A stretch of DNA of 64,000 nt, taken from assembly GCA_965204345.1 (NCBI GenBank), contig OZ241981.1, positions 160,001-224,000 on the forward strand. The letters are read 5' to 3'. Origin of the DNA: Nitrosopumilus sp. Lineage in GTDB: Archaea > Thermoproteota > Nitrososphaeria > Nitrososphaerales > Nitrosopumilaceae. A model generated the notes under the pieces. The model was given only the letters and a program-made list of their open reading frames with translations, was not told the DNA's origin and made no database searches. The position numbers and the translations under genes were made by a program. The stretch's first letter is position 1, and every line of letters begins with the position of its first letter. Positions 1 through 64,000 of this stretch are shown piece after piece.

Positions 1-513
1 TAGATGCCAAGCATCAGATTTTTTTTGGTTTAAATGAGCATTATCATGATGGCGTTTTAAACAGCTTGTCTAACCTTCTGGCATCTCATTTCCATAGGTT
101 TTACAATAAGGCACAAATACCTTCAATTATGACAGCGTCTGTCTTTTTGAGACCACCACTAAAGACTTTCTCACGATCTCTTATCCCACCATTTGGTCTC
201 TTCCATCTTTTGTTATTTAATCGTCTTTGAGATGAATATGCCTTCATTGAATAAGATTAAAACATAAGACTATTGGTTTTTTCTTTAGTTCACTCAACAT
301 GTCTTTTAATGTACAAATGTTTTGTGATGCAACTTTTTTCAAATTTTTCATCCCCTGTTCCATCCAATCCGTTTTATTATTAAACCCATTTTCACGATTC
401 AATACACATTGATCCAATTTTGCTAGATCGTCAGAAATACCCCTAGTGTTGATACTTGATGAATGCTGTAAACCGTGTATGTTAGCTTCTAGCAGCACCC
501 AAAGATTACACAA
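1..513 (-). pseudogene. Possible degraded IS5-like transposase remnant
   Basis: Broken minus-strand frames; segment 'KRWKRPNGGIRDREKVFSGGLKK' resembles the W-K...G..R..E..FS..K tail of IS5-type DDE transposases; weak, by eye. Confidence 0.25.
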
Positions 514-545
514 ATCTTTTTATCTATAATATTTTATAATTATCA

Positions 546-1514
546 TTGGAATATCTTGATGAATTAAATGATAATGACGCTGTAAATTTGGACCTCATTA
601 TCATACATAAAGAAAAACCAACAGTCACAAAAAATCCAGAAAAATATATGACCGTACTTCAGATAGCCGATAAAACCAAAACAATCAAAGCCAGGTTTTT
701 TGGTACAGTATCACAATGTACTGATTTTTACAACAATATTTCTATTAATAAAGTGTATAAAATTGTAGGCAGCTTTAGTGAAAAATATAACAGCATCACT
801 ATAAACCATCATGAATTGGAATTGGTTACTGAACCTGATTTTTCAAAACTTGAAAAAGAAATCAGAACTGATCCAGACCAAGTTCATGATTTAATGGCTT
901 TTATTGAAAAAATTAAAGATAAACAAATTAAGCAAATTTTGGATAAAGTTCTTCAGAGAAAAGATCTTATTGAGAAGGTCTCCTGCTGGCCTGCTGCTTC
1001 ATCCTATCATCATGCTTATCCTGGTGGATTGATCACTCATATTTTAGAGATGTTAAGATTGAGTGAATCTATATGCAATGAATATAAAAATATTAATCGT
1101 GATCTTTTATTTTGTGGTTGTATACTACATGACATAGGGAAGATTATTGAATACGATGTACAATACTCTACAACATTTTCTCAAAAAGGCAGACTATTAT
1201 CACACATACCAATCGGTTTTTTCATAATCGGTGAGATTATTATCAAAGAAACTAACTGCAGTAATGAGATGCAAAATCATATTTTACATATGATATTAAG
1301 TCATCATGGAGATCCTAAAACAAGTCAATCATTTATGCCGCCAAAAACTTTGGAAGCTGTCGCCCTGCATAATGTTGATAAGTTATCTGCTACTTTGGCT
1401 CCGTTAAATGAATTATCTGTTGATACCAAAGGATGGAAGAAAATTAAAGATATGGAATATTATTTTGGAGATGAAGAATCTGAACAAACATCTAATTCTT
1501 TGGGCAATGATTGA
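546..1514 (+). CDS. YhaM/Cbf1-like OB-fold + HD-domain 3'-5' exonuclease
   Basis: N-terminal OB-fold (LQIADKTKTIKARFF), PAASSYHHAYPGGLITH, LHDIGK HD motif, LSHI, SHHG, P.TLEA..LH..D. Confidence 0.85.
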   Translation: MEYLDELNDNDAVNLDLIIIHKEKPTVTKNPEKYMTVLQIADKTKTIKARFFGTVSQCTDFYNNISINKVYKIVGSFSEKYNSITINHHELELVTEPDFSKLEKEIRTDPDQVHDLMAFIEKIKDKQIKQILDKVLQRKDLIEKVSCWPAASSYHHAYPGGLITHILEMLRLSESICNEYKNINRDLLFCGCILHDIGKIIEYDVQYSTTFSQKGRLLSHIPIGFFIIGEIIIKETNCSNEMQNHILHMILSHHGDPKTSQSFMPPKTLEAVALHNVDKLSATLAPLNELSVDTKGWKKIKDMEYYFGDEESEQTSNSLGND

Positions 1515-1630
1515 TAATCACTACATGCATCCCTTTCTATGATTAGATAAAAAAGATCACCTAACTGATCAAAATAATAAAGTGTCATTTGATTGTATGT
1601 TTTGCTTTATTTTATCTGTTGAAATAAACG

Positions 1631-1698
1631 AATTTCACGCCTAAACTTTGTCACTTTGGTTCTTTCCTAGCTTAGCACACTTGAAAAATCCCCAAGAT
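1631..1698 (+). repeat. Dispersed ~68-bp intergenic element, copy A
   Basis: Ungapped 53/68 match to 24837-24904; inverted, more diverged copy at ~23101-23167. Confidence 0.7.
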
Positions 1699-1752
1699 GT
1701 AATATAGGCTATTAATAAGTATAAATAACTACAGTTATGGTTGCTGCTATTC

Positions 1753-3995
1753 TTGAATTTAAAAGTAACATTGCCGATGATAATTTTCTCACTAGTCCTC
1801 CTGTTTGCATATCCTTTAGATTCTGCATCCTAGACTGATGATGAGGATGCACAGCTTGCAGTGCCAGGCAATCTTATCCCGGCTGAGAATACATTAGGTT
1901 CTGTTGCAAGTGTGGATGTACCACCCAAGTTTGATGGCGGCTTTTATGGCAAAATCCAGGCCTCATATCTGAGGTACCCCAAGATGGCGACTATGGGGTA
2001 CATGACGGCACGCGATACTATGATGTCCTAATTATAGTGGCCAGAAGTGATGGTATAGATGCAGATGAGACAGCGCGCAAGAACAAGGATGCAATAGTAC
2101 AGAGACTTGATCTTCTTGGCGCACGTAACATAGCATCTGCAGAGTCACTCTCATTTGTGACTGCATCCATCCCAGTTGCAGACGTTCTGGGACTCTCACT
2201 TTATGACGAGGTATATGCCATGGGAGATGGTGAAATTCCCGTGACTCTGGAGATTGATACGGCTACGGGAACCGTACATGCAACTCCCGATGAGATTCAT
2301 ACTGCGACTGGCACAAATCTTGATGGCAGTGGAGTTGTTGTGGCAATCATTGACAGAGGCATCAACCACGATATCGCATTTATGGGCAGAATCGATGGGC
2401 GTGTAGAGTGCGATGATACGTGTGAGCCTGCAACTGCTGATACTGTGATCGGCGTTAATAGTACTAATCATCTTTCTCGTAATTTTACATCCCATGGTAC
2501 GCATATAGCCCAAATCCTTGCCGCATCAGGACTGCCTGCTCATAACGGCATTGCCCCTGGTGTAAAACTTTTGGATGCCTCAATTACCAGGCACAGTGTA
2601 GATGACGATAACAACCGTACCTTCATTAGTGCAAACAGAAATGACGTGGCACATGCCCTTGACTGGTCTCTCAAAAAAGGAGCCGACATGGCAGTCATGA
2701 GTTTTGGTTTTGGAATCTGCAGTGGAGATTATGGAAAGACAACCAACCTCATCACAAATGAGGCAGTTGACAAGGGAATGGTTCTAGTATCATCTGCAGG
2801 AAACAGGGGCATAATTTATGGAGCGCCAAACCAGCCAGTTTATCATCTATATTCTGATATGTTTTGTATATGCAATAATGGCATAATTTATGGAGCGCCA
2901 AACCAGCCAGTTTATCAGTCTATAACTCATCTCGGATGCGGACACAATGAAATTACCGTAGGCGGAATAAATGATCGTGGTCAAACAATAACAAGGGCAG
3001 ATTTTTCAGGCATGGGTCCCGTACCCGGAACAGTCCTGCTAAAGCCTGAGATAGTTGCACCTGCACATCATATTCAGACACTGGACAATGTTGCAGAAGC
3101 TGACACTTTTAGTCCTCGGTCCGGAACCAGCCTTGCTGCTCCCCAGGCAAGTGCAACTGCTGCCCTGTTGCTACAGGCAAAACCTGATCTGACCCCAGTT
3201 GAGATAAAGACAATACTTCTTCTTGGGGCTGACTGGCAGGGTCCAATCCCTTGCACGTCTGCACAGTATGAAAAAAACAATTCCACCGACAACTGTTCTC
3301 ATGCCAGACAGCCCTCGGATCCTTTTGAGGCAACCAATGTTGCATCCCTTGGAATACTAAACAATGTGGGCTTTGGCATACTAAACACAGCAGAGTCACT
3401 CAGGTATGCTCACAGTGAATCATCCCATGTAATGTCACACTATCTAAAGTCAGATACGCATACAAAGCAGTACGAGTTTGACGTACAGGACACATCAAAG
3501 CCAGTCAAAGTGATACTGTCATGGCTGGTTCATCCGCATGGCAGTATAACCGGACAGTTGACGACTAATGATACAGCAGTCCCTATTACCAATCTTGATT
3601 TTACAATATTGTCTCCGGATAATGCTACAATACAGGCAACATCATCCCACCAGACAAACGAGTTTGCAGTGTTTGCCCCCACTCTACTAGGAACATACAC
3701 CATAACAGTTAGCGGCTCTAACATTGATAACATAAACAAGCCTGTACAAAACTTTGCACTGGCAAGTACCAATCCTCTTACACTTGTAGGTGACAGTATA
3801 CTGGAGAGAAAAATAGAGAGATACAACTCTACACAAATCAGAATTACAGATATCACAGAAGACATTAAACAGTTAGAGCAAAAATTACAGGACAAAAAAG
3901 ACAATCTGGCAGAACTAGACTCGTTACTTTCCAAGCTTTATCTGCAAATTATAGAATTGGCCCCTGATGGTTACGAATTTCCATTCAAGGATTGA
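1753..3995 (+). pseudogene. S8 subtilisin-like serine protease; 5' end disrupted (TAG at 1831, frameshift ~1960), catalytic ORF 2037-3995 intact
   Basis: Triad motifs IIDRG, HGTH, GTSLAAP and oxyanion SAGN; signal peptide MNLKVTLPMIIFSLVLLFAYP from TTG 1753 lies in another frame and is stopped; C-terminal coiled coil. Confidence 0.8.
2808..2917. repeat. Repeat-spacer-repeat unit 1: 38-bp perfect direct repeat around 34-bp unique insert
   Basis: GGCATAATTTATGGAGCGCCAAACCAGCCAGTTTATCA at 2808-2845 and 2880-2917. Confidence 0.95.
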
Positions 3996-4409
3996 ATCTT
4001 TTATTTAATGTATGCAACAAGATAACAAATGCCTGATGCATCCAAACTACTGCATCCCGTGTTAATAGTTTGCAAAAATCAAAAATATGCCATAAATTAA
4101 ACTTAGCAAACAAGTTATTAGATTGATTATTGATATCTGCTGCCAACAGGTTATAGATGTCTAATGGTCCAAAGCAAAAATATCTGTGTTGGGAAAATGC
4201 CATCATGTGCTGTCAATCTTGCGCTGTTTCCAATTTTTCAACAGCAAGATGAATATCCTCTTGCAGTTTGCTGGCAAATTCAGGTGATCAATTCATCAAA
4301 ATTTGCCAGAACCAAGTAGAACAAGTGTGGAAAAAGGATCTCCAAATTCAGAGACCTAAAAATTGTCCCCTAAATTCAAAATAATCTGCTGCTGCTGCTG
4401 TTGATATGA

Positions 4410-4597
4410 ATCAAAATTGTATAAGGTAGTTGGTTGAATTTTGGAAATTATTGGTTAGCTGATCATTGGAACTTGACGGCAAAGTAGAAGAGACGATTTT
4501 CTCAGATATTTAATTATCAAAAAACCCCAAAGAAATGCAGTTTAGATACTTGAATTTGTGGTTTATGGCATGGAACACCAAAATTTGCCAGAACCTC
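4410..4597 (+). repeat. Degenerate intergenic repeat upstream of the giant gene (partner at ~12345-12530)
   Basis: Colinear shared blocks TTGAC.G.AAA, AAGAGACG.TTTTCT, AAAAA.CCCAAA, ATTTGTGG, TGGCAT..AACACCAAAA.TT..CAGAAC. Confidence 0.55.
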
Positions 4598-4621
4598 GTT
4601 AGCTATTATTAATAACATGGC

Positions 4622-7600
4622 ATGCCCACACTATCTATGGCCGGAATTGCAGTGTCTGGATTTTTGGTTTTGGTTGCCGTGATGATGATAATGGCAGTGA
4701 TGATGCCAGCACATGCTGCAACCTCGGACTCGCCACTTGACCAGCATCATGCAGGCATACCAATAGATGGGATTCAGTGCAATGACGGCAAGCTTTTGAT
4801 GGTGAACCTTGCAGGCAAGCCAGTTTGCGTAACTGGTGATTCTGCCATGAAATTAGGAGACGGGGGCAGCAGCGGCAGCAGCATATATGCCACGACGGCA
4901 CACACACCAGAAACATCCCAAAAAGCCAATGAACCTTTAAGTGAAAAGATCACAAGCCAGACAGACACGCATGTATTTACTGACAAAGAAAAGCAGATTA
5001 TCGCTGATTACAAGAAATCTTCAATATTATCATCACCTGGAATTCTTATACACAGTTATTCCTTAGATCTCTCAGAATCACCCAAGGTGGGCCAAACTGC
5101 TATGATAAACTTTACCGGTATCTACACTGATAATACAAATTTTGAGCCATACATGGAACCATTCACGCTAAAAGTATTTGCCAATCCTGGTGACAAAGTT
5201 TTGTTTCATGATGATGCAGTAACAAATGCAGGCTCTGATGATCCAACCATCTTTGTGCCATTTGATAATAAAGTCGGATATGTAGTAGATGAGCCCGTGC
5301 CGGGTAGGGCTTATACCGTGATGGTTACTGTAGAAATTCTAGAGGAGGGATTTATTGAAATTGACGCATTGCGCTTTGATTCTTTAGAATCCCGTGGCGG
5401 TGTCTACCTTGCAATATCTGATGAATATTCTATATCAGAAAATGAGTATATGGATGAGGGACACACATTTTTGGATCACATCATTTTAGCTAGGGCATCT
5501 AGTTCTGAATCTTTTGCACCTCAAGAAGATAGCGGACTTGGCAATGAAGCGAGGTCTGAGGATGAGATAGTTGATGAGGTTTTGACGGATAAAAGAGTAG
5601 CTGAAATATATGCCAACCACCTGCGACTTTTGGGTGAGATAGTTGTCAATGATATTGGCAAAGTCAATGACGATTTAATTGGATGGCTTGCTGATAAATC
5701 CCTTCCATTAGATGATGTAAAAATTATTTTGAGACACTCTAATTTCACGCAGGCGCAAGTAGATGATGTAATGGAGAGATACGAGGCAGATTATACTGGT
5801 CCCCCGGATATGACGGATGGTGAAGCAACAGCAGCAGCAGCAGCAACAACAGTAGTAGCAGCAGCAGCAACAACAACAACAACAACAGCAGATGGCTCCC
5901 CCACAGATACCGCTGCTGCCCCAGCATTCCCCGTAGCTGCAACTCAGGAGGCGTCTGTTGGTGCAGCAGAAGACTCTTCTTCCAACACTTTTTCCATTGA
6001 AGGCACCGTATCTGCTCAACTTTATCTTTCCCGCACCACGCAACCCATCAACGGGATAGAAGTCTGTGCCTATGATCAACTTGGATCTACCCGTAGTGCA
6101 TTGACTGTATTGCTTACAACTGAGGGTGAAGATGCCTGCACATTTACATCCAACAGGGGAGAATATCGCATAGATTCTATCCAAAATGATGATCCTGATG
6201 ATGAATCAAATGTTGATCTAGTTATCAGAGTTAGTTCCAGGGGTTCAAATGATTTAGTCGTGCATGGTATATCTGGTGTTTATATAGAGTCATCTACCAG
6301 AGTTTTGAACTTTAGTGATGATACAAGAATGTTTGATTTTGTATTGAACGGCCGTGATGCAAGAGCATCTGGTATAATCAATGCAATCTCTGATGGCCGT
6401 GATTTTTTTAGTCATCACGGTATTCCTCCTGAGGAGCTTACTGTAAAGTGGGAGTATCGTAGACTTGCTAGTGTTTTTCCAGACTATACCCGTAACAATG
6501 CTGGATATATACTATCTGCGAACACCATATTTCTTAGCAGTTTTCCTTCTATCGCTGATAATGCTTTACACAAAGATCTCATATTGCATGAATTTGGCCA
6601 CTATATTATGGATATACAAGGTGTATTTCCATTCCTGCTGCGTTGTTACACTGATCTAAACAATGATGGTGATTTTGATGATATCGGTGAGACATCTCAT
6701 TATCTTCAACACCCAACTAATCGTACATGTGCATGGACAGAAGGTTGGGCTAATTTTGTTCCTAATTTAGTTACCAATTCGTCAAGTTTCGATAGTACCC
6801 CTTTTGGTATTATTAATTTGGAGCAAGACAGACAACAGTTAACTACTAATAACTTTATAGATTTTTTACCCGTAGATGACTTTGATCTTATTGGAGAACT
6901 CGTTGAAGGACAGGTAGCCGGAGCGCTATGGGATATCAAAGATCATAACGTTGATGAAATATTTGACAATTTAGAACAAAGCAGTAACGGTACTAACTTA
7001 GATAACCTGCAATTAGGCGATGATGAAATTATTGATGTATTTAAGAATGGAAGATATCATAATTTTAGAGATTTCTATGCTGCATGGGAAGATACAGAAT
7101 ATGATTCTTCATCTGACATTATGAGACTTCACCACATGAACTTTGCAATCCCAAACGATCTACCCCCGCCATCAAACATAGTGACTGACAGTTTTAACAC
7201 GCTTGACAATTGGAGTCAATCTGGCGCCTCTTGTTCGGTTCGCATCTCTGAGATTTGTTTTAACACGCTTGACCATTGGAGTCAATCTGACAATGACATG
7301 TGGGAGATAAATAGTGCCCACAAAACCATTCCAGATTCTGCCAGCGACAATACGGTGGCAACATCTAGCAACTGTGGTTCCGCTTGTTTTATTACACTTA
7401 ACCAGCCACTAGACATAAGAGAGCCTCTTGTAGTATCCTTTGATAGATTTGTTGATAGGAGAATTAACTCAGATGAAGGTCTGTATGTGCAGTACATGAC
7501 AGACTCTAGATGGGTGACACTGGCACAATATACTGGTATGAATGGGAATAATACCGACAACTGGCACTCTGAAGCCCTGACACTTAGCCTACGTGATCAA

Positions 7601-10600
7601 TCACAGACATTACTGCGATTTGTGGCAGACTCAAGCGGAGACAATGAATTCGTAGAGATTGATAATTTTAACATCTCGCCACTACCATTCACATTTACAG
7701 CCGGATTTACAACCGAATTCGTCATTACTCTGTATTTCCCTGTAGGACATGATACTAATTTTACAGCAAGTGATTTTAGCCTGTCTGAGGGAGCAATCAA
7801 CTCTATTAGTGTTAGTCGCAATGGCGAAATATTGCGCATGTTTACATCAGGCATTCCATATAGTACGCCAGTTACAGTAACCTATGTTGGTTCTGATTTT
7901 GGTTTTGATGGCAGTGATTCACAGTCACGCCCCACAGCCACCGTAACCAACTTCGGAAGGCCAGATAGATCAACCTTTGCTGATATCACTTTGCGTAACG
8001 GAGAGACCCGTACTGTAAGCGTGTCTGCACCCAATGCCGACCATGGACCAGTTTCATGGGACCTATTAGAAGCTCCAGACTTTGTCAGCATATCCCGTAC
8101 TGGTAATGGTACGGCAGACGTTATCATCTCTCCGCATAACGCCACCGTTGGCACTTATCTTGTTCGGGTATTCGCGGAGGTTGTCTCATTTTCTGGTCGG
8201 TCAATAGATATTCATGTAACTATTGACGACGGCGACGACAATACTGACCCGCCAGATACCACAAACCCTGTAATTACTGCTCCTGCTGATCTCACTGTAG
8301 AGGCTACCGACATTCGTACACCTGTGAATACTGGTACGGCATCAGCTGCAGACAATTCAGGTCCAAGCCCTGACATAACTCACGACGCACCACCAGACAA
8401 TTTCCCACTTGGCCCCACAACAGTTACATGGACTGCCACAGATGCTGCAGGAAACACAGCTACTGCAACACAGACGATAACCGTACAAGACACAACACCG
8501 CCTGCAATACAAAAGCCTGAAGATATTACAGAAGAGGCTACCTCATCACTAACTGCAATACAGCTGGCAGACCCCACAGTAACAGATATCTTTCCTTTTA
8601 CCATAAATAGCAACGCAACTGCATCGTTTCCTCTGGGTGATACCATAATCGCATGGACTGCCACTGACGAATCTAGGAATATCTCTACAACAACTAGTAC
8701 GGTAACCCTAGTGGATACCACTCCTCCCACAATAGTACAGCCTGCACCAATAACTGTGGATGCCACAGCAGAACTTACACCCGTATCAATAAGCGCGCCA
8801 GCTGCAACTGACACGGTGGACTCAGGCGTTGTTGTTGCTGTAACTGACAGTAATACTGCATCATTTGCCGTTGGAACACACAACGTGGTATGGACTGCCA
8901 CAGATGATTCAGGAAATACCGCAACTCTCACACAGACAGTTACTGTCAGGGATGCAGTCCCAACAGACCCTCCAGACAATCCTGATACCGTTACCCTAAC
9001 CGTCTCTGTAGCTACAACTGCAGGTGATCTCACCAACCTTGCTACGGTACCATTTACGGCAACATTCAACAAGGATGTTGTCTTTGACCTAGGTGACATT
9101 ACAGTAACTGGTACTGCAAATGACGGCAATCCCACAGCATCCAACCTTGGCAGAACAGGCAGTATCTACACCTTTGATGTGGCACGCGGCTCCACAGACG
9201 GAACCGTGACCGTATCCATAGATGCAAACGCGCTAACAGACTCTGCAGGCAACCCCAACACTGCATCTGCTCCAGTTACCGTCACCATAGACACCCTTGC
9301 CCCGGCAGTCTCTGTAACTTCGTCTGCAGGCAGCCGCACCGGACTTGATACGGTACCATTTACAGTAGAATTTAACGAAGACGTTGAGAACTTTGTCCTA
9401 GATGACATTACAGTGACAGGCGATGCCAACGGTGGAACCCTTGCAGCAACCGGCTTTGAGACAGTTGATGCCCGCACATACACCTTTAACGTTGCAGGCA
9501 TATCCTCAGACGGAACCGTAACTGTATCAGTTGCAGCAGATGTGGCAGCAGACCTTGCAGGCAACCCCAACACCGCATCTGCCCCAGTTACCGTCACCGT
9601 AGACACCACAGTCCCATCAGTATCACTGGACACAACTGCTGCTGATCCTACCAACTCTGAGGTCATACCATTTACTGCAATCTTTAGCGGCAATGTCACA
9701 GGATTTGAGCGGTCTGACATCGTTGTGGCAATTGACGGAACCCAGGTATCTAACTCTGAGATTAGTCTTGACCTTGGAGGGGAAAATTCCGTTGTTGTGT
9801 CAATTGGCAGTACACAGGCATCAGATAGCCTGATAACTGCCTTTAATGTAATTAATGGCACCCATTACAACTTTGCAGTCACACACGGGATCACCACAGA
9901 TGGCAAGCTAGCAGTAAGCATACCTGATGGTGTGGTGGCAGGGGGCAACACGGGTGCCGTACATACTATTACGGTGGACATGGTAAACCCATCCGTATCT
10001 ATCACGCCTGCTGATGGCACCACCATTACTGGTGATGACCCTGTAACGTTTACTGCAACATTTGATGAGGACGTTGAGAACTTTGAGCTGGATGACATTA
10101 CAATAGCGGGCACTGCCAATGGCGGCACCCCCACAGCATCCAACATTAATGGAGAAGGCAGTGTCTACACCTTTAATGTGGCACGCGGCTCCACAGACGG
10201 AACAGTAACCGTATCAATAGGTGCAGGTATGGCAGCCGACCTTGCAGGCAATCCCAATGAGGCATCTAATTCAGTTACCGTCACCATCAGCACCACAGGA
10301 GATGAGATTGAGGCAGATATCCCCTCTGGAGGTGATGGTGGCGTAGTGACATATGAGCCATCCTCAAATCTGATCACCCTCAACGTGGTATCTGACACAT
10401 TGCCTGACACAATTATTGCCACTGATGGCCAGCTGCTTGACTTTAATGCCACCCCCACGTTTGCTGATGATGCTGCAAGCGGAGTAAAGAGTGTGAGAAT
10501 TTCTGATTCTACAACTGAGGTTATCACTGATGTCTCTGATTCCCAAACTGTATCTGTCACTTATCCAGCAGGTATAGTTGTAAACGGTTCATCAAATGAT

Positions 10601-12295
10601 TGGAGTGGCACCATTGCCGTTCCAACCCTTGTTACTGCTGGCACTGCTGTTGATCCTCCAGCCTCAAATGACGAGATAGGACTGGCATTCTCAGTCGGTG
10701 ATGGCAACACCAGATTAACATTTGATCAGGCAGTCAGGTTACTCTTGCCTGGCCAGGCAGACCATGAGGGAGCCTTTTTCTCAGGAGAGGATACAGATGG
10801 CAACGTGATATCACGATCACTGGTTGTGTGTCCGTTTGTTCCTGTCAATCAGACTACTGCCAATGACAATATTGGAGCTGGCACTGCGTTGGAATCCTGT
10901 TTTGTTCGTGATGCTCCTGATATGATCATCTGGACCACGCACTTTAGCTCATTTGGCTCATTCTCTACGGTTCCTGTAGACCCTACACCATCCACACCTT
11001 CTAGTAGCCGCAGTAGTAGTGGTGGCGGTGGCGGTGGTGGCGGTGGCGGTGGCGGTGGTGGCGGTGGCGGTACCTCCTCCTCCTCCTTCAGCGGCTCATC
11101 TGCTGCAAACAATGCCTCCGAAGCTGTTTTGTACGACGTACAGTGGGATGTCTGTGAGGCAAACACAATCAACGTAATAGCTGGTCCTGTAACTGACAGT
11201 CTCTCTGTAAAGCTTAGAACCAACGCAGGCATAATCACGGCAGAACGCTCTGATGAGCAGCCCTATACTGGAAGAATCTCATTTGATGCAAGCCTCTCAC
11301 CAAACGAGTCATTTGTACGCGTACATGTGGAAAATATCGCAGCAAGGGGAATATCAACTGATTCAAAGTCATTTAACCTCACCGAGTGTTCTGGTTCTGT
11401 ATCTGTAAACACATACGAGTTATCATCATCGCCTGTTATTACCGGTGGCAGTGCAGATGTAACACCTGATCTGCCATCCAAAAAAGCGGATTTCTCAGAT
11501 GACATTATCATGCCAGGCCCCATCCAAGTACAAACGCCTGACATAATACGTGAGTTCCTCAACGACTTTGCAGATATTACCAATACTAACACGGGTATGA
11601 AACTCACTGAATTCCAGACACTGCAATCAAACCCTGACAGATATGCCAAGACCGTCCTGGGAATCAGCGGACAGACAGTTACCACAGTTGCATTGGCAGA
11701 CAGACCCATCTCAGAGGAGAGTAACAACAACAGTGCAAACCTCTTCTTGCAAATCTCATCCAATGGTGAGAAGGTCAACTCCATGAGGGGCGTTCTCTTG
11801 GGAGGTGACACCATTGAGATTGTGGCAGGAGACAAAAGTAAGATCATCGTTCCAACATCTGCAGAAATTGCAATTGCATCTGGGGATGCAAACGTGACAG
11901 TATCTCAAAAATCAAGCATGAAAATTAATGACGGATCAACGCAGGTTGATCTGCCAGACGTGCTCAGAGAATTCCTAAATACCAACATTGAATTTACAAA
12001 CGAGGATACCGGTGAGGCACTAACGCAATACGTGGTGTTGCAGTCAGTACCAGATGTGTTTGCAGAAAAAGAACTTGGAATCTCAGGACAAACCGTAACT
12101 ATCATCGCGTTCCCAGACAGGTATGGCAGAGCAGACAGCAATGATGACCTGAATGTCTTTGTACAGTTTACGCACACTGATGAGCAGGTCAACTCTTTGA
12201 GAGGCATCCAGCAGGGCGGCAACGCAATCAGCGTTAGCACCAACGGCGCTGAGCAGGGAACACTGACACAGACAGTAGAGATTCCGCTGGGCTAG
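4622..12295 (+). CDS. Giant secreted/surface protein: Zn-metallopeptidase domain + HYR repeats + Ig-like repeats + S-layer-like domain + duplicated C-terminal domain
   Basis: Signal peptide; LHEFGH plus downstream WTEGWA; three HYR units (FPLG.T.V.WTATD.AGN); four Ig-like units (PFT..F..DV..F...DITV); IWTTHFS; poly-Gly linker; two 'PD..REFLN...LGISGQTVT' repeats. Confidence 0.85.
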   Translation: MPTLSMAGIAVSGFLVLVAVMMIMAVMMPAHAATSDSPLDQHHAGIPIDGIQCNDGKLLMVNLAGKPVCVTGDSAMKLGDGGSSGSSIYATTAHTPETSQKANEPLSEKITSQTDTHVFTDKEKQIIADYKKSSILSSPGILIHSYSLDLSESPKVGQTAMINFTGIYTDNTNFEPYMEPFTLKVFANPGDKVLFHDDAVTNAGSDDPTIFVPFDNKVGYVVDEPVPGRAYTVMVTVEILEEGFIEIDALRFDSLESRGGVYLAISDEYSISENEYMDEGHTFLDHIILARASSSESFAPQEDSGLGNEARSEDEIVDEVLTDKRVAEIYANHLRLLGEIVVNDIGKVNDDLIGWLADKSLPLDDVKIILRHSNFTQAQVDDVMERYEADYTGPPDMTDGEATAAAAATTVVAAAATTTTTTADGSPTDTAAAPAFPVAATQEASVGAAEDSSSNTFSIEGTVSAQLYLSRTTQPINGIEVCAYDQLGSTRSALTVLLTTEGEDACTFTSNRGEYRIDSIQNDDPDDESNVDLVIRVSSRGSNDLVVHGISGVYIESSTRVLNFSDDTRMFDFVLNGRDARASGIINAISDGRDFFSHHGIPPEELTVKWEYRRLASVFPDYTRNNAGYILSANTIFLSSFPSIADNALHKDLILHEFGHYIMDIQGVFPFLLRCYTDLNNDGDFDDIGETSHYLQHPTNRTCAWTEGWANFVPNLVTNSSSFDSTPFGIINLEQDRQQLTTNNFIDFLPVDDFDLIGELVEGQVAGALWDIKDHNVDEIFDNLEQSSNGTNLDNLQLGDDEIIDVFKNGRYHNFRDFYAAWEDTEYDSSSDIMRLHHMNFAIPNDLPPPSNIVTDSFNTLDNWSQSGASCSVRISEICFNTLDHWSQSDNDMWEINSAHKTIPDSASDNTVATSSNCGSACFITLNQPLDIREPLVVSFDRFVDRRINSDEGLYVQYMTDSRWVTLAQYTGMNGNNTDNWHSEALTLSLRDQSQTLLRFVADSSGDNEFVEIDNFNISPLPFTFTAGFTTEFVITLYFPVGHDTNFTASDFSLSEGAINSISVSRNGEILRMFTSGIPYSTPVTVTYVGSDFGFDGSDSQSRPTATVTNFGRPDRSTFADITLRNGETRTVSVSAPNADHGPVSWDLLEAPDFVSISRTGNGTADVIISPHNATVGTYLVRVFAEVVSFSGRSIDIHVTIDDGDDNTDPPDTTNPVITAPADLTVEATDIRTPVNTGTASAADNSGPSPDITHDAPPDNFPLGPTTVTWTATDAAGNTATATQTITVQDTTPPAIQKPEDITEEATSSLTAIQLADPTVTDIFPFTINSNATASFPLGDTIIAWTATDESRNISTTTSTVTLVDTTPPTIVQPAPITVDATAELTPVSISAPAATDTVDSGVVVAVTDSNTASFAVGTHNVVWTATDDSGNTATLTQTVTVRDAVPTDPPDNPDTVTLTVSVATTAGDLTNLATVPFTATFNKDVVFDLGDITVTGTANDGNPTASNLGRTGSIYTFDVARGSTDGTVTVSIDANALTDSAGNPNTASAPVTVTIDTLAPAVSVTSSAGSRTGLDTVPFTVEFNEDVENFVLDDITVTGDANGGTLAATGFETVDARTYTFNVAGISSDGTVTVSVAADVAADLAGNPNTASAPVTVTVDTTVPSVSLDTTAADPTNSEVIPFTAIFSGNVTGFERSDIVVAIDGTQVSNSEISLDLGGENSVVVSIGSTQASDSLITAFNVINGTHYNFAVTHGITTDGKLAVSIPDGVVAGGNTGAVHTITVDMVNPSVSITPADGTTITGDDPVTFTATFDEDVENFELDDITIAGTANGGTPTASNINGEGSVYTFNVARGSTDGTVTVSIGAGMAADLAGNPNEASNSVTVTISTTGDEIEADIPSGGDGGVVTYEPSSNLITLNVVSDTLPDTIIATDGQLLDFNATPTFADDAASGVKSVRISDSTTEVITDVSDSQTVSVTYPAGIVVNGSSNDWSGTIAVPTLVTAGTAVDPPASNDEIGLAFSVGDGNTRLTFDQAVRLLLPGQADHEGAFFSGEDTDGNVISRSLVVCPFVPVNQTTANDNIGAGTALESCFVRDAPDMIIWTTHFSSFGSFSTVPVDPTPSTPSSSRSSSGGGGGGGGGGGGGGGGGTSSSSFSGSSAANNASEAVLYDVQWDVCEANTINVIAGPVTDSLSVKLRTNAGIITAERSDEQPYTGRISFDASLSPNESFVRVHVENIAARGISTDSKSFNLTECSGSVSVNTYELSSSPVITGGSADVTPDLPSKKADFSDDIIMPGPIQVQTPDIIREFLNDFADITNTNTGMKLTEFQTLQSNPDRYAKTVLGISGQTVTTVALADRPISEESNNNSANLFLQISSNGEKVNSMRGVLLGGDTIEIVAGDKSKIIVPTSAEIAIASGDANVTVSQKSSMKINDGSTQVDLPDVLREFLNTNIEFTNEDTGEALTQYVVLQSVPDVFAEKELGISGQTVTIIAFPDRYGRADSNDDLNVFVQFTHTDEQVNSLRGIQQGGNAISVSTNGAEQGTLTQTVEIPLG
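5824..5890 (+). repeat. In-frame GCA/ACA/GTA microsatellite (poly-Ala/Thr)
   Basis: Trinucleotide runs encoding ATAAAAATTVVAAAATTTTTTA. Confidence 0.9.
7191..7289. repeat. Repeat-spacer-repeat unit 2: 33-bp direct repeat (1 mismatch) around 33-bp unique insert
   Basis: GTTTTAACACGCTTGAC(A/C)ATTGGAGTCAATCTG at 7191-7223 and 7257-7289. Confidence 0.95.
11021..11088 (+). repeat. GGT/GGC poly-Gly and TCC poly-Ser linker
   Basis: Run of Gly codons followed by Ser codons. Confidence 0.9.
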
Positions 12296-12344
12296 CCTTT
12301 CTTCCTCCTTTGCCATTCTCGCTATCTTCAGGTATTTTTGATCC

Positions 12345-12530
12345 ATTATACTGCAAGGCAGTTTTTGGGTCAGGTAAATTCTGACTAGCGAAATTTGACA
12401 GTAAACTGCAAAAGAGACGGTTTTCTTAAAAAAAGAATTGCATATTCTGGCCATTAAAAAATCCCAAAAGAGGTGCAATACTAGATCTCTCAGATTTGTG
12501 GCATAAAACACCAAAACTTATCAGAACTCC
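12345..12530 (+). repeat. Degenerate intergenic repeat downstream of the giant gene (partner at ~4410-4597)
   Basis: Same colinear blocks as the upstream copy. Confidence 0.55.
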
Positions 12531-12862
12531 AACTCACCCCTTGAGAATTAACACTGGGAATACCGCACGCTCATCACTTTTTTTAGAAATCCTTGGAAAC
12601 CTAGAAAAGTTAGACCCAGAGTAATAATGCATCCGTCATATTCAATAGGTGCGATGAGAATGATATGCAGACATTGAAGAAAGTCCTCGGATACCTGCTT
12701 GCAAGAACCCATCGACAAGATGGCTACACATCAAAATGACACCAAGATTGAACAGTGTACATAAGACAAACTTTGTCTGCACACCAACCAATTGCATGTC
12801 TGACTTTTGCATGTTTTCTCGATTCTGCTTAGTTGAAATACTGGCTTTTATCTGTCATAAAC

Positions 12863-13678
12863 ATGAATGGATTCATTTTCATTTTGCCCTTGCTGGCCGT
12901 ATTGGCAGCAGGCTCCCCGCTGTCTTTGGTTTTTGCTGAAACTTTTGATATCAAAATACCCTTTGGTGCATCCGACCCTAATGCCCCTTTCTTTTGGTCT
13001 GAAACATCCACAGGCATTACCACTGGCAAAATTACTGTTTATCCAGGAGATTCAGTCACCTGGCATAATGCAGACACTGCCTTTCACACTATAACTTCTG
13101 TTACTCCCTCTGGTGAGGAAGATGGCCTTTTTGATAGTGGCTTTTTTACTGCTGGCAAGTCATACACTAAACAATTTGATGATCCGGGGGATTTTTACTA
13201 TTACTGCAGTCTCCACCCTTACATGAGTGGGATAGTCCATGTTGTGACAAATAAGGGAACCGTGCAATCCATCCCCAATGTTGGTTCCGGGTATGGCGAG
13301 GATGGCTTGGGCTTTGAGGTAAAATACATTCTTGACGCCAATTTGCAAAAAGACGTACATGTAAATCCTGATGATAAAAGCCTGACCTTTAGAATTTCAG
13401 GTTTGAGCGCTAGTGAGCAGATTACAATCATGCTTCCTGCCGGACTAATTGAAAACCCAAACATTGTCCTTGTTGATGGCACAAATACGTCTTTTGAAAA
13501 ATCCCCAATCCCTGCTGGCTCACAAATGATATTTTCTCTTTCTGCGGGCTCTCAAGAGATTAAAATAATTGGAACAAAGGTAATTCCAGAATTTGGATTT
13601 TTGGCATTGACCGTACTAAGCATTGGCCTTGTTTCAACATTGTTTTTGGCACGCTCTAGGCTGTCTCTTATCAGATGA
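12863..13678 (+). CDS. Cupredoxin (plastocyanin/azurin-like) protein with PEFG-CTERM sorting signal
   Basis: VTW.N.D...HTITS, YYCSLHPYM.G type-1 Cu ligands; C-terminal VIPEFG + TM helix + basic tail. Confidence 0.9.
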   Translation: MNGFIFILPLLAVLAAGSPLSLVFAETFDIKIPFGASDPNAPFFWSETSTGITTGKITVYPGDSVTWHNADTAFHTITSVTPSGEEDGLFDSGFFTAGKSYTKQFDDPGDFYYYCSLHPYMSGIVHVVTNKGTVQSIPNVGSGYGEDGLGFEVKYILDANLQKDVHVNPDDKSLTFRISGLSASEQITIMLPAGLIENPNIVLVDGTNTSFEKSPIPAGSQMIFSLSAGSQEIKIIGTKVIPEFGFLALTVLSIGLVSTLFLARSRLSLIR

Positions 13679-13881
13679 CATTCCTTACATTTGTGAGTGT
13701 TTTTTGTATTTTTTAAATAAATTTTAGATATTCATGACGCTGCTGTTTTATGTCGCCTGGTGTGTTATGCTGTGAGGACTTCTAGTTTGGCAGGCATAAT
13801 GGAAAATTTGAGCTTCCCCTCCACGAACTCAAATATTTCACTGCCATTCTAAGACGACTCTGTCTCTCTCTCTCTTTTTCC

Positions 13882-14682
13882 TTACAGCACTGTCTGTCTC
13901 TTGAGACTTTTTGTAAATGATGCAATTTTTGCTTCCAGCTTTTTTTGAGGTGTCTTTTCAATTAACTCTAGATATGCACTTCCAACAATTACTGCATCTG
14001 CACCTGCGTTGACGTATCTTCTTACATCCTGCGGCGTTGAAACTCCAAACCCGATTCCTATTGGAATGTCTCCCTTGGTCTGTCTTTTGATTTGTCTTAT
14101 TGCATCTAGCGTGTATTTCTTGATTCTGGTTTTTACCCCGGTTGTACCAAACACTGCAACCAAGTACAAAAATCCGGATGTTGCTTTGGATATTTTTTGA
14201 ATTCTTGCCTTCTCTGTATTTGGAGATATTAGAAATATGGTATCTGTCTTGTCTTTTGCGGCGTTTAGATACTCTTCTGACTCTTCAATGGACATGTCAG
14301 GCAGGATAAATCCGTCAATGCCTGCATCTTTGGCATCTGTGACGAATTTTGCATATCCCTTGTGGTATAGGATGTTTGTATATGTCATTAGCACTAGTGG
14401 GATGTCTGTCTCTTTTCTAATCTTCTTGACAAGATTGAAAAACTTTGCAATTTCCGTTCCTTTTTCTAGTGATACCGTGCTTGCATTTTGAATAACCGGT
14501 CCGTCTGCTAGAGGATCTGAAAACGGAAAACCCAATTCAATAATGTCTGCTCCCCCCTTTATGAGCCCCCTCACTGCAGATAACGTGGATTTTTCATTGG
14601 GAAATCCTGCCATGATGTATGAGACTAGGGCCTTTTCATTTTTTGACTCCAATTCCGTAAATTTTTCCTTAATTCTTGACAT
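13882..14682 (-). CDS. trpA: Tryptophan synthase alpha chain
   Basis: [33 protein letters not shown]. Confidence 0.97.
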
Positions 14683-15859
14683 GTTTATTCAGATAATTCT
14701 GTACTTCCTCAATGTCCTTGTCTCCCCTTCCCGAAAGCGTCACTACAATTGATTCAGACTTTTTGCTTTTTCTTGCAACCTTGACTGCCTCTGCTATTGC
14801 ATGTGATGATTCTAGTGCGGGTATTATTCCCTCAGTTCTTGTTAGCATTACAAATGCATCTATGACTTCTGCATCCGTTGCCGCATGGTACTTGACTCGC
14901 TTTGTATCCTTATAGTAAGAGTGCTCAGGGCCTACTCCCGGATAGTCCAATCCTGCTGAGATACTGTGTGTCTCAGTTACCTGTCCCTCTTTATCTTGCA
15001 ATAGGTATGTTAGCATTCCATGCAAAACACCCTTGCTTCCAGATGACAGTGTAGCCGAATGCATTTTTGATTTTAATCCATGGCCTGCAGCTTCTACTCC
15101 GATAATTTGGGAATTTGAGTCAACTAGTGGGTAAAACGTGCCAATTGCATTAGAACCTCCCCCCACACATGCAATTACCGTATCTGGCGTCTTGCCATTA
15201 ATTTTTTTCATTTGTGACTTTATTTCATTTCCAATCACGCTTTGAAAGTCCCTGACCATTACAGGATACGGGTGCGGTCCGACTGCTGATCCTAGCAAGT
15301 AATATGTGTTTTTTACATTTGTAATCCAGTCACGAATTGCCTCATTAATTGCGTCCTTGAGTGTCTGTGAGCCTGATTTTACCGGGTGAACTGCGCATCC
15401 AAGCATACTCATTCGGAAGACATTCTGTTTTTGTCTGACTGTATCCCTATACCCCATGTATACCTCAGCCTTCATTCCCAATGCAGCACATGCCATTGCA
15501 GTTGCAACACCATGCTGACCTGCACCCGTCTCTGCAATGATTCTTTTTTTGTTCATTTTTTTTGCAAGCAATGCCTGACCCAGGGTATTGTTTATTTTGT
15601 GAGCCCCCCCATGGAGCAGATCCTCCCTTTTTAGATATATTTTAGCACCCCCTAGCTTTTCAGACAGATTTTTTGCATAGTATAGCGGCGTTGGCCTGCC
15701 TGCATAGCTTTTTAGATGACAGTCTAATTCCTTTTTGAATTTTCTGTCACTTTTGATTTTTAGATAGTTTTCTTCCAACTCTTCGATTGCCGGAACTAGC
15801 GTTTCGGGAATATATCTTCCACCAAATTCTCCAAACCTTCCGTTTTTAGGATACCTCAA
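14669..15859 (-). CDS. trpB: Tryptophan synthase beta chain
   Basis: [45 protein letters not shown]. Confidence 0.98.
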
Positions 15860-16632
15860 TATGCATTCACCAATTTTTTTACCTGCTCTTCAATGTTGTC
15901 ACTTTTCATTATGCTTGATCCTACAAGAAACGCACTTGCCCCACACTTTTTTAAATACCGGATGTCCTCAGACGTGCTGATTCCGCTCTCAGACAACACC
16001 GGTCTGGTACACTGATTATCCTCAAGAATATTTTTACTAGTCTCAAGATCAATTTCTAGCGTATCCAAATTCCTATTGTTAATTCCGATAAGATCAGCTC
16101 TTGTATTTAGCGCATTTTGCAGTTCTTGCCTTGTATGCACCTCAAGCAGTATTTTTAATCCCTGCCTGTGTCCATAGCCTATGAACTCATCAATCTCTGA
16201 GAGGAATTTTTGATCATACAGCGACTGAATAACTAGCATATAGTCTGCTCCCATCCTTTTTGCAGCGTCTACTTGGATTGTATCAATCATGATGTCCTTC
16301 ATTAGCATTGGCACATCTGTTGCTCTTCTAACCTTCATGAAATGTTCAGGTGATCCATGAAATAGATGTGGCTGTGTCAAAACTGATAATGCCCTTGAGC
16401 CTCCCGCAATCATCTGATTTGCGATTTTTACAGGATCTGCCAACGTTCTGATTTTGCCTAGTGAGGGGGATGCAAATTTCACTTCTGTGAGCAGTGTTGC
16501 ATGCGGGTTTGTTCTGATTGTTTCAATGAAATCCTTGGATGATCTTTGCAAATTCGCACTAATGTCATACACCCCATCATCAACTGCCATTTGAGAGTTG
16601 TTTACCAGTCTTCGTAGGATATTTTCAGCCAT
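15856..16632 (-). CDS. trpC: Indole-3-glycerol phosphate synthase
   Basis: [27 protein letters not shown]; operon context. Confidence 0.95.
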
Positions 16633-17671
16633 CTGCAACCTCCCTTAATTTTACAGCGTCTCCCGTATCTTGCACAAATTTTTCCAGTAATGAAAATGCC
16701 CTGCCGTCTCTTATAGTATTTAATGCCAATTCCACTGCTTCCTCAAAAGTATTGCAAACATCTGCAACAATTAGGCCCCCTGCAGCATTTAATGCCGTAG
16801 TCTCAATCATTGGCTGGTTGGCAGTGCCATTTAGCACTCTTACAAATGATTTTGCTGCCTCTTCTTTGGTTCTAATCTGAATGTTCTGCAAGGATGATTT
16901 GTGCAGCCCTACTGCCTCTGGATCAACTGTCTTTCTCAGAATTTTACCATTTTTTAACACACATACGCGGTTTGTTGCACTTGTGGAGAACTCGTCCATT
17001 CCGTCATCTGAACGCACCGTCATGACATTTTCAGCACCCCTTCTTTTTAGAATTAATGGCAACCTGTCTAGGTATTCACTGGAGAATACGCCTATTAGTT
17101 GGTTTCTGACTCTTGCCGGATTTGATAACGGGCCCAGCAAGTTAAATGCGGTCCTTTTCCCAATCTGTTTTCTAGCTGCTGAAACATGTTTCATTGCAGG
17201 ATGGAATTTTTGTGCAAACATAAAGCAGATATTGTGCCTTTGCAACGTCTCTGCAATCTTTATTGGCTCCAAGCTCAAATCATATCCAAAATATTCAAAA
17301 ATATCCGCACTTCCAGAAACCCCCGAACTTGAGCGGTTTCCGTGCTTGGCCACCGTACCTCCAGCTGCTGCCACAACAAATGATGCAGTTGTAGAGATGT
17401 TAAATGTCTGCAGTCTGTCCCCTCCCGTACCGCACATGTCTATGACTGTTCCCTTGTTTTTGACCCCGATCTTTAATGAAAATTCTTGCATCTTCTCAAG
17501 CATGCCCAACAGCTCATCATCTGTCTCTCCTTTTTCTGCAAGTGCTGATAGGAAACTCGCATTTTGAGCATCATCTGTCTTGCCCGTTAGCATTTTTGTC
17601 ATGACCTGGTTTATCTCATCGTATGTCAGATCTGTTTTTTTCTGCAGTTTTGCAATCAAATCCAAAATCAT
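16625..17671 (-). CDS. trpD: Anthranilate phosphoribosyltransferase
   Basis: DMCGTGGD..TFNIST, KHGNRSSS..SGSAD, FNLLGPLSNP. Confidence 0.97.
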   Translation of the reverse strand: MILDLIAKLQKKTDLTYDEINQVMTKMLTGKTDDAQNASFLSALAEKGETDDELLGMLEKMQEFSLKIGVKNKGTVIDMCGTGGDRLQTFNISTTASFVVAAAGGTVAKHGNRSSSGVSGSADIFEYFGYDLSLEPIKIAETLQRHNICFMFAQKFHPAMKHVSAARKQIGKRTAFNLLGPLSNPARVRNQLIGVFSSEYLDRLPLILKRRGAENVMTVRSDDGMDEFSTSATNRVCVLKNGKILRKTVDPEAVGLHKSSLQNIQIRTKEEAAKSFVRVLNGTANQPMIETTALNAAGGLIVADVCNTFEEAVELALNTIRDGRAFSLLEKFVQDTGDAVKLREVADG

Positions 17672-18264
17672 CTCCTCTTCTCCTTTACTTGGCTTATGAA
17701 ATTCCCCAGAATTTTTTTGCCGTCTTCAGTCATTATTGACTCTGGATGAAATTGCACGCCCTGAATGAGGTATTCTTTGTGCTCAATGGCCATGACCTCG
17801 TTATCATCAGATGCCGTTGCTATTACTTTTAATACTTTTGGGATTTCTGTTCTGTCTCCGACCAGACTGTGGTATCTGGTTGCTCTAAACGGGTTTCTTA
17901 CGCCTGCAAATAGTTTTGATTCCTTATAACTGACAGGACTTGTTTTCCCGTGTCTTACATGTCCTGCATTTGTTACCTTGCCTCCAAACGCATCAATAAT
18001 CCCCTGATGTCCCAAGCATACCCCTAAAATTGGCATCTCTGATCCCATATCCTTGATTACCTTGGAGCATACCCCAAAGTATTTTTCATCTTCGGGGGTT
18101 CCGGGACCTGGCGAGATTATTACTGCATCGTAATTTTTTTCCTTGATTTCTTGCAGCGTAATCCTGTCATTTCTAATCACATCACATGTTACTCCTAGTT
18201 CTCCTAAATATTGTGCAATGTTGTATACAAAGGAATCATAGTTGTCTATAATTAAAAACTTCAA
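17668..18264 (-). CDS. trpG: Anthranilate synthase component II (glutamine amidotransferase)
   Basis: IDNYDSFVYN, SPGPG, GVCLGHQ, QFHPES. Confidence 0.97.
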   Translation of the reverse strand: MKFLIIDNYDSFVYNIAQYLGELGVTCDVIRNDRITLQEIKEKNYDAVIISPGPGTPEDEKYFGVCSKVIKDMGSEMPILGVCLGHQGIIDAFGGKVTNAGHVRHGKTSPVSYKESKLFAGVRNPFRATRYHSLVGDRTEIPKVLKVIATASDDNEVMAIEHKEYLIQGVQFHPESIMTEDGKKILGNFISQVKEKRR

Positions 18265-19610
18265 CCTGATGACTCCTTTAGTGCCTGAAGCATTGCATCT
18301 GCCTTGTGTTCTGTTTCCTTGAATTCGTTTTCTGCAACAGAGTCTGAAACAATTCCTGCTCCTGACTGGAGAAAACCCTTGCCGTCTTCTATGAATATGC
18401 TTCTAATGGCTATTGCAAAATCACAGCATCCGTTATATGAAAAATAGCCTACAGCTCCCGCGTATGGTCCCCTTGCCTCTGTTTCTAATTCGTCTATGAT
18501 CTGCATTGCCCTCACTTTTGGTGCCCCTGACACTGTTCCTGCCGGAAATACTGCCTCAAACGCATCAAACATGTCTTTTTCAGGCGCTAAATTCCCTACC
18601 ACATGGCTTACAATGTGTTGGACATGACTGAACCGCTTGATCTCCATTAGTGATTCTGGATGAACCGTTCCATATCTGCATACTCTGCCAATGTCGTTTC
18701 TGCCCAAATCAACTAGCATTGTATGTTCTGCCAACTCCTTTTCATCATGAATTAATTCCTCAGATAATCTTTTGTTCTTTTCTTCATCATCTGTAATTTT
18801 TCTAGTTCCTGCAATTGGAAATGTTTCTACCCTGTCCCCTGTAATCCTAACTAGCATTTCAGGTGATGCCCCAATTATTGTCTTGGTGTTTTGTTTTAAG
18901 TGATACATGTATGGTGATGGATTTAGCTTCCTTAGTGTTTTGTATAGCGTCAAGTCATCTCCCACCGCATCAAATGTAAATTTTCTAGACAGTACCACTT
19001 GAAAAATATCCCCATCATGAACGTATTTTTTTGCTTTGTTTACCATCTCTGAATATTTCTCCTTGTCCATATTTGCAGTCACATCGCCTGAATCAAAGTC
19101 TCCAAAGGAACCATCACTCATAACCAATTCATTGAACCTGTTTTTATCATAGTAAAAATAAAATAATTTCTCACGAATCTGATCATATATTATGCCGTCA
19201 TCATAAATCCCAAATTCCATTAATGGCTGTGGTGAATTGTGATTATCTGCAATGTCCTCTACTAGTCTAACTGCATCATAGTTTACTACTCCTACAGCTC
19301 CTCCCAGATACCTGTATTTCTGATTGTCTGACTTTGCCAATATCTTTTTTAGTTCTGAAAACGGTTCTGATGTTTTAATGGTTTGCGTGTTGCCATCCTC
19401 AATAATCTCTACTTTGTCTGAGTAGCCCTTTAGAATTATTTTAGGATCAAATCCCATCACTGATGTCTCAGCTAGTGCTTCTGGGCCTGTTAGTGATTCA
19501 AAGAGAAACGAATGCAAGTAATTTCTTGATATTTTGTTATAAATTTGAAATTGGTTTTCAGACAAGTCTAGTGGTACTACTTTTGCCTGAATATTTCCAA
19601 AGGTGTCCAC
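18261..19610 (-). CDS. trpE: Anthranilate synthase component I
   Basis: NPSPYM, ASPE, PIAGT, KELAEHTMLVDLGRND, FPAGTVSGAPK. Confidence 0.97.
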   Translation of the reverse strand: MDTFGNIQAKVVPLDLSENQFQIYNKISRNYLHSFLFESLTGPEALAETSVMGFDPKIILKGYSDKVEIIEDGNTQTIKTSEPFSELKKILAKSDNQKYRYLGGAVGVVNYDAVRLVEDIADNHNSPQPLMEFGIYDDGIIYDQIREKLFYFYYDKNRFNELVMSDGSFGDFDSGDVTANMDKEKYSEMVNKAKKYVHDGDIFQVVLSRKFTFDAVGDDLTLYKTLRKLNPSPYMYHLKQNTKTIIGASPEMLVRITGDRVETFPIAGTRKITDDEEKNKRLSEELIHDEKELAEHTMLVDLGRNDIGRVCRYGTVHPESLMEIKRFSHVQHIVSHVVGNLAPEKDMFDAFEAVFPAGTVSGAPKVRAMQIIDELETEARGPYAGAVGYFSYNGCCDFAIAIRSIFIEDGKGFLQSGAGIVSDSVAENEFKETEHKADAMLQALKESSG

Positions 19611-19707
19611 CCATAGACAGATTTTTGATGGCTTGTTATTTAAAGTGATGAGGTGGTGTCAGTTGCCTACTTTTACCTGATCTTTTTGCCACTCAGGCAT
19701 AAACTAT

Positions 19708-19732
19708 TACCGTATAGTACGGTACCTTTATA
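19708..19732. promoter_or_regulatory. Palindrome TACCGTA-TAG-TACGGTA next to a TATA-like box
   Basis: Perfect 7-bp arms at 19708-19724, TTTATA just downstream, ~20 bp before ATG 19750; divergent from trpE. Confidence 0.55.
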
Positions 19733-19749
19733 GTCAGGTTCGTTGTAGT

Positions 19750-19947
19750 ATGATTGCCATGCCAGGGGTAAATCAAACAATCATGCAAGACATGCTGATT
19801 CTAAAAAAGCAAACAGCATCCACTACAGTAAGCAAGGTTGAATGCTATGTTTGTGGCAAGGGATTGCAGGACGGTCATTCCATTACTGCAAGAACGCTGC
19901 CAAATGGAATAGCCTTGTTCTGTGATGTCCACTATTATCAACAATAA
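19750..19947 (+). CDS. Small Zn-binding protein (CxxC...CxxH); C-terminus altered by insertion
   Basis: CYVC ... FCDVH. Confidence 0.7.
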   Translation: MIAMPGVNQTIMQDMLILKKQTASTTVSKVECYVCGKGLQDGHSITARTLPNGIALFCDVHYYQQ

Positions 19948-20007
19948 ATGCAAGGATACAGAGCTAATGGCCAAATGGAATAGCCTTGTTCTGTGATGTC
20001 CACTATT
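19899..20007. repeat. Repeat-spacer-repeat unit 3: 38-bp perfect direct repeat around 33-bp unique insert
   Basis: GCCAAATGGAATAGCCTTGTTCTGTGATGTCCACTATT at 19899-19936 and 19970-20007. Confidence 0.95.
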
Positions 20008-22648
20008 TGCTGCAATAGCTAAAAACATCAAAGAATTCCTTTGCACCATTTTTAGTCAATTCCTTATTTTTTGTTTGGCAATAGTTTGTAGTAAATGTGC
20101 ACTTTGGACAACCTCCCCAAACTTTTTGGTCTGCCTGTGTTTTATCTGCTGGACAGTCACAATCCCTTAACAAAGAAAGCCCTGCGGCCAATATTTTTTC
20201 AAATTCATCATAGATTATTTTACTGCACCCATTAAATCCGTCTGATGAGTTATCATAAAGGTAAATCACTCCATTTTCATAGTATGCATCAATATCACTT
20301 GATTCTGATTTTGTTAAAATTTTGCTTGCGTTCACTAGCATGTGTGTGATGGTATGCATCCTGGGATCACCGGCTATGGGATTTTTGGAGTCTGCTGCTG
20401 CCTTTGATATGAATTCTGCTGGTATCGTTACACTGGTTGCCGAGTGTCTTGATTTCCAATGAAAATTCCTCCATCCCGATATGCTGCTGCCATTATGCCT
20501 GGTAAATTTATCTGCTGATTCATTATAGTTTCCCTTCATGTATCCTGTAATTGTTCTATCCAGTGAAATTATTCCATACCGCAAAGATATTTTTTTATTC
20601 TTTACATTAATCTCCCTGTGCCTTGTTTTGCCTTCTGATGTCTGAATAACTGCCGTTCTGAGAATTGGAAATGTCTTCTTTCCCCTCTCACTTGATCTTA
20701 TCAGATATGCCCTTGCCCCATTTTGTGATTTTATTAACGAGCTTACTTCATAATTCTGCTTGTTAAAATGATACATTGCCTTTTGATGTAACTGATAGTA
20801 CCCTGCAGGTACTGCCCTGGTTCCAATTTTCATTGAATTATGGTATATGGAAATCTCGCCTGATGCCCCTCGCAAATTAACACTGTTTGCAAAATCAAAA
20901 AATTGGGATTTGTCTGATGTTGCCGCTGCCTCATCTTCAATTTCGACGGATTCTGCATGCCTCTCTGCGATTATCGGATTCCTCTTGTTGATTGGAACGA
21001 TGTGATCCTGTTTTAGATACTCATCAATATGGCGTGCAAAATAATGACAAGCTGCATCTTCTGGATCAAAGACGCAGATGGCATATGATTCCTGTCCCAT
21101 GCGTCCTGCCCTTCCGATTCTTTGAACAAACGAGTCAAATTCGTTTTTGAATGCAGAAATTACTACATCCACATGCCCTATGTCAATTCCCAACTCTAGC
21201 GTCGGCGTACATGACAAAACATCCAAGTCTCCTGCCTTCATTTGGGACTCGTACATTTTTCTGTCCCTTTGATCCAGCCCTCCTCTGTGAATCTGAATTC
21301 GTATCCCTTTGTTTGCTGTTTCCATATTTGATGCCAGAAATTCTGCGTCATTGTGTGAATTGCTAAAAACCAGCTGTGTTGAATTATTCCTGTGGCAGAT
21401 GGATGATAGCATTTCCATGGTTGTTCTTTGCCTGAACTTCCTAGGCATGATAAAAAACATGTGCATGTTTTGTTTTCGCCGAAACTTACTTTTGATATAC
21501 CTAAACGAGTCCTCAGGCAGATCAAACATGCTGGAAAAAAATTCCTTTGAATTATCCAGCGTTGCAGACGAGCCTACAAACTGCACCTTGCCCATGAATC
21601 TTTTCATTCTTTTTAGAACATGATATACGTTTGATCCGTGAAAACTCGTATACGAATGTGCTTCATCCATGACAATTATTTTTGCATTTTTGAATAACTC
21701 GTTCCATTTTTTATCCTGCAGTATTAAATGATAATTAATAAAATCAAAATTCGTTGCAATGATTAGAGCCTTTTTGCCAGACTCCAAAATCACCATGTCT
21801 TTGTATTCTGTACTCTGGCCTCCGTGAATTGAATATGCTGAAACCCTGTCTCCAAGATCACATTTTTGAATCAGGTCGGATATTTTTGAGATCTGATCAT
21901 CAATTAACGCATTTGATGGATATACCAGCAATGTGAATACTCCTGATGCTGAATTTTCTGTGATTTTTTGCAGTATTGGGATTGCAAATGCTTCTGTTTT
22001 TCCAGATCCTGTGGGCGCTGAAATTATTGTATCCCCTCCACTTAGAATTGCTTTGATGGATTCCTCCTGAAATGGGAGTACCCCTGCAAAGCCATATTTT
22101 TCTAGACCCTTTATGATATTCTCAGATAAGATGTCTCTGAGATTTGCAATTGGAATTTTTTCAGACTCTGAAGCAACTAATCGCTCATAATGGATTAATG
22201 CCAGGGATTCCTCTTTGTGGCCTTGAATTATCTCTCTAATTATGTAGTTATTATCAACTAGTGATTTTGGAATCTTGCTAATATCAAAAAGAATATCCTG
22301 AGGAATTAAAATTTTGGGTGCCGGATCTTTAGTTTTTGTTTTCACATGTTTTTTAATTTCATCTGGAAAGTATTCTGCTGATTCGCCGGAGACTGTGCAT
22401 TGATGGGGCTCATCTGTTCTTGAATCAATGGGGATAAATTTTCCACTATCTGATTTGAACCTCTCATCCCAGTAAATCTCTGCCCCGCATCCTTTGGAAC
22501 ACTGTTTTGTTCTTCCTGAATAGTTTACTCCATATGTTGGAGCTTTTACCATGATTTTTTCAGGATTGCACTTGGGACATATTCTCGGAGATCCTACATC
22601 CTCATGGCTTTGAACCAGTCTTGTATCACAGTCAAAACAAAATTTCAT
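20003..22648 (-). CDS. DEAH-box SF2 helicase with C-terminal DUF1998 Zn domain (Hrq1/MrfA-like) and N-terminal Zn ribbons
   Basis: APTGSGKT, DEAH, SAT, TLELGIDIG, QRIGRAGR, C-terminal CDC...GCPKC. Confidence 0.92.
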   Translation of the reverse strand: MKFCFDCDTRLVQSHEDVGSPRICPKCNPEKIMVKAPTYGVNYSGRTKQCSKGCGAEIYWDERFKSDSGKFIPIDSRTDEPHQCTVSGESAEYFPDEIKKHVKTKTKDPAPKILIPQDILFDISKIPKSLVDNNYIIREIIQGHKEESLALIHYERLVASESEKIPIANLRDILSENIIKGLEKYGFAGVLPFQEESIKAILSGGDTIISAPTGSGKTEAFAIPILQKITENSASGVFTLLVYPSNALIDDQISKISDLIQKCDLGDRVSAYSIHGGQSTEYKDMVILESGKKALIIATNFDFINYHLILQDKKWNELFKNAKIIVMDEAHSYTSFHGSNVYHVLKRMKRFMGKVQFVGSSATLDNSKEFFSSMFDLPEDSFRYIKSKFRRKQNMHMFFIMPRKFRQRTTMEMLSSICHRNNSTQLVFSNSHNDAEFLASNMETANKGIRIQIHRGGLDQRDRKMYESQMKAGDLDVLSCTPTLELGIDIGHVDVVISAFKNEFDSFVQRIGRAGRMGQESYAICVFDPEDAACHYFARHIDEYLKQDHIVPINKRNPIIAERHAESVEIEDEAAATSDKSQFFDFANSVNLRGASGEISIYHNSMKIGTRAVPAGYYQLHQKAMYHFNKQNYEVSSLIKSQNGARAYLIRSSERGKKTFPILRTAVIQTSEGKTRHREINVKNKKISLRYGIISLDRTITGYMKGNYNESADKFTRHNGSSISGWRNFHWKSRHSATSVTIPAEFISKAAADSKNPIAGDPRMHTITHMLVNASKILTKSESSDIDAYYENGVIYLYDNSSDGFNGCSKIIYDEFEKILAAGLSLLRDCDCPADKTQADQKVWGGCPKCTFTTNYCQTKNKELTKNGAKEFFDVFSYCSK

Positions 22649-23100
22649 GAATATGATTTAGATCAATTTGCCTTTAATGAACATATGATATTATATGATT
22701 ACCTTTTGATGCCTAGAATATCAAATATGCTTAAACTTGTATCTGTATCCTCTCAGGACGCATTTGGAGAGGACCGTCACCTTCATCAATATTTACAGCT
22801 GGGGGTTGCAGCCAGTACAGCATCATATTTGACAAATTCTGATTACCTAATCGCTGGAATTTAACATCAGGTTCTCAGATGTGATTTTCTTAAAAATTAC
22901 CTGGACTATACGACACTGGCAAATTCCGGCGTCCTCTGCATGAATCACCCAGGAAATCTCTGTGTTGCACTGGGATTTTTTGATGATTACCGCAGTATGT
23001 TGTGTTCTTTGAGAATATGTTCAGTCCAGAAACAAGAAGACAACGCCTAACTGCCAAGCCATATTTACAAAATATCATAGACTTGAATCAAATGACTTCA

Positions 23101-23167
23101 TTCTAAAATCCTGAAAATGCCAAACTAGGAAAGAAAGATCAAAGCGGCAAAATTTAGGTACAAAACC
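23101..23167 (-). repeat. Dispersed ~68-bp element, inverted copy C
   Basis: Reverse complement contains CCTAAATTTTGCCGCTTTGATCTTTCTTTCCTAGTTTGG, matching copies A and B with a small gap. Confidence 0.55.
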
Positions 23168-24341
23168 ACTGATTTTATTAAACAAAATAGAGTAAAACAT
23201 ACAATAAACAGATGTTTGTGTGTGATATTATGGGATTTATGAAGACCTTAGGAAAGTTTTGCATTATGAAAAAAGTTCGTGATAAATCCAACGAACCTGA
23301 AGAAAAATAATCCTATTTTTTTAAAAAAAATCAATCTTGAGAAATCTCATGCAATCCATTTTTTGAATGCGTCTGATAACTAAAGTAATGGCAGCAGATG
23401 ATTCTGAGGGGATGAGACTTGCTTAGAGATTAGCCAAGGCTGGCAAACATGATGCAGTTTTACGGGCAATTTCATGTCTCTGAAGAAAAACAACTTTTGC
23501 CGGTTTCATCAGCTCCTGCCGGCCAAATTTTGCCATTGAACTGCTCTTGCAATATGCGATATGGCGTGCGACTCTTTCTGATTACCATAATGTCATATTT
23601 TGCCAATGATAAAACAAAATTTCCCTCAAATTCCCTGCACGAGTATAGCGTAAAATCATCAATCTCTTTATTTGATTTTGTAATGCTTGCAATATTCACT
23701 GATGTCTCAACATCTGCCCTTCTCAGCATCCCTGACTCTGCTTTGCCCTAACACTGGGGACATTGCACCGAATTTTTTGCATCAATGCCGCAAATTGAAA
23801 GTTTCATTAAAATCGACTTTTCGTTCTTACAATCTTGTTTATATAATTGGTGTAAAATACTGGTTAATTGCTTTTATTGAGCAATGGCATTTCTGCAAGA
23901 AAATAATTACTCTCTATGGATAACGCTCCATCACATTGACATAGCTTGCATTTTCCATTGACAATTTGTGAGTTTCTGCCTGCTGTGATTGTGTGGTTTG
24001 TAAGTGAATGCTCACATTTAGAACAGACACTTTTTTGTTCCACGCCAATTCAGACTCTTATAGTCTCCATACTGTCTTCTTGTTGTTAAATTTTTGTTGT
24101 CATATCTTGTACTGTTGCTTCTTGGATAGCGGTTTGCTGGGTGCATATGATAGTATCATACCTGGGGTCAAAAAGCGGATTTAATAATTGCTGAGGTGTA
24201 CTTTGGGATTTTTTGATGACTGGATATCTAAGAAAATCATATCTTGACAATTTATTATCAAATTCCAGTAATCAGATCATCAAAATGTACCAAACCCGAA
24301 TTGAACTGTCCTATGAAATGTCTGGGATTTGGAACAGCATG

Positions 24342-24602
24342 AAATTTATTATTACATTCTTTGCACTTGTGCTCTTGATTGCCAAAATCAGGAATTTCTT
24401 GAAAGGCTTGAAACTGCTGAAATAATGTTTATGGACAATAAAAAAAATTGATATGCATTGTAAATTGCTTGAAAAAGAAGCATGCCGTAACTCAATATAA
24501 CTGCTTAAATAACGAAAGCACATAGGGGTTGATAATAACATGAACAAAAATACAAAAACTATGCCGTTCGCTTCTTTGATTGCTGCAATGATTCTTCCTT
24601 TC
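24342..24602 (+). repeat. ~260-bp leader module (gene tail + promoter + signal-peptide codons), copy 1
   Basis: High similarity to 32453-32721, including the near-identical GAAAAAGAAGCATGCCGTAACTCAAT...CTGCTTAAATAACGAAAGCACATAGGGGTT. Confidence 0.9.
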
Positions 24603-24818
24603 TCAGTAATCAATTATGCGCAAGCAGAACAGCAGGGAGGTGTGATATGTGACCCTGACATATCAGAGTCAGAATGCATAGAAAACGCTCCAACTTATTC
24701 AATTGACGGTATATCGCTTATTGAATTGGTACCTTTCATTCCGTTATTTGTGGTAATAACTGTCTCCATTCTTATCATTGTTTTATATTTGATAAAAATC
24801 AAGTATGATAATGGCTAA
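24540..24818 (+). CDS. Short secreted/membrane protein with 'FASLIAAMILPFS' signal peptide
   Basis: Signal peptide typical of Nitrosopumilus secreted proteins; C-terminal TM helix. Confidence 0.65.
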   Translation: MNKNTKTMPFASLIAAMILPFSVINYAQAEQQGGVICDPDISESECIENAPTYSIDGISLIELVPFIPLFVVITVSILIIVLYLIKIKYDNG

Positions 24819-24836
24819 TGATAATTCAAAACGTAA

Positions 24837-24904
24837 AATTTTATGCCTAAATTCCGTCACTTTAATTCTTTTCTAGTTTAGTGGACTTGAAAAGTCTCTA
24901 AGAT
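24837..24904 (+). repeat. Dispersed ~68-bp element, copy B
   Basis: 53/68 ungapped match to 1631-1698. Confidence 0.7.
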
Positions 24905-25100
24905 TAAACAGTACAGGATATCAAGATTTTCTGCTTTAGATCATGCATTTTTGACAGACACAACATTTCATAGTATATAGGACACCTGATCAGAGGCAGC
25001 TAGGATAAAACGCATGAGAATGTTCGTCTGGCTTGTGTGAATGAGAGTTCATTCACACTAGTACCAAGTTCATCCAAGCATAATATTACAAAATTGGGTC

Positions 25101-25565
25101 TTGGCCACAATTAAAAAATTATTAGTCAAATTATTCTCCTTTCTTATTGTGCCATTAGACAAAATGCCCAATTCTGAAGAGTTTATTCCAACCCATAATT
25201 CACTAATTTTACACATAAAAGGCAAGCCGGTGGCATGCATAATTGACAAAAGCATTCAAAACAGATCCAAATTTGATTCTGCAAGTAGCGATTCCATGCT
25301 TAAGGCTAGTCTTGTCGGATTTTTAAATAAACATGACGATTTGGGGCTGTTGATGGGTTTCAAATTAAAAATTCAAATTAATGATGATCTTTTTGAGTAC
25401 ACTGTATATCCAGATGATGAGCTTATAGACACTGTAATCTTTAACGAATCCGTATTCATAGTTAATGATAAGCTTGAAAATCTTTTTTCTTTAAAAAAGA
25501 TAGTCACTGATCAGCTTGTAAAAACCAGATCAGAATTTAATAAATTTAAAAAATTAATTAGCTGA
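25101..25565 (+). CDS. Hypothetical protein (true start may be ATG ~25164)
   Basis: 154-aa ORF with protein-like composition. Confidence 0.65.
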   Translation: MATIKKLLVKLFSFLIVPLDKMPNSEEFIPTHNSLILHIKGKPVACIIDKSIQNRSKFDSASSDSMLKASLVGFLNKHDDLGLLMGFKLKIQINDDLFEYTVYPDDELIDTVIFNESVFIVNDKLENLFSLKKIVTDQLVKTRSEFNKFKKLIS

Positions 25566-25986
25566 TCTTCTTTATTTCAGATCATTTAACAACCCCTTTT
25601 TATGTAAAATTTCCAGTGATAACTTTTTTTACGAATGCTAAAAGCTAGAAAACCTGCTCTTTTGGACCGTGGGATGGACTTGGTATCAAACAAAATTTGA
25701 TAATGTCTGCCCGTCAATTAGTAGAGTTTTGTCTGCTATTGCACCAGAACATAAAAAATGGACTAGCAATGTGGAGAGAAAATGAACCTGTCCATGAACA
25801 TTACCAAACAGGCTCAAAATACTGGAATGCAATCTCATAAAATTAGTGAGAGGATATTTGTCTAATTATCCTTAGAATAGTTTGTTCTGCTACCTATTGC
25901 ACAATTAGGCAGTCATTAGTTGGCAGTGAAAATAACAAGGCAGAAACTTGTCAAAACATGTCTCTTGAAATTTTGGCAGCTGATCT

Positions 25987-26337
25987 TCAGTTATCCCACG
26001 TTGGCTGGGATTTTAGCCACGTAATCAAATCCATATACAGGCTGCTTTTGCTCATGTTTAGAACCCCTATCTCCAGATTTGTTGAGGATTTGACTGTTTT
26101 TGTATAACTTTTATATTTTGCAAAAATTATCTTATCTAAAAACATCTCATTTTGCATCTCTTTTTTAGCCAGTTCCTCAGATTCTGTCATTGCAAAACTA
26201 GCAAACAGTACGCCATCGGCCCAATACGCATTGGCAGCTTCAAGTGACGACATCATTCCGATGAGATCATCCAAGCTTAGTTTAATGATGTCTCTGACGT
26301 AAATTTTATCATATGGCTTGTGAACAAACTCTGTCAT
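25987..26337 (-). CDS. Conserved archaeal hypothetical protein
   Basis: 116-aa ORF, YWADGVLF motif. Confidence 0.75.
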   Translation of the reverse strand: MTEFVHKPYDKIYVRDIIKLSLDDLIGMMSSLEAANAYWADGVLFASFAMTESEELAKKEMQNEMFLDKIIFAKYKSYTKTVKSSTNLEIGVLNMSKSSLYMDLITWLKSQPTWDN

Positions 26338-26407
26338 GAAACTGCCTTCTCTTATCGTCTAATGAACATTATGGAAATCTTATATCTAGTTTTTATACAA
26401 AATTATT

Positions 26408-26641
26408 ATGGATGACATGGATGGTGCCCCTAACTACGATCTATTTGTAACAGATTTTCCAAAAAAAGGTTTTGGGATTGTTGACTATCTTCAGGGCAGG
26501 GTGCATTTTGCCCTGCTTGATCAAATCAAACTCATGTCCAAATCTGGTATGGGCAAGCCTGAAATTAAAGAAACGATACTTGCAAATATTGCTCAAATTA
26601 TAGATAACTTTGAACCCGAAAAACAATCAAATAATTCTTGA
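26408..26641 (+). CDS. Small hypothetical protein
   Basis: 77-aa ORF; TTTTATA ~15-20 bp upstream. Confidence 0.6.
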   Translation: MDDMDGAPNYDLFVTDFPKKGFGIVDYLQGRVHFALLDQIKLMSKSGMGKPEIKETILANIAQIIDNFEPEKQSNNS

Positions 26642-26755
26642 TTCCATTTTAACTGACTCTGCCATAACTATCTTGTGGCATTGGCAGTGGCAATTTGTGT
26701 GCGGCAAATCACTGTTCATTCTGTATTTGCATTCTTTGGTGTGCTCTGTATTCAA
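26627..26755 (-). CDS. Small Cys/His-rich protein (42 aa, not in ORF track)
   Basis: MNTEHTKECKYRMNSDLPHTNCHCQCHKIV..., TTG start. Confidence 0.4.
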   Translation of the reverse strand: MNTEHTKECKYRMNSDLPHTNCHCQCHKIVMAESVKMESRII

Positions 26756-26767
26756 TTTTTTTGATTC

Positions 26768-26935
26768 CTACTGGGCATCTGTTGCTGATGATTTGCATTC
26801 AAAATACTCTGTCAATGACTTGCTAAAATTTTCCAATAATTGATGATCCTTGAAATTCGAATCTTCAAGCAGCTTCCAGTTTTTTTCGATTGATTCTTTT
26901 AGAACAAATAATGTCCTTTTATCGTCACAATGCAT
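26768..26935 (-). CDS. Small hypothetical protein (55 aa, not in ORF track)
   Basis: MHCDDKRTLFVLKESIEKNWKLLEDSNFKD..., clean ATG to TAG. Confidence 0.65.
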   Translation of the reverse strand: MHCDDKRTLFVLKESIEKNWKLLEDSNFKDHQLLENFSKSLTEYFECKSSATDAQ

Positions 26936-27523
26936 GTTGCTGTCATCTTAATACGGCATTTAATATTTATTTTCGACATGTTTAATTATCAAAAATATAG
27001 TTTGATATCATGCCAAAGACCGAATACGAATCAGGATTGTTTCAAAGATTGATAAAGATGATGTAATTGGCAAGAGACTAGGAGCCATATTATCAGAGTT
27101 GAAAATAGGTGATACTGTCACTACAAAATCACTTTTTTGCAGGCACAAGGACATTCTTGGATTTAAAAATGACAGGTCTATTATCTGTCACATTTCAAGC
27201 GCACTAAAAATTGCATGCAAATCAAAAAAGATTCAAAGAACAAATGATTTTGGGCCTTCCCCATGATTCAAAAGTCTGGATACCGTGTCCTTTTGGACAT
27301 CACAGCTCTGCGAAAGCAAATTCAAGAATCATGACAGAACCGCCACCAATATCTGCTGTACCCAAACAATGTACCTGTATCACATAGGAAGTTCAACATG
27401 TGGGTGTCTAAAAGAGAATTTGCAATAAATATGCTCCAGGCTGTCAGTGATAACACATTTGCGCAAAAGACAGAACAAAAGAAATTTGAGAATGGGAATC
27501 CCTGCTAAAACTTTTGGAGCGGC

Positions 27524-27844
27524 GGTTCTGTTGCATTCATGAGGGATAGACACGAATCTGTTTGATCGCACAAGTTTTAATCAAGACCTACAAGCGGCAC
27601 TGATAAATTCCAGTGATCAGATCATCGAAACTTGCCAGAATTGTCCGTTGCATTTACCGTGTTCATCTTAAAATCATCAAGATTTGCTTTGATGTGGCTG
27701 TTTCCTCTAGTTCCTTGATCAATGCCGGAGAAATAATCTCTCACTGCATTAAATGAACATCAGCTTGAAAATCAGAAAACGCCCCAAGATTCAAGTGTAC
27801 CAAATCTATCTCCCGTGCCTATCCCTCATGAACGCAGCAGAACC
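27524..27844. mobile_element. IS6-family-derived MITE / internal deletion derivative (321 bp)
   Basis: ~31-bp imperfect terminal inverted repeats GGTTCTGTTGCATTCATGAGGGATAGACACG / CGTGCCTATCCCTCATGAACGCAGCAGAACC; GGTTCTGTTGCA is the IS257/IS431-type end. Confidence 0.75.
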
Positions 27845-27930
27845 CCTGTGCATGTGCTAGTCACTGCTTCTTTAGCATCCAATCCCTTGCTAGAATTCTT
27901 CTAAAAAGTCCCGAGTCCCAATCCCCTTTT

Positions 27931-28395
27931 TTACTGGGAATTTGCAGTTTTCTCATAATAGTATTCTTGCTTCTTCAAGTCTTTTTCTGATATGATTCTG
28001 CATTTTCTCATTGGAACCAATCGTGAAATTTGCTCATACGTATTCATGTCTCTGACATCTGCGGCATATGCAATTTGCAGTAATGGTGATTTTTCTTCAA
28101 TCATCGGCTTTGCCTGCTCATATCCCCCGCTCTGCCTCATGCCTGTCCTGAACAGCCCTGCCTGCTTCTCACTTTTTGATATCTGTGGATCTTGGTAGCA
28201 GCATATTGCAAATTCACCACTGTCTTTTTCAATAATTGTCAATCTTGTGAACTTGTCACTCCAGACCTCTATCTCTTTGGCAATTGATACTGCCTCATTT
28301 TTATCTTCAAATACTGTAGATATCACCAATCTGTCTTTTTCATATGCCCATGAAATCCCATAAAAATTACTGTGCCACTTGATCTCAAAGGACAT
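27931..28395 (-). CDS. Hypothetical protein
   Basis: 154-aa ORF with protein-like composition. Confidence 0.7.
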   Translation of the reverse strand: MSFEIKWHSNFYGISWAYEKDRLVISTVFEDKNEAVSIAKEIEVWSDKFTRLTIIEKDSGEFAICCYQDPQISKSEKQAGLFRTGMRQSGGYEQAKPMIEEKSPLLQIAYAADVRDMNTYEQISRLVPMRKCRIISEKDLKKQEYYYEKTANSQ

Positions 28396-28836
28396 GAATC
28401 TTTCTCAAAAAATTGACAAATTAATGCTTTCTAATTCTTTATAATTTAGATAAGAAAATGACGGCTGGCACATTTTGTCACGTTTGCATTGTCTGCTTGC
28501 AAACAAATTTTTGAATGCCTTAAGTTTGGATTGGTTTGTTGCCTGTTTTTCTCTTTTTGCAATTTTAAACAGTTTGATCCCAGTTTCTACACTGGTTCAT
28601 TTTAATGCCCGTGACTCGTTTTTCATTAGAGTGACTGGGTTTTTCATGGACACTTTACGTTTTTTGCCTGGATATCATCGGCTTTGCTGGCATATCCCAA
28701 AATCCAATACTACAAATAAAAAGCAGTTGCCCCTTCTTTTTTGGTTGAATTAATTCCTGTTTGGAGCATGGCCCAAGCTTTTATCTGAATGTAATTATCT
28801 TTTGGAATTTTTTGTTTGGAAATCTGCCGTTTTGGC

Positions 28837-28986
28837 TTATTTTTGTTTTTTTAGTAATGCCTCTTCAGGAGTCTTTTCCTTGTTTGATTCCCAATGCCAA
28901 CTGTGATGCTTTCTCCAATGCGTTTCTAGTTCTTCTGTGGTTGGTTCCCTTCCCAGCGGCGTACCACATAGTTTACACTGTATCAT
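28837..28986 (-). CDS. Small C2H2-type zinc-finger protein (49 aa, not in ORF track)
   Basis: MIQCKLCGTPLGREPTTEELETHWRKHHSWHWESNKEKTPEEALLKKQK. Confidence 0.75.
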   Translation of the reverse strand: MIQCKLCGTPLGREPTTEELETHWRKHHSWHWESNKEKTPEEALLKKQK

Positions 28987-29090
28987 TTTTTTGCCTTTTT
29001 TGTTTTTTCCTTTCGGACTTGATTATTGGATGACACTGTACTGGAAAGTTTTCATCATCGCTCATTTTGTCTTTCAGGCCAACTATGAAT

Positions 29091-29450
29091 CTAGAGTTTA
29101 TGTGTATTGCCTTTTTTGTGTTTTTTACTTGTATAATTTTTTCTAGTTCCATTTCTGTCTTTTCTTCTCTTCTTTTCCAAACCCATGATCTGATATGTCT
29201 TTCCAATCTCACAGAGTTTCATTTCTCCAGAATGCTCATCGTGAACTGATTCAAACAATCCGCCTGATAGCATTCCTCCAACTAGACTCCATGCAGTATC
29301 CTCAGAAATCTCAAATTTGTATAAAATAGTCGAGAATTTTGTAAAAAAGCCATTTTGTGAATTTCTAATGATGAATTTCTCTATCTTTTGTTCTGTGCTC
29401 AAAACCGGTTCCCGTTTTTTAAAACTTCTAAATGTTTTTCTTTCTGGCAT
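29091..29450 (-). CDS. Basic hypothetical protein, possible winged helix
   Basis: 119-aa ORF with Lys/Arg-rich tail. Confidence 0.65.
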   Translation of the reverse strand: MPERKTFRSFKKREPVLSTEQKIEKFIIRNSQNGFFTKFSTILYKFEISEDTAWSLVGGMLSGGLFESVHDEHSGEMKLCEIGKTYQIMGLEKKRRKDRNGTRKNYTSKKHKKGNTHKL

Positions 29451-29469
29451 CTTTCCTCATTTATCCAAA

Positions 29470-29643
29470 TTATTCAAAAGCATTAAGCGTATCTGGATCA
29501 GCGTATCCTGGCAATATCTGTTCATTGGTTTGGGCTTCATCTTTCTTATCATACTCTCCCTGTAATATTCTTAGATGGATTTCATCTTCTGTTTTACCAT
29601 CTGAAATTCCTGCATTTATATCAAAGTTAGGCCCTGTTGGCAG
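29470..29643 (-). CDS. Small acidic hypothetical protein, probable CTG start (not in ORF track)
   Basis: (M)PTGPNFDINAGISDGKTEDEIHLRILQGEYDKKDE...LNAFE*. Confidence 0.5.
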   Translation of the reverse strand: MPTGPNFDINAGISDGKTEDEIHLRILQGEYDKKDEAQTNEQILPGYADPDTLNAFE

Positions 29644-30094
29644 GTGATTAAACCTTTTTTAAAAAAATTCCTTGCAATCTGTTGCAACTGCCTGTCTGCC
29701 TATTGCAGATGGCAAGAATTGCTCTTCATTCTAAAATTCATGCATACTTTTTCAGTCATTATGCAGACTGACTGGCATTATATTACACCTGCTTGTTTTC
29801 TAACTTTGTTTTACCGTATTTGATACCTGCAATTCGTCTCTGTCTGGCAAATTATCATGGGTTCTTGCAGCTGCATCTCTAATATCTGAATTCTGATGCG
29901 TGTGTTTTGATTTTCAGGGTTCTTCTGCAAACTTCTCCAACTCTGAATATGCCTGTTGCAAATCCTGTCTTTTCATTAGTTTGCCCAAATTTTCATCTTT
30001 CTTTACTTGTGTGCATTGGAGAGAATCACATGTGCTTTTCCAGTATTTTGTTCCAATGTTTTCTATGTTTATGTGTTTAATCTTGCCGATTAGT

Positions 30095-30289
30095 TTATGA
30101 TTTTAAAAATTCAATAGTGCATTCTGCCAATTCCTTTCTTGAGTGTTTTTTTATGTCGTACTTGCAGTTTGGACAGACTCCTGCCTGTTCCTCAGTTAGC
30201 CCCTCCCCCACTTGCTTCATGCAGCATTCCATCAATTCTTCTGACGAGTGAGACTCCATTAAAAGCCTACATGTCGGACATTCTGTCAA
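30095..30289 (-). CDS. Small protein with two CxxC-H-C zinc motifs
   Basis: CPTC..HSSEELMEC / CPNC..HSRKELAEC. Confidence 0.75.
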   Translation of the reverse strand: MTECPTCRLLMESHSSEELMECCMKQVGEGLTEEQAGVCPNCKYDIKKHSRKELAECTIEFLKS

Positions 30290-30607
30290 CTTGGTATCAT
30301 TTTATGAAAATTTTATTGTTAATAAATTATGTTTGGTTTGAGAATAATCACCATGTAAATTCAGATGAAAGCCTCAAAAATAGGCTAAATTGGGTTTATG
30401 TAAAGTATGTAAAACATACATGTTAGCTTGTATGCTTTACTAGGATTTTTATCGCCATGTTAAACATGATCCAGAAATATAATGTGTTTGCAGCGGGGCA
30501 GGGCATGGCAAGAATATTATAACGAATAAAATATGTGCTAATTTGAGAAATTCAACGATATTGATCAAGCATGGATCTAATTAAAATAATAAAAAATCCC
30601 AAGTCCA

Positions 30608-31771
30608 ATGATGATTAACAAAAGCATGGAGGATATTTCATATGAGGATATTCAATTATTGTTAGAAAATAAAATTGATGAAAGTGATATTTTAGACTAT
30701 AAAACAGAAATGGTGAAAAAGGAAAGCTTGATGCGACACATATGTGCATTTGCCAATACTAGGGGTGGTGACATAGTTTTTGGAGTAAAAGAATCAGGCA
30801 GGGGAGGACATCCTATAGAAGTTCATGGAATAGACACATCCAATATTAATAAAGAAAGTATTGAACAGACTGTTCTATCCAACTTAGTTCCCAGATTAGA
30901 CGTAAAAATCATACCCATAGAAATTCCGAATTCTACAAAATCCATTTTATTGGTACGCATACCTGATAGTCATTTAAAACCCCATCAGAACAATATCAAT
31001 AAAAAATTTTACAAGCGTTTTCAATTTGAATCTGCAGAAATGACAGAGCAGGAAATTTGTGATTGCTACAGAGGGCGGTTTAGAAATAATGATCAAGTTG
31101 AACAGTACATAAAGAAAGCATCTGCCTATAAAACAGGACTAATACCTGCAGATACTATCAAAGCAAATGTCATAATCATTCCATCTAGCATAAGGCACAG
31201 ATTAATTGAAACTTCAGATTATGAGAAATTTGAATGGTTTAAGTCAATCAAGATGAGCACCAGTACACAATATGCATCATCTGCAAGTTTTCTTCCATCT
31301 AGATTAGAACCTTTCTCTCATGGTTTGATCTCCAAGGAATCCAATCCAGATAAATTTAGGCAGACACGTATTCATCGAAACGGATGTATTCAACATATTA
31401 TGGATTTTTCAGACCCAAGAAAGGATAAAAACTGCTTACCATACAAATACTTTGCAGTCAGATTGATGCAAACACTGCAATTTGCAAGTAAAACATTGCA
31501 GCATTATAATTATTTTGGAGATGTAAAAATTATGATGATGATAACTTGTTCATTCAACAATACACTAAAGTTAGGAGAGGAATATGATCCATCAATCTCC
31601 ACCATAAATGAAATCAATTGTGAAATAGAACGAGAACACTCATTACAGTATATTGAAACAAACCATGAAAAAATTGCATCTTCTATAATGGATGAAGTCT
31701 TTAATCATTATGGCGTTCCCAGTTGTGATATGTTTGATGAAAATGGAAAAATCATCAACGATCGTTTATAG
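30608..31771 (+). CDS. Schlafen/AlbA_2-domain protein
   Basis: ES..LDYK, ICAFANTRGG.IVFGVKE, KPH...FYKR....S..M. Confidence 0.85.
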   Translation: MMINKSMEDISYEDIQLLLENKIDESDILDYKTEMVKKESLMRHICAFANTRGGDIVFGVKESGRGGHPIEVHGIDTSNINKESIEQTVLSNLVPRLDVKIIPIEIPNSTKSILLVRIPDSHLKPHQNNINKKFYKRFQFESAEMTEQEICDCYRGRFRNNDQVEQYIKKASAYKTGLIPADTIKANVIIIPSSIRHRLIETSDYEKFEWFKSIKMSTSTQYASSASFLPSRLEPFSHGLISKESNPDKFRQTRIHRNGCIQHIMDFSDPRKDKNCLPYKYFAVRLMQTLQFASKTLQHYNYFGDVKIMMMITCSFNNTLKLGEEYDPSISTINEINCEIEREHSLQYIETNHEKIASSIMDEVFNHYGVPSCDMFDENGKIINDRL

Positions 31772-31799
31772 GATTAGCAAAAAACCAGTCTAATGAATC

Positions 31800-31892
31800 A
31801 TGTCTGAAACTGCCAAAAGTGGTTTTGCAACCGAAGATCAAGTTGTAGATGAGTTTCGGAATTGGAGTAACAGTACACTGTTCAATTTTTAA
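31800..31892 (+). pseudogene. 5' fragment of a HinP1I-like type II restriction endonuclease
   Basis: MSETAKSGFATEDQVVDEFRNWS resembles the recalled HinP1I N-terminus (TAK.GF..E..I...F.NW); stops after 30 codons. Confidence 0.5.
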
Positions 31893-31894
31893 AT

Positions 31895-32389
31895 ATGACT
31901 GGTCACTTATCGTATCTGTTGATGATTGACCCCAGCATCACTATATCGGTCGTAGGGATTGGTTTGGCGTTATTATTATTTATAATTAATAGAAAGAATA
32001 AATCAGATTATGAGAAAACAATCAAGAGATCCATCAAAAAGACAATGCAGGAAGTCAACGTGATTTTTCAGCAGGTTTACATGTTTTCAAATGATTATGA
32101 CTATGACTCTGAAATGCCAACCAGACGGATAACTGGTTTCATGCGCACGTCTGCAATAAAGATTCATAATTATTCATTCATAATAACCCACAACTCCTCT
32201 CTGATTAATTTGAGTGATGATGAATCTAAAAACATAGATGTATTTTTGGCTATGGTGGACTGGTTTGTTGAGAACTATACCTTCTCAGACAATCCGCTGC
32301 CCAAACAAATTTCCAATTGGAAGATGAATCACAGAGAAGATCTTGGCAAGAACGCAACCAAAGTGGAAGAGATATCAGATATTTTTTAA
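31895..32389 (+). CDS. Hypothetical protein with N-terminal TM anchor
   Basis: ITISVVGIGLALLLFII followed by a helical domain. Confidence 0.7.
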   Translation: MTGHLSYLLMIDPSITISVVGIGLALLLFIINRKNKSDYEKTIKRSIKKTMQEVNVIFQQVYMFSNDYDYDSEMPTRRITGFMRTSAIKIHNYSFIITHNSSLINLSDDESKNIDVFLAMVDWFVENYTFSDNPLPKQISNWKMNHREDLGKNATKVEEISDIF

Positions 32390-32452
32390 AATATCTAATT
32401 CATCTTCGACATTTTTTTGGCCTGTTTAGACAACATTCTCTTGCTATGGCTC

Positions 32453-32721
32453 AAATTTATAATTACATTCTTTGCACTGACGCTACTGATTGCCAACATT
32501 AGGAATTTCTTGAAGGGTTTGAAACTGCAGAAATAATGTTTATGGAGAATAAAAAAAATTGGCATGCACCCTAAATTGGCTGAAAAAGAAGCATGCCGTA
32601 ACTCAATAAAACTGCTTAAATAACGAAAGCACATAGGGGTTAGTAATAACATGAAAAACATAACAAACAAAACAAAAACAATACTGTTTGCATCTCTGAT
32701 TGCCCAATGATATTGCCATTT
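32453..32721 (+). repeat. ~260-bp leader module, copy 2
   Basis: Match to 24342-24602. Confidence 0.9.
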
Positions 32722-33486
32722 AGCGGTATGGGAGTTGCAGAAGCAAAAGTAGATGAAATCAAATACACCAAATCAGAAATTGACAAATCCTTCAGAAATT
32801 CAGAAGGTTATGTTAGTTATGAAAACAAGAACAACCAGATGAAAGTAGATATAAATAAAATGATCGATGATGGCATTGAAAATAAAGATATAAAAATCAT
32901 GTCAGAGTGGGCAGAACTCCACAATAAAGTCATGATAGGACATATGAATGGAGATAAGGAAAAAACAGGTACTGCTTTGTTCGAAGCTGCAAATGGTCCT
33001 TTTAGCTATCTAGTAAATGCCAAAACAACAAAACTTGGATCAGTAGATGATAACATTAGTAATGTTTCATATGTTACACCTATTAGCTATTGGTCTTTAT
33101 CCGCATGCGGAATCACTTATGGCACTACTGAACATTCAGAACCACCTATCGAAATCTATCTTCATAGTTATCCTGATCTATCTTCTGCACAAACAGTAAT
33201 AGAAAATGATGGATATTATCAAGTGCAATGGCCTTGGATTGATTTTAATGATGGCGGAAAAGTTTATGCCAAAATAAACACAACAGGTTATGGTGATTGT
33301 ACTAGTGGCGAATTCAGAGATGAAAATCACATCTACGATGTATATAATGTCAAGGTCAACCATGTGTGGTATAAACCTGTTCTTAGTTTAGTACAGGTAA
33401 ACGAACCAAATCCTGATCTTGCTGCATATTCTGCACCAACATTTTGGTGGGATGTTTATGTTGCTACATGGCACTATGGCAACTAA
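32651..33486 (+). pseudogene. Secreted protein with frameshift inside the signal peptide (~32704); main ORF 32707-33486
   Basis: ATG 32651 gives MKNITNKTKTILFASLIAQ*; 'GCCCAATG' lacks one base relative to GCT GCA ATG of copy 1; continues MILPFSGM in another frame. Confidence 0.75.
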
Positions 33487-33512
33487 CCCCCTCTTTTCTT
33501 TTTTATTGAATC

Positions 33513-33773
33513 ATGAAAAAAATAATTAAAATCACGATAATCATTTTGAGTGTTATAGCATTTTTATTCTGTCTTCTTTTAATTGCCAATTATATTTTAT
33601 ACGAAACATGGGGCAGTAATGAGAATTTCTATATCCCACAAAACGGACAAAAAGTGAAATGTGATATTAATCTATTACAAAAACCTAGCAATTGCAGGAC
33701 TATAATTGATAATGAATTGACTGTGATACCAATTGAAGAATGGCCCAATCATGATATAAACCCCGAAAAATGA
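33513..33773 (+). CDS. Small membrane protein
   Basis: N-terminal TM helix, two Cys. Confidence 0.7.
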   Translation: MKKIIKITIIILSVIAFLFCLLLIANYILYETWGSNENFYIPQNGQKVKCDINLLQKPSNCRTIIDNELTVIPIEEWPNHDINPEK

Positions 33774-33812
33774 AACCATAATTAATAATGAATTGACTGT
33801 GATACCAATTGA
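33699..33812. repeat. Repeat-spacer-repeat unit 4: 38-bp direct repeat (2 mismatches; 35-bp core with 1) around 38-bp insert
   Basis: AC(T/C)ATAATT(G/A)ATAATGAATTGACTGTGATACCAATTGA at 33699-33736 and 33775-33812. Confidence 0.9.
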
Positions 33813-33838
33813 GAGGTAATGTTTAATTTGCAGTGTTA

Positions 33839-34399
33839 TTAACTGCCTTGTTCCAGGTAGAAATACCTGTCAATCCTGACTGTTTTTATTTCGTTATCAT
33901 TGAAAATATCTCGTTTGGTCAGTATATAGTATCTTGAATTTTTCTTGTCAACCACACAATGCAGTCTGTAATTCATAAAAGCAAACAGTGGGTTGACAAA
34001 TACTAGATCAGATTTCAAATAAATTATACCGACAGCACACATGAATATCAGTATTGCCACCAAATCATTAATACCAAATGCGTCATGCAGGATAAATGGA
34101 ATCGTGTATGTCACAAAATACAACAGAAATTCCTTTGTAAGGTTAGAGTGGTGCCATACGACAATTGTCTTTTTTTCAGTCTTACTTGTTTTCATTTTAC
34201 GAATGAAAACCACTGCAAATAGTGCTGGAATCACGGTCATACATACAAGAAACAAAAACACCCCAAATTCTACATTGATCAAATCCCACTGAATCATGGC
34301 CTGATTGCTTGCCCAAAAGAAAAAAACCAATGTAAGCCATAATGGGACAAACGAGCTTAGAAACAACATCAGGCGTATGAGGGGATTTAGGTCTGACAT
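33839..34399 (-). CDS. KwaA-like 4-TM membrane protein (Kiwa anti-phage family), no kwaB adjacent
   Basis: LFLSSFVPLW, EFLLYFVTYTIPF, VFVNPLFAFMNYR pattern; 4 TM segments. Confidence 0.6.
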   Translation of the reverse strand: MSDLNPLIRLMLFLSSFVPLWLTLVFFFWASNQAMIQWDLINVEFGVFLFLVCMTVIPALFAVVFIRKMKTSKTEKKTIVVWHHSNLTKEFLLYFVTYTIPFILHDAFGINDLVAILIFMCAVGIIYLKSDLVFVNPLFAFMNYRLHCVVDKKNSRYYILTKRDIFNDNEIKTVRIDRYFYLEQGS

Positions 34400-34855
34400 G
34401 ACACATATGATATGTCGTTGCTGTTATTTGTAATTTGTAATTACTGTCTTTTTTGTAATAATTCAGGCTATTGAATGTGATTAGAACCACCATGGTTTGC
34501 CTGTGCGTTGTTTGTAAAAGTTATTTTAAATAGACATCAAGGTTTTGCATTTTCAAAGCGTGTTGAAATTATTGGTAGTAAGAGAGAGTCCTTTCCGTGT
34601 TTTAAGAGCAAGAAAAAACTAATGACCCCCAAAATTCTTATCCTTTTCAGGTTTTGGCCACAGATACACTGGTAATCAGTCTAGAACCGCTTGGAGCAAT
34701 TGCCAGCAATCAGCTATTTTATGGCAGTAATTTTAATTGAGATTCTGCCTGTTGCAAAAAATACATTATAACTAATCTAATACGTCAAAAAAAATCAGAC
34801 AGGGCTTGATTCTGTCTTAGGAATAGAAAGTTTTAGGTACTGATGATTTTTTTTA

Positions 34856-35827
34856 TTGTTATTGAAGGCAATTTTTGTCGCAATTCTTGCTGTGGGCGTG
34901 CTTGGATATGCGTGGTATTCTGACTTGCTGCCGTTTGCAGCAGATAGTTCTTCTGCGAGGCTCTCCCCATCCATGGAAAGCATCCAACAAATATCTGACG
35001 CGGTTACATCCAAAACCAATCAGATAATTTATTATTCTTTTGAGGATGTTCCTGACGTACCAGATAAGCAGATACCCCTTGATGCATTAAAAAAAGCAGT
35101 TGATACTTGGGAAAGTAATAACCCGCATATGGAATTCATAGAATCATCTAATCCTAACATTGAAATTAAATGGCAAAAATATGCATCATCTACGCATACT
35201 GGTCTTGCAACCTGTAATTCCGTTCTGTTTGGAATTTTAAGCCACTGTGTCTTAGACATTTCAATTGGTGCTAGAGATTGCAATTCAAATTTTGTACAAA
35301 GTGATGAAAACATGGTTGCAAACATCCTGATGCACGAAATAGGTCATGCCTTGGGATTGGAGCATACTGATGAACTTGATAATCTGATGTATTCTACAGA
35401 GTCGCCTAAAGCCTCTTTTAACTCAAAGGGTTATGCCATTCCAGAAAGATTTGAAGGATTATTTGTTGGTCAAAAAACGTTACTGTCAAAAGAAAATGAG
35501 CTGAAATCTGATATTGAATCCCTTGATATTGCAGTATCTCATGAACAGTTGCGATATGATCAATATTACAAACAGTATGAATATTATGATGGCAAAATTC
35601 TATCTTCTGAAGAGTTCAGAAAAGCTGAACTTGCGCATGAGTTGATCAGTGCACAAGTAAAAAAAATCAATGAGTTAATTGCTGAACAAAACGTGTTGAT
35701 TACTGAAGTTAATGACGTTGTAGATCAGCTTGGATGCAATCCAAACTTTGAAATTAAATCCCCTTATCCAAATAACAAAACTAGTCCTACTGCCAATGAT
35801 GCCACTGAAATTCCCATCCAAACATAA
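34856..35827 (+). CDS. Matrixin (M10) family metalloprotease with coiled-coil tail
   Basis: HEIGHALGLEH plus LMY Met-turn; N-terminal anchor. Confidence 0.9.
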   Translation: MLLKAIFVAILAVGVLGYAWYSDLLPFAADSSSARLSPSMESIQQISDAVTSKTNQIIYYSFEDVPDVPDKQIPLDALKKAVDTWESNNPHMEFIESSNPNIEIKWQKYASSTHTGLATCNSVLFGILSHCVLDISIGARDCNSNFVQSDENMVANILMHEIGHALGLEHTDELDNLMYSTESPKASFNSKGYAIPERFEGLFVGQKTLLSKENELKSDIESLDIAVSHEQLRYDQYYKQYEYYDGKILSSEEFRKAELAHELISAQVKKINELIAEQNVLITEVNDVVDQLGCNPNFEIKSPYPNNKTSPTANDATEIPIQT

Positions 35828-36300
35828 AATTTTTTCAACATTTGTGTTTTGTTATGATCACTGAAATTAATAGTTTAAAATTGAGAAAGTAAGCAAATTT
35901 GATATCAGTTTTCATCGGCCCTTTGGGGGTTACACTTTGGATATCAAACTAGCAATCATCTTACTTTCAATGTTTATGTTGATTATCCTGTCTCAAAATT
36001 CTTAAAATAAAACATGTCTTGATTTTTGGTCAAAAAGGGTTGAAAAAACGATCCATTTTACTTGATTTGCATACCTGAGCCTGCATCTGAAATTCTTTAG
36101 ATATACGCCTGCCTGATATGTGCACGCATTTTCTTTGTTTCATTTGTTGATTAAATGCCGAGTCATCTCTCTCTGATGGCATTTTCTACACCGGTCCTAG
36201 CTTGACCACGCCCAAGTATTGATTTGCCATCAAGCATTATCCGCGTTTAATTTCCAAGGCCATGAAAAATAATTTTATTCCCTTGCATGATATGCCTTGC

Positions 36301-36837
36301 ATGGGCAATCCTGATGTCTTAGAATGGCAAAAAAACTCTCTTTTGAGCTGGTCTGATTTTAAGGCAGAGTCAAATCCCGCTGTTTTTGAAGATTCTCATA
36401 GCGTCATAAAATATCGGTTCACCTGGACTGTAAACTCTGATAAGATTAATGATCAAATCGTATTCTTAATTGAGGATATTCGTCTTTTTGTTGAATTTCA
36501 CTCTCTTCTGTCTTGGATTAGATTATCTGAGTCAAGTGATGTGTTATTGGGGTATGAGCAAGGGAATTTTGATCTTGCTGAGTTAATCATGCGTGAAAAT
36601 CTTGAAGAACTACAAAATGAATTTCGTTCTAAAACATTTCTCACAAGGGGGAAAAATGAAGAGCAAAGAAAGCAATTTGCAAAAGAAGATTCTGGAAAAA
36701 TGATCTCATCCAAAGTCGAAAAATTACAAGAACTGTATGATCAGAAACGCATGGAATATCAAGAAAAAACTAATTTTGGCCAAAATACTGATGAACAGCT
36801 AAAATATAATTTGCTTTTTGAACAACTAAAATCCTGA
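36301..36837 (+). CDS. DUF922-like protein with degenerate zinc motif
   Basis: W.....LSWSDFKA; YEQGNFDL where HEQ.HFD is expected. Confidence 0.65.
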   Translation: MGNPDVLEWQKNSLLSWSDFKAESNPAVFEDSHSVIKYRFTWTVNSDKINDQIVFLIEDIRLFVEFHSLLSWIRLSESSDVLLGYEQGNFDLAELIMRENLEELQNEFRSKTFLTRGKNEEQRKQFAKEDSGKMISSKVEKLQELYDQKRMEYQEKTNFGQNTDEQLKYNLLFEQLKS

Positions 36838-37227
36838 ATTGTTTGTTGTTTTATTTTTTAATCATTATGATGACTTGGAGACGCTATACGGTCTACAGCT
36901 CATCCATGAATTTGAATCCTGAGAGTAGGCCCCAAAAAAACTTACAGTTCATTTGGACTAGTAAAAGACAGCCCTAAACTCCAACTGCACAATGCCAAAA
37001 TTAGTTTGATGAATAGTCTCTACAACATTTATGGCAAACCCTCAAAGATAACGTTTCCAATTTTCATGAACTTTAACTAGCAAGATCCAAAGCATCCGGT
37101 ACATCAAAATGATAATCTAGACTGATATTTACACTCAAAAATTGATTTGGCATATTCTTTGTCTTTGGAAAACAACAAAGCATTTGATAGCACTTCTAAT
37201 ATAGTATGCCAAAAAACCAACAAACCG

Positions 37228-38511
37228 ATGCGGATTCTGCTTGCCATATCCATTGTATCACTTTTTGGAGTTGCTAATGCATATGCTGAGATTGCCTCCC
37301 CCTATGAGCAGCTAAAATCCGATGTTCCACTATATGAAATCCAGTGTGAGTATCAAAAGACTCTGTTGGAATCTCCTAGGAACAACAAGCCTGTATGTGT
37401 GAAAAGTGATACGGCAGACATACTGGTAGAGCGCGGCTGGTTCATGATAAAAATATTTGATGAGCAGCCAACTGCTGAGTTACAAGTTGATGAGCTGCCC
37501 ACTGCTGAGCTGCCCACTGCTGAGCTGCCTATAACAACTACTAGTAATCAAACAGAAAGCAGTTCATATGCTGTCTCTGATCCTGTACAGACAGAGACAT
37601 ACTATCCTCACCACAAAGACCGGTATGTTATTGGCAGTATAGATCTGTCTGGAATCAAACCCCTTCCTGAAGGTGTCTACCTTCCCACAACCATAGAAAA
37701 CTATGAGCGCATCATGCAGAAAATACTTGATGGCATAGACGACAAACTGATACTTCCAAATCCTGAAGGTCCAAGATATGACTATGCTATTGAGGAGTTT
37801 CCCGGATATCCAGAAATAGGAAAGTGGGTAAATTATACGTACTATACAGAACAAGGAAACATGATCAGGCCATTGGGCAATGCCAAAATAGAGCTGATAA
37901 TATTAGAACCTGATGAAATATTCAGGTCAGATTATTTGGATAAAAAATGGGACGAATATGACTCCCTTGACCGAGAGGATGAGCTTGCATTTGCCAAAAA
38001 TCTAATTGCGGGTCCAGAAGAATTCATACAAAACTTTGTGGAAAAATCAGGACTGCCAAGGATAGTAAAGACGAATCATAGTTTTGACCGTTCATGGATA
38101 ACTCTTGAAAATGGTGAAATAGAAATGCGAATGGAATGGGATAACATGTACATGTTTTTTGTGTATAAGGAAGAACCTCACTTTCATGGATTGTCAACAA
38201 ATATGATGCGTCAATTAATGCATCAGTTTGCTATTGATAATGCACATGTAATAGATCGAGAATGGTGTGATAACCTTGTCCTATACGATAGCAAGGATGA
38301 TATCCGAACAGTTTCAGTTATGTACTATAGAGCAGGGATTCCAATATGGGAAGCAATTGTGGGAACATGTGACCCAATTTTGAATCGTCCTATAGATATC
38401 ATATTTCTTCGTATGGAGGGCATTACCGGAGAAATTGGCTGGTTTAAAAATGGTATGATAGATAACTGGATTGACAAGATAAACATTCCAGAACATGCCA
38501 AGGTAAGTTAA
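37228..38511 (+). CDS. Secreted hypothetical protein with thaumarchaeal 'SPxxQ...IQC...PVCV...L.ERGW' N-domain
   Basis: Signal peptide from ATG 37228; ELPTA tandem repeats. Confidence 0.8.
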   Translation: MRILLAISIVSLFGVANAYAEIASPYEQLKSDVPLYEIQCEYQKTLLESPRNNKPVCVKSDTADILVERGWFMIKIFDEQPTAELQVDELPTAELPTAELPITTTSNQTESSSYAVSDPVQTETYYPHHKDRYVIGSIDLSGIKPLPEGVYLPTTIENYERIMQKILDGIDDKLILPNPEGPRYDYAIEEFPGYPEIGKWVNYTYYTEQGNMIRPLGNAKIELIILEPDEIFRSDYLDKKWDEYDSLDREDELAFAKNLIAGPEEFIQNFVEKSGLPRIVKTNHSFDRSWITLENGEIEMRMEWDNMYMFFVYKEEPHFHGLSTNMMRQLMHQFAIDNAHVIDREWCDNLVLYDSKDDIRTVSVMYYRAGIPIWEAIVGTCDPILNRPIDIIFLRMEGITGEIGWFKNGMIDNWIDKINIPEHAKVS

Positions 38512-38968
38512 CACAGACCTGAATATTGTCATTACGCCTCAAAAAGTAAAGATTGGTCATAGATATATGACCAAAAACAGATTTTCAGGATGCAAATTTT
38601 AATACGCTGTTCTCTTTGGACCTGATGTAAGCTGTGAGCAATCCTCTGATATGGATGAAATATACAATTCAGAGGAATCCTACATTGTAGGATTTGAGTA
38701 CGACAGATTTATCAAAAAACTGCTCAGACGTATTCCTAACAGCAACTACTGACATAATTAGCAAATAGGATTACTTGGCAAGACCCATGCATCCTGGGTA
38801 ATACATCACACAAATTATACGCATAAAGAAAATGATATTTGGATTAAACTCAATCTCGTAGATTTTATGATATACGCGCAATGGCAAGACCAACAGTTTG
38901 AGCACTGATCCTGATAATTTCTGATTCCCAGATGAGGGTAACTTGGATCATTTCAATTGGAAAAATGA

Positions 38969-39265
38969 CTATGTTCGATGTTCCATAATCTTGTTTGCCG
39001 GAATCGAGTTGATGTAATTTGCCAAGCTTCTATAGTATTTTAAATGAAAATTCAAGTCTTTCATTTCAGTCTGTTTTAACTCTTCAAGTTCAGGACCGAA
39101 GTCATTTTTGTTTGATTGAATGCGGTTCAGCGTATTTTCATTGACCTCAATCATGTGAAATAAACTATGCAACACTTCTTCTTTTGTGAGTGTCCTATCA
39201 CAGGATTTTTTTAATAACAGTTCTACCCAATCCATGCTGAATTCTGACATAATTGCTATATCCAT
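38969..39265 (-). CDS. Hypothetical protein
   Basis: 98-aa helical ORF. Confidence 0.7.
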   Translation of the reverse strand: MDIAIMSEFSMDWVELLLKKSCDRTLTKEEVLHSLFHMIEVNENTLNRIQSNKNDFGPELEELKQTEMKDLNFHLKYYRSLANYINSIPANKIMEHRT

Positions 39266-39568
39266 TCCAGAATTTAAAAAGTTCTGACCTTGACTCTATT
39301 TTTTTAGTCTAGGCTGCCTGCTGTATGATTGCTCCTTTTTCATCTGTCTTTTCTCATTTCTGATTTTTTTTATTACGTCTTATTTCCAAATGAATTTCCA
39401 GCGTCAATATACCTATTTTTGGTTCAGATGATTCCTTTGCAACAATGACTGCTGCCTGCTTTACCTGTAAACATTTACAACAAGCCCATTTTTTTTAACT
39501 TTGTACAAAGCCTGTTCCCGAGATTTTTTTAGCGTCACTCTTTGTTTTTCATTGTTTTCAATGACAGA

Positions 39569-39886
39569 TTAGCTGGTTTCTATTTTAATTTCAGTATTGC
39601 ATATGGGATTTTTCCCTGTATCATTTTTGACTTTTTGAATTAATTCCAATTGCAATTCTCTTGGATTTTCAATAAACACCCTTTGGTATGACGATGTCTT
39701 TTGTTTGCATTTGTTTCCTTCAAATTCATCATCCACATACTTTGCAAAGGTCTCCTCAAGATTGTTTGATTCCCCTATGTATATTGGATCCTTGTTTCTG
39801 TTGTACAGGACATATACTCCGGCATTTGGTTTTACAAATTTTGCACTGTCCGTCCAAACCCGCATCTTGTCATCTAGTAATTCCAT
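39569..39886 (-). CDS. Stand-alone GIY-YIG (UvrC N-terminal-like) protein
   Basis: GVYVLY......YIGES.NL ... P.CN. Confidence 0.75.
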   Translation of the reverse strand: MELLDDKMRVWTDSAKFVKPNAGVYVLYNRNKDPIYIGESNNLEETFAKYVDDEFEGNKCKQKTSSYQRVFIENPRELQLELIQKVKNDTGKNPICNTEIKIETS

Positions 39887-39985
39887 ATGATAACTAATTT
39901 GGACTAGATATTAAACTAGATTGCAAAAATCGTGATATTACAAGAACCTTCATGCTTTTAATACTGAATATATGTAGATGTAATC

Positions 39986-41665
39986 CTGTCTCTGCTAGAA
40001 AAATTCCCGGATCAGTTTACACCTAGAGATATCCAAAAAGAGATCCTCTCTGAGATTGAGGAAAAGTTAAAGTCGGGATTTAAGAAAATAATCCTTTGTG
40101 CTCCTACCGGAGTCGGAAAATCCCTCGTAGGTGCAACTGTTTCTAATTATTTTGACAGTTCTTTTACCGTGACTGCATCAAAGCATCTTCAGGATCAATA
40201 CATCAAGGATATTCCATTTTTAAAACCAGTTAAGGGAAAGCAGAACTTTCCTTGCCTCAAACTAATGTCTGCTGAAAAAGTAGACGATGACAAAAGTGCC
40301 CTAAGGGGGGGATTGACTTGCGACAAGGGCCAGTGCCAAGAGCGGACTGTTAAAAATGGCAAGGATGTTTTTGAATCCTGTAAATTCAAGCCTACCATTA
40401 GGCAGGTTGAGGATAATGCAACTGATGCTACCTCGTGTCATTATTATCTGCAAAAATATGAGGCTCTTGCATCAAAGCATTCCCTGTGGAACTATCATGC
40501 ATTTTTTACAATAATGAAATTTAACAAGAAACTCTTTGAGGAATACCTGGATAGAAAGATAACCGTGTTTGATGAGGCACATAAGATTGAAGATCAGATT
40601 ATCCAGTTTGTCGGATTTGACATCTTTGCCAGCCAGATAGATGAGTGCGACCTAAGCTCTGAAAAGTATGACTTTGCTGATTTGGATTCGATGATAAAAT
40701 TAACTGAGGATATGGCTTACTCGTATGCCAAAAAGATTAGGGATATCAAGCAAAGCGCCCTCTTTCAGAACAGTCCTGATTACAAATTGATTACAAGCCT
40801 GGAACGCCGTTATGACCGTTCTGCACAGGCAAAAATCGACATCATGTCTGATAAAAATAACTTTGTGGTAAATGACCCCGTCAAAGACTTGGATGGTAAT
40901 TTTAGAATTATCTCTGTTAAACCAATCGATGTTTCAAAATTTGCAAGCTCCTTTTTTGAAACTGATTATCAGATTTTCATGTCTGCCACCATTGACAAGT
41001 CCAGTTTTTGTGAAAATATGGGGTTATACCCTGATGATGTTGCGTTTGTTGATACCCCAAGATCCCCCTTCCCCATTGAAAACAGGAAAGTTGATCTTCT
41101 AAACATTAAAAGGCTAAGCTACGGCTCTACTGAAGAGGACGAGCTTGAGGTAATCAGAGCCATTGACAGAATAATGAATGAGCATTCTGATGAGCGCGGC
41201 TTAATTCTGACTTCCTCCATTCCCAGGTGCAAAAAAATTATCAGACATCTTTCTCCCAAAAACAAGCAAAGGACTAGGCTATGTCATAGTAAAAATCAGG
41301 ACGGGAAAACACAGGATGAGATAATTTCAGAGCATGCATCAGACCCTGCCGGAGTCTTGCTTTCTTCCTCGCTTTGGGAGGGCGTTGATTTGAAAGATGA
41401 CCTGTCTAGATTTCAGATTATAGCAAAGGTTCCCTATCCCAACTATACTGAAAAAAGAACCAGAACAAAAATGAACAAGTTCCCTTTGTGGTATACCTCC
41501 CAAACCCTCACCAAAATTTTGCAGGGATTTGGACGTTCAATCAGAGGCGATGCTGATTGGGCCAAAACATATGTTTTGGATACTGCGGTAAACAATGTTT
41601 TTTTCAAAGGGCAGCAGATGATTCCAAAGGCATACCATGATGTATTGGGAATGGACGAGATCTGA
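39986..41665 (+). CDS. DinG/XPD-family ATP-dependent DNA helicase; start extended to CTG 39986
   Basis: Walker A APTGVGKS lies in frame upstream of the tracked start; DEAH, MSAT, WEGVD, QGFGRSIR. Confidence 0.9.
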   Translation: MSLLEKFPDQFTPRDIQKEILSEIEEKLKSGFKKIILCAPTGVGKSLVGATVSNYFDSSFTVTASKHLQDQYIKDIPFLKPVKGKQNFPCLKLMSAEKVDDDKSALRGGLTCDKGQCQERTVKNGKDVFESCKFKPTIRQVEDNATDATSCHYYLQKYEALASKHSLWNYHAFFTIMKFNKKLFEEYLDRKITVFDEAHKIEDQIIQFVGFDIFASQIDECDLSSEKYDFADLDSMIKLTEDMAYSYAKKIRDIKQSALFQNSPDYKLITSLERRYDRSAQAKIDIMSDKNNFVVNDPVKDLDGNFRIISVKPIDVSKFASSFFETDYQIFMSATIDKSSFCENMGLYPDDVAFVDTPRSPFPIENRKVDLLNIKRLSYGSTEEDELEVIRAIDRIMNEHSDERGLILTSSIPRCKKIIRHLSPKNKQRTRLCHSKNQDGKTQDEIISEHASDPAGVLLSSSLWEGVDLKDDLSRFQIIAKVPYPNYTEKRTRTKMNKFPLWYTSQTLTKILQGFGRSIRGDADWAKTYVLDTAVNNVFFKGQQMIPKAYHDVLGMDEI

Positions 41666-41677
41666 TTTTCCCGGCAA

Positions 41678-41875
41678 TTATCTTCTTTGTGCGCATCCGC
41701 ATTTTACATACGCTATCTTAAACTCCCCGTCTGTCTTGATGTTGTGTGAGATTGGCCTGCGGCATTGCTGGCACTCGTTGAATCCAAAATATTCTTCCAC
41801 CTGAATCATTTTATACTCCCATGATTTTCTCTCTTCGTTCCAGTACACCGAATTAATTTCAGATGGACCATCCAT
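41678..41875 (-). CDS. Small Zn-ribbon protein
   Basis: CQQC ... KCGC. Confidence 0.7.
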   Translation of the reverse strand: MDGPSEINSVYWNEERKSWEYKMIQVEEYFGFNECQQCRRPISHNIKTDGEFKIAYVKCGCAQRR

Positions 41876-41912
41876 GATGTGTACTGTAGGATCAGTTTCA
41901 TTAATTAATTTT

Positions 41913-42128
41913 CTATGGGTTCAGGTTTTTAAAATCCAAACACTTTGAATCAAATTCGCCCAAATACTGTCTTGCATTAATTTTGGAATCTATAATGTAT
42001 AATTCGCAGGTTTCCGAATCAATCATCGGCCTAGAGTTATCATTGCTTATGAACTGAATTACCAGTATTGCCACCAGAATTACTATCAACATCATGGCAA
42101 ATTTGCTTGAATAGATATCCATGATCAA
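41913..42128 (-). CDS. Small membrane protein
   Basis: N-terminal TM helix, two Cys. Confidence 0.7.
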   Translation of the reverse strand: MIMDIYSSKFAMMLIVILVAILVIQFISNDNSRPMIDSETCELYIIDSKINARQYLGEFDSKCLDFKNLNP

Positions 42129-42301
42129 ATGCCGCTGAGCTTTAGTTTAATCATTGTGGGAGCAAGGCAGCCATGCTGAGGAGTTAACCTGTAGTAGACA
42201 ACAGTAATTTGACAAGCATAAAGTTATTTTCTTCTTTTTCCTGTTATCTCTAATAGTTCTTTGATATTGCGATCTATAAAGCTTGTGGACAATTTGTTCT
42301 T

Positions 42302-43975
42302 TTAGGGGCTTGCTGTGGTAATTGCACCCTGTGCTGCTGAACCCACCAATGTTGCGTATTTTGCAAGAGCTCCTGATGTGTAGTTGGGTTCTGGACGTAT
42401 CCATTTCTGCCTTCTTTTTGCCAGCTCCTCTTCTGAAACATCGATATCGATAACTGTGGTTTTAGTATCTATTGTAATTTTGTCTCCATTTTGCACTAGT
42501 GCAATAGGTCCTCCGATATATGCCTCTGGTGCAACATGTCCCACCATGAATCCTCTAGTTCCTCCTGAAAACCGCCCGTCTGTGACCATTGCCACTTTTT
42601 TGCCCAAACCCTGTCCCACAAGAGCGGCAGTAGTTGCAAGCATTTCCCTCATGCCCGGTCCCCCCTTTGGCCCCTCATACCTAATCACCACAACATCTCC
42701 CTCTTGCACATCTCCCTTGGATACTGCATCAAATGCGTGTTCTTCTCTGTCATAGACTTTGGCCCTGCCTGTAAATCTGGTCATCTCTACTCCTGCAGTC
42801 TTAATCACTGCTCCCTCAGGTGCAAGGCTTCCCTTGAGTATCACTGCCGTTCCTACCGGGTGTATTGGATTCTCAACGGGCCTTATGATTGACTGCTCAG
42901 GCTCTGATATGTTCATTGCGTCAAGATTTTCTTGCATCGTTTTGCCTGTGACTGTAATGCAATCCACGTTTAGCAGCCTTTTGTCTGCCAACTTTTTTAG
43001 CACAAAGGGAATCCCTCCAATTTTGTCTAAACTGTTCATCACATAATTTCCGCCCGGCTTCATGTCTGCAATGTGTGGCGTCTTTTTTCTAATTCGTTCA
43101 AAGTCATCATAAGTCAGCTTGATTCTTGCTTCATTTGCCATTGACAGCAAATGCAGTATGCCGTTTGTTGATCCTCCAACTGCATTTAACATGACAATGG
43201 AGTTCTCAAAGGCCTCATATGTCATGATATCCCTCGGCCTGATGTTTGATTCTAATAGTTTTGCACATGCAGCACCGGTATCGTAGACCATCTTGCTGCG
43301 TCTGTCATCTTCTGCCGGGGGACTTGCACTTCCGGGCAATGCCAGTCCAATGGCTTCTGAAATTGATGCCATTGTATTTGCCGTAAACATTCCCCCGCAC
43401 GAGCCCGAACTTGGGCATGCGGTATTTTCAATATTTTTTAGCATCTCCAGGGATATCTGGCCTGCATCATATGCTCCTACTGCCTCATACACATCTACGA
43501 CAGTCAGTTCCTTGCCATCTAGGATTCCGGGCATTATTGTTCCCCCATAAACAAACACTGACGGCAGGTTCAATCTGGCCATTGCCATCATTGTACCTGG
43601 CAAACTTTTGTCACATCCTGCAATTCCTACAATTCCGTCGTATTGATGGGCCCTAACCATAAGTTCTATGGAATCTGCAATGACCTCCCTGGAAATTAAG
43701 GATGATTTCATGCCTTCGTGACCCATTGCAATCCCGTCACTTACTGCAATTGTTGAAAATATTCTTGGGGTTGCACCGTTTTGTCCAACCCCACGCTTTG
43801 CTTCTTCGGCCAATGCAGGCAATAATATGTTGCACGGTGTTGCCTCATTACCTGTGTGGCAAACGCCAATGAAAGGCCTACTGAGATCATCATCATCTAG
43901 TCCCATGGCCTTGTACATTGCCCTGTGCGGCGAACGAGCCGTCCCTCCTACAACATTCTGACTGGATATTTCCAT
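42302..43975 (-). CDS. ilvD: Dihydroxy-acid dehydratase
   Basis: [46 protein letters not shown]. Confidence 0.98.
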
Positions 43976-44044
43976 AACATGTAATTTTTGGATTGCTATA
44001 ATTTAGACTTTATCTAGATTCTGAATCTCAGGATTTTATGCCTT

Positions 44045-44242
44045 GTGGGGGGAGGAGCAGGGAATCTGTTTTTAAATGCGGCACAATCCTTAATTTGTAT
44101 TAAATTCAATGAGAACAGATTGGTTTGTCTTAGATGTGATGGAAAAGGTCAATACAAGAATGAGTTTGGAATAATGGAAAAATGTGAGTCATGTCAAAAA
44201 AGGGATATGACTTTTGAAAGGGCAGATACAGAGCCGGATTAA
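44045..44242 (+). CDS. Small DnaJ-like Zn-finger protein (start uncertain)
   Basis: CLRCDGKG ... CESC. Confidence 0.5.
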   Translation: MGGGAGNLFLNAAQSLICIKFNENRLVCLRCDGKGQYKNEFGIMEKCESCQKRDMTFERADTEPD

Positions 44243-44309
44243 ACGAAGAGTGTACTGTGTTAAAATAAATTTCCACTTGGTTTAAATTCCAAATGTCTTC
44301 GGGTCAATC

Positions 44310-44507
44310 ATGGAACAAAAAACACTTGAATGTCCAGTATGCAAGAGTAACAAGGCAGAGATTGCAGGAGAAAATGTAAAACTGGGTGGCAGATTTGAAG
44401 ACAAGGAATTTCTTACTACTGAACTAACTGTTTTGCGGTGTACCCGTTGTGGATATTACATGTTTTTTGACAAAATGGCCCAGTTTACAACCAGGGATGA
44501 ACTTTAA
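44310..44507 (+). CDS. Small Zn-ribbon protein
   Basis: CPVC ... CTRCGY. Confidence 0.75.
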   Translation: MEQKTLECPVCKSNKAEIAGENVKLGGRFEDKEFLTTELTVLRCTRCGYYMFFDKMAQFTTRDEL

Positions 44508-44511
44508 GACT

Positions 44512-45108
44512 CTACTTGACGAGTTGCTGCTGATCTAACTGCAGCAAGTATCCTTCTATTTCTTCAGGTGTTTCATCACCAAATGTAATTAAAACCCTGT
44601 CGTCTTCTGTTATCTCATAGTCTCTGATATCTGATACCTGTTCCCTGTTGATGAAAAATTGCAGTGTATAGTCCTCATTTGTACAGAAAGATTTTCCATC
44701 TGGGAATACAAAACATTCATCATCTAATCCTATAGATAACGTTTCAAACAGATATCCCAAATCTACTCCTGTTGCATGCTTGTGAATGGTTGTTCCATCC
44801 CTTCCTTCAAAATGAATCCAGCTTGATTTGATTTGGAAAGCCGGACTTGAAAAGTCAAATGTATCTCCAAATATTTTTACTAGCAATGCTGCATGAGAGT
44901 GCTCACTTCCTAGTGCTCCTGCATCATCTGGTCCTCCCGGTACAGTCTCTGACATATTTACAAATATCCAAGCTGCATATCCCACTATAACTGCAATAAC
45001 TCCTAAAACCCCGATGGTAATCAGCATGTGTTTTCGTTTTTCAGCCGAGTGCTTGGTTGCGTAATTTTCGCGCTTTTCTTCACGACTACGCCTTTCTTTT
45101 CTGCCCAT
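44512..45108 (-). CDS. Conserved archaeal membrane-anchored His-rich protein
   Basis: Basic N-terminus, TM helix, HSHA, IHFE...IHKHA. Confidence 0.8.
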   Translation of the reverse strand: MGRKERRSREEKRENYATKHSAEKRKHMLITIGVLGVIAVIVGYAAWIFVNMSETVPGGPDDAGALGSEHSHAALLVKIFGDTFDFSSPAFQIKSSWIHFEGRDGTTIHKHATGVDLGYLFETLSIGLDDECFVFPDGKSFCTNEDYTLQFFINREQVSDIRDYEITEDDRVLITFGDETPEEIEGYLLQLDQQQLVK

Positions 45109-45384
45109 GAGACAATCAAACTCTAAAATTTACCCTAATTAACTTACTGTCCATTCCACCAATCAAATATTGGATACTTGATCGGCAATAAATTTTGGAA
45201 TCTGCATCATTGATCATATCCTCAAGAATACTCTTAGGGAATTTGAATTAGTTTCATGATTTTTTTTGCTTTTTTAATTTGATTTGCTCAATCCTGATTT
45301 TTTTGCAAGACTATGAAAACGACTGTTGTTCATGGATGGAAGGGTGTGCTATGCTGTATGAACTGCAATCAAATCTATGAGTTT

Positions 45385-46533
45385 CTACATTTTATCTATT
45401 TGAATTAATTGATCATACAGATAGGCCTGTTCTGCAAGTAGATTTTTCATCTGTTTTCCCTCATCGCTGTTCTTGCCATATTTTGACACTAGTTTTTTAC
45501 ATTCATTTCTTTTTTCTATATCTTCTAATGCAGATAAATTACGTAGTTTATTGAGCATCTGTTTTGTTTTTTTGGTTATCGTTTCTGATTCAATTCCATT
45601 AAATTTTTTCAGAATTAATTTGACCATTACTTTAATCAATAAAATATCAGCCACATGAGCATAACTGGGATAACGTCTATTTCCCAACATCTCTTTGGCA
45701 AATTTTTGAAATCGTCCTTGATAAGAAAGATTTAATTTTATTTGATTATTTGTAATCAATATTTTATCTGAAAAAGTGTCAAGATCATCTGACATTTCTT
45801 TAAAAGTTGGGGGATTTTCTTTAAAATAAGTTGTCTCATCCAAAGAGATTTTTTCAAAAGTATCAATTATCATCTCCATTGACAATTCACCTGTAACTGA
45901 TTTTAACAAAGTTGCAATATCATAGATTTGTTTTGGTACATCAAGTTCCCTCCTATGATCTATTCCTATTGTGTTAAACGGAAGAGCTGTCGATTTATCG
46001 CCAATCAAAGATTCACGATCATAAATAGACAAAGGAAAATTTATTCCGAGTCCCATAATTTCAGTTTTATTTTTTATTTTCTTTGATTGAATTTGCATAT
46101 TGTTTCCATAAAAAATTTCAATTTTTATTTGAGGATTTTCATCAACTGAGGACTGATAGTCACAAAAATATGTCAGCAGCGGTAATGTTTTGTTACTATT
46201 TCCTTTTGGGATATGTGGTTTGCCAATTTCCACTTTACTTTTGAGTTTTTCTGAAACTATTTTCATTGCTTTAACAATTTCTTCCCTAGAACTGCCTGTT
46301 ACAATATCAATATCTACGCTCAATCGTCGTAGTGTTCTGTCATGAAGATGAAAAGGTACTGCCATACCGCCTTTAACAACACAGTCAGGGATTACTTTCT
46401 GAATGTGGGTTAGCATTTCAAAATCCATTATGAATTTTTCTAACAGCGATGCATCTCTAAATCCATAAGATTTTCTAATTGTGTCAATGTGTTCTTTATT
46501 CAAAATGTCTTTAAAGTGCAGTTCTACCATCAA
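45385..46533 (-). CDS. AbiEii/AbiGii-family nucleotidyltransferase (type IV TA toxin)
   Basis: VKGGMAV......RRLSVDID, IKIE, GDK..AL, KQIYDI. Confidence 0.85.
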   Translation of the reverse strand: MMVELHFKDILNKEHIDTIRKSYGFRDASLLEKFIMDFEMLTHIQKVIPDCVVKGGMAVPFHLHDRTLRRLSVDIDIVTGSSREEIVKAMKIVSEKLKSKVEIGKPHIPKGNSNKTLPLLTYFCDYQSSVDENPQIKIEIFYGNNMQIQSKKIKNKTEIMGLGINFPLSIYDRESLIGDKSTALPFNTIGIDHRRELDVPKQIYDIATLLKSVTGELSMEMIIDTFEKISLDETTYFKENPPTFKEMSDDLDTFSDKILITNNQIKLNLSYQGRFQKFAKEMLGNRRYPSYAHVADILLIKVMVKLILKKFNGIESETITKKTKQMLNKLRNLSALEDIEKRNECKKLVSKYGKNSDEGKQMKNLLAEQAYLYDQLIQIDKM

Positions 46534-48448
46534 AGCTCATCTCCCAAAATGTTTCCAAGCAACTCTAATTTTTTGATAAACTTTGCATAGGTTTGTAAAT
46601 TTTCATAATCGATCAAGTTAGATCTTTTCATCGTTGCAAACATTCGTCGTAGTTCTAATTCGTCTAATTGGCCATGATACTATGTGTTTCATTTACTAGA
46701 TCAAGAAATGCTTTTTCAGGGGTGGCTATTGTGGAGCCCCTAATTACTGCATATTCTCTTATGGCGATAACTCTTTTAGTAGTAGGTATTTTTAGGAATA
46801 TCCCCAGTACCTTTCTATCTGATGCATGTATTACGTCGAATTTTTGGTGAAATTTATCTGCCAATAATTCTGCAAGATATTCTCCCTTTGCAGGCTCTGT
46901 GTAAAGTGTATAGGTTAGTTTTCCACGCAAGTTATGCAGGTACGGGGTGAGTGTAGTTAACGCAGTAAACTGGAATTTGAATCCAAAGTTTTCTTTGAGA
47001 TGGTCATGAACTTCAATTAATTCATCTGTTAATTTGTAATTTGGTATGTTGGGAATGCCAACTTCTCGGTCTCTAAAAATCTCTTTTTTATTACTTTTTT
47101 CTGACCATGTATTTAGAAATCCTTTGATATCCTGATTTCTTTTTTCCAATAATTTTTCAAAGTTTGGATTTTCTCCAAGCAATTTTATTTCTGAGGCAAT
47201 TATGCCAATGAGAAACAAGGGGTTTTTTACAAATCTAAATGAATCATCATCTTTGTTTATCGTTACTTTGATGTCTGAATTATTTTTTTCTATAATGTAC
47301 AAGGGCTTGTTTTTAAGTGATTTTATGCCTATTTCTACCAAATTACCGCCTATTTTCATTTCAAAAGGCTCTGTGTTATCTAGCAGTTCCTGTGAAACCT
47401 GAGAACGTACGCTGCGTTCTAGATGTTGTGCTGAAGAATTCTTATTAAAATAAGCAAAGACGGATTCAACAGATACTGTGCTTTCACTTTTAGATTTTGA
47501 TGATTGTATTGTTTGCTTGAATGCAGGTGATAACTTAAAAGCATTAACTGCTTTTTTATATTCTGAACTTTCTTCAATGAAGGCACTCTTGCTGAAATTT
47601 ACAGGAACATGGTCCATATTCAATTCTCCAACTATCTTGGCATTTTCCGGATGTGCGGGAAATCCAAATTTTTCAAATGCTTTTATCAGCCTTCCATGCC
47701 TAAACAAATGCATTCCATAATCTCCCTTTATCGAACGTTTCTTCAATAATGCAACATAACCACTAATTTTTTTTCCAAATCCTAATTCAAGCTGAATGTT
47801 TTTTTTACTTTCTTCTACAATATTTGGCTTTTTAGGTTTGCAAAATACACTATTGATTTGGATTGAAACTTGGTTTGTTTCCAAGTAAGGAAAATAACGT
47901 ATGCCAAAACTTTCTTTGAATTTTGAAACTTGGTTTGGGTATAACGGCACGTTCAACTCAGAAATTATAATTCTTGTTCCATGCCAGTCTTCTCTTTCTT
48001 CTGTTAGAGTTTTTTCAGTAATGACAAAATTTCTCCAGTTTTGCGCTTTATCAGATAGCCAATTTTTTTCATCATATTCTGTACGATATTCTTTGTTGGA
48101 GTTAATTTTAGATGTAGTAACAGTGAATTTTTTTCCTAATGCAGAACATGCACTTTTCATTCCAATTCCAAATTGTCCCAATTCATCGTCAGCTTTTGTC
48201 CCCTTTGCAATAGTCATTGCATTTGTCAGATCTTGCTTATCCATTCCATTACCATTGTCTCTCACTTCGATCCATTTTTCTTGGAAATCCAAATGAACTT
48301 TGATTGTTCCTTTTTCATCAGAAATTCTAGCATCTATAGAATTATCTAACAATTCGGCAACTGCTTGTTCTGTTCTATATCCGGCAAAACCCAATTTTTG
48401 GACAAGTGATTTGTCTGGTGTGATATCTACCTGAATATTGCTATCCAT
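46530..48448 (-). CDS. GHKL (HATPase_c_3/MORC-like) ATPase fused to AbiEi-like C-terminal domain; frameshift ~46680 (tracked ORF 46664-48448)
   Basis: ELLDNSIDA, DNGNGM, GQFGIGMK, GTRI; C-terminal IATPEKAFLDL; alternative frame continues YHGQLDELELRRMF...ILGDEL* and overlaps the abiEii start. Confidence 0.8.
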
Positions 48449-48464
48449 ATAAAAAGAACTTAAA

Positions 48465-48572
48465 TCTAGAATTAAAGGCTTTTTCTAGATATATGCTCAT
48501 ATTGAGCCTGCATGCATTAGATATACAAATTGTATACATTTTATATGTCTAGAAAATGCTCATTTTTCTAGA
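48465..48572. promoter_or_regulatory. Two 25-bp palindromic operators TCTAGAA-N11-TTCTAGA
   Basis: At 48465-48489 and 48548-48572, directly upstream of the GHKL-AbiEi gene. Confidence 0.7.
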
Positions 48573-48928
48573 TTTAAATTCATTAGTTAAATACTAAATT
48601 TTTAAAGTAATATCTAAACAAGTCAAAAGACCATGAATTAAAGGCTCTGTCTATCTTTATTGAAAGTGTTGATCCTTGATCGATATTGTTGTTGACAAGA
48701 TATCTTTGTATCGCCCATCAAATGACATTCTATGTGGGTTGCAAGGAAGGATTTATTCATGATTTTGTGTGGTTTGAGATATTATCCTCAAAAAGATGCA
48801 TGCATTGTGGGCAAGAAGAAAGATGAAAAGTCTTTTGGATTCGCATTCTACACCTAAATTGTGCCTGTTCCTCAAAAAATCCTTCTGACTAGTCAAAACA
48901 ATAAATAAAATTACAAAATGCTATCTTT

Positions 48929-49333
48929 ATGGGTTGTATTTTTTGTGATATTTTGGATGAAAAACGCGAGGGTCATTTTATTTATGAAGATGATTCACAT
49001 GTTGCATTTTTAGATAAATATCCCATTGATGTGGGTCACAGTCTAGTAATTCCACGAAAACACCATGAGCGAATCACCGATATGGACTCCCAAGACGTTG
49101 GGCGCCTGTTTGCAATAGTTCCAAAAATTGCAAAGGCCGTCTTAGAAGCTGCCGGGGCAGATGCCTTTAGTCTTGGTCAAAATAATGGCCGTGCAGCCAA
49201 ACAGATCATCCCTCATGTCCACATCCATATCATCCCCCGCTACAATGCCAAAGGGACTGTGTGGACAAAACGTCAAATTGCAGATGGCGATGAGCTTGTA
49301 AAACTAGCTGCTAGAATTCGTAGTCTTACTTAG
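48929..49333 (+). CDS. HIT family hydrolase
   Basis: CIFC, HVHIHIIPR histidine triad. Confidence 0.95.
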   Translation: MGCIFCDILDEKREGHFIYEDDSHVAFLDKYPIDVGHSLVIPRKHHERITDMDSQDVGRLFAIVPKIAKAVLEAAGADAFSLGQNNGRAAKQIIPHVHIHIIPRYNAKGTVWTKRQIADGDELVKLAARIRSLT

Positions 49334-50606
49334 AATGGCCTGGGTTGTACCTTAAAATCGCTCCAATTTTTCCCAGACTTGCCAGATTGTTTCCATGCTC
49401 TGCACTTCCTGAAATAACCTCTAGTTGAGTACCCACCTTTGCTGCAAGTAGTTCCAAATAATCTACAATGTCTTGTTCACTTGTCTCTACTTCCATTGCG
49501 TTACATTCAGGACATGGCTTGTTGGCATATTCTGTTTTTTTTGGAATAACTAGGGGCCTTTCTACTATCTCTTCTTGGATATGATTACATCGTTTGCACT
49601 TGCCCTCAACTCTGTGCAAGTTAGTGTTATCTGTAATTAACAAAATACTGACTACGTTATTTTTTAGGTATTCTATGACTTCTTGCAATCCGTATGATCC
49701 TTTTCCCGTGTTGGTGTTTATCTCACGAAACAAATCTTCGACTAATTTTTTCTCTTCTACCATTCTGAAACTTCCCAAGATATCTGATGATTTTTCAAAT
49801 GCTTCCCTAATTCCTTCTGATCCCGAATATGATGCATCAATCGTGCTGATGATGTTATTTTGCAATCTGTATTCCAAATAATTACCGTTGATGAAATCCT
49901 CTTTTGTAGGACCAGGACCCGAAATTATCAGTCCTTTGACCGGATAAATATCGATAAAAAATTCTCTTGTCGTTTGTGCAACCCTGTTGTAAAAATAATT
50001 TAATTCCATCTCTCTTAATTTCTGGAATCTTTTTGCAGATTGTCCTCCTTGCCTGTGCTTTCCTGCTACCCCTGACCCCGTATGATCTAACACTTCGATC
50101 TTATCCCCCTGCAGCAATCCCCATCCTGCGTCTTTTGCATCTATTGCTAAAAATCCTATAAGATTGTCGTCTTTTAGCATGTCTTTGAGAATATCTACAT
50201 GAAAATGATCATCGCATCGGTACAGATACTGATTCAAGTCTTTAGGAGGATCAACTTCCCATACTGTAACTACTTCACTTCCTAGTGGTCCCCCTTCTTC
50301 TGGAGGCAATGCCCCGCAGAACATCACCAATCCTCTCTCTGGAGTTTTCTTGTATAGTTTTAGCCTTTGTACAACTTTTCCTAGGGAATCTACCACATGT
50401 GATCTTGTGAGATCTGATTTTATGTTATCTGCCGTACCCTGTTCCTGTTGAAGCGAACTGATTATTTCATGTAGTTGCTTTCCCTTTGGAATATACACCG
50501 TAATAAGCTCTGTGCCTCTGCCTGATTTTTTTGATAATTCCTCAAGCGTTTTTCTGATTTTGTAGAGTTTTACTGAATCCTGTTTCTCTATGTTAATTTT
50601 GCCCAT
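49326..50606 (-). CDS. prf1: Peptide chain release factor aRF1
   Basis: GTELIT, NIKS, YRCD, GGQS, GAILRY. Confidence 0.98.
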   Translation of the reverse strand: MGKINIEKQDSVKLYKIRKTLEELSKKSGRGTELITVYIPKGKQLHEIISSLQQEQGTADNIKSDLTRSHVVDSLGKVVQRLKLYKKTPERGLVMFCGALPPEEGGPLGSEVVTVWEVDPPKDLNQYLYRCDDHFHVDILKDMLKDDNLIGFLAIDAKDAGWGLLQGDKIEVLDHTGSGVAGKHRQGGQSAKRFQKLREMELNYFYNRVAQTTREFFIDIYPVKGLIISGPGPTKEDFINGNYLEYRLQNNIISTIDASYSGSEGIREAFEKSSDILGSFRMVEEKKLVEDLFREINTNTGKGSYGLQEVIEYLKNNVVSILLITDNTNLHRVEGKCKRCNHIQEEIVERPLVIPKKTEYANKPCPECNAMEVETSEQDIVDYLELLAAKVGTQLEVISGSAEHGNNLASLGKIGAILRYNPGHSK

Positions 50607-50850
50607 TTGTGTTTTTATTCATATTTGCAAATATTAATTGATTCACTTGCAACTCATCAAATGTTTCTAAGAAATACCTCTGTGGCTGGTTTCCTCAAAT
50701 TTTGATAGTTTTTTATTCACAAGACCAAAAATCCGTATGAGTCATGTACTAAATCTGAACATTTGACCTGCAATAGAGTCATGTGTTGGTGATTTTCAGG
50801 CAGACAGAATCCAATTAAAACAGGGGCAAATGCCCGATTCTAACATCTGA

Positions 50851-51849
50851 TTATTGGTAGTAGGCATTTTTGACAGGTTTGATATCATCTTGGCCAGACG
50901 GAAATTCGGTATCTGAGAGATATACAAACCCGTTATTAATTGACGTGTATGCTACGGCTGATACAAGACCGTGAGATCGTGACATCTTAAAATATCCATA
51001 GTCATACGTGTCCTCCCCTGAAAGCAGGCTAAGATCATATACATGGCCGGAACTCGACCTCGCATGGTCATCAGCATCATAGACTATATCTTTCAAATCA
51101 TTTATTTTCATCTGAAAAGTTAATGGTGATTGGTTGTATTTGATATCAGGAATATACATGCCCTGAGTAATTCTGAGTGGTTTATAGTCGTCATTTATGT
51201 AGATATGGCCTTGTTCTAGACCCCCACCCATTGCCTCATAATTTGTAGGATAGTTGATGTCAAAGTCGGTATCACAGTTATGATCCCAGAATTCATCAGT
51301 TCCATATTGTGAAGGATATATCAAGCGTGAGGCGTTAACATAAGTATCCCAGTATTCTTTATTGTTTATTGGATCTTCTACAAATGAAAACGATGCAGTG
51401 ACATTGAACACTTCGCCAACTCTGACTTTGTTTGGAATCTCAAGGGTTATCTCATTTTGGAAAAGGCAGTGAGAATGCCAACTCAGTGGACCCAATTTAA
51501 TTGATTCAGGGATTGGTGGTAACGGTGATTTGATTGTAATTATTTGAGGGACAAACTCGCCTGGTTCTTCTTTCATGATTGCTTTATCTGTCTTTGCTGA
51601 TTCCTCCAAGACTGCTTTCCATCCAGTCCTATCAAGCATCTTGATGGACGTATCCAAAGTTACGCAGACGGGTCTTTCGCTTTGTGACCATGTCATAATT
51701 TTCTCACCATTGCACATGATCTTCTCCAACTGCACGTTGTCTTTGAGCTGTTTTAGAGGAGGATGAAGATATTCAGATTCTGCCAGTGCAGGCACTAATG
51801 TCATTACTGCTGCCAGGATTGCAAGTCCCAACAGTGTCGCTTTGATCAT
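50851..51849 (-). CDS. Secreted hypothetical protein with thaumarchaeal 'PPLKQ...C...PVCV' N-domain
   Basis: Signal peptide; PPLKQLK...IMC...RPVCV...RTGW. Confidence 0.8.
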   Translation of the reverse strand: MIKATLLGLAILAAVMTLVPALAESEYLHPPLKQLKDNVQLEKIMCNGEKIMTWSQSERPVCVTLDTSIKMLDRTGWKAVLEESAKTDKAIMKEEPGEFVPQIITIKSPLPPIPESIKLGPLSWHSHCLFQNEITLEIPNKVRVGEVFNVTASFSFVEDPINNKEYWDTYVNASRLIYPSQYGTDEFWDHNCDTDFDINYPTNYEAMGGGLEQGHIYINDDYKPLRITQGMYIPDIKYNQSPLTFQMKINDLKDIVYDADDHARSSSGHVYDLSLLSGEDTYDYGYFKMSRSHGLVSAVAYTSINNGFVYLSDTEFPSGQDDIKPVKNAYYQ

Positions 51850-52454
51850 TGTGTAATATGGGTAATCAACGGTATTAACTGTGATCTATGGTACAGGTGG
51901 TGGTGTAAACCCTTGATAACATCGATTAGTTGCGTTGATTGTAAATACGAAAAGGGCCAAGAAATAATAAAATTCAGATTTGGCAATACAAAAAAAGGCA
52001 TCCATAAGAGTCTGTCATTTGTGATTTAGACTGTATCCAAATTTTTACATCCCAAGAGCACATGACAAAGAGACGATCTATAGTTTATCAACAAAAAGTT
52101 GACAGATAAAAAATCAAGCAAGAAAATTAAGAATCTGTTTCTTTCAGGCTTGGTCTCTCTTGTTTGTTTGTGTCTCCATCTTTTTCTGATTTACCACAGA
52201 TTTTTGATCATTGCTTCCATGATTGATTTGCATCCTTTTGAGCATGCAGATCTGCCAATTTTTCTTAAATGATCTCTCAAATCTGAATTTTGTATTCATT
52301 TTTCTACCCAAAGTGCTCATTTTCTGATTTGCCTGCAACTATTGCATCAAAAATACCGGCATGTCAGATCCTGCAGTGACATGTTTGATGAAGATAAACT
52401 GATCTCCTTATAAATTGGGTAATCATCCAAGAGCTTAAATATATTCAGAGAATC

Positions 52455-52691
52455 ATGTTTTTTATGTATGAATCAAGTCAAGTCGCTGTCTCAAAAGCAG
52501 GCATTTCAAAGCTAGCGATTCTTGCACTAGCAGTTGTGTTTGCAACCGGATTATTTGCTGTTGGATTCGATAACGGTCATATCGTAAATTTGATTTTTGC
52601 TGAAGATGGCTCTGCTGTAGGCATTGATCCATTGGTAATCCATGAGTTCACTCATGACATGAGACATGCAGCAGGATTTCCATGTCACTAG
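52455..52691 (+). CDS. cbtB: Putative cobalt transporter subunit CbtB
   Basis: TM helix + HEFTHDMRHAAGFPCH. Confidence 0.92.
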   Translation: MFFMYESSQVAVSKAGISKLAILALAVVFATGLFAVGFDNGHIVNLIFAEDGSAVGIDPLVIHEFTHDMRHAAGFPCH

Positions 52692-52703
52692 GAATCACTT
52701 AAC

Positions 52704-53432
52704 GTGAAAACATTTCTTTTTATCACCATTGTGTTACTTTCAGGTGCATTAGCTGGCCTTGTTCATGGAACAGTAAACTTTGCACTTGTTGAACCCTATC
52801 TTGATCAGGCAATTGGAATTGAAAATCAGAATCTCTTTGATTCTGGAGACCAAGAAGACACTCCTCAATTTTGGGCCAAATATGAGGGGTACCGCATGTG
52901 GCAAAAAAGCGGTCAAATAATTGCAGGTGTTGTGCTGGGAACATCTATTGGAGCACTGTTTGGAATTGTATTTGCATTATCTAGGGACTCTATACCGGGT
53001 AAAAATGACATTCAAAAATCCATGCTGTTATCTGCAATTATGTGGGTTACCTTGTATTTGGTACCATTTCTAAAGTATCCTGCCAATCCTCCGACTGTTG
53101 GTGATGGTGAAACTATAGTTCTTCGAGCAGTCCTTTATCTCTCCTTTATTGCAATATCTGGAATGGGCTCTCTAATTTTTTACAAGTTATCTAAGAGATT
53201 TCACAGTCGTAAAAAACTTGTCTCTCTAGCAGGTTATGCTGCCTTTATGTCTCTGGCCTTCATTCTCATGCCTGAAAGCCCCGATAAAGTATCTGCCCCT
53301 ATGAATTTGGTAAATGAATTCAGGCTAATGTCAGTATTTGGCGTGGCCTCCTTTTGGGTATCTGTCGGAATTATTCTGGGAGTCTTTTGGAATCGCCTGG
53401 ATTCTCCTAGGGAAACTGATCAATACCAATAG
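52704..53432 (+). CDS. cbtA: Putative cobalt transporter subunit CbtA
   Basis: EP.LDQAI..E, PFLKYPANPP.VG, multiple TM helices. Confidence 0.92.
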   Translation: MKTFLFITIVLLSGALAGLVHGTVNFALVEPYLDQAIGIENQNLFDSGDQEDTPQFWAKYEGYRMWQKSGQIIAGVVLGTSIGALFGIVFALSRDSIPGKNDIQKSMLLSAIMWVTLYLVPFLKYPANPPTVGDGETIVLRAVLYLSFIAISGMGSLIFYKLSKRFHSRKKLVSLAGYAAFMSLAFILMPESPDKVSAPMNLVNEFRLMSVFGVASFWVSVGIILGVFWNRLDSPRETDQYQ

Positions 53433-53502
53433 CTGTTCTGAATCTCTAGAATGAGAACAGGTGCATTTTGTTTAAATATACATGATTATTTCTGATATTT
53501 GA

Positions 53503-53832
53503 ATGTCAAGAAAATTAACATTGCCTCAGCTAAAAAAATATGATATCACTCAAAAAGTCATAGAAGCATTAGCTGATTCTGAATCCCGAGCTATTCTGTT
53601 CTCTATTATTAAAAAAGGAAATACCGCAGCCGAACTTTCTGATAATCTTAAAATCCCCCTCAGTTCTGTGTATAAGAAATTGACTGATCTTGAAGAATTA
53701 ACCCTAATTGAAATCGAAAAATGGATGTTATCTGACAAGGGCAGAAAATACAAGGTTTATCGGAGCAGAATTAGCAAAGCCGATATTTCCATCAGAAAGC
53801 CCGAGCCGGTTCTTACATTAATCCCAAACTGA
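53503..53832 (+). CDS. ArsR-like winged-HTH regulator
   Basis: ALAD..SR.IL, IPLSSVYKKL..L. Confidence 0.88.
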   Translation: MSRKLTLPQLKKYDITQKVIEALADSESRAILFSIIKKGNTAAELSDNLKIPLSSVYKKLTDLEELTLIEIEKWMLSDKGRKYKVYRSRISKADISIRKPEPVLTLIPN

Positions 53833-54183
53833 GTGATAAAATTGCCAAAGCCAAACATCATACAATTATCAGAGTTTGACATTACTCAGAAGATAATAGA
53901 ATCCCTCAGCAATGTTTGCACCCGTTCTGTCCTGTTCTCAGTTAAAGCCGAATCCAAGGATGCAACTCAAATTGCCGATGAATTAAAAATCTCTCTTTCT
54001 ACTGTATACAAAACCTTGGCTACCCTAGAAGATTTGGCACTTGCAGAAGTTGACAAGTATGTGATTTCTGAGGAAGGAAAGAAGATCAAGATGTACCGCA
54101 GCAGAATCGGCAAAGTCGAGATTACTTTGGATGATTTAGAACCTAGTCTGAACTTGTATCCAAACACTAGAAAATCTCACTAG
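53833..54183 (+). CDS. ArsR-like winged-HTH regulator (tandem paralogue)
   Basis: DITQKIIE, ISLSTVYKTL..L, YRSRI. Confidence 0.88.
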   Translation: MIKLPKPNIIQLSEFDITQKIIESLSNVCTRSVLFSVKAESKDATQIADELKISLSTVYKTLATLEDLALAEVDKYVISEEGKKIKMYRSRIGKVEITLDDLEPSLNLYPNTRKSH

Positions 54184-54458
54184 AATACCAGTATGATAAC
54201 AAGAGGAATATTCTGATTCAAAATGCAAAGGAAAGATAGTTACTGCCCACCATTGAATCCGCACAAAGTCAGAGTTTTGATTTTATGTTCAAAGTTTTTT
54301 CAGAAAAACCAACACAGAATACATGTTATGAAATTAACATCTCTGTTTTTTTGTTTTATTTTGGCACGCGTTAGAATTTTAACATCATCTTTTTGTATAT
54401 TTAATTTTTTGTCAACGCACTTTAAAATGGGTTTTGATTGAGTTGAATTATTTTGTGA

Positions 54459-54593
54459 TCACGTGCTTTTGCTTTTCATTATGCGTGATGGAATAACTAA
54501 ATCATGCCCTAATTCAAGAACTTTATCTATCAGATTAGGACAGTTAATTTCATTAAATATTGCAATAATCGCTGCGGCATCTAAAATTTTCAA
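54459..54593 (-). pseudogene. Truncated PIN-domain toxin
   Basis: MKILDAAAIIAI...LVIP PIN N-terminus, stops after 44 aa; directly downstream of an antitoxin-like gene. Confidence 0.6.
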
Positions 54594-54607
54594 AATTTAT
54601 CCCAAAA

Positions 54608-55180
54608 TCATAATGCCTCTTCTTTCATTTGTTTAATGACGTGCTCAAGAGGTCTGTTTAATAATTCAGCTGCACGCTGTGCACTTAATTTTTGTTTTTT
54701 TACTAATGAAAGAACATGGTATTCCATATCTGGTTTTAGATTTTCATATTCAACAGATTCTTCAGTCATATCCGGATATGCAGAATAAACATATGCCAAT
54801 AATTCTTTACTGGTAAGATCATTTAAAAATTTCTTATATTCAATTAATGCAGAAATGGTATTCCCATTCTCATTTTTCATCATTTCTTTGGCAATTTCTC
54901 TTCCTTCATTAGTGATAGTAATTTCTCCATTATTACTAGACAAAACACCAATCTGTTCTAAATATTTTGATTCCTCGTCAATCACTTCACTGTAAGGACC
55001 ATAATTGCCAGCACAATAGCTACTCTGTTCTTTAATTTCATCAATTTTATCAGACAGTAAAAACATCATTTTTTGAAGTTTTAATCGTCCTCGTATGGGT
55101 TCGTTGTTAGCATTAGCTAGTAAAATAATGAATTTTTGTAATTGATCAACATGTTCCAATACTTTCTCTTTAATTCCCAT
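54608..55180 (-). CDS. YwgA/SocA-like protein with C-terminal UPF0175-like HTH (putative antitoxin)
   Basis: GRLKLQKMMFL, YGPYS, LSAQRAAELL. Confidence 0.7.
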   Translation of the reverse strand: MGIKEKVLEHVDQLQKFIILLANANNEPIRGRLKLQKMMFLLSDKIDEIKEQSSYCAGNYGPYSEVIDEESKYLEQIGVLSSNNGEITITNEGREIAKEMMKNENGNTISALIEYKKFLNDLTSKELLAYVYSAYPDMTEESVEYENLKPDMEYHVLSLVKKQKLSAQRAAELLNRPLEHVIKQMKEEAL

Positions 55181-55657
55181 ATGCTACATCTCCTATGAAA
55201 TAATTACTAGTCGGGTATAATATAATACTCTTCAGTGTTTAATCTTGTTTTGCAACTATAATTTTAGGAGAATTTGATTTCCAATCACATGTCCTACAAC
55301 AGCATTCAAAGTTCAACTCAAAAAGATAACATGATGTAAATAAAAGAATGTAATTTCAGATACTTTGAATTGTAATTCCATACTAAAACATCAAGTTGGG
55401 ATAAAATTTCAAACCATGCATTCTCAACAGGACATCATTATTCAAATCAGCTTCACCTGATAAGAAATTTAGATTCAAATGCCATACACCCAAAATCCTC
55501 ACAGGCTGCCAGTAGTCAAAACTGGTTCCAACCTTCACAGACCTGTATTTATCGCCCTAAACAGACTGCCTGTGGCACTGGTTATCAAAAAATATTTTCA
55601 GACCAAATGCGACCCTCATTTTTTGATTGAATAGTCCCAAAAGCCTTTGAGCCTATT

Positions 55658-55694
55658 CTCATTCTATAGACTTGGAATGATGATTTAGAATGAG
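55658..55694. promoter_or_regulatory. Putative operator (TCATTC/GAATGA half-sites) upstream of phnD
   Basis: TCATTC-N10-GAATGA plus extra TAGAATGAG; related site at 53433-53455. Confidence 0.45.
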
Positions 55695-55734
55695 GTTTTA
55701 CTTTAAATAATTTAGCTTGCCCTAATTTTTTAAC

Positions 55735-56823
55735 ATGAGACGACAGGTGATTTTAGCATTTGTTGCCGTATCTGCGGTAATTGGCGGCTTGTCTTTACCA
55801 TTCTCTGAAGATGCCCGGGCAGAAAGCCTGATTCCTGATTGGATTAAGGCAAATGCCGGCTGGTGGGCAGCCGGCGAGATAGACGATGAAACTTTTCTAA
55901 ATGGAATCACGTACCTAATAGAAAATCGAATCATTGATGTCTCGTCTGGTTCAGGTGCGATAGACGCTGATACTCTTACAATCGGATTTATTCCAGTTGA
56001 AAAGGCAGATGAGTTAAACTCCAAAGCCAAGGCACTAGAGGCATTTTTAGAGTCCAAACTTGGCATCGATGTAGAAATTGTTGTGCCGACAAACTATGAG
56101 ACCATAATCGAAGGAATGAGATTTGGGCACATTGATGCGGCCTTTATGGATACCGGTCCTGCATGGATTACCCACCAGAGAACCGGTGCAGAAGCTGTAA
56201 TGGCAGAACTAGTTGCAGGCAAGGTAAACTATCAGGCAACTGTATGGGCCTTGTCTGATAATGATTCCATATCTTCCCTGGAGGATACAGTTGGCAAGCG
56301 GGTTGCATTTACTAGCATTACTGGCTCTTCAGGATTTGTCAGGCCCATGGGCACATTGGTTACAGACGGGCATGTGAGCATTGAAGGCGATGACATTGTT
56401 GCCTTAAATTCCGCATTGGCAAAGAATTTTGAGAGCTATACCTTTGCAGGAGGCTACAAGGCTGCCCTGACACTGCTTCTTGAAGACAAGGTAGACGTTG
56501 CATTTGGCTCAGATATTGCCCCGCAAAAATATCTCGAGTCAGAGGATCAGGCAAAGCTGCGCCCAGTCACTACAATCGGACCTGTGCCATCACACGTGTT
56601 TATGGTAAGTGCGGACATGTCAGATTCTACCAAAAATGCCCTAGTTGATGCATTAATCAGACTCAATTATGATGAGAACAATCATATCTTGAGGGATTTG
56701 TACGGCGCAGAAGCGCTAGTCCCGACTACAACTACTATGCATATTGGAGAATTTGGAACATTCATTGATGCACTCACAGGGCTTGATCAGAAGATTCTTG
56801 ACAAGTACAACAAGAGCAAATAA
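55735..56823 (+). CDS. phnD: Phosphate/phosphite/phosphonate ABC substrate-binding protein
   Basis: PhnD fold, S.SG motif; thaumarchaeal IPDWIK..AGWW domain. Confidence 0.92.
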   Translation: MRRQVILAFVAVSAVIGGLSLPFSEDARAESLIPDWIKANAGWWAAGEIDDETFLNGITYLIENRIIDVSSGSGAIDADTLTIGFIPVEKADELNSKAKALEAFLESKLGIDVEIVVPTNYETIIEGMRFGHIDAAFMDTGPAWITHQRTGAEAVMAELVAGKVNYQATVWALSDNDSISSLEDTVGKRVAFTSITGSSGFVRPMGTLVTDGHVSIEGDDIVALNSALAKNFESYTFAGGYKAALTLLLEDKVDVAFGSDIAPQKYLESEDQAKLRPVTTIGPVPSHVFMVSADMSDSTKNALVDALIRLNYDENNHILRDLYGAEALVPTTTTMHIGEFGTFIDALTGLDQKILDKYNKSK

Positions 56824-56840
56824 AGCCTGGGATTTCCAAA

Positions 56841-57668
56841 ATGAAACAAATTCGAATGTCCCAAAACCCCCCTCTTTCATTAATTTCTACAAACAAGATT
56901 ATCCAAATGAGCGATGTCTGGACCTCTTATGATTCCAAAAGTTTTGCCTTGGAGGGAGTAAATCTATCCATTGACAGGGGAACAAATTATGCCATTGTTG
57001 GCCAATCCGGCTCTGGCAAATCCACCTTGCTGAAACTGATAAATGGCATGATGATTCCAAGCAAAGGTATAATCAAAATTGACTATGAAACTCCCGACAT
57101 AAATGATAAAAAATTTAAAAAAATGATGCACACTATAGGGTACATTCCACAAAGCCTTGGCCTGATCAAAAACATCTCAGTTATTGAAAATATTCTGGTT
57201 GGCGCGCTGCCTAGACTGACCACGACCCAATCCCTGCTCAAAAAATTCCCTGATCATGAAATCAGGGAGGCAAAAAGAATCATGTCCCTTGTCGGTCTGT
57301 CTGGCAAAGAGCAAAGAAAGGCGCACATGCTAAGTGGCGGTGAAAAACGCAGAGTCGCAATTGCCAGAGCACTGATGCAAAAGCCCTCAATACTGCTTGC
57401 AGACGAGATTGTCTCTGAGCTAGATCACGTCACTGCACGCGAGATAATGAACCTGATTGCCGATGCGCAAAAAAGAATGAATCTGACTGCCATTATGGTG
57501 CATCATGACATGAAGTTGGCATTAGAGTATGCAAATCGCGTTGCCGTAATTAAGGAAGGCAGCAAAATCTTGGAAATTGGCGTCGAAGGGGATACCATAG
57601 TCGATTTCCAAACTGGCGATTTGAACACTGAGGAAATCATGGAGATGTATGATGACTCCAAAAAGTAA
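56841..57668 (+). CDS. phnC: Phosphonate ABC ATP-binding protein
   Basis: GQSGSGKS, LSGGE, LADE. Confidence 0.92.
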   Translation: MKQIRMSQNPPLSLISTNKIIQMSDVWTSYDSKSFALEGVNLSIDRGTNYAIVGQSGSGKSTLLKLINGMMIPSKGIIKIDYETPDINDKKFKKMMHTIGYIPQSLGLIKNISVIENILVGALPRLTTTQSLLKKFPDHEIREAKRIMSLVGLSGKEQRKAHMLSGGEKRRVAIARALMQKPSILLADEIVSELDHVTAREIMNLIADAQKRMNLTAIMVHHDMKLALEYANRVAVIKEGSKILEIGVEGDTIVDFQTGDLNTEEIMEMYDDSKK

Positions 57669-58455
57669 CCTCATCATCGGGATTATTGTTGCATTGATAG
57701 CAGTTGCGTCCTATAATGTCGATGCAAATCCTCTGGAATTTGCCGGGGGAATTCCCAATCTGGTCATTGTTTTAGAAGAGGTTCTTGTTTTAGAAAATAT
57801 TGTCGAGAATCTAAAGTATGTCCCAACAGCTTTTTGGGCAATGCTTGAGACATTACAGATGGCATTTATTGGAACTGTGATCGGCGTTGTAATCGCACTG
57901 CCCTTTAGCATGCTTGCTGCAAGAAACCTAAACAACAAGTTTGTTTATGCCCCAATCCGGGCATTGCTGGCAGCTATTCGAACGTTTCCTTCCATTTTGT
58001 GGGCACTCTTGTTTGTCATCATGGTTGGTCTGGGACCATTTGCAGGTGTCTTGGCCATTGTCATGTATACGATTGGATTTGTGACAAAGCTGCAATACGA
58101 GTCCATTGAGACCATTGATTCGGAGCCCATGGATGCCATAAGTTCCATTGGTGTTTCAAAACTGCAGTTAATCCGATACGTTGTAATTCCGGAATCTGCC
58201 TCCCATCTTCTCGGACAGATGCTTTACATGTTTGACTATAACGTGCGTCAGACCAGCATTCTTGGAATTGTAGGTGCCGGGGGGATTGGATTCTTTATCA
58301 TAGAGTATATCAAATTCTTTGAGTATGGAAAGGCTGCCGTCTTTATGGCTGTCGTACTAGTCACCGTCCTAGTTATTGATTGGGCAAGCGTCAAGATTCG
58401 TGACAGGTATATTGTAAAATCCCAGCACGGCATGGAAGCTGCTGTAAAAAAATAG
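57649..58455 (+). CDS. phnE: Phosphonate ABC permease
   Basis: ETLQMA, VGLGPFAG, LGIVGAGGIG. Confidence 0.93.
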   Translation: MMTPKSNLIIGIIVALIAVASYNVDANPLEFAGGIPNLVIVLEEVLVLENIVENLKYVPTAFWAMLETLQMAFIGTVIGVVIALPFSMLAARNLNNKFVYAPIRALLAAIRTFPSILWALLFVIMVGLGPFAGVLAIVMYTIGFVTKLQYESIETIDSEPMDAISSIGVSKLQLIRYVVIPESASHLLGQMLYMFDYNVRQTSILGIVGAGGIGFFIIEYIKFFEYGKAAVFMAVVLVTVLVIDWASVKIRDRYIVKSQHGMEAAVKK

Positions 58456-58459
58456 CCTT

Positions 58460-59485
58460 TTAGGTCGTAATCTTATCTAGCTGGTTTGATTTTGTTGCAG
58501 TCCTTACCTCTCTTGCGATTCTTTTGCCCATGCTCATTGTTTCATTAAACAGCAGTGAATAGTAGGGGGAACCATCCATGTAGATGTTTGATCCCGCAAC
58601 TATTCTTGCTGAAAATTCAAACGAGGTAAACCTTGCATTCTCATCGTATACTCCCTCTATGCAGAACGGCCCGTTCATTCCCGGTGCCACGACCCTTTTT
58701 GCAGCCTCTACAAAGTTTTCCCCCATTTTGTATACCTCATCTAGCAATGATTCGCGCAAAACAAGGGGGCTGTTGCCAATTACATTAAATGACGGAACCT
58801 TCTCTGACTTGATTTGCTGCCCTGCAGGAATCCTTCCCAGTCCCTCAATGTCTGACTCGTGCCGCTGATCAACTCCAAAAAACTCCAACTCTTCTTTTAG
58901 CGGCGAATAAAAGAATGTCAGGTAGGCCAAAACCCCTGCGGCATACTCTTGGATGTACAATGTTTCATCCTTGGAGATTGTTCCCTCTGAGATAAGCTGG
59001 TTCCTTTTGGCATGATAGTCATCCTCGCTGGCTGCCATAAAGTAGCCCTTTCCGCCTGCGGCGCCCTGTCTTTTAACAATGGACAGTTTTTCAATATCTT
59101 TAGGATTTGTAACTGGTTCTGGCATTGGGAGCTTTGCCTCTGCCATGAGCTTTTCCTTCATCTCCCTGTCTGATTCCCATCTTAGAATCCACTTGTTTCC
59201 AAATACTGGAGTTTTAATCGATTCAATCTCCTCAGAACTCATCTGGGCAACTAGTGTTCCATGCGGAATCAGGACGGCATTATTTTCTTCAAGGGTTTTT
59301 TGACACCTTTGATCAAGCACCTCCTTGAATGAATCCACGATAATCAGTTCGTCAATAAATGGGAATCTTTTGTATAACTTTTCACGTTTTTTTTCACATA
59401 CCAGAATTGTCTTTAGGCCTTCGTCTTTTGCGCCCTTTAGAACTTGTAAAGAACAGTGGGAGCCCAGCGTAGCTATGGAGGTCAT
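58460..59485 (-). CDS. purP: FAICAR synthetase (formate-dependent, ATP-grasp)
   Basis: IATLGSHCSLQ..GAKDEG, PHG, GGKGYF, RESLL, FEFSARI. Confidence 0.93.
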   Translation of the reverse strand: MTSIATLGSHCSLQVLKGAKDEGLKTILVCEKKREKLYKRFPFIDELIIVDSFKEVLDQRCQKTLEENNAVLIPHGTLVAQMSSEEIESIKTPVFGNKWILRWESDREMKEKLMAEAKLPMPEPVTNPKDIEKLSIVKRQGAAGGKGYFMAASEDDYHAKRNQLISEGTISKDETLYIQEYAAGVLAYLTFFYSPLKEELEFFGVDQRHESDIEGLGRIPAGQQIKSEKVPSFNVIGNSPLVLRESLLDEVYKMGENFVEAAKRVVAPGMNGPFCIEGVYDENARFTSFEFSARIVAGSNIYMDGSPYYSLLFNETMSMGKRIAREVRTATKSNQLDKITT

Positions 59486-59511
59486 TGATACTCTAGGTGT
59501 CGTTTTGTACT

Positions 59512-59721
59512 TTATGAATTATGTGCAAAAGTGACATACTGGAATACCTCGTCTATTAGCTCCACGCTTAGCTCTGGCTTTATGTTTTCTGGAATTACTT
59601 TTAATATAAAATCATACATTGTTGTATTTTTGGGCAGCTCGTCTCTTTCTTGTAATAGTGAAAAAACCGCAATTCCATTTGAGATTACTGCAATCATTTT
59701 TTCCTTATCTGATAGTGTCAT
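59512..59721 (-). CDS. Small hypothetical protein
   Basis: 69-aa ORF co-oriented with purP. Confidence 0.7.
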   Translation of the reverse strand: MTLSDKEKMIAVISNGIAVFSLLQERDELPKNTTMYDFILKVIPENIKPELSVELIDEVFQYVTFAHNS

Positions 59722-59742
59722 GGCTATGAATGCTGGTGTAAT

Positions 59743-59952
59743 TTAATACAAGTTCGGCACCAAGATATCTATGACTGATCTGCCCTGCTCTGGATTTTGA
59801 GGGATTTGAACCGTGTTTGAATCCTCGCTGAGAGCCTCTAGATTAACAGTTGCATCATGCCCTTCTGCGGGGACATCCTGTGATGCGTGATATCCGACAT
59901 ATGCCCCGACTATGATAAACATTGCAATTACTAGCCCCATTAAGACCATCAT
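59743..59952 (-). CDS. Small membrane protein
   Basis: N-terminal TM helix. Confidence 0.55.
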   Translation of the reverse strand: MMVLMGLVIAMFIIVGAYVGYHASQDVPAEGHDATVNLEALSEDSNTVQIPQNPEQGRSVIDILVPNLY

Positions 59953-60062
59953 CTTGCTTTGTTGTGGAATTTTTGCAGGCTATAAGCATTATGAAAATTA
60001 AGGAAATGGTACATTATTTTGTGTAAAAAATAATAACACCTGACTTGAAGACAAATTAAATC

Positions 60063-61373
60063 ATGATAGAAACTGAACTGGGGTCATTGCGTAGAACTCA
60101 CTATTCAAATGAGATCAATCCGGGGATGGATGGAACCTCAGTCACCATCATGGGCTGGGTCTTGACAATTAGGGGGCATGGAAATATCAGTTTTGGTACA
60201 ATTCGTGACAAAAACGGGGATCTCTCAATCGTAGCAAAAAAGGGGGATTGTCCTGATCAAATACGTGAAAAAATTTCTTCCCTAAAGGCACATTCTTCAA
60301 TTGCAATTACTGGCAATGTCAAGGCATCAGAGAAAGCCCCAAGCGGATTTGAGATCATTCCCACAGAATTGCGTGTCTTCTCAGATGTTGAAAAAACGCC
60401 TCCCTTTGAGCCCACAGTCAAAACTGTAAAGAATATCGATACCAGACTTGAAGTCAGACCCATTGATCTTAGACGTGAGATGTTGCAGCATATCTTTAAG
60501 ACCAGAAGTCTAGTCTTAAAATCCATCAGAGAATACCTTGGCAATCAGAATTTTGTTGAAATCAATACCCCAAAAATAATCGCAACTGCCACAGAGGGCG
60601 GCGCTGCACTGTTTCCAATCTTTTATTATAACAAGGAGGCATTTTTAGCTCAGAGTCCCCAGCTGTACAAGGAACAGCTGACCATGAGTTTTGAGAAGGT
60701 ATTTGAGATTGCCCCCATTTTTAGGGCAGAGCCTTCTAGAACAAACCGTCACTTGGCAGAAGCAATCTCCATTGATTTGGAGGAGGCATTTGTTGATTAC
60801 AATGACGTAATGAACAGAATCGAAGAGATTGTCAAAATTTCCATCCGGGCCGTCCATGATTATGCAAAAGACAACCAGACTGCTGAATTCACGCTGCCTG
60901 ATGTTGTTGAGACGATTCCGAGATATACCTATGATGACCTAGTTGATAAAATGCAAAGGGCAGGTGCAAAAACTGAATGGGGCGATGATCTGTACCCTTC
61001 AAATCTTAAAAAAATTGGTCTTGAAGGATTTTATTTTATTACCGACTGGCCTTTGGCTCCCAAGCCCTTTTACGTAAAAGACAGCAAAGCAAACCCCAAG
61101 GTTTCCGAATCCTTTGACCTGATGTTTGGGGATTTGGAGCTATCCTCAGGCAGTACCAGGATTGAAAAGCGTGATGAGCTAACTCAACGAATGAAGAACA
61201 AGGGCATGAAGACTGACACGTTTGAGTATCACCTTGGCGCGTTTGATTATGGCGTCCCTCCTCACGCCGGCTGCGGCATTGGTCTTGAGCGGCTCATAAT
61301 GGCACTTACAGGCACAGAAAATATCAGAGACGTAACGTTTTATCCAAGAGACGTTGATAGGTTGACACCCTAG
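60063..61373 (+). CDS. aspS: Aspartate-tRNA(Asp/Asn) ligase (non-discriminating)
   Basis: LAQSPQLYK, FRAE, PPHAG.G.GLER; adjacent to gatCAB. Confidence 0.97.
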   Translation: MIETELGSLRRTHYSNEINPGMDGTSVTIMGWVLTIRGHGNISFGTIRDKNGDLSIVAKKGDCPDQIREKISSLKAHSSIAITGNVKASEKAPSGFEIIPTELRVFSDVEKTPPFEPTVKTVKNIDTRLEVRPIDLRREMLQHIFKTRSLVLKSIREYLGNQNFVEINTPKIIATATEGGAALFPIFYYNKEAFLAQSPQLYKEQLTMSFEKVFEIAPIFRAEPSRTNRHLAEAISIDLEEAFVDYNDVMNRIEEIVKISIRAVHDYAKDNQTAEFTLPDVVETIPRYTYDDLVDKMQRAGAKTEWGDDLYPSNLKKIGLEGFYFITDWPLAPKPFYVKDSKANPKVSESFDLMFGDLELSSGSTRIEKRDELTQRMKNKGMKTDTFEYHLGAFDYGVPPHAGCGIGLERLIMALTGTENIRDVTFYPRDVDRLTP

Positions 61374-61382
61374 GTGTATTGT

Positions 61383-61652
61383 ATGGTTACAGAAGAAGAG
61401 ATAGAGCACGTGTCAAAATTGATGCGAATAGATATCGATGATCATAAGGAATATGTTGAAAAAGTACACATGATGATTAAATATTTTGATATTTTGGATT
61501 CAGCAGGTGTAGAGTCTGAAGAAATCTCAATGCCTGAAACCTCGCTTTCAAGTCTGAGAAAAGACAAGCACGTGCAGTTTGATGATAAGTTAATTGAAAA
61601 GCTAAACCACTACAAGGGAACGTACATTCGTGCACCAAAGATGTCTTCATGA
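61383..61652 (+). CDS. gatC: Asp/Glu-tRNA amidotransferase subunit C
   Basis: EEIEHVSKL.RI, LRKD, YI.APK; operon position. Confidence 0.85.
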   Translation: MVTEEEIEHVSKLMRIDIDDHKEYVEKVHMMIKYFDILDSAGVESEEISMPETSLSSLRKDKHVQFDDKLIEKLNHYKGTYIRAPKMSS

Positions 61653-63094
61653 ATCTCAAAATATCTGCCCTTGACTATGTTCGGGAAGTAAAATCTGGAA
61701 ATATCTCTGCAGAGGACTTTGCTGCAAGAACCCTTGAGAGAATCCAGAGTGTTGATGAGGACCTTCACGCATTTTTATCTGTAAATAGCAATGCCGTCAA
61801 TCAGGCCCGCCAAATTGACAAGAAAATCAAATCAGGACAAAGTGTTGGCAGCTGTCTTGGAATGCCAATATCAATCAAGGACAACATCTGCATTAAAGAC
61901 TCTAAAACTACATGCGCATCAAAGATGCTTGAGGACTTTGTTGCACCGTATGATGCCACTGTAATTGCAAAGCTAAAACAGCAAGACGCAGTCTTTGTTG
62001 GCAAGACCAACATGGATGAATTTGCAATGGGACTAACTACTGAGTTTAGTGCGTTTGGTCCTAGCAAAAACCCTTGGAATCCCGATTATGTCCCAGGCGG
62101 TTCCTCCGGCGGTAGTGCCGTTTCAGTAAGTGCCTTTGAGTGTGTCATGTCCCTTGGCTCAGACACTGGCGGCTCTGTTAGAAATCCTGCCAGCTTTTGC
62201 TCCACTGTAGGTTACAAGCCAACATATGGCCTGATTAGCAGGTATGGACTGATCTCCTATGCCAACAGTATCGAACAGATTGGCCCCCTAACTAGAACAG
62301 TCAAAGACAGCGCGTTTATGCTAAACCTGATTTCTGGAATTGATCCCAATGATAACACCACCATAGATAATCACAACGAAGACTATCTTGCAGGCATTGA
62401 TTCCGGCATTGAGGGCAAAAAAATAGGAATAATCAAGGAGATGATCGGGGATGGGATTGATTCAGCAGTATTATCTGCAACCAGGGATGCCGTTTCAAAA
62501 CTAGAGGGTCTTGGGGCAGCATGTGAGGAAATATCCCTGGAAATGGTAAAATATTCAGTTGCAGCATACTATACAATTACTGCCACCGAGGCTGGCAGCA
62601 ATCTTGCACGATATGACAATATCAGATATGGCTATGACTTTCCACTTGAGGGTTATGAGTTTAATTCCTACATCTCAAAGGCCAGGCACAACTTTGGACC
62701 TGAGGTGACCCGAAGAATGATAATTGGAGGCTTTGTTCCATCTGCGGGACATGCAGGAAAGTATTTCCTAAAAGCATTAAAAGTAAAAAGCAAGCTTACA
62801 AAGGAGATAAACGAGGCATTTAAAAAATTTGACCTGCTGATTGCGCCCACTGTCCCAATACCGCCATTTAAGCTAGGTGAAAAAATCGATGATCCCGTAT
62901 CCTTGTTTCTGATTGACATTAACACCGTAACTGCCAACCTTACCGGCAAGCCTGCAATCTCAGTTCCTTTTGCAAATTCAGCAGGACTGCCAATCGGAAT
63001 TCAGCTGATGGCAAATTCCATGAACGACAAGCTGTTACTGCAGGCAGCATATGCCTTGGAACAGACCGTCTCCTTGCCGGAGGTTCCATTATGA
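61649..63094 (+). CDS. gatA: Asp/Glu-tRNA amidotransferase subunit A
   Basis: IKDN, GKTNMDEFAMG, GGSSGGSA, GSDTGGSVR. Confidence 0.98.
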   Translation: MNLKISALDYVREVKSGNISAEDFAARTLERIQSVDEDLHAFLSVNSNAVNQARQIDKKIKSGQSVGSCLGMPISIKDNICIKDSKTTCASKMLEDFVAPYDATVIAKLKQQDAVFVGKTNMDEFAMGLTTEFSAFGPSKNPWNPDYVPGGSSGGSAVSVSAFECVMSLGSDTGGSVRNPASFCSTVGYKPTYGLISRYGLISYANSIEQIGPLTRTVKDSAFMLNLISGIDPNDNTTIDNHNEDYLAGIDSGIEGKKIGIIKEMIGDGIDSAVLSATRDAVSKLEGLGAACEEISLEMVKYSVAAYYTITATEAGSNLARYDNIRYGYDFPLEGYEFNSYISKARHNFGPEVTRRMIIGGFVPSAGHAGKYFLKALKVKSKLTKEINEAFKKFDLLIAPTVPIPPFKLGEKIDDPVSLFLIDINTVTANLTGKPAISVPFANSAGLPIGIQLMANSMNDKLLLQAAYALEQTVSLPEVPL

Positions 63095-64000
63095 CTATGA
63101 TTGGATTGGAAATTCACTGCCAACTAACTAACCTAAATAGCAAGCTGTTTTGCCCATGCAAGGCAAATTACCGTGAACTAAAAATCAATGAGAACATCTG
63201 TCCTGTCTGTGTAGGGCTGCCTGGAAGCCTGCCTAGGTTAAACCAAGAGGCAGTCAAAAAAGCAACAGTAATTGCCATGGCACTAAACTGTTCCATTCCT
63301 GAAAAGATTGCGTTTTTTAGAAAAAATTATTTCTATCCAGACTCTCCAAAAAATTTCCAGATCACACAGCTGAATATTTATGGCAATACCAGCGTTGGGG
63401 GTACCGGCTCAGTTATGGTAGGCGATAAAAAAATCAGAATCACGCGAATTCAGCTAGAAGAGGATCCGGGCCGTCTGATTTACGAGGGCAGTTCTGCCAA
63501 AAATCAGATAACCCTAGTTGATTACAACCGGGCAGGTACGCCTCTAGTGGAGATAGTAACAGAGCCTGATTTTGAAACCCCAAAGGAAGTGAGGGACTTT
63601 CTTAACATTTTATCTGACCTTCTTGCAAACCTTGGCGTAGCAGACCCCAGTTTGGAGGGTGCCATGAGGGCTGATGCCAACGTCTCAATTCAGGGCGGCA
63701 AAAAAGTCGAAATTAAGAACATCGGCTCCTTTCATGATTTAGAAAAGGCCGTCCACTTTGAGATTACAAGACAGGAAAGCCTGAATTCCAGAGGCATAGA
63801 AATCATTCAGGAAACCCGCCACTGGGACGACAGGAGAAAAATTACTGTTTCTTCCCGTTCTAAGGAAGAGGATCTTGACTATCGTTATTTCTTAGAGGGG
63901 GACATTCCATGGATTAGGATGGATTCTGAAATTCAAAAGACACTCAAATCCGAGATGCCTGAGAGCATCAGCTCCAAAAAAGAGCGGTACGTTTCCAAAT
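63091..64000 (+). CDS. gatB: Asp/Glu-tRNA amidotransferase subunit B (runs off the window end)
   Basis: IGLEIHCQL..SKLFC, RKNYFYPD.PK.FQI, QLEED, DYNRAG.PL.EIVTEPD, DYRYF. Confidence 0.97.
   Translation, partial: MTMIGLEIHCQLTNLNSKLFCPCKANYRELKINENICPVCVGLPGSLPRLNQEAVKKATVIAMALNCSIPEKIAFFRKNYFYPDSPKNFQITQLNIYGNTSVGGTGSVMVGDKKIRITRIQLEEDPGRLIYEGSSAKNQITLVDYNRAGTPLVEIVTEPDFETPKEVRDFLNILSDLLANLGVADPSLEGAMRADANVSIQGGKKVEIKNIGSFHDLEKAVHFEITRQESLNSRGIEIIQETRHWDDRRKITVSSRSKEEDLDYRYFLEGDIPWIRMDSEIQKTLKSEMPESISSKKERYVSK

Follow-up and report, generated by a model that had tools for sequence, protein, structure and literature searches.

Repeat-insert-repeat scars in the genome of a sponge-associated Nitrosopumilus: probable natural off-target integration by Cas1-Cas2

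A genome-wide repeat scan of a sponge-associated, ammonia-oxidizing Nitrosopumilus sp. (G000; 2.12 Mb) identified 26 independent events in which a stretch of local sequence is present twice, with a short insert between the copies. The footprint of these scars, their target preference and their co-occurrence with a resident Cas1-Cas2 (with Cas4) make it probable that this complex produced them by natural off-target integration. The original prediction, made from four such units in the window (the 64,000-nt stretch of DNA analyzed), had read them in this way, and that reading is supported, with corrections to the length of the duplication and the origin of the inserts.

Units in the window and across the genome

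A repeat search of the whole window recovered all four predicted units (2808, 7191, 19899 and 33699), and their repeats were mutually unrelated, as had been described. The positions are listed in Table 1. The predicted effects on reading frames also held, with loci 1 and 2 in frame in mid-gene and loci 3 (period 71) and 4 (period 76) at the 3' ends of genes. At locus 3 the 3' ends of the 65-aa ORF and the convergent helicase gene overlap, and the helicase gene takes its stop and part of its final codon from the last 5 nt of the second copy. The duplication at this locus, if extended, reaches 48 nt with 4 mismatches. DNA homology with relatives in the genus runs through the first copy of locus 3, and the matches end at window positions 19934-19950. 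Exact repeats of 33-38 nt lying within 80 nt cannot have originated by chance.

Table 1. Features of the window related to the repeat-insert-repeat units (window positions).
Feature	Position	Strand	Length and identity	Description
Locus 1, copies	2808-2845 / 2880-2917		38 nt, 100% identical	Period 72; insert 34 nt
Locus 1, insert	2846-2879			Stop-free in frame; with second copy adds 24 residues
Locus 1, host gene	2037-3995	+	652 aa	Peptidase_S8; unit in frame
Locus 2, copies	7191-7223 / 7257-7289		33 nt, 1 mismatch	Period 66; insert 33 nt
Locus 2, insert	7224-7256		33 bp	In frame
Locus 2, host gene	4622-12295	+	2557 aa	HYR/Big_12 surface protein; unit in frame
Paralogous empty site	12411-12576		89.7% identity	For scar in inverted element copies C1:1765720 and C1:1848731
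Protospacer of scar C1:1385280	14508-14541		34-bp insert, 33/34 identical	Single copy; homology ends at insert ends
Locus 3, copies	19899-19936 / 19970-20007		38 nt, exact	Period 71; insert 33 nt
Locus 3, insert	19937-19969		33 bp	Gives 65-aa ORF its last three codons and stop
Locus 3, small ORF	19750-19947	+	65 aa	Zinc-ribbon-like; first copy encodes C-terminus
Locus 3, convergent gene	20003-22648	-	881 aa	DEAD/MZB helicase
Locus 4, copies	33699-33736 / 33775-33812		38 nt, 2 mismatches	Period 76; insert 38 nt
Locus 4, insert	33737-33774		38 bp	As read from the sequence, C-terminus changes from ...IPIER to ...IPIEEWPNHDINPEK, each followed by a stop
Locus 4, ORF	33513-33773	+	86 aa	First copy near its 3' end

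Among the 26 events, target duplications were 31-42 bp (mode 38), inserts were 30-41 bp (median 35) and unrelated to the duplicated sequence, and periods were 66-76 bp (mode 72). The sharp genome-wide peak that the original prediction had called for is therefore present, and its 38-bp duplication stands as the mode and not as a fixed length. The two copies were identical in 20 of the 26 events and carried mismatches in the other 6. When isolated local repeat pairs of length at least 24 and period 40-130 were counted across the genome, 28 of 66 had periods of 70-74. The repeats of separate loci were unrelated to one another and, over most of their length, to the repeat of the CRISPR array, and shared recognition by Cas6 or an effector is therefore unlikely. 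Multi-copy elements carry identical scars, one set in a 3598-bp sequence repeated three times in tandem and others in inverted element copies, of which there are two pairs. One of the 26, the event at 718060, is doubtful and sits within a 26-nt tandem repeat.

More familiar structures were considered and rejected. A genuine CRISPR array has a leader and at least three copies of a repeat that it shares with the array beside the cas genes, whereas each scar consists of two copies of one unique local sequence. A transposon or IS element would be expected to have terminal inverted repeats, to come with a transposase or with related copies of its insert, and to leave a duplication of 2-15 bp; here the 30-41-bp inserts are unique and mutually unrelated, and the duplications are 31-42 bp. 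Tandem duplication or a protein repeat was rejected because the inserts have no match to their flanks, save for the doubtful event at 718060.

Empty sites, sources of the inserts and spanning contigs

True orthologs were just ~70-78% identical and uninformative for intergenic parts, and the empty sites used here are paralogs from the same genome. Ungapped paralogous empty sites were found for 6 independent events (162808, 167191, 499885, 1406775, 1765720 and 1947301). Alignment of locus 1 with its paralog (C1:1702372-1702529) leaves a clean gap of 72 nt, and all 9 paralog matches to the reconstructed empty site of this locus were ungapped. Exactly 66 nt are missing from the paralog of locus 2 (C1:1708703-1708923). 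The original prediction had asked for empty sites to be confirmed in orthologs. Judged from the alignments, the units are insertions and not ancestral sequence.

Comparison of the inserts with the genome agreed with the original prediction that they are not locally templated. The companion claim, that they are foreign, did not stand in full; at least 5 of the 26 copy genes of the organism itself or of a close strain, and for 21 of the 26 no source was found. Each of the 5 corresponds along its full length to a gene that occurs once, at another place in the genome (34/36, 34/35, 30/33, 33/34 and 30/30 positions), and the homology ends at the insert boundaries. Their identity to the source is 91-100%, which places the source in the organism's own genome or that of a close strain. 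Between the sourced inserts and the genomic DNA they match, 7 of 168 positions disagree, compared to 1 of 189 between the two copies of the duplicated targets. One of the sources, at 14508-14541, falls in a minus-strand open frame of 268 aa in the window, putatively tryptophan synthase alpha by the look of its sequence. No common flank or PAM was visible in the small sample of 5 protospacers and 1 array spacer; cas4 is intact. The insert of locus 1 had no second copy elsewhere in the genome and, among 151 genus genomes searched with up to 3 mismatches, was found in G000 alone. Likewise, none of the 150 other genus genomes had the insert of locus 2, which was found only in G000 of the 151. The four window inserts had 0 exact matches in viral_contigs.

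The original prediction had also asked for spanning data, and these were obtained for part of the loci. Logan contigs bridged locus 2 in each of the 4 runs used, which stem from 4 studies (3 gapless and 1 with one gap). Loci 1 and 3 are unbridgeable by such contigs because their perfect 38-nt repeats exceed the 31-letter word from which the contigs are built. The X4 and X10 contigs end at 19928, within the first copy of locus 3.

The CRISPR locus, target preference and selection

The Cas1-like integrase that the original prediction had to suppose is encoded in the genome, ~1.66 Mb from the window, where cas1-cas2-cas4 and a six-repeat array occupy C1:1886277-1888668. Periods in the array (C1:1886277-1886668) are 72, 68, 70, 72 and 72. 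The conserved core of the repeat is 34 nt, or 37 nt counting three semi-conserved flanking positions, and the spacers are 31-38 bp, depending on which of these lengths is taken. The period mode of 72 is common to scars and array, and the insert length of the scars (30-41 bp) fits the host spacer length, whereas the match between duplication and repeat length is approximate and not exact. The leader-proximal unit of the array is itself an off-register insertion, with a 40-nt duplication, of which 13 nt belong to the older spacer and 27 nt to the repeat. Its spacer, the newest, matches C1:1209418-1209449 at 100% identity. Both cas2 and cas4, which adjoin the array, are intact. A search of the genome for two effector families found no gene of either.

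The only Cas1 match in G000 (230 bits) contains 2 TAA stops, both inside a scar. This scar is a perfect 38/34/38 unit that splits cas1 and duplicates VIKIKPYQKHYA. With 72 nt subtracted, cas1 becomes an open frame of 337 aa, and the unit is the sole lesion in the gene. Today cas1 is a pseudogene, and the events must therefore predate its loss.

The ends of the duplicated targets resemble the ends of the array repeat. Over 10 + 10 positions, the mean match was 8.0, compared to 6.64 for random genomic windows, and none of 20,000 resamples of such windows reached 8.0. Shuffled repeat ends (5,000) gave a mean of 6.74, and 0.46% of them reached 8.0. Termini of the form G...AG were present in 5 of the 26 events against an expected 2.2% (P = 2.5e-4); starting with G, taken alone, was a weak single-base signal (P = 0.08). 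The first copy of locus 2, for example, has GTTTTAAC at its start and ATCTG at its end, resembling the ends of the array repeat.

All 5 events inside intact ORFs of at least 290 aa had periods divisible by 3 (72, 66, 69, 72 and 75). Events with periods of 70, 71, 74 and 76 were located at gene ends, in intergenic DNA or in short ORFs. The keeping of the frame in long genes indicates that selection has acted.

Origin of the scars and what they may mean

If the resident complex made the scars, it would have captured DNA pieces of ~33-37 bp, the source being in some cases the host chromosome or a very closely related strain, and attached the two 3' ends of each piece to an ordinary chromosomal site, one end per strand, with a stagger of ~35-38 bp. 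Sites whose ends resemble those of the CRISPR repeat (5' G...(C/G)AG 3') would be favored. Gap repair would then duplicate the target and yield target-insert-target. In a genome without an effector of either searched family, spacers derived from self would do no harm, and selection would spare tolerable hits, namely those in frame in long genes, at 3' gene ends, in intergenic DNA, in redundant paralogs and in mobile elements. One integration would have struck cas1 itself. We infer a recent burst of events that was terminated by this hit. On the matter of length, a strict ruler predicts a single value, and the spread of the duplications over 31-42 bp, with a mode of 38 that exceeds the 34-nt core, speaks against this explanation.

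Relatives were compared with one script for all (5 genomes, partly sampled and kin to one another). G002 has neither cas1 nor cas2, and 1 candidate scar was found in 0.8 Mb sampled. G007 likewise lacks both genes, with 0 clean candidates in 0.4 Mb sampled. At the syntenic locus G018 has cas2, a 6-repeat array of period 72-74 and a Cas_GSU0053 gene, and no cas1; ~5-7 older scars of period 71-74 were found in 0.8 Mb sampled. In G017, cas1 is intact and the array has 58 repeats of 30 nt, yet just 2 independent scars were found in 0.8 Mb, and these are 35-36 bp rather than 30 bp. Scars in these relatives thus do not track intact cas1, being few in G017 and present without cas1 in G018. A Cas1 match was found in 16 of 41 related genomes, with several matches in some, and the Cas1 genes differ.

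These comparisons bear on whether a different integrase carried out the same kind of integration, either one from a second adaptation module with 37-38-nt repeats, since lost or acting in trans from a plasmid or virus, or a ruler-type enzyme as yet unknown. The variety of Cas1 genes among relatives would allow for it, as would a duplication mode longer than the resident core, the misfit of the G017 scars to their 30-nt array and the scars of G018 in the absence of cas1. However, the target ends resemble those of the resident repeat itself, the resident array bears the same off-register error, G000 has one Cas1 match only, and G018 keeps a syntenic remnant locus with a matching period; we consider another integrase unlikely. 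Template switching during replication or repair, in which microhomology would let a strand copy ~35 nt from a distant template and return upstream of the point it left, so that local sequence was duplicated, appears very unlikely. Inserts do copy distant genomic DNA, and event 1947301 has microhomologies of 4 and 5 nt at its two junctions, but junction homology is 0-1 nt in 4 of the 5 sourced events. Broad lengths would also be expected from such a mechanism, whereas insert and duplication are narrowly peaked and the 28 of 66 pairs fall in one 5-nt period bin. The likeness of the target ends to the CRISPR repeat would be left unexplained.

An assembly or sequencing artifact, such as de Bruijn graph loops or gap-filling errors at k-1 overlaps, is scarcely credible here. 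Several duplications are exactly 38 nt, which is k-1 for k=39, one of the default word sizes of MEGAHIT, and perfect repeats are not bridged by the 31-mer contigs. Nevertheless, locus 2 is bridged in every one of the independent runs, the duplications vary in length and 6 of the 26 have mismatches, and inserts differ from their sources by up to 3 bases; multi-copy elements carry the same scars, and the frame filter in long genes points to selection. It is also highly improbable that the units are diverged ordinary tandem duplications or protein repeats, or functional mini-CRISPR arrays under selection. True protein repeats of relatives also have periods of 72-75, as in the LRR-like 75-nt units of G007 and G018, and the start of the locus 3 insert resembles the sequence past the second copy (6/10 or 6/11, depending on register). 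Against these readings, the inserts are unlike their flanks, the source of 5 lies at other places in the genome, and paralogs provide clean empty sites. Mini-arrays are further opposed by repeats that are unrelated across loci and by the lack of an effector gene of the two families searched.

Integration by the resident Cas1-Cas2 can also be set beside known systems. Shmakov et al. (CRISPR J 2020) reportedly proposed that isolated or orphan mini-arrays arise de novo via off-target integration. As there, off-target integration would here seed repeat-spacer-repeat units away from cas genes; however, those sites resemble the cognate repeat and were counted as arrays, whereas these are ordinary coding targets that resemble the repeat at their ends only. 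Nivala, Shipman and Church (Nat Microbiol 2018) are said to have found that off-target integration by Cas1-Cas2 gives 'neo-CRISPR' loci in E. coli. The scars share with those loci a spacer-length insert, a repeat-length duplication of a non-CRISPR target, self-derived spacers and target sites with features of the native repeat (in E. coli, of the leader-repeat). Unlike in E. coli, the events here are natural and fixed; a single archaeal genome has 26 of them, many lie in genes, with a frame filter, and cas1 itself was struck. The E. coli work relied on laboratory over-production of the integrase, and the natural cases were only circumstantial and from two other species (10.1101/148544). Cas1-Cas2 of P. 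furiosus integrates in vitro at non-CRISPR sites sharing repeat features, and repeat sequence and spacing jointly determine the second cut (PMC6698737). That study used a plasmid in vitro, whereas the scars described here lie in the chromosome of a natural population and are more loosely spaced (31-42 bp). Among the open-access papers searched, we came across none that describes dozens of such scars in a wild genome.

A fuller history is possible, and we put it forward tentatively. The adaptation-only CRISPR module of a sponge symbiont may, after loss of its effector genes, have gone through a recent promiscuous phase in which at least 26 spacers were inserted, part of them from co-resident close strains. 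This phase may have added in-frame peptides to a subtilase and a giant surface protein, created new C-termini and uncoupled two overlapping gene ends before it was ended by the module's own hit on cas1.

The natural frequency, cost and yield of off-target spacer integration are little documented, and this genome offers a natural example. Its 26 sites amount to a natural data set on how sequence and spacing govern the specificity of an archaeal integrase. CRISPR finders may label such units as 'questionable arrays', and annotation calls for caution. The scars suggest that self DNA is sampled once interference is gone, that such insertions survive within expressed genes if the frame is kept, and that an integrase can wreck its own gene, which would be a route to the death of a CRISPR system. 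If the fuller history is true, CRISPR adaptation would act in nature as a self-limiting endogenous mutagen that works by insertion and gives rise to new protein features.

Window scars and their empty forms

The original prediction described four repeat-insert-repeat units in the window, and a direct-repeat search of its whole length recovered all four (see table). The 33-38 nt enclosed at each locus bear no relation to the flanks. An exact scan of viral_contigs gave 0 matches for each of these inserts, and the inserts of loci 1 and 2, compared with 151 genus genomes at up to 3 mismatches, matched the genome under study (G000) alone. At locus 3, the 3' ends of the 65-aa ORF and the helicase gene formerly overlapped, and through the duplication the two convergent genes now have a separate copy each of the end they used to share. 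DNA homology with relatives continues there through the first copy. A diverged tandem duplication, prompted by a 48-nt extension, was considered for this locus and set aside because the remaining insert is unrelated.

Scars in the window (window coordinates) and elsewhere in the genome (genome coordinates), with the sources of captured inserts
Feature	Position	Duplication and period	Context or source	Insert identity to source
Locus 1	2808/2880	38 nt, copies identical; period 72	inside a 652-aa subtilase gene, frame kept	
Locus 2	7191/7257	33 nt, one mismatch; period 66	inside a 2557-aa HYR/Big_12 surface-protein gene, frame kept	
Locus 3	19899/19970	38 nt, exact; period 71	where a 65-aa ORF and a convergent 881-aa DEAD/MZB helicase gene end	
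Locus 4	33699/33775	38 nt, two mismatches; period 76	3' end of an 86-aa ORF	
Scar with source	330574		1275229	34/36
Scar with source	486267		262049	34/35
Scar with source	500922		964067	30/33
Scar with source	1385280		174508 (window 14508-14541)	33/34
Scar with source	1947301		1288999	30/30, plus 4 and 5 nt junction homology
Weaker isolated pairs	110352, 238940, 253451, 301804, 905180, 1236292, 1400070, 1761137, 1974847			

We rebuilt the empty form of each site (flank, one copy, flank) and used it as a query against the same genome. Paralogues were taken for this comparison because the nearest species representatives have only ~70-78% DNA identity; the gene-end logic of locus 3 is all that is readable in those orthologues. 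The expectation that empty sites should exist was borne out at locus 1, where nine paralogues matched full-length and ungapped (best 95.4%, C1:1702332-1702569; C1 is the contig that holds the window, at 160001-224000), and at locus 2, with one full-length ungapped paralogue at 89.6% identity (C1:1708703-1708923). Four more events likewise had full-length ungapped paralogue matches, and in the pairwise alignments the gap is clean, measuring exactly 72 nt at locus 1 and 66 nt at locus 2. These comparisons of sequence indicate that the units are insertions.

The subtilase gene (2037-3995) belongs to a family of ~10 paralogues (e.g. C1:1702332, C7:3020) with 79-95% DNA identity, and summed contig depth over 2500-3673 in metagenome runs is ~5-11 times that of the adjoining single-copy region. 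The 2557-aa HYR/Big_12 gene carries AGC/AAC triplet runs (22.7 copies) and GGTGGC units at 5824-5892 and 11019-11087, and contigs from metagenome runs appear cut at these runs. Elsewhere in the window, a perfect 15-nt tandem repeat, TGAGCTGCCCACTGC, is present in 2.6 copies at 37491-37529, within ORF 37147-38511.

A genome-wide class of scars

The genome (2.12 Mb, 9 contigs, 38.7% G+C) yielded 66 isolated pairs in a local direct-repeat scan (length at least 24, period 40-130). A genome-wide peak in length had been anticipated, and 28 of the 66 pairs fall at period 70-74, compared to 1-6 in each other 5-nt bin. Twenty-six independent events with no more than 2 mismatches were retained. Left out were ~9 weaker isolated pairs (more than 2 mismatches, or a duplication of 24-29 nt), five rows from tandem arrays (412435, 805877, 946300, 946360, and 1671841), two from contig C5, the five that belong to the CRISPR array proper, and, for events present more than once, four further copies (1410373, 1413971, 1424895, and 1848731). 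In the 26 events the duplication is 31-42 nt long with a mode of 38, the insert 30-41 nt with a median of 35, and the period 66-76, with a period of 72 in eight, 71 in five, and 70 in five. Both copies are identical in 20 of the 26. The event at 718060, which sits in a 26-nt tandem repeat, is a doubtful member.

The prediction that events within genes keep the frame agreed with the wider set: all 5 events in intact ORFs of at least 290 codons have periods divisible by 3 (72, 66, 69, 72, and 75) and are stop-free, so that each lengthens its protein by 22-25 residues. Frame-breaking periods (70, 71, 74, and 76) were found at gene ends, in intergenic DNA, or in short ORFs.

Some events stand in particular surroundings. 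At C1:1406775-1414042, a 3598-bp unit occurs three times in tandem with the same 38/34/38 scar in each copy, so the scar predates the multiplication of the unit. Two scars separated by 3 nt lie at C1:486267-486486. The second of them, at C1:486377, duplicates the final 23 nt of the tRNA-Ser(CGA) gene (C1:486464-486547, minus strand) and 15 nt past it, and one complete gene is still present despite the scar. Paralogous regions (~76% identical) at C1:382764 and C1:1704438 have one scar each, at positions a few tens of nt apart, and may represent a local hot spot.

Whether the scars are real DNA was assessed with Logan contigs from four runs, each of a different study (2010-2024; sponge metagenomes and a labelled organism). 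Contigs bridged locus 2 in 4 of 4 runs, three without a gap and one with a single gap whose place was not seen. Loci 1 and 3, whose perfect repeats of 38 nt are longer than the contigs' 31-letter word, were unbridged; contigs of runs X4 and X10 end at 19928, inside the first copy of locus 3. At locus 1, a contig omitting 72 nt was found in runs X1, X4, and X10, with other differences and at 3-4 times the depth. A polymorphic empty allele was rejected for this contig, since the other differences and higher depth fit one of the ~9 paralogues. A k-1 assembly artefact, which the lengths 38 (39-1) and 28 (29-1) would suit, was discarded because of the bridging of locus 2 and the variation of duplications from 31 to 42 nt. 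It is also contradicted by mismatches in 6 of the 26 events, by inserts that differ from their sources, by multi-copy scars, and by the frame filter. Identical scars are shared by all three members of the 3598-bp tandem and by the members of two inverted element pairs, which argues for real, inherited DNA.

The CRISPR locus, captured DNA, and target preference

A Cas1-like integrase had been predicted, and one Cas1 match (230 bits) was found at C1:1887727-1888668 on the minus strand. Downstream are intact cas2 and cas4 genes and a six-repeat array (C1:1886277-1886668). The conserved core of its repeat measures 34 nt, and 37 nt when three semi-conserved positions beside it are included; the array periods of 72, 68, 70, 72, and 72 are comparable to the scar mode of 72. 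Two TAA stops interrupt the cas1 match; both belong to a 38/34/38 unit with perfect copies, through which the peptide VIKIKPYQKHYA occurs twice. With the 72 nt removed, the frame is open over 337 codons, so this unit is the sole cas1 lesion. The leader-proximal array unit (C1:1886549-1886660) is off-register, its 40-nt duplication comprising 13 nt of the prior spacer and 27 nt of repeat. The spacer of this unit matches a single-copy gene of the same genome (C1:1209418-1209449) at 100% identity and is thus self-targeting. The effectors Cas_GSU0053 and RAMP (PF09617 and PF03787) were unmatched in this genome, with the PF09617 control positive in 0 of 14 control genomes, and no effector gene was present among 10 ORFs scanned around the locus. 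By gene content, the locus looks adaptation-only.

When all inserts were searched by BLAST in the genome, 5 events had a full-length match elsewhere (see table), leaving 21 of 26 without a source. Insert ends coincide with the limits of source homology in all five; the sources are single-copy, and 4 of 5 lie inside open frames whose lengths range from 222 to over 900 codons. Between insert and source, 7 of 168 positions differ, compared to 1 of 189 between the paired target copies of the same events (Fisher P=0.03). This difference, from few events, hints that the donor DNA was that of a close relative and not the cell's own chromosome. No common motif that could be a PAM flanks the 5 protospacers and one array spacer, a sample too small for the purpose.

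For each duplicated target, the 10 nt at either end were compared with the array repeat's ends, and matches were counted on the better strand. The mean score was 8.0, compared to 6.64 for random genomic windows handled alike, and 0 of 20,000 resampled means reached 8.0. Shuffled repeat ends (5,000), used as a control for A+T richness, gave a mean of 6.74, with 0.46% reaching 8.0. A G start with an AG end, as in the repeat, was present in 5 of 26 targets (2.2% expected, P=2.5e-4); a G start alone was weak (P=0.08). A study of P. furiosus Cas1-Cas2 in vitro describes features common to off-target sites and repeats (PMC6698737); the resemblance of scar target ends to the array repeat is of this kind.

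Relatives and the origin of the scars

The same repeat-scan script was run on parts of four genus relatives. G018 (0.8 Mb sampled, no cas1 match) had ~5-7 scars of period 71-74, mostly with 1-3 mismatches. Its CRISPR locus (C1:250077-256035 of that genome) adjoins an aquaporin (MIP) gene, as in G000, and contains cas2, a Cas_GSU0053 (type I-G/I-U-like) gene, and a six-repeat array of period 72-74, without cas1; where that gene would be expected, ~1.6 kb is taken up by ORFs with no Pfam family. G017 (0.8 Mb sampled), with an intact cas1 and a 58-repeat array of 30-nt repeats, had two independent scars of 35-36 nt. Neither cas1 nor cas2 was found in G002 or G007; the former (0.8 Mb sampled) had one candidate (30/42, period 72), and the latter (0.4 Mb sampled) none besides 72-75-nt LRR-like protein repeats. 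In this small, non-independent sample, scars accompany present or past CRISPR loci. They do not track intact cas1, and the G017 scars mismatch its main array. G017 also holds one unit four times (C1:1086776, 1221667, 1305769, and 1318834 of that genome), with a 32-37-nt direct repeat beginning CTATTACGGCATCAGC and a 36-49-nt insert holding a run of 11-14 G. This unit may be a single scar carried around by a multi-copy element, or else a small element of another kind.

The footprint requires opposite-strand cuts ~36 bp apart and a supply of ~35-bp sharp-ended DNA pieces. To our knowledge, Cas1-Cas2 alone makes such a footprint; transposases duplicate targets of 2-15 bp and casposases ~14-15 bp. 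Off-target integration by the resident adaptation module is quite likely the origin of the scars, given the footprint, the presence of the machinery, the off-register error in the array, the target ends like the module's own repeat, and the hit in cas1. Against this origin, duplication length is loose, with a mode (38) above the repeat core, no PAM is visible at the few protospacers, and 21 inserts are unsourced.

Neo-CRISPR units made by off-target integration are known from E. coli over-producing Cas1-Cas2, and the natural cases given with that work, from two other species, are circumstantial, according to 10.1101/148544. In the open-access literature, we found no wild genome with dozens of such scars and none reported in sponge-associated ammonia oxidisers; a comparative paper on sponge-associated ammonia-oxidising archaea mentions arrays and cas genes only (PMC6697440). 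The genome under study would be an unusually rich natural case of known off-target integration. What it adds is an insertion into cas1 itself, a locus that looks adaptation-only, self protospacers placed on the genome, and insertions that survive in frame within protein genes.

Follow-up and report, generated by a model that had tools for sequence, protein, structure and literature searches.

A probable off-target spacer integration in a giant-protein gene of a sponge-associated Nitrosopumilus, and similar units across its genome

Casposons are multi-kilobase mobile elements with terminal inverted repeats that leave short duplications of their targets. Closer to the subject of this study is the integration of spacers outside the leader-proximal repeat of a CRISPR array. 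Such off-target integration, as far as the published accounts at hand describe it, is known mainly from E. coli over-producing Cas1-Cas2 and from test-tube reactions (10.1101/148544, PMC7054753, PMC6698737). Nivala, Shipman and Church (2018, Nat Microbiol; via 10.1101/148544, PMC7054753) reported that off-target integration gives rise to "neo-CRISPR" loci in E. coli over-producing the type I-E Cas1-Cas2, with the evidence for two other species presented there being circumstantial only. For the Cas1-Cas2 of Pyrococcus furiosus, full-site integration outside CRISPR loci was described in vitro, with attack points one repeat length apart, at sites that resemble the repeat mainly at their borders and with a preference for G at the attack site (PMC6698737). 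In Streptococcus thermophilus, ectopic spacer acquisition was described inside arrays (PMC7999890). Full-text literature searches turned up no natural genome reported to contain off-target units in comparable numbers; set beside these accounts, what appears to be new here is the natural occurrence of a kind of event known from laboratory work.

In this work we analyse a repeat-insert-repeat unit in a gene for a giant protein of a Nitrosopumilus genome, which is probably the scar of an off-target spacer integration by Cas1-Cas2. An earlier note, made from the sequence, had proposed that a repeat-mimicking off-target site was chosen. The terminal match to the host repeat, the existence of an empty site and the uniqueness of the insert all support this proposal; the action of the enzyme is inferred.

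A spacer-length insert between two copies of its target

A repeat search of the window (the whole 64-kb stretch of DNA analysed here, in which no tRNA genes were found) recovered at 7191-7289 the 33-nt direct repeat flanking a 33-nt insert that the earlier note had described, with the letters of the insert as quoted there (Table 1). The two copies, which start 66 nt apart, are identical at 32 of 33 positions, the exception being A at 7208 versus C at 7274. If the GC following the left copy is counted, that copy becomes 35 nt long and the pair has 2 mismatches. The net gain of 66 bp introduces no stops and keeps the reading frame: the translation across the unit reads ...FNTLDNWSQSGASCSVRISEICFNTLDHWSQSDNDMWEI... 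in frame in the ORF 4622-12295, and translation of this ORF also confirmed the peptide GASCSVRISEIC claimed for the insert. The 2557-aa protein contains a HEFGH motif, three HYR domains and two Big_12 domains, and HMMER matches to the domain downstream of the unit mostly start at query positions 121-126, which correspond to the right copy. The repeat search reported no inverted repeats with a length of at least 12 nt. The TTGAC/GTCAA inverted pair that had been taken as a likeness to CRISPR repeats can be read in the sequence, but with a length of only 5 nt it says little, and it has no counterpart in the host repeat, the resemblance to which lies at the ends only.

Table 1. Coordinates of the giant-gene unit, its host gene and related features within the window
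Feature	Coordinates	Strand	Remarks
Left copy of duplicated target	7191..7223	+	33 nt; derived C17 and T26 versus paralogues
Insert, spacer-length	7224..7256	+	33 nt, 52% GC; with the preceding G encodes GASCSVRISEIC
Right copy of duplicated target	7257..7289	+	now the start of a downstream jelly-roll-like domain (FNTLDHW-x7-WEI)
Gene hosting the unit	4622..12295	+	2557-aa secreted or surface protein; ORF open across the unit
Unit of the same class	2808..2917	+	duplication 38, insert 34, copies identical; in frame in subtilase (Peptidase_S8) gene 2037-3995
Unit of the same class	19899..20007	.	duplication 38, insert 33, copies identical; 3' end of DEAD/MZB helicase gene 20003-22648 (-)
Unit of the same class	33699..33812	.	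duplication 38 with 2 mismatches, insert 38; intergenic
trpA site, likely self-protospacer	14508..14541	+	33/34 nt match to the insert of the unit at contig position 1385280, which lies outside the window

A chance origin of the repeat is excluded: 33-nt windows placed 66 nt apart along this gene share 9.1 +/- 2.9 bases as against the 32 shared in the unit, and none of the sampled window pairs along the gene reached 32/33. Tandem duplication by slippage was likewise rejected, as the segments 7224-7256 and 7290-7322 are unrelated and the repeat ends at 33 nt. The earlier note had argued from the single mismatch between the copies that the repeat was not an echo of the assembly. Beyond this difference, the unit is covered without gaps in contigs from four public runs, each belonging to a different study (2010-2024): X10 record 10 shows 0 differences, X3 record 20 differs at 6 positions, X7 record 26 at 2, and X1 record 3 at 48 in 975 nt. 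One of these contigs stems from a strain 4.9% diverged. These contigs refute an assembly or sequencing artefact such as a read echo, for which nothing speaks beyond the general possibility, and we give it practically no weight. No empty allele (7223 joined to 7290) was present among the read-run contigs, which are blind to rare variants.

The empty state of the site was sought, as had been suggested, by aligning homologous domains. In the closest paralogue, p1708 (87-88% identical), the 33-mer occurs once, and the 22 extra residues are absent both from this paralogue and from distant homologues. The latter were drawn from 150 representative homologues, of which 66 provided 77 instances of the domain-start motif; in 75 of these the two Trp are separated by 5-11 residues, as opposed to 29 in the protein with the unit. 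Judged from these alignments, the unit is a gain, with an empty site in p1708 and a short form in distant homologues. A 1.1-kb DNA query against 40 relatives found no orthologue of the region outside this genome, and for this reason the empty state was taken from paralogues; residues 760-1060, used as a query against proteins of 1406-4475 aa, gave no scoring homologue.

At this site, three paralogues more distant than p1708 are also longer, by about 60-66 nt, with a significant self-similarity at offsets of 66 or 60 (19/33 and 18/33, versus a null of 9.4 +/- 2.7). This would suit the opposite polarity, under which the 22 residues are ancestral, p1708 lost the loop by deletion between the repeats and the two copies of the unit were equalised by gene conversion. 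Such a history is very improbable, given the near-universal short form in distant homologues and the two derived bases, C17 and T26, which both copies share and which are absent from p1708 and the distant paralogues. Furthermore, the insert agrees with that of the distant paralogues at only 13 of 30 positions in a codon-aligned count, with flanks that are 71-73% identical, and the ancestral loop needs three events, one of them unusual, as against two events of a type for which this genome has 24 or more examples. A likeness of the start of the insert to the distant paralogues, suggested by MAFFT, needs a shift of 2-3 nt and is gone in a positional alignment. The decayed 33+33-nt unit of the distant paralogues nevertheless tells against a simple integration reading, as it requires either a second independent hit at this site or a more complicated history.

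The search for a source of the insert, which the earlier note had also called for, came up empty: the insert occurs only once in the genome, is matched exactly by none of the viral or metagenome contigs searched, has no blastn match among phage records and, with up to 3 mismatches allowed, is not found in 400 further genomes from the family. Lacking matches, the insert is not a repeated element. An identification of the unit as a transposable element or MITE was rejected, the insert being unique and the inserts of the wider class sharing no sequence and having no hairpins. No putative protospacer emerged from these searches, a result that tells against the reading of this insert as a captured fragment.

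The host CRISPR array, its cas genes and the ends of the repeat

The genome contains a single CRISPR array, at contig position 1886281-1886671, with 6 repeats spaced 68-72 nt, the repeat reading GTTTCAAT...TATTCAG on the + strand. Host-type repeats are 34-36 nt long and the array spacing implies spacers of 32-38 nt; the intact array of a relative has 36-nt repeats spaced 70-75 nt. The giant-gene unit has a duplication of host-repeat length (33 nt versus 34-36) and an insert of spacer length (33 nt versus 32-38). The newest unit in the array is mis-registered, with a 40-nt duplication made up of a partial spacer and a partial repeat. After the array come cas4, cas2 and cas1; a gene for a tyrosine recombinase is located some 2 kb away from the array. 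This cas1, the sole one in the genome, is split by a 38-34-38 unit with 2 TAA stops, and precisely these 72 nt are missing from its orthologues in the relatives G157 and G065. Given that cas1 is now broken, this strain can no longer be carrying out such integration. Searches of the genome for DevR/Cas7, RAMPs, Cas6 and Cas5d gave no match, nor did the Cas7b and Cas3b proteins of G157 used as queries, and those for cas3_core gave sub-threshold helicase matches only. The best of the cas3_core matches, the ORF 20003-22648, was rejected as a cas gene, being a DEAD/MZB helicase adjoining the trp operon.

The duplicated 33-mer begins GTTTTAAC and ends in CTG, such that its ends compare with those of the host repeat as GTTTTAA with GTTTCAA and CTG with CAG. 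Ten of the 16 terminal positions match, a level reached by 0.58% of random genome windows. At the class level, 9 of 24 duplications start with 5'-GT (background 9.4%) and 9 of 24 end with 3'-AG (background 11%). Hence, the comparison with the host repeat that the earlier note had proposed bore out a terminal resemblance, whereas similarity over the whole length of targets and host repeat is at background (13.58 versus 13.24, P 0.22, with the repeat string one base out of register) and no mimicry by the targets was detectable at internal positions of the repeat. We also rejected the unit as a functional CRISPR array: it has two copies only, is coding and is unlike the host repeat over its whole length. 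Both copies lie inside the open 2557-aa ORF, and Cas6 was not found in the genome.

A class of units across the chromosome and in related genomes

A scan of the main contig for isolated direct repeats, 30-42 nt long and spaced 45-200 nt, returned 34, of which 28 are spaced 65-79 nt, with 21 of these 28 at 70-74. After curation, at least 24 independent repeat-insert-repeat units are scattered over this 2.04-Mb contig, with duplications of 31-42 nt (mostly 35-38), inserts of 30-41 nt and sums of 66-76 nt; the unit in the giant gene, at 66 nt, has the smallest sum, those of the others being 69-76. Several units sit in frame inside intact genes. The geometry of the class is that of the host array, which points to the same ruler and counts in favour of Cas1-Cas2. 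When the inserts of 25 units were compared, all proved different and mutually unrelated, with no shared sequence and no terminal repeats; the possibility that they form hairpins was rejected (mean z +0.12). Six inserts, one of them belonging to the unit in the array, are self-derived, with full-length matches elsewhere on the chromosome whose boundaries coincide (identities 34/36, 34/35, 30/32, 33/34, 32/32 and 30/30); the remaining 19 of 25 are without a template in the genome. The sequences flanking these six sources showed no consistent PAM, a point against spacer integration. The locus at contig position 250509 contains three repeats and its sister copy at 253451 two, which indicates that a once-hit site can be hit again.

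Some of these features could be produced with no CRISPR enzyme, by templated insertion during replication template switching of the MMBIR/FoSTeS kind: a microhomology-guided jump to a distant template would be followed by the copying of about 35 nt, a jump back upstream and re-copying of the target. Two of the six units with a known source do share 4+5 and 4+1 nt between source flank and target, and the lengths of duplication and insert compensate for each other (r -0.56; sd of the sum 2.08 versus 3.11 expected if independent). A plain integrase model predicts neither the junction identities nor the length correlation, both of which count against Cas1-Cas2. However, the other four of the six have junction identities of 0-1 nt, and we estimate that chance ambiguity of the boundaries accounts for about half of the length covariance. 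Moreover, template switching has no ruler, yet 28 of the 34 isolated repeats follow the period of a host-type array; it also has to contend with the 19 of 25 inserts that lack a template, and with the fact that, in five sampled genomes, units go together with cas1 and cas2. Thus, we regard it as an unlikely source of the units.

This last comparison covers five genomes, all of them kin. Class units are present in all three genomes holding both cas1 and cas2, where they make up 23 of 28 isolated repeats in G000 (1.6 Mb), 3 of 7 in G157 (0.8 Mb) and 8 of 10 in G154 (0.8 Mb). Neither of the two genomes without cas2 showed a genuine class unit: G041 has one candidate among 6 isolated repeats, which is a coding tandem repeat, and G012 (0.4 Mb) none among 4. 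On DNA similarity these two had been taken as cas1-less controls, a use that was rejected as a family search finds Cas1-family ORFs in both; the contrast that survives among the five kin genomes is that between cas2 present and cas2 absent. The same genomes bear on the idea that another integrase or a mobile element makes target duplications of 31-42 bp. The tyrosine recombinase gene lies near the array, relatives have Cas1-family ORFs without cas2, and the identification of the enzyme is indirect, all of which would leave room for such an agent. Nevertheless, those relatives had no genuine unit, and the inserts, sharing no sequence, terminal repeats or hairpin, are not copies of one element. 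Casposase duplications, at about 14-15 bp, are much shorter than the 31-42 bp seen here. The chance that an integrase other than Cas1-Cas2 was at work is accordingly slim.

Proposed integration and its relation to described systems

In the favoured explanation by Cas1-Cas2, the type I-B adaptation enzymes (Cas1-Cas2, with Cas4) would have loaded a prespacer of about 33 bp and made two staggered strand-transfer attacks, on opposite strands and 33 bp apart, in the giant-protein gene instead of the leader-proximal repeat. The site may have been picked since its ends mimic those of the repeat. Gap repair would then have copied the 33 bp between the cuts to give the order target-insert-target. The right copy would rebuild the first strand of the downstream domain, and the 22-residue extension of the linker was presumably tolerated by the structure of the protein, with the allele becoming fixed.

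At a more general level, we lean slightly towards the view that the type I-B adaptation module in this genus slowly mutates the whole genome by insertion, with some sites preferred over others. One symbiont chromosome would have received from it two dozen or more insertions of about 72 nt, some of which would add in-frame segments of 22-25 residues to intact proteins and thus be new coding sequence; the module would have hit the same domain-start site twice in paralogues and destroyed its own cas1 after the interference genes were lost. If this is true, then the junction identities of about 4-9 nt in two units suggest that the ends of the prespacer help to choose off-target sites.

The organism is a sponge-associated ammonia-oxidising archaeon, and what is at stake is the natural frequency and cost of off-target integration. 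Its genome offers a natural record of at least 24 events, with copies ranging from identical to decayed, for which the targets and, in some cases, the sources are at hand. This record suggests that such insertions can become fixed in working genes as in-frame additions, that targets are chosen according to the end bases of the repeat and that a lineage keeping adaptation without interference accumulates self-derived insertions, the integrase gene cas1 itself having been struck by the same process. The empty and filled paralogous sites would be natural substrates for tests of the specificity of a I-B integrase.

With regard to described systems, the units resemble casposon integration in that a Cas1-family integrase would be making target-site duplications, and differ from casposons in that the inserts are 30-41 nt long and unrelated in sequence. 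As in the ectopic acquisition described for S. thermophilus, integration would have taken place away from the leader-proximal repeat; those events are described within the array and at true repeats, while the giant-gene unit lies in coding DNA far from the array, and the array of this genome, unlike that of S. thermophilus as described, includes the mis-registered event in which a partial spacer and a partial repeat were duplicated. The resemblance at the borders is shared with the off-target sites of P. furiosus, taking here the form of 5'-GT and 3'-AG enriched at the ends of the duplications; the P. furiosus reactions, as reported, were on a plasmid in the test tube with a 30-bp ruler, whereas the present units are chromosomal and natural, with a spacing of 31-42 bp. 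The neo-CRISPR loci have in common with these units a spacer-length insert, a repeat-length duplication of non-CRISPR DNA and a host that encodes Cas1-Cas2. Unlike the loci described in E. coli, those in this archaeon are natural and fixed, number at least 24 in one genome, have a type I-B geometry (about 36 + 35 nt), and include several that lie in frame in intact genes and one inside cas1.

An in-frame gain in a giant surface-protein gene

Unit 2, a repeat-insert-repeat footprint and a candidate off-target spacer integration, keeps the reading frame of its host gene, and the peptide across it reads FNTLDNWSQSG-ASCSVRISEIC-FNTLDHWSQSD-NDMWEI (Table). At an offset of 66 nt the unit matches itself at 32 bases, as against 9.1 +/- 2.9 for 33-nt windows of the same gene. 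A tandem duplication of 66-nt period was considered and rejected, since the DNA 3' of the second copy is unlike the insert.

A DNA search among 40 relatives recovered no orthologue of the region, and the genome itself encodes four paralogues of the gene. The nearest of these (C1, the main contig, at about 1708-1709 kb; 87-88% identical) aligns as two pieces having a single copy of the 33-mer in common and thus represents the empty site; its protein reads FNTLDNWSQSG-NGVWEI at this point. Searching 1.84 billion representative proteins gave 246 homologues, in which matches to the downstream domain mostly start at query positions 121-126, i.e. at the second copy of the repeat. Of the best 150 of the 246, 66 proteins contain the domain-start motif F[DE]..L..W-x(n)-W, in 77 instances altogether, with n = 5-11 in 75 of them and n = 7 in 49; in the unit 2 protein the span from first to last Trp is 29 residues, or 7 + 22. 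The single-copy paralogue and the mostly short form of distant homologues thus bear out the earlier note's proposal of an insertion into an empty site, and these alignments argue that unit 2 is a gain rather than the ancestral state. Position 17 is C and position 26 is T in both copies, against T at 17 and C at 26 in the closest as well as the distant paralogues; these common derived bases indicate that the duplication arose after the gene split from its sister.

Three remoter paralogues (71-73% identical; at 1736 kb, 1771 kb and 1842 kb of C1) have about 60-66 extra nt at exactly the unit 2 site. Their 33-mer matches the DNA 66 nt downstream at 19/33 positions (in one of them 18/33, at an offset of 60), against a null of 9.4 +/- 2.7 for those offsets, with at most 0.7% of windows reaching 18-19/33. 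We read the extra segment, translated as FDTFGTWFLGA-YLETFNPEFPS-FRSFNVWLLAG-HDWEI, as a probable unit of matching geometry, older and since decayed. The domain-start site thus seems to have been struck twice, independently, in paralogous genes, and such a second event would be evidence for a preferred site. A single ancient event, later lost in one paralogue and homogenised in the unit 2 gene, is less parsimonious and a poor fit to the derived bases of the two copies.

The DNA of the window, which spans positions 160001-224000 of C1 in an assembly of 2.12 Mb, was recovered mostly from sponge metagenome runs. Over unit 2 we compared Logan contigs from four runs, each of a different study, and all span it whole and gap-free: X10 (record 10) with 0 differences, X7 (record 26) with 2, X3 (record 20) with 6 and X1 (record 3) with 48 in 975 nt. 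The earlier note's contention that the unit is not an assembly echo is therefore upheld, even in a strain about 4.9% diverged (that of X1). None of the run contigs joins 7223 to 7290 as an empty allele would, a search that rare alleles may escape, and two runs carry A>C at 7251, within the insert. Since the diverged strain also has the unit, the insertion is older than the split of the sampled strains; this age fits its one mismatch between copies, in a class where 20 of 24 units have identical copies. Certain X3 and X7 contigs track the window to about 7200-7212 and then switch, one continuation being a distant paralogue and the other a further domain-start variant lacking the insert, indicating that the gene family varies between strains.

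A class of units and a decayed CRISPR locus

Direct repeats that are isolated, 30-42 nt long and spaced 45-200 nt apart number 34 across the 2.04 Mb of C1; the spacing is 65-79 nt in 28 of these, and 70-74 nt in 21 of the 28. With copies inside larger duplicated segments collapsed, 24 independent units remain, plus one within the CRISPR array. They comprise duplications of 31-42 nt and inserts of 30-41 nt, the two summing to 66-76 nt (mode 72). The unit inserts all differ from each other, average 40% GC (38.7% for the contig) and do not form hairpins; four units are in frame and stop-free within long ORFs.

Unit 2 and related features (duplication + insert + duplication; L001, a separate coordinate frame around the CRISPR/cas locus on C1)
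Feature	Position	Structure (nt)	Remarks
Unit 2, direct repeat	window 7191-7223 and 7257-7289	33 each	32/33 identical
Unit 2, insert	between the two repeat copies	33	
Unit 2, host gene	window 4622-12295 (ORF)		2557-aa protein; HEFGH motif, HYR domains, Big_12 domains
In-window unit	window 2808-2917	38+34+38	in frame, subtilase gene
In-window unit	window 19899-20007	38+33+38	
In-window unit	window 33699-33812	38+38+38	
Unit in cas1	C1:1888134-1888243 (L001 12134-12243)	38+34+38	identical copies
Mis-registered array unit	C1:1886549-1886660		at cas4-side end of array

At C1:486267-486486 a unit of 36+35+36 nt adjoins one of 38+34+38 nt; the latter sits in a tRNA gene and duplicates the 3' part of that gene, with an intact copy left. 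C1:250509-250700 and C1:253451-253566 are two copies of one duplicated segment: one bears a decayed unit (42 nt, 5 mismatches), and the other this decayed unit with a fresher overlapping insertion, giving three repeats in what looks like a growing neo-array. Identical units recur at C1:1406775, 1410373 and 1413971, at 1419699 and 1424895, at 1765720 and 1848731, and at 1400070 and 2017394, carried by larger direct repeats of 3598-nt period and by inverted duplicated segments; hence some segmental duplications are younger than the insertions they carry.

The sole CRISPR array has six repeats, GTYTCAATCTTTATWATTTTAGAATTCTATTCAG, spaced 68-72 nt, and is followed by cas4, cas2 and cas1. The units are linked to this locus by the state of cas1 and of the array, by self-derived inserts and by the lack of effector hits, as follows. 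The genome's one cas1 gene aligns with the family profile from position 3 to 297 and contains two TAA stops, both in the 34-nt insert of a unit; in the relatives G157 and G065 the orthologues have open frames from which precisely these 72 nt are missing. In the array itself, a mis-registered unit, taken to be the newest, duplicates 40 nt (13 nt of the previous spacer and 27 nt of repeat) around a 32-nt insert identical to C1:1209418-1209449, 677 kb away. Five other inserts also match the chromosome at full length, making six sources, three of them within C1:1209-1289 kb. One lies in trpA (window 14508-14541, 33/34 nt), a host biosynthetic gene that was likely the spacer source for the unit at C1:1385280.

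Searches for Cas3, Cas5d, Cas6, Cas7 and RAMP proteins found no effector genes in this genome. G157 has the complete set cas8b-cas7b-cas5b-cas3b-cas6b-cas1-cas2-cas4; its array comprises at least 67 repeats, each 36 nt long, at a spacing of 70-75 nt. Together these gene contents point to a decayed type I-B system that kept its adaptation genes after interference was lost, a loss that would explain the tolerance of self-derived inserts. About 2 kb from the array is a 563-aa tyrosine-recombinase-like ORF (L001 6556-8247; C1:1882556-1884247), and the remnant locus may accordingly sit on an integrated element.

The census script was applied likewise to parts of the sequence of four relatives. The class geometry was seen in 23 of 28 isolated repeats in 1.6 Mb of this genome, 8 of 10 in 0.8 Mb of G154 and 3 of 7 in 0.8 Mb of G157 (with one more unit beside its array), all three having cas1 and cas2. 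Two relatives with Cas1-family ORFs and no cas2 gave 1 of 6 (G041, 0.8 Mb; that one a coding tandem repeat) and 0 of 4 (G012, 0.4 Mb). The ORFs of the latter two score 128-140 bits, their DNA is not close to CRISPR cas1, and they may be casposases. The contrast is in the predicted direction, as a descriptive comparison of five related genomes.

Repeat-like ends of the target sites

Each target was scored for matches to the eight bases at either end of the host repeat, in whichever orientation scored better. The mean over the 24 duplicated targets is 7.0, as against 5.34 +/- 1.55 for random genome windows; in 20,000 resamplings the mean never rose to 7.0. Independently of orientation, 5'-GT stands at one end in 9/24 units (background 9.4%, P 2e-4); 3'-AG is found in 9/24 (background 11%, P 7e-4) and same-strand G...AG in 5/24 (background 2.2%). 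In unit 2, GTTTTAAC is GTTAAAAC on the other strand, near ATTGAAAC, the end of the host-type repeat; one G157 unit ends in GGATTGAAAC, as does that genome's own repeat. Over their full length the targets resemble the host repeat at background level. The earlier note's claim of a repeat-mimicking site thus holds at the ends, where unit 2 scores 10 of 16, reached by 0.58% of genome windows, and fails over the whole length; the TTGAC/GTCAA pair it had singled out as CRISPR-like is without counterpart in the host repeat.

Origin of the units

No source of the unit 2 insert was found in this genome, viral and metagenome contigs, phage records or 400 family genomes, so the insert search called for in the earlier note came back empty. 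No common PAM was seen beside the six known insert sources. Identity between source flanks and target extends beyond the minimal insert by 4+5 = 9 nt at C1:1947301 and 4+1 = 5 nt at C1:1886549. Across units, longer duplications go with shorter inserts (r -0.56, P 0.004); chance boundary ambiguity accounts for part of this, and the remainder is unexplained. It is this residue that keeps alive a non-CRISPR origin by template switching, which we hold to be improbable because the unit spacing matches the ruler of the array, a mis-registered unit lies in the CRISPR array itself and the units are associated with cas genes. It is quite probable that unit 2 was made by Cas1-Cas2.

A full-text search of the literature turned up no account of a similar number of units in a natural genome, of an in-frame coding insertion of spacer-integration origin or of a cas1 broken by such a unit. 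The border-only mimicry of these units is like that described for Pyrococcus furiosus Cas1-Cas2 in vitro, whose off-target sites resemble the repeat chiefly at the borders (PMC6698737). The nearest known process is non-canonical spacer integration, which is reported to have been shown in Escherichia coli over-producing Cas1-Cas2, with circumstantial evidence in nature from two species (10.1101/148544, PMC7054753); we file unit 2 as a natural case of this already known process.
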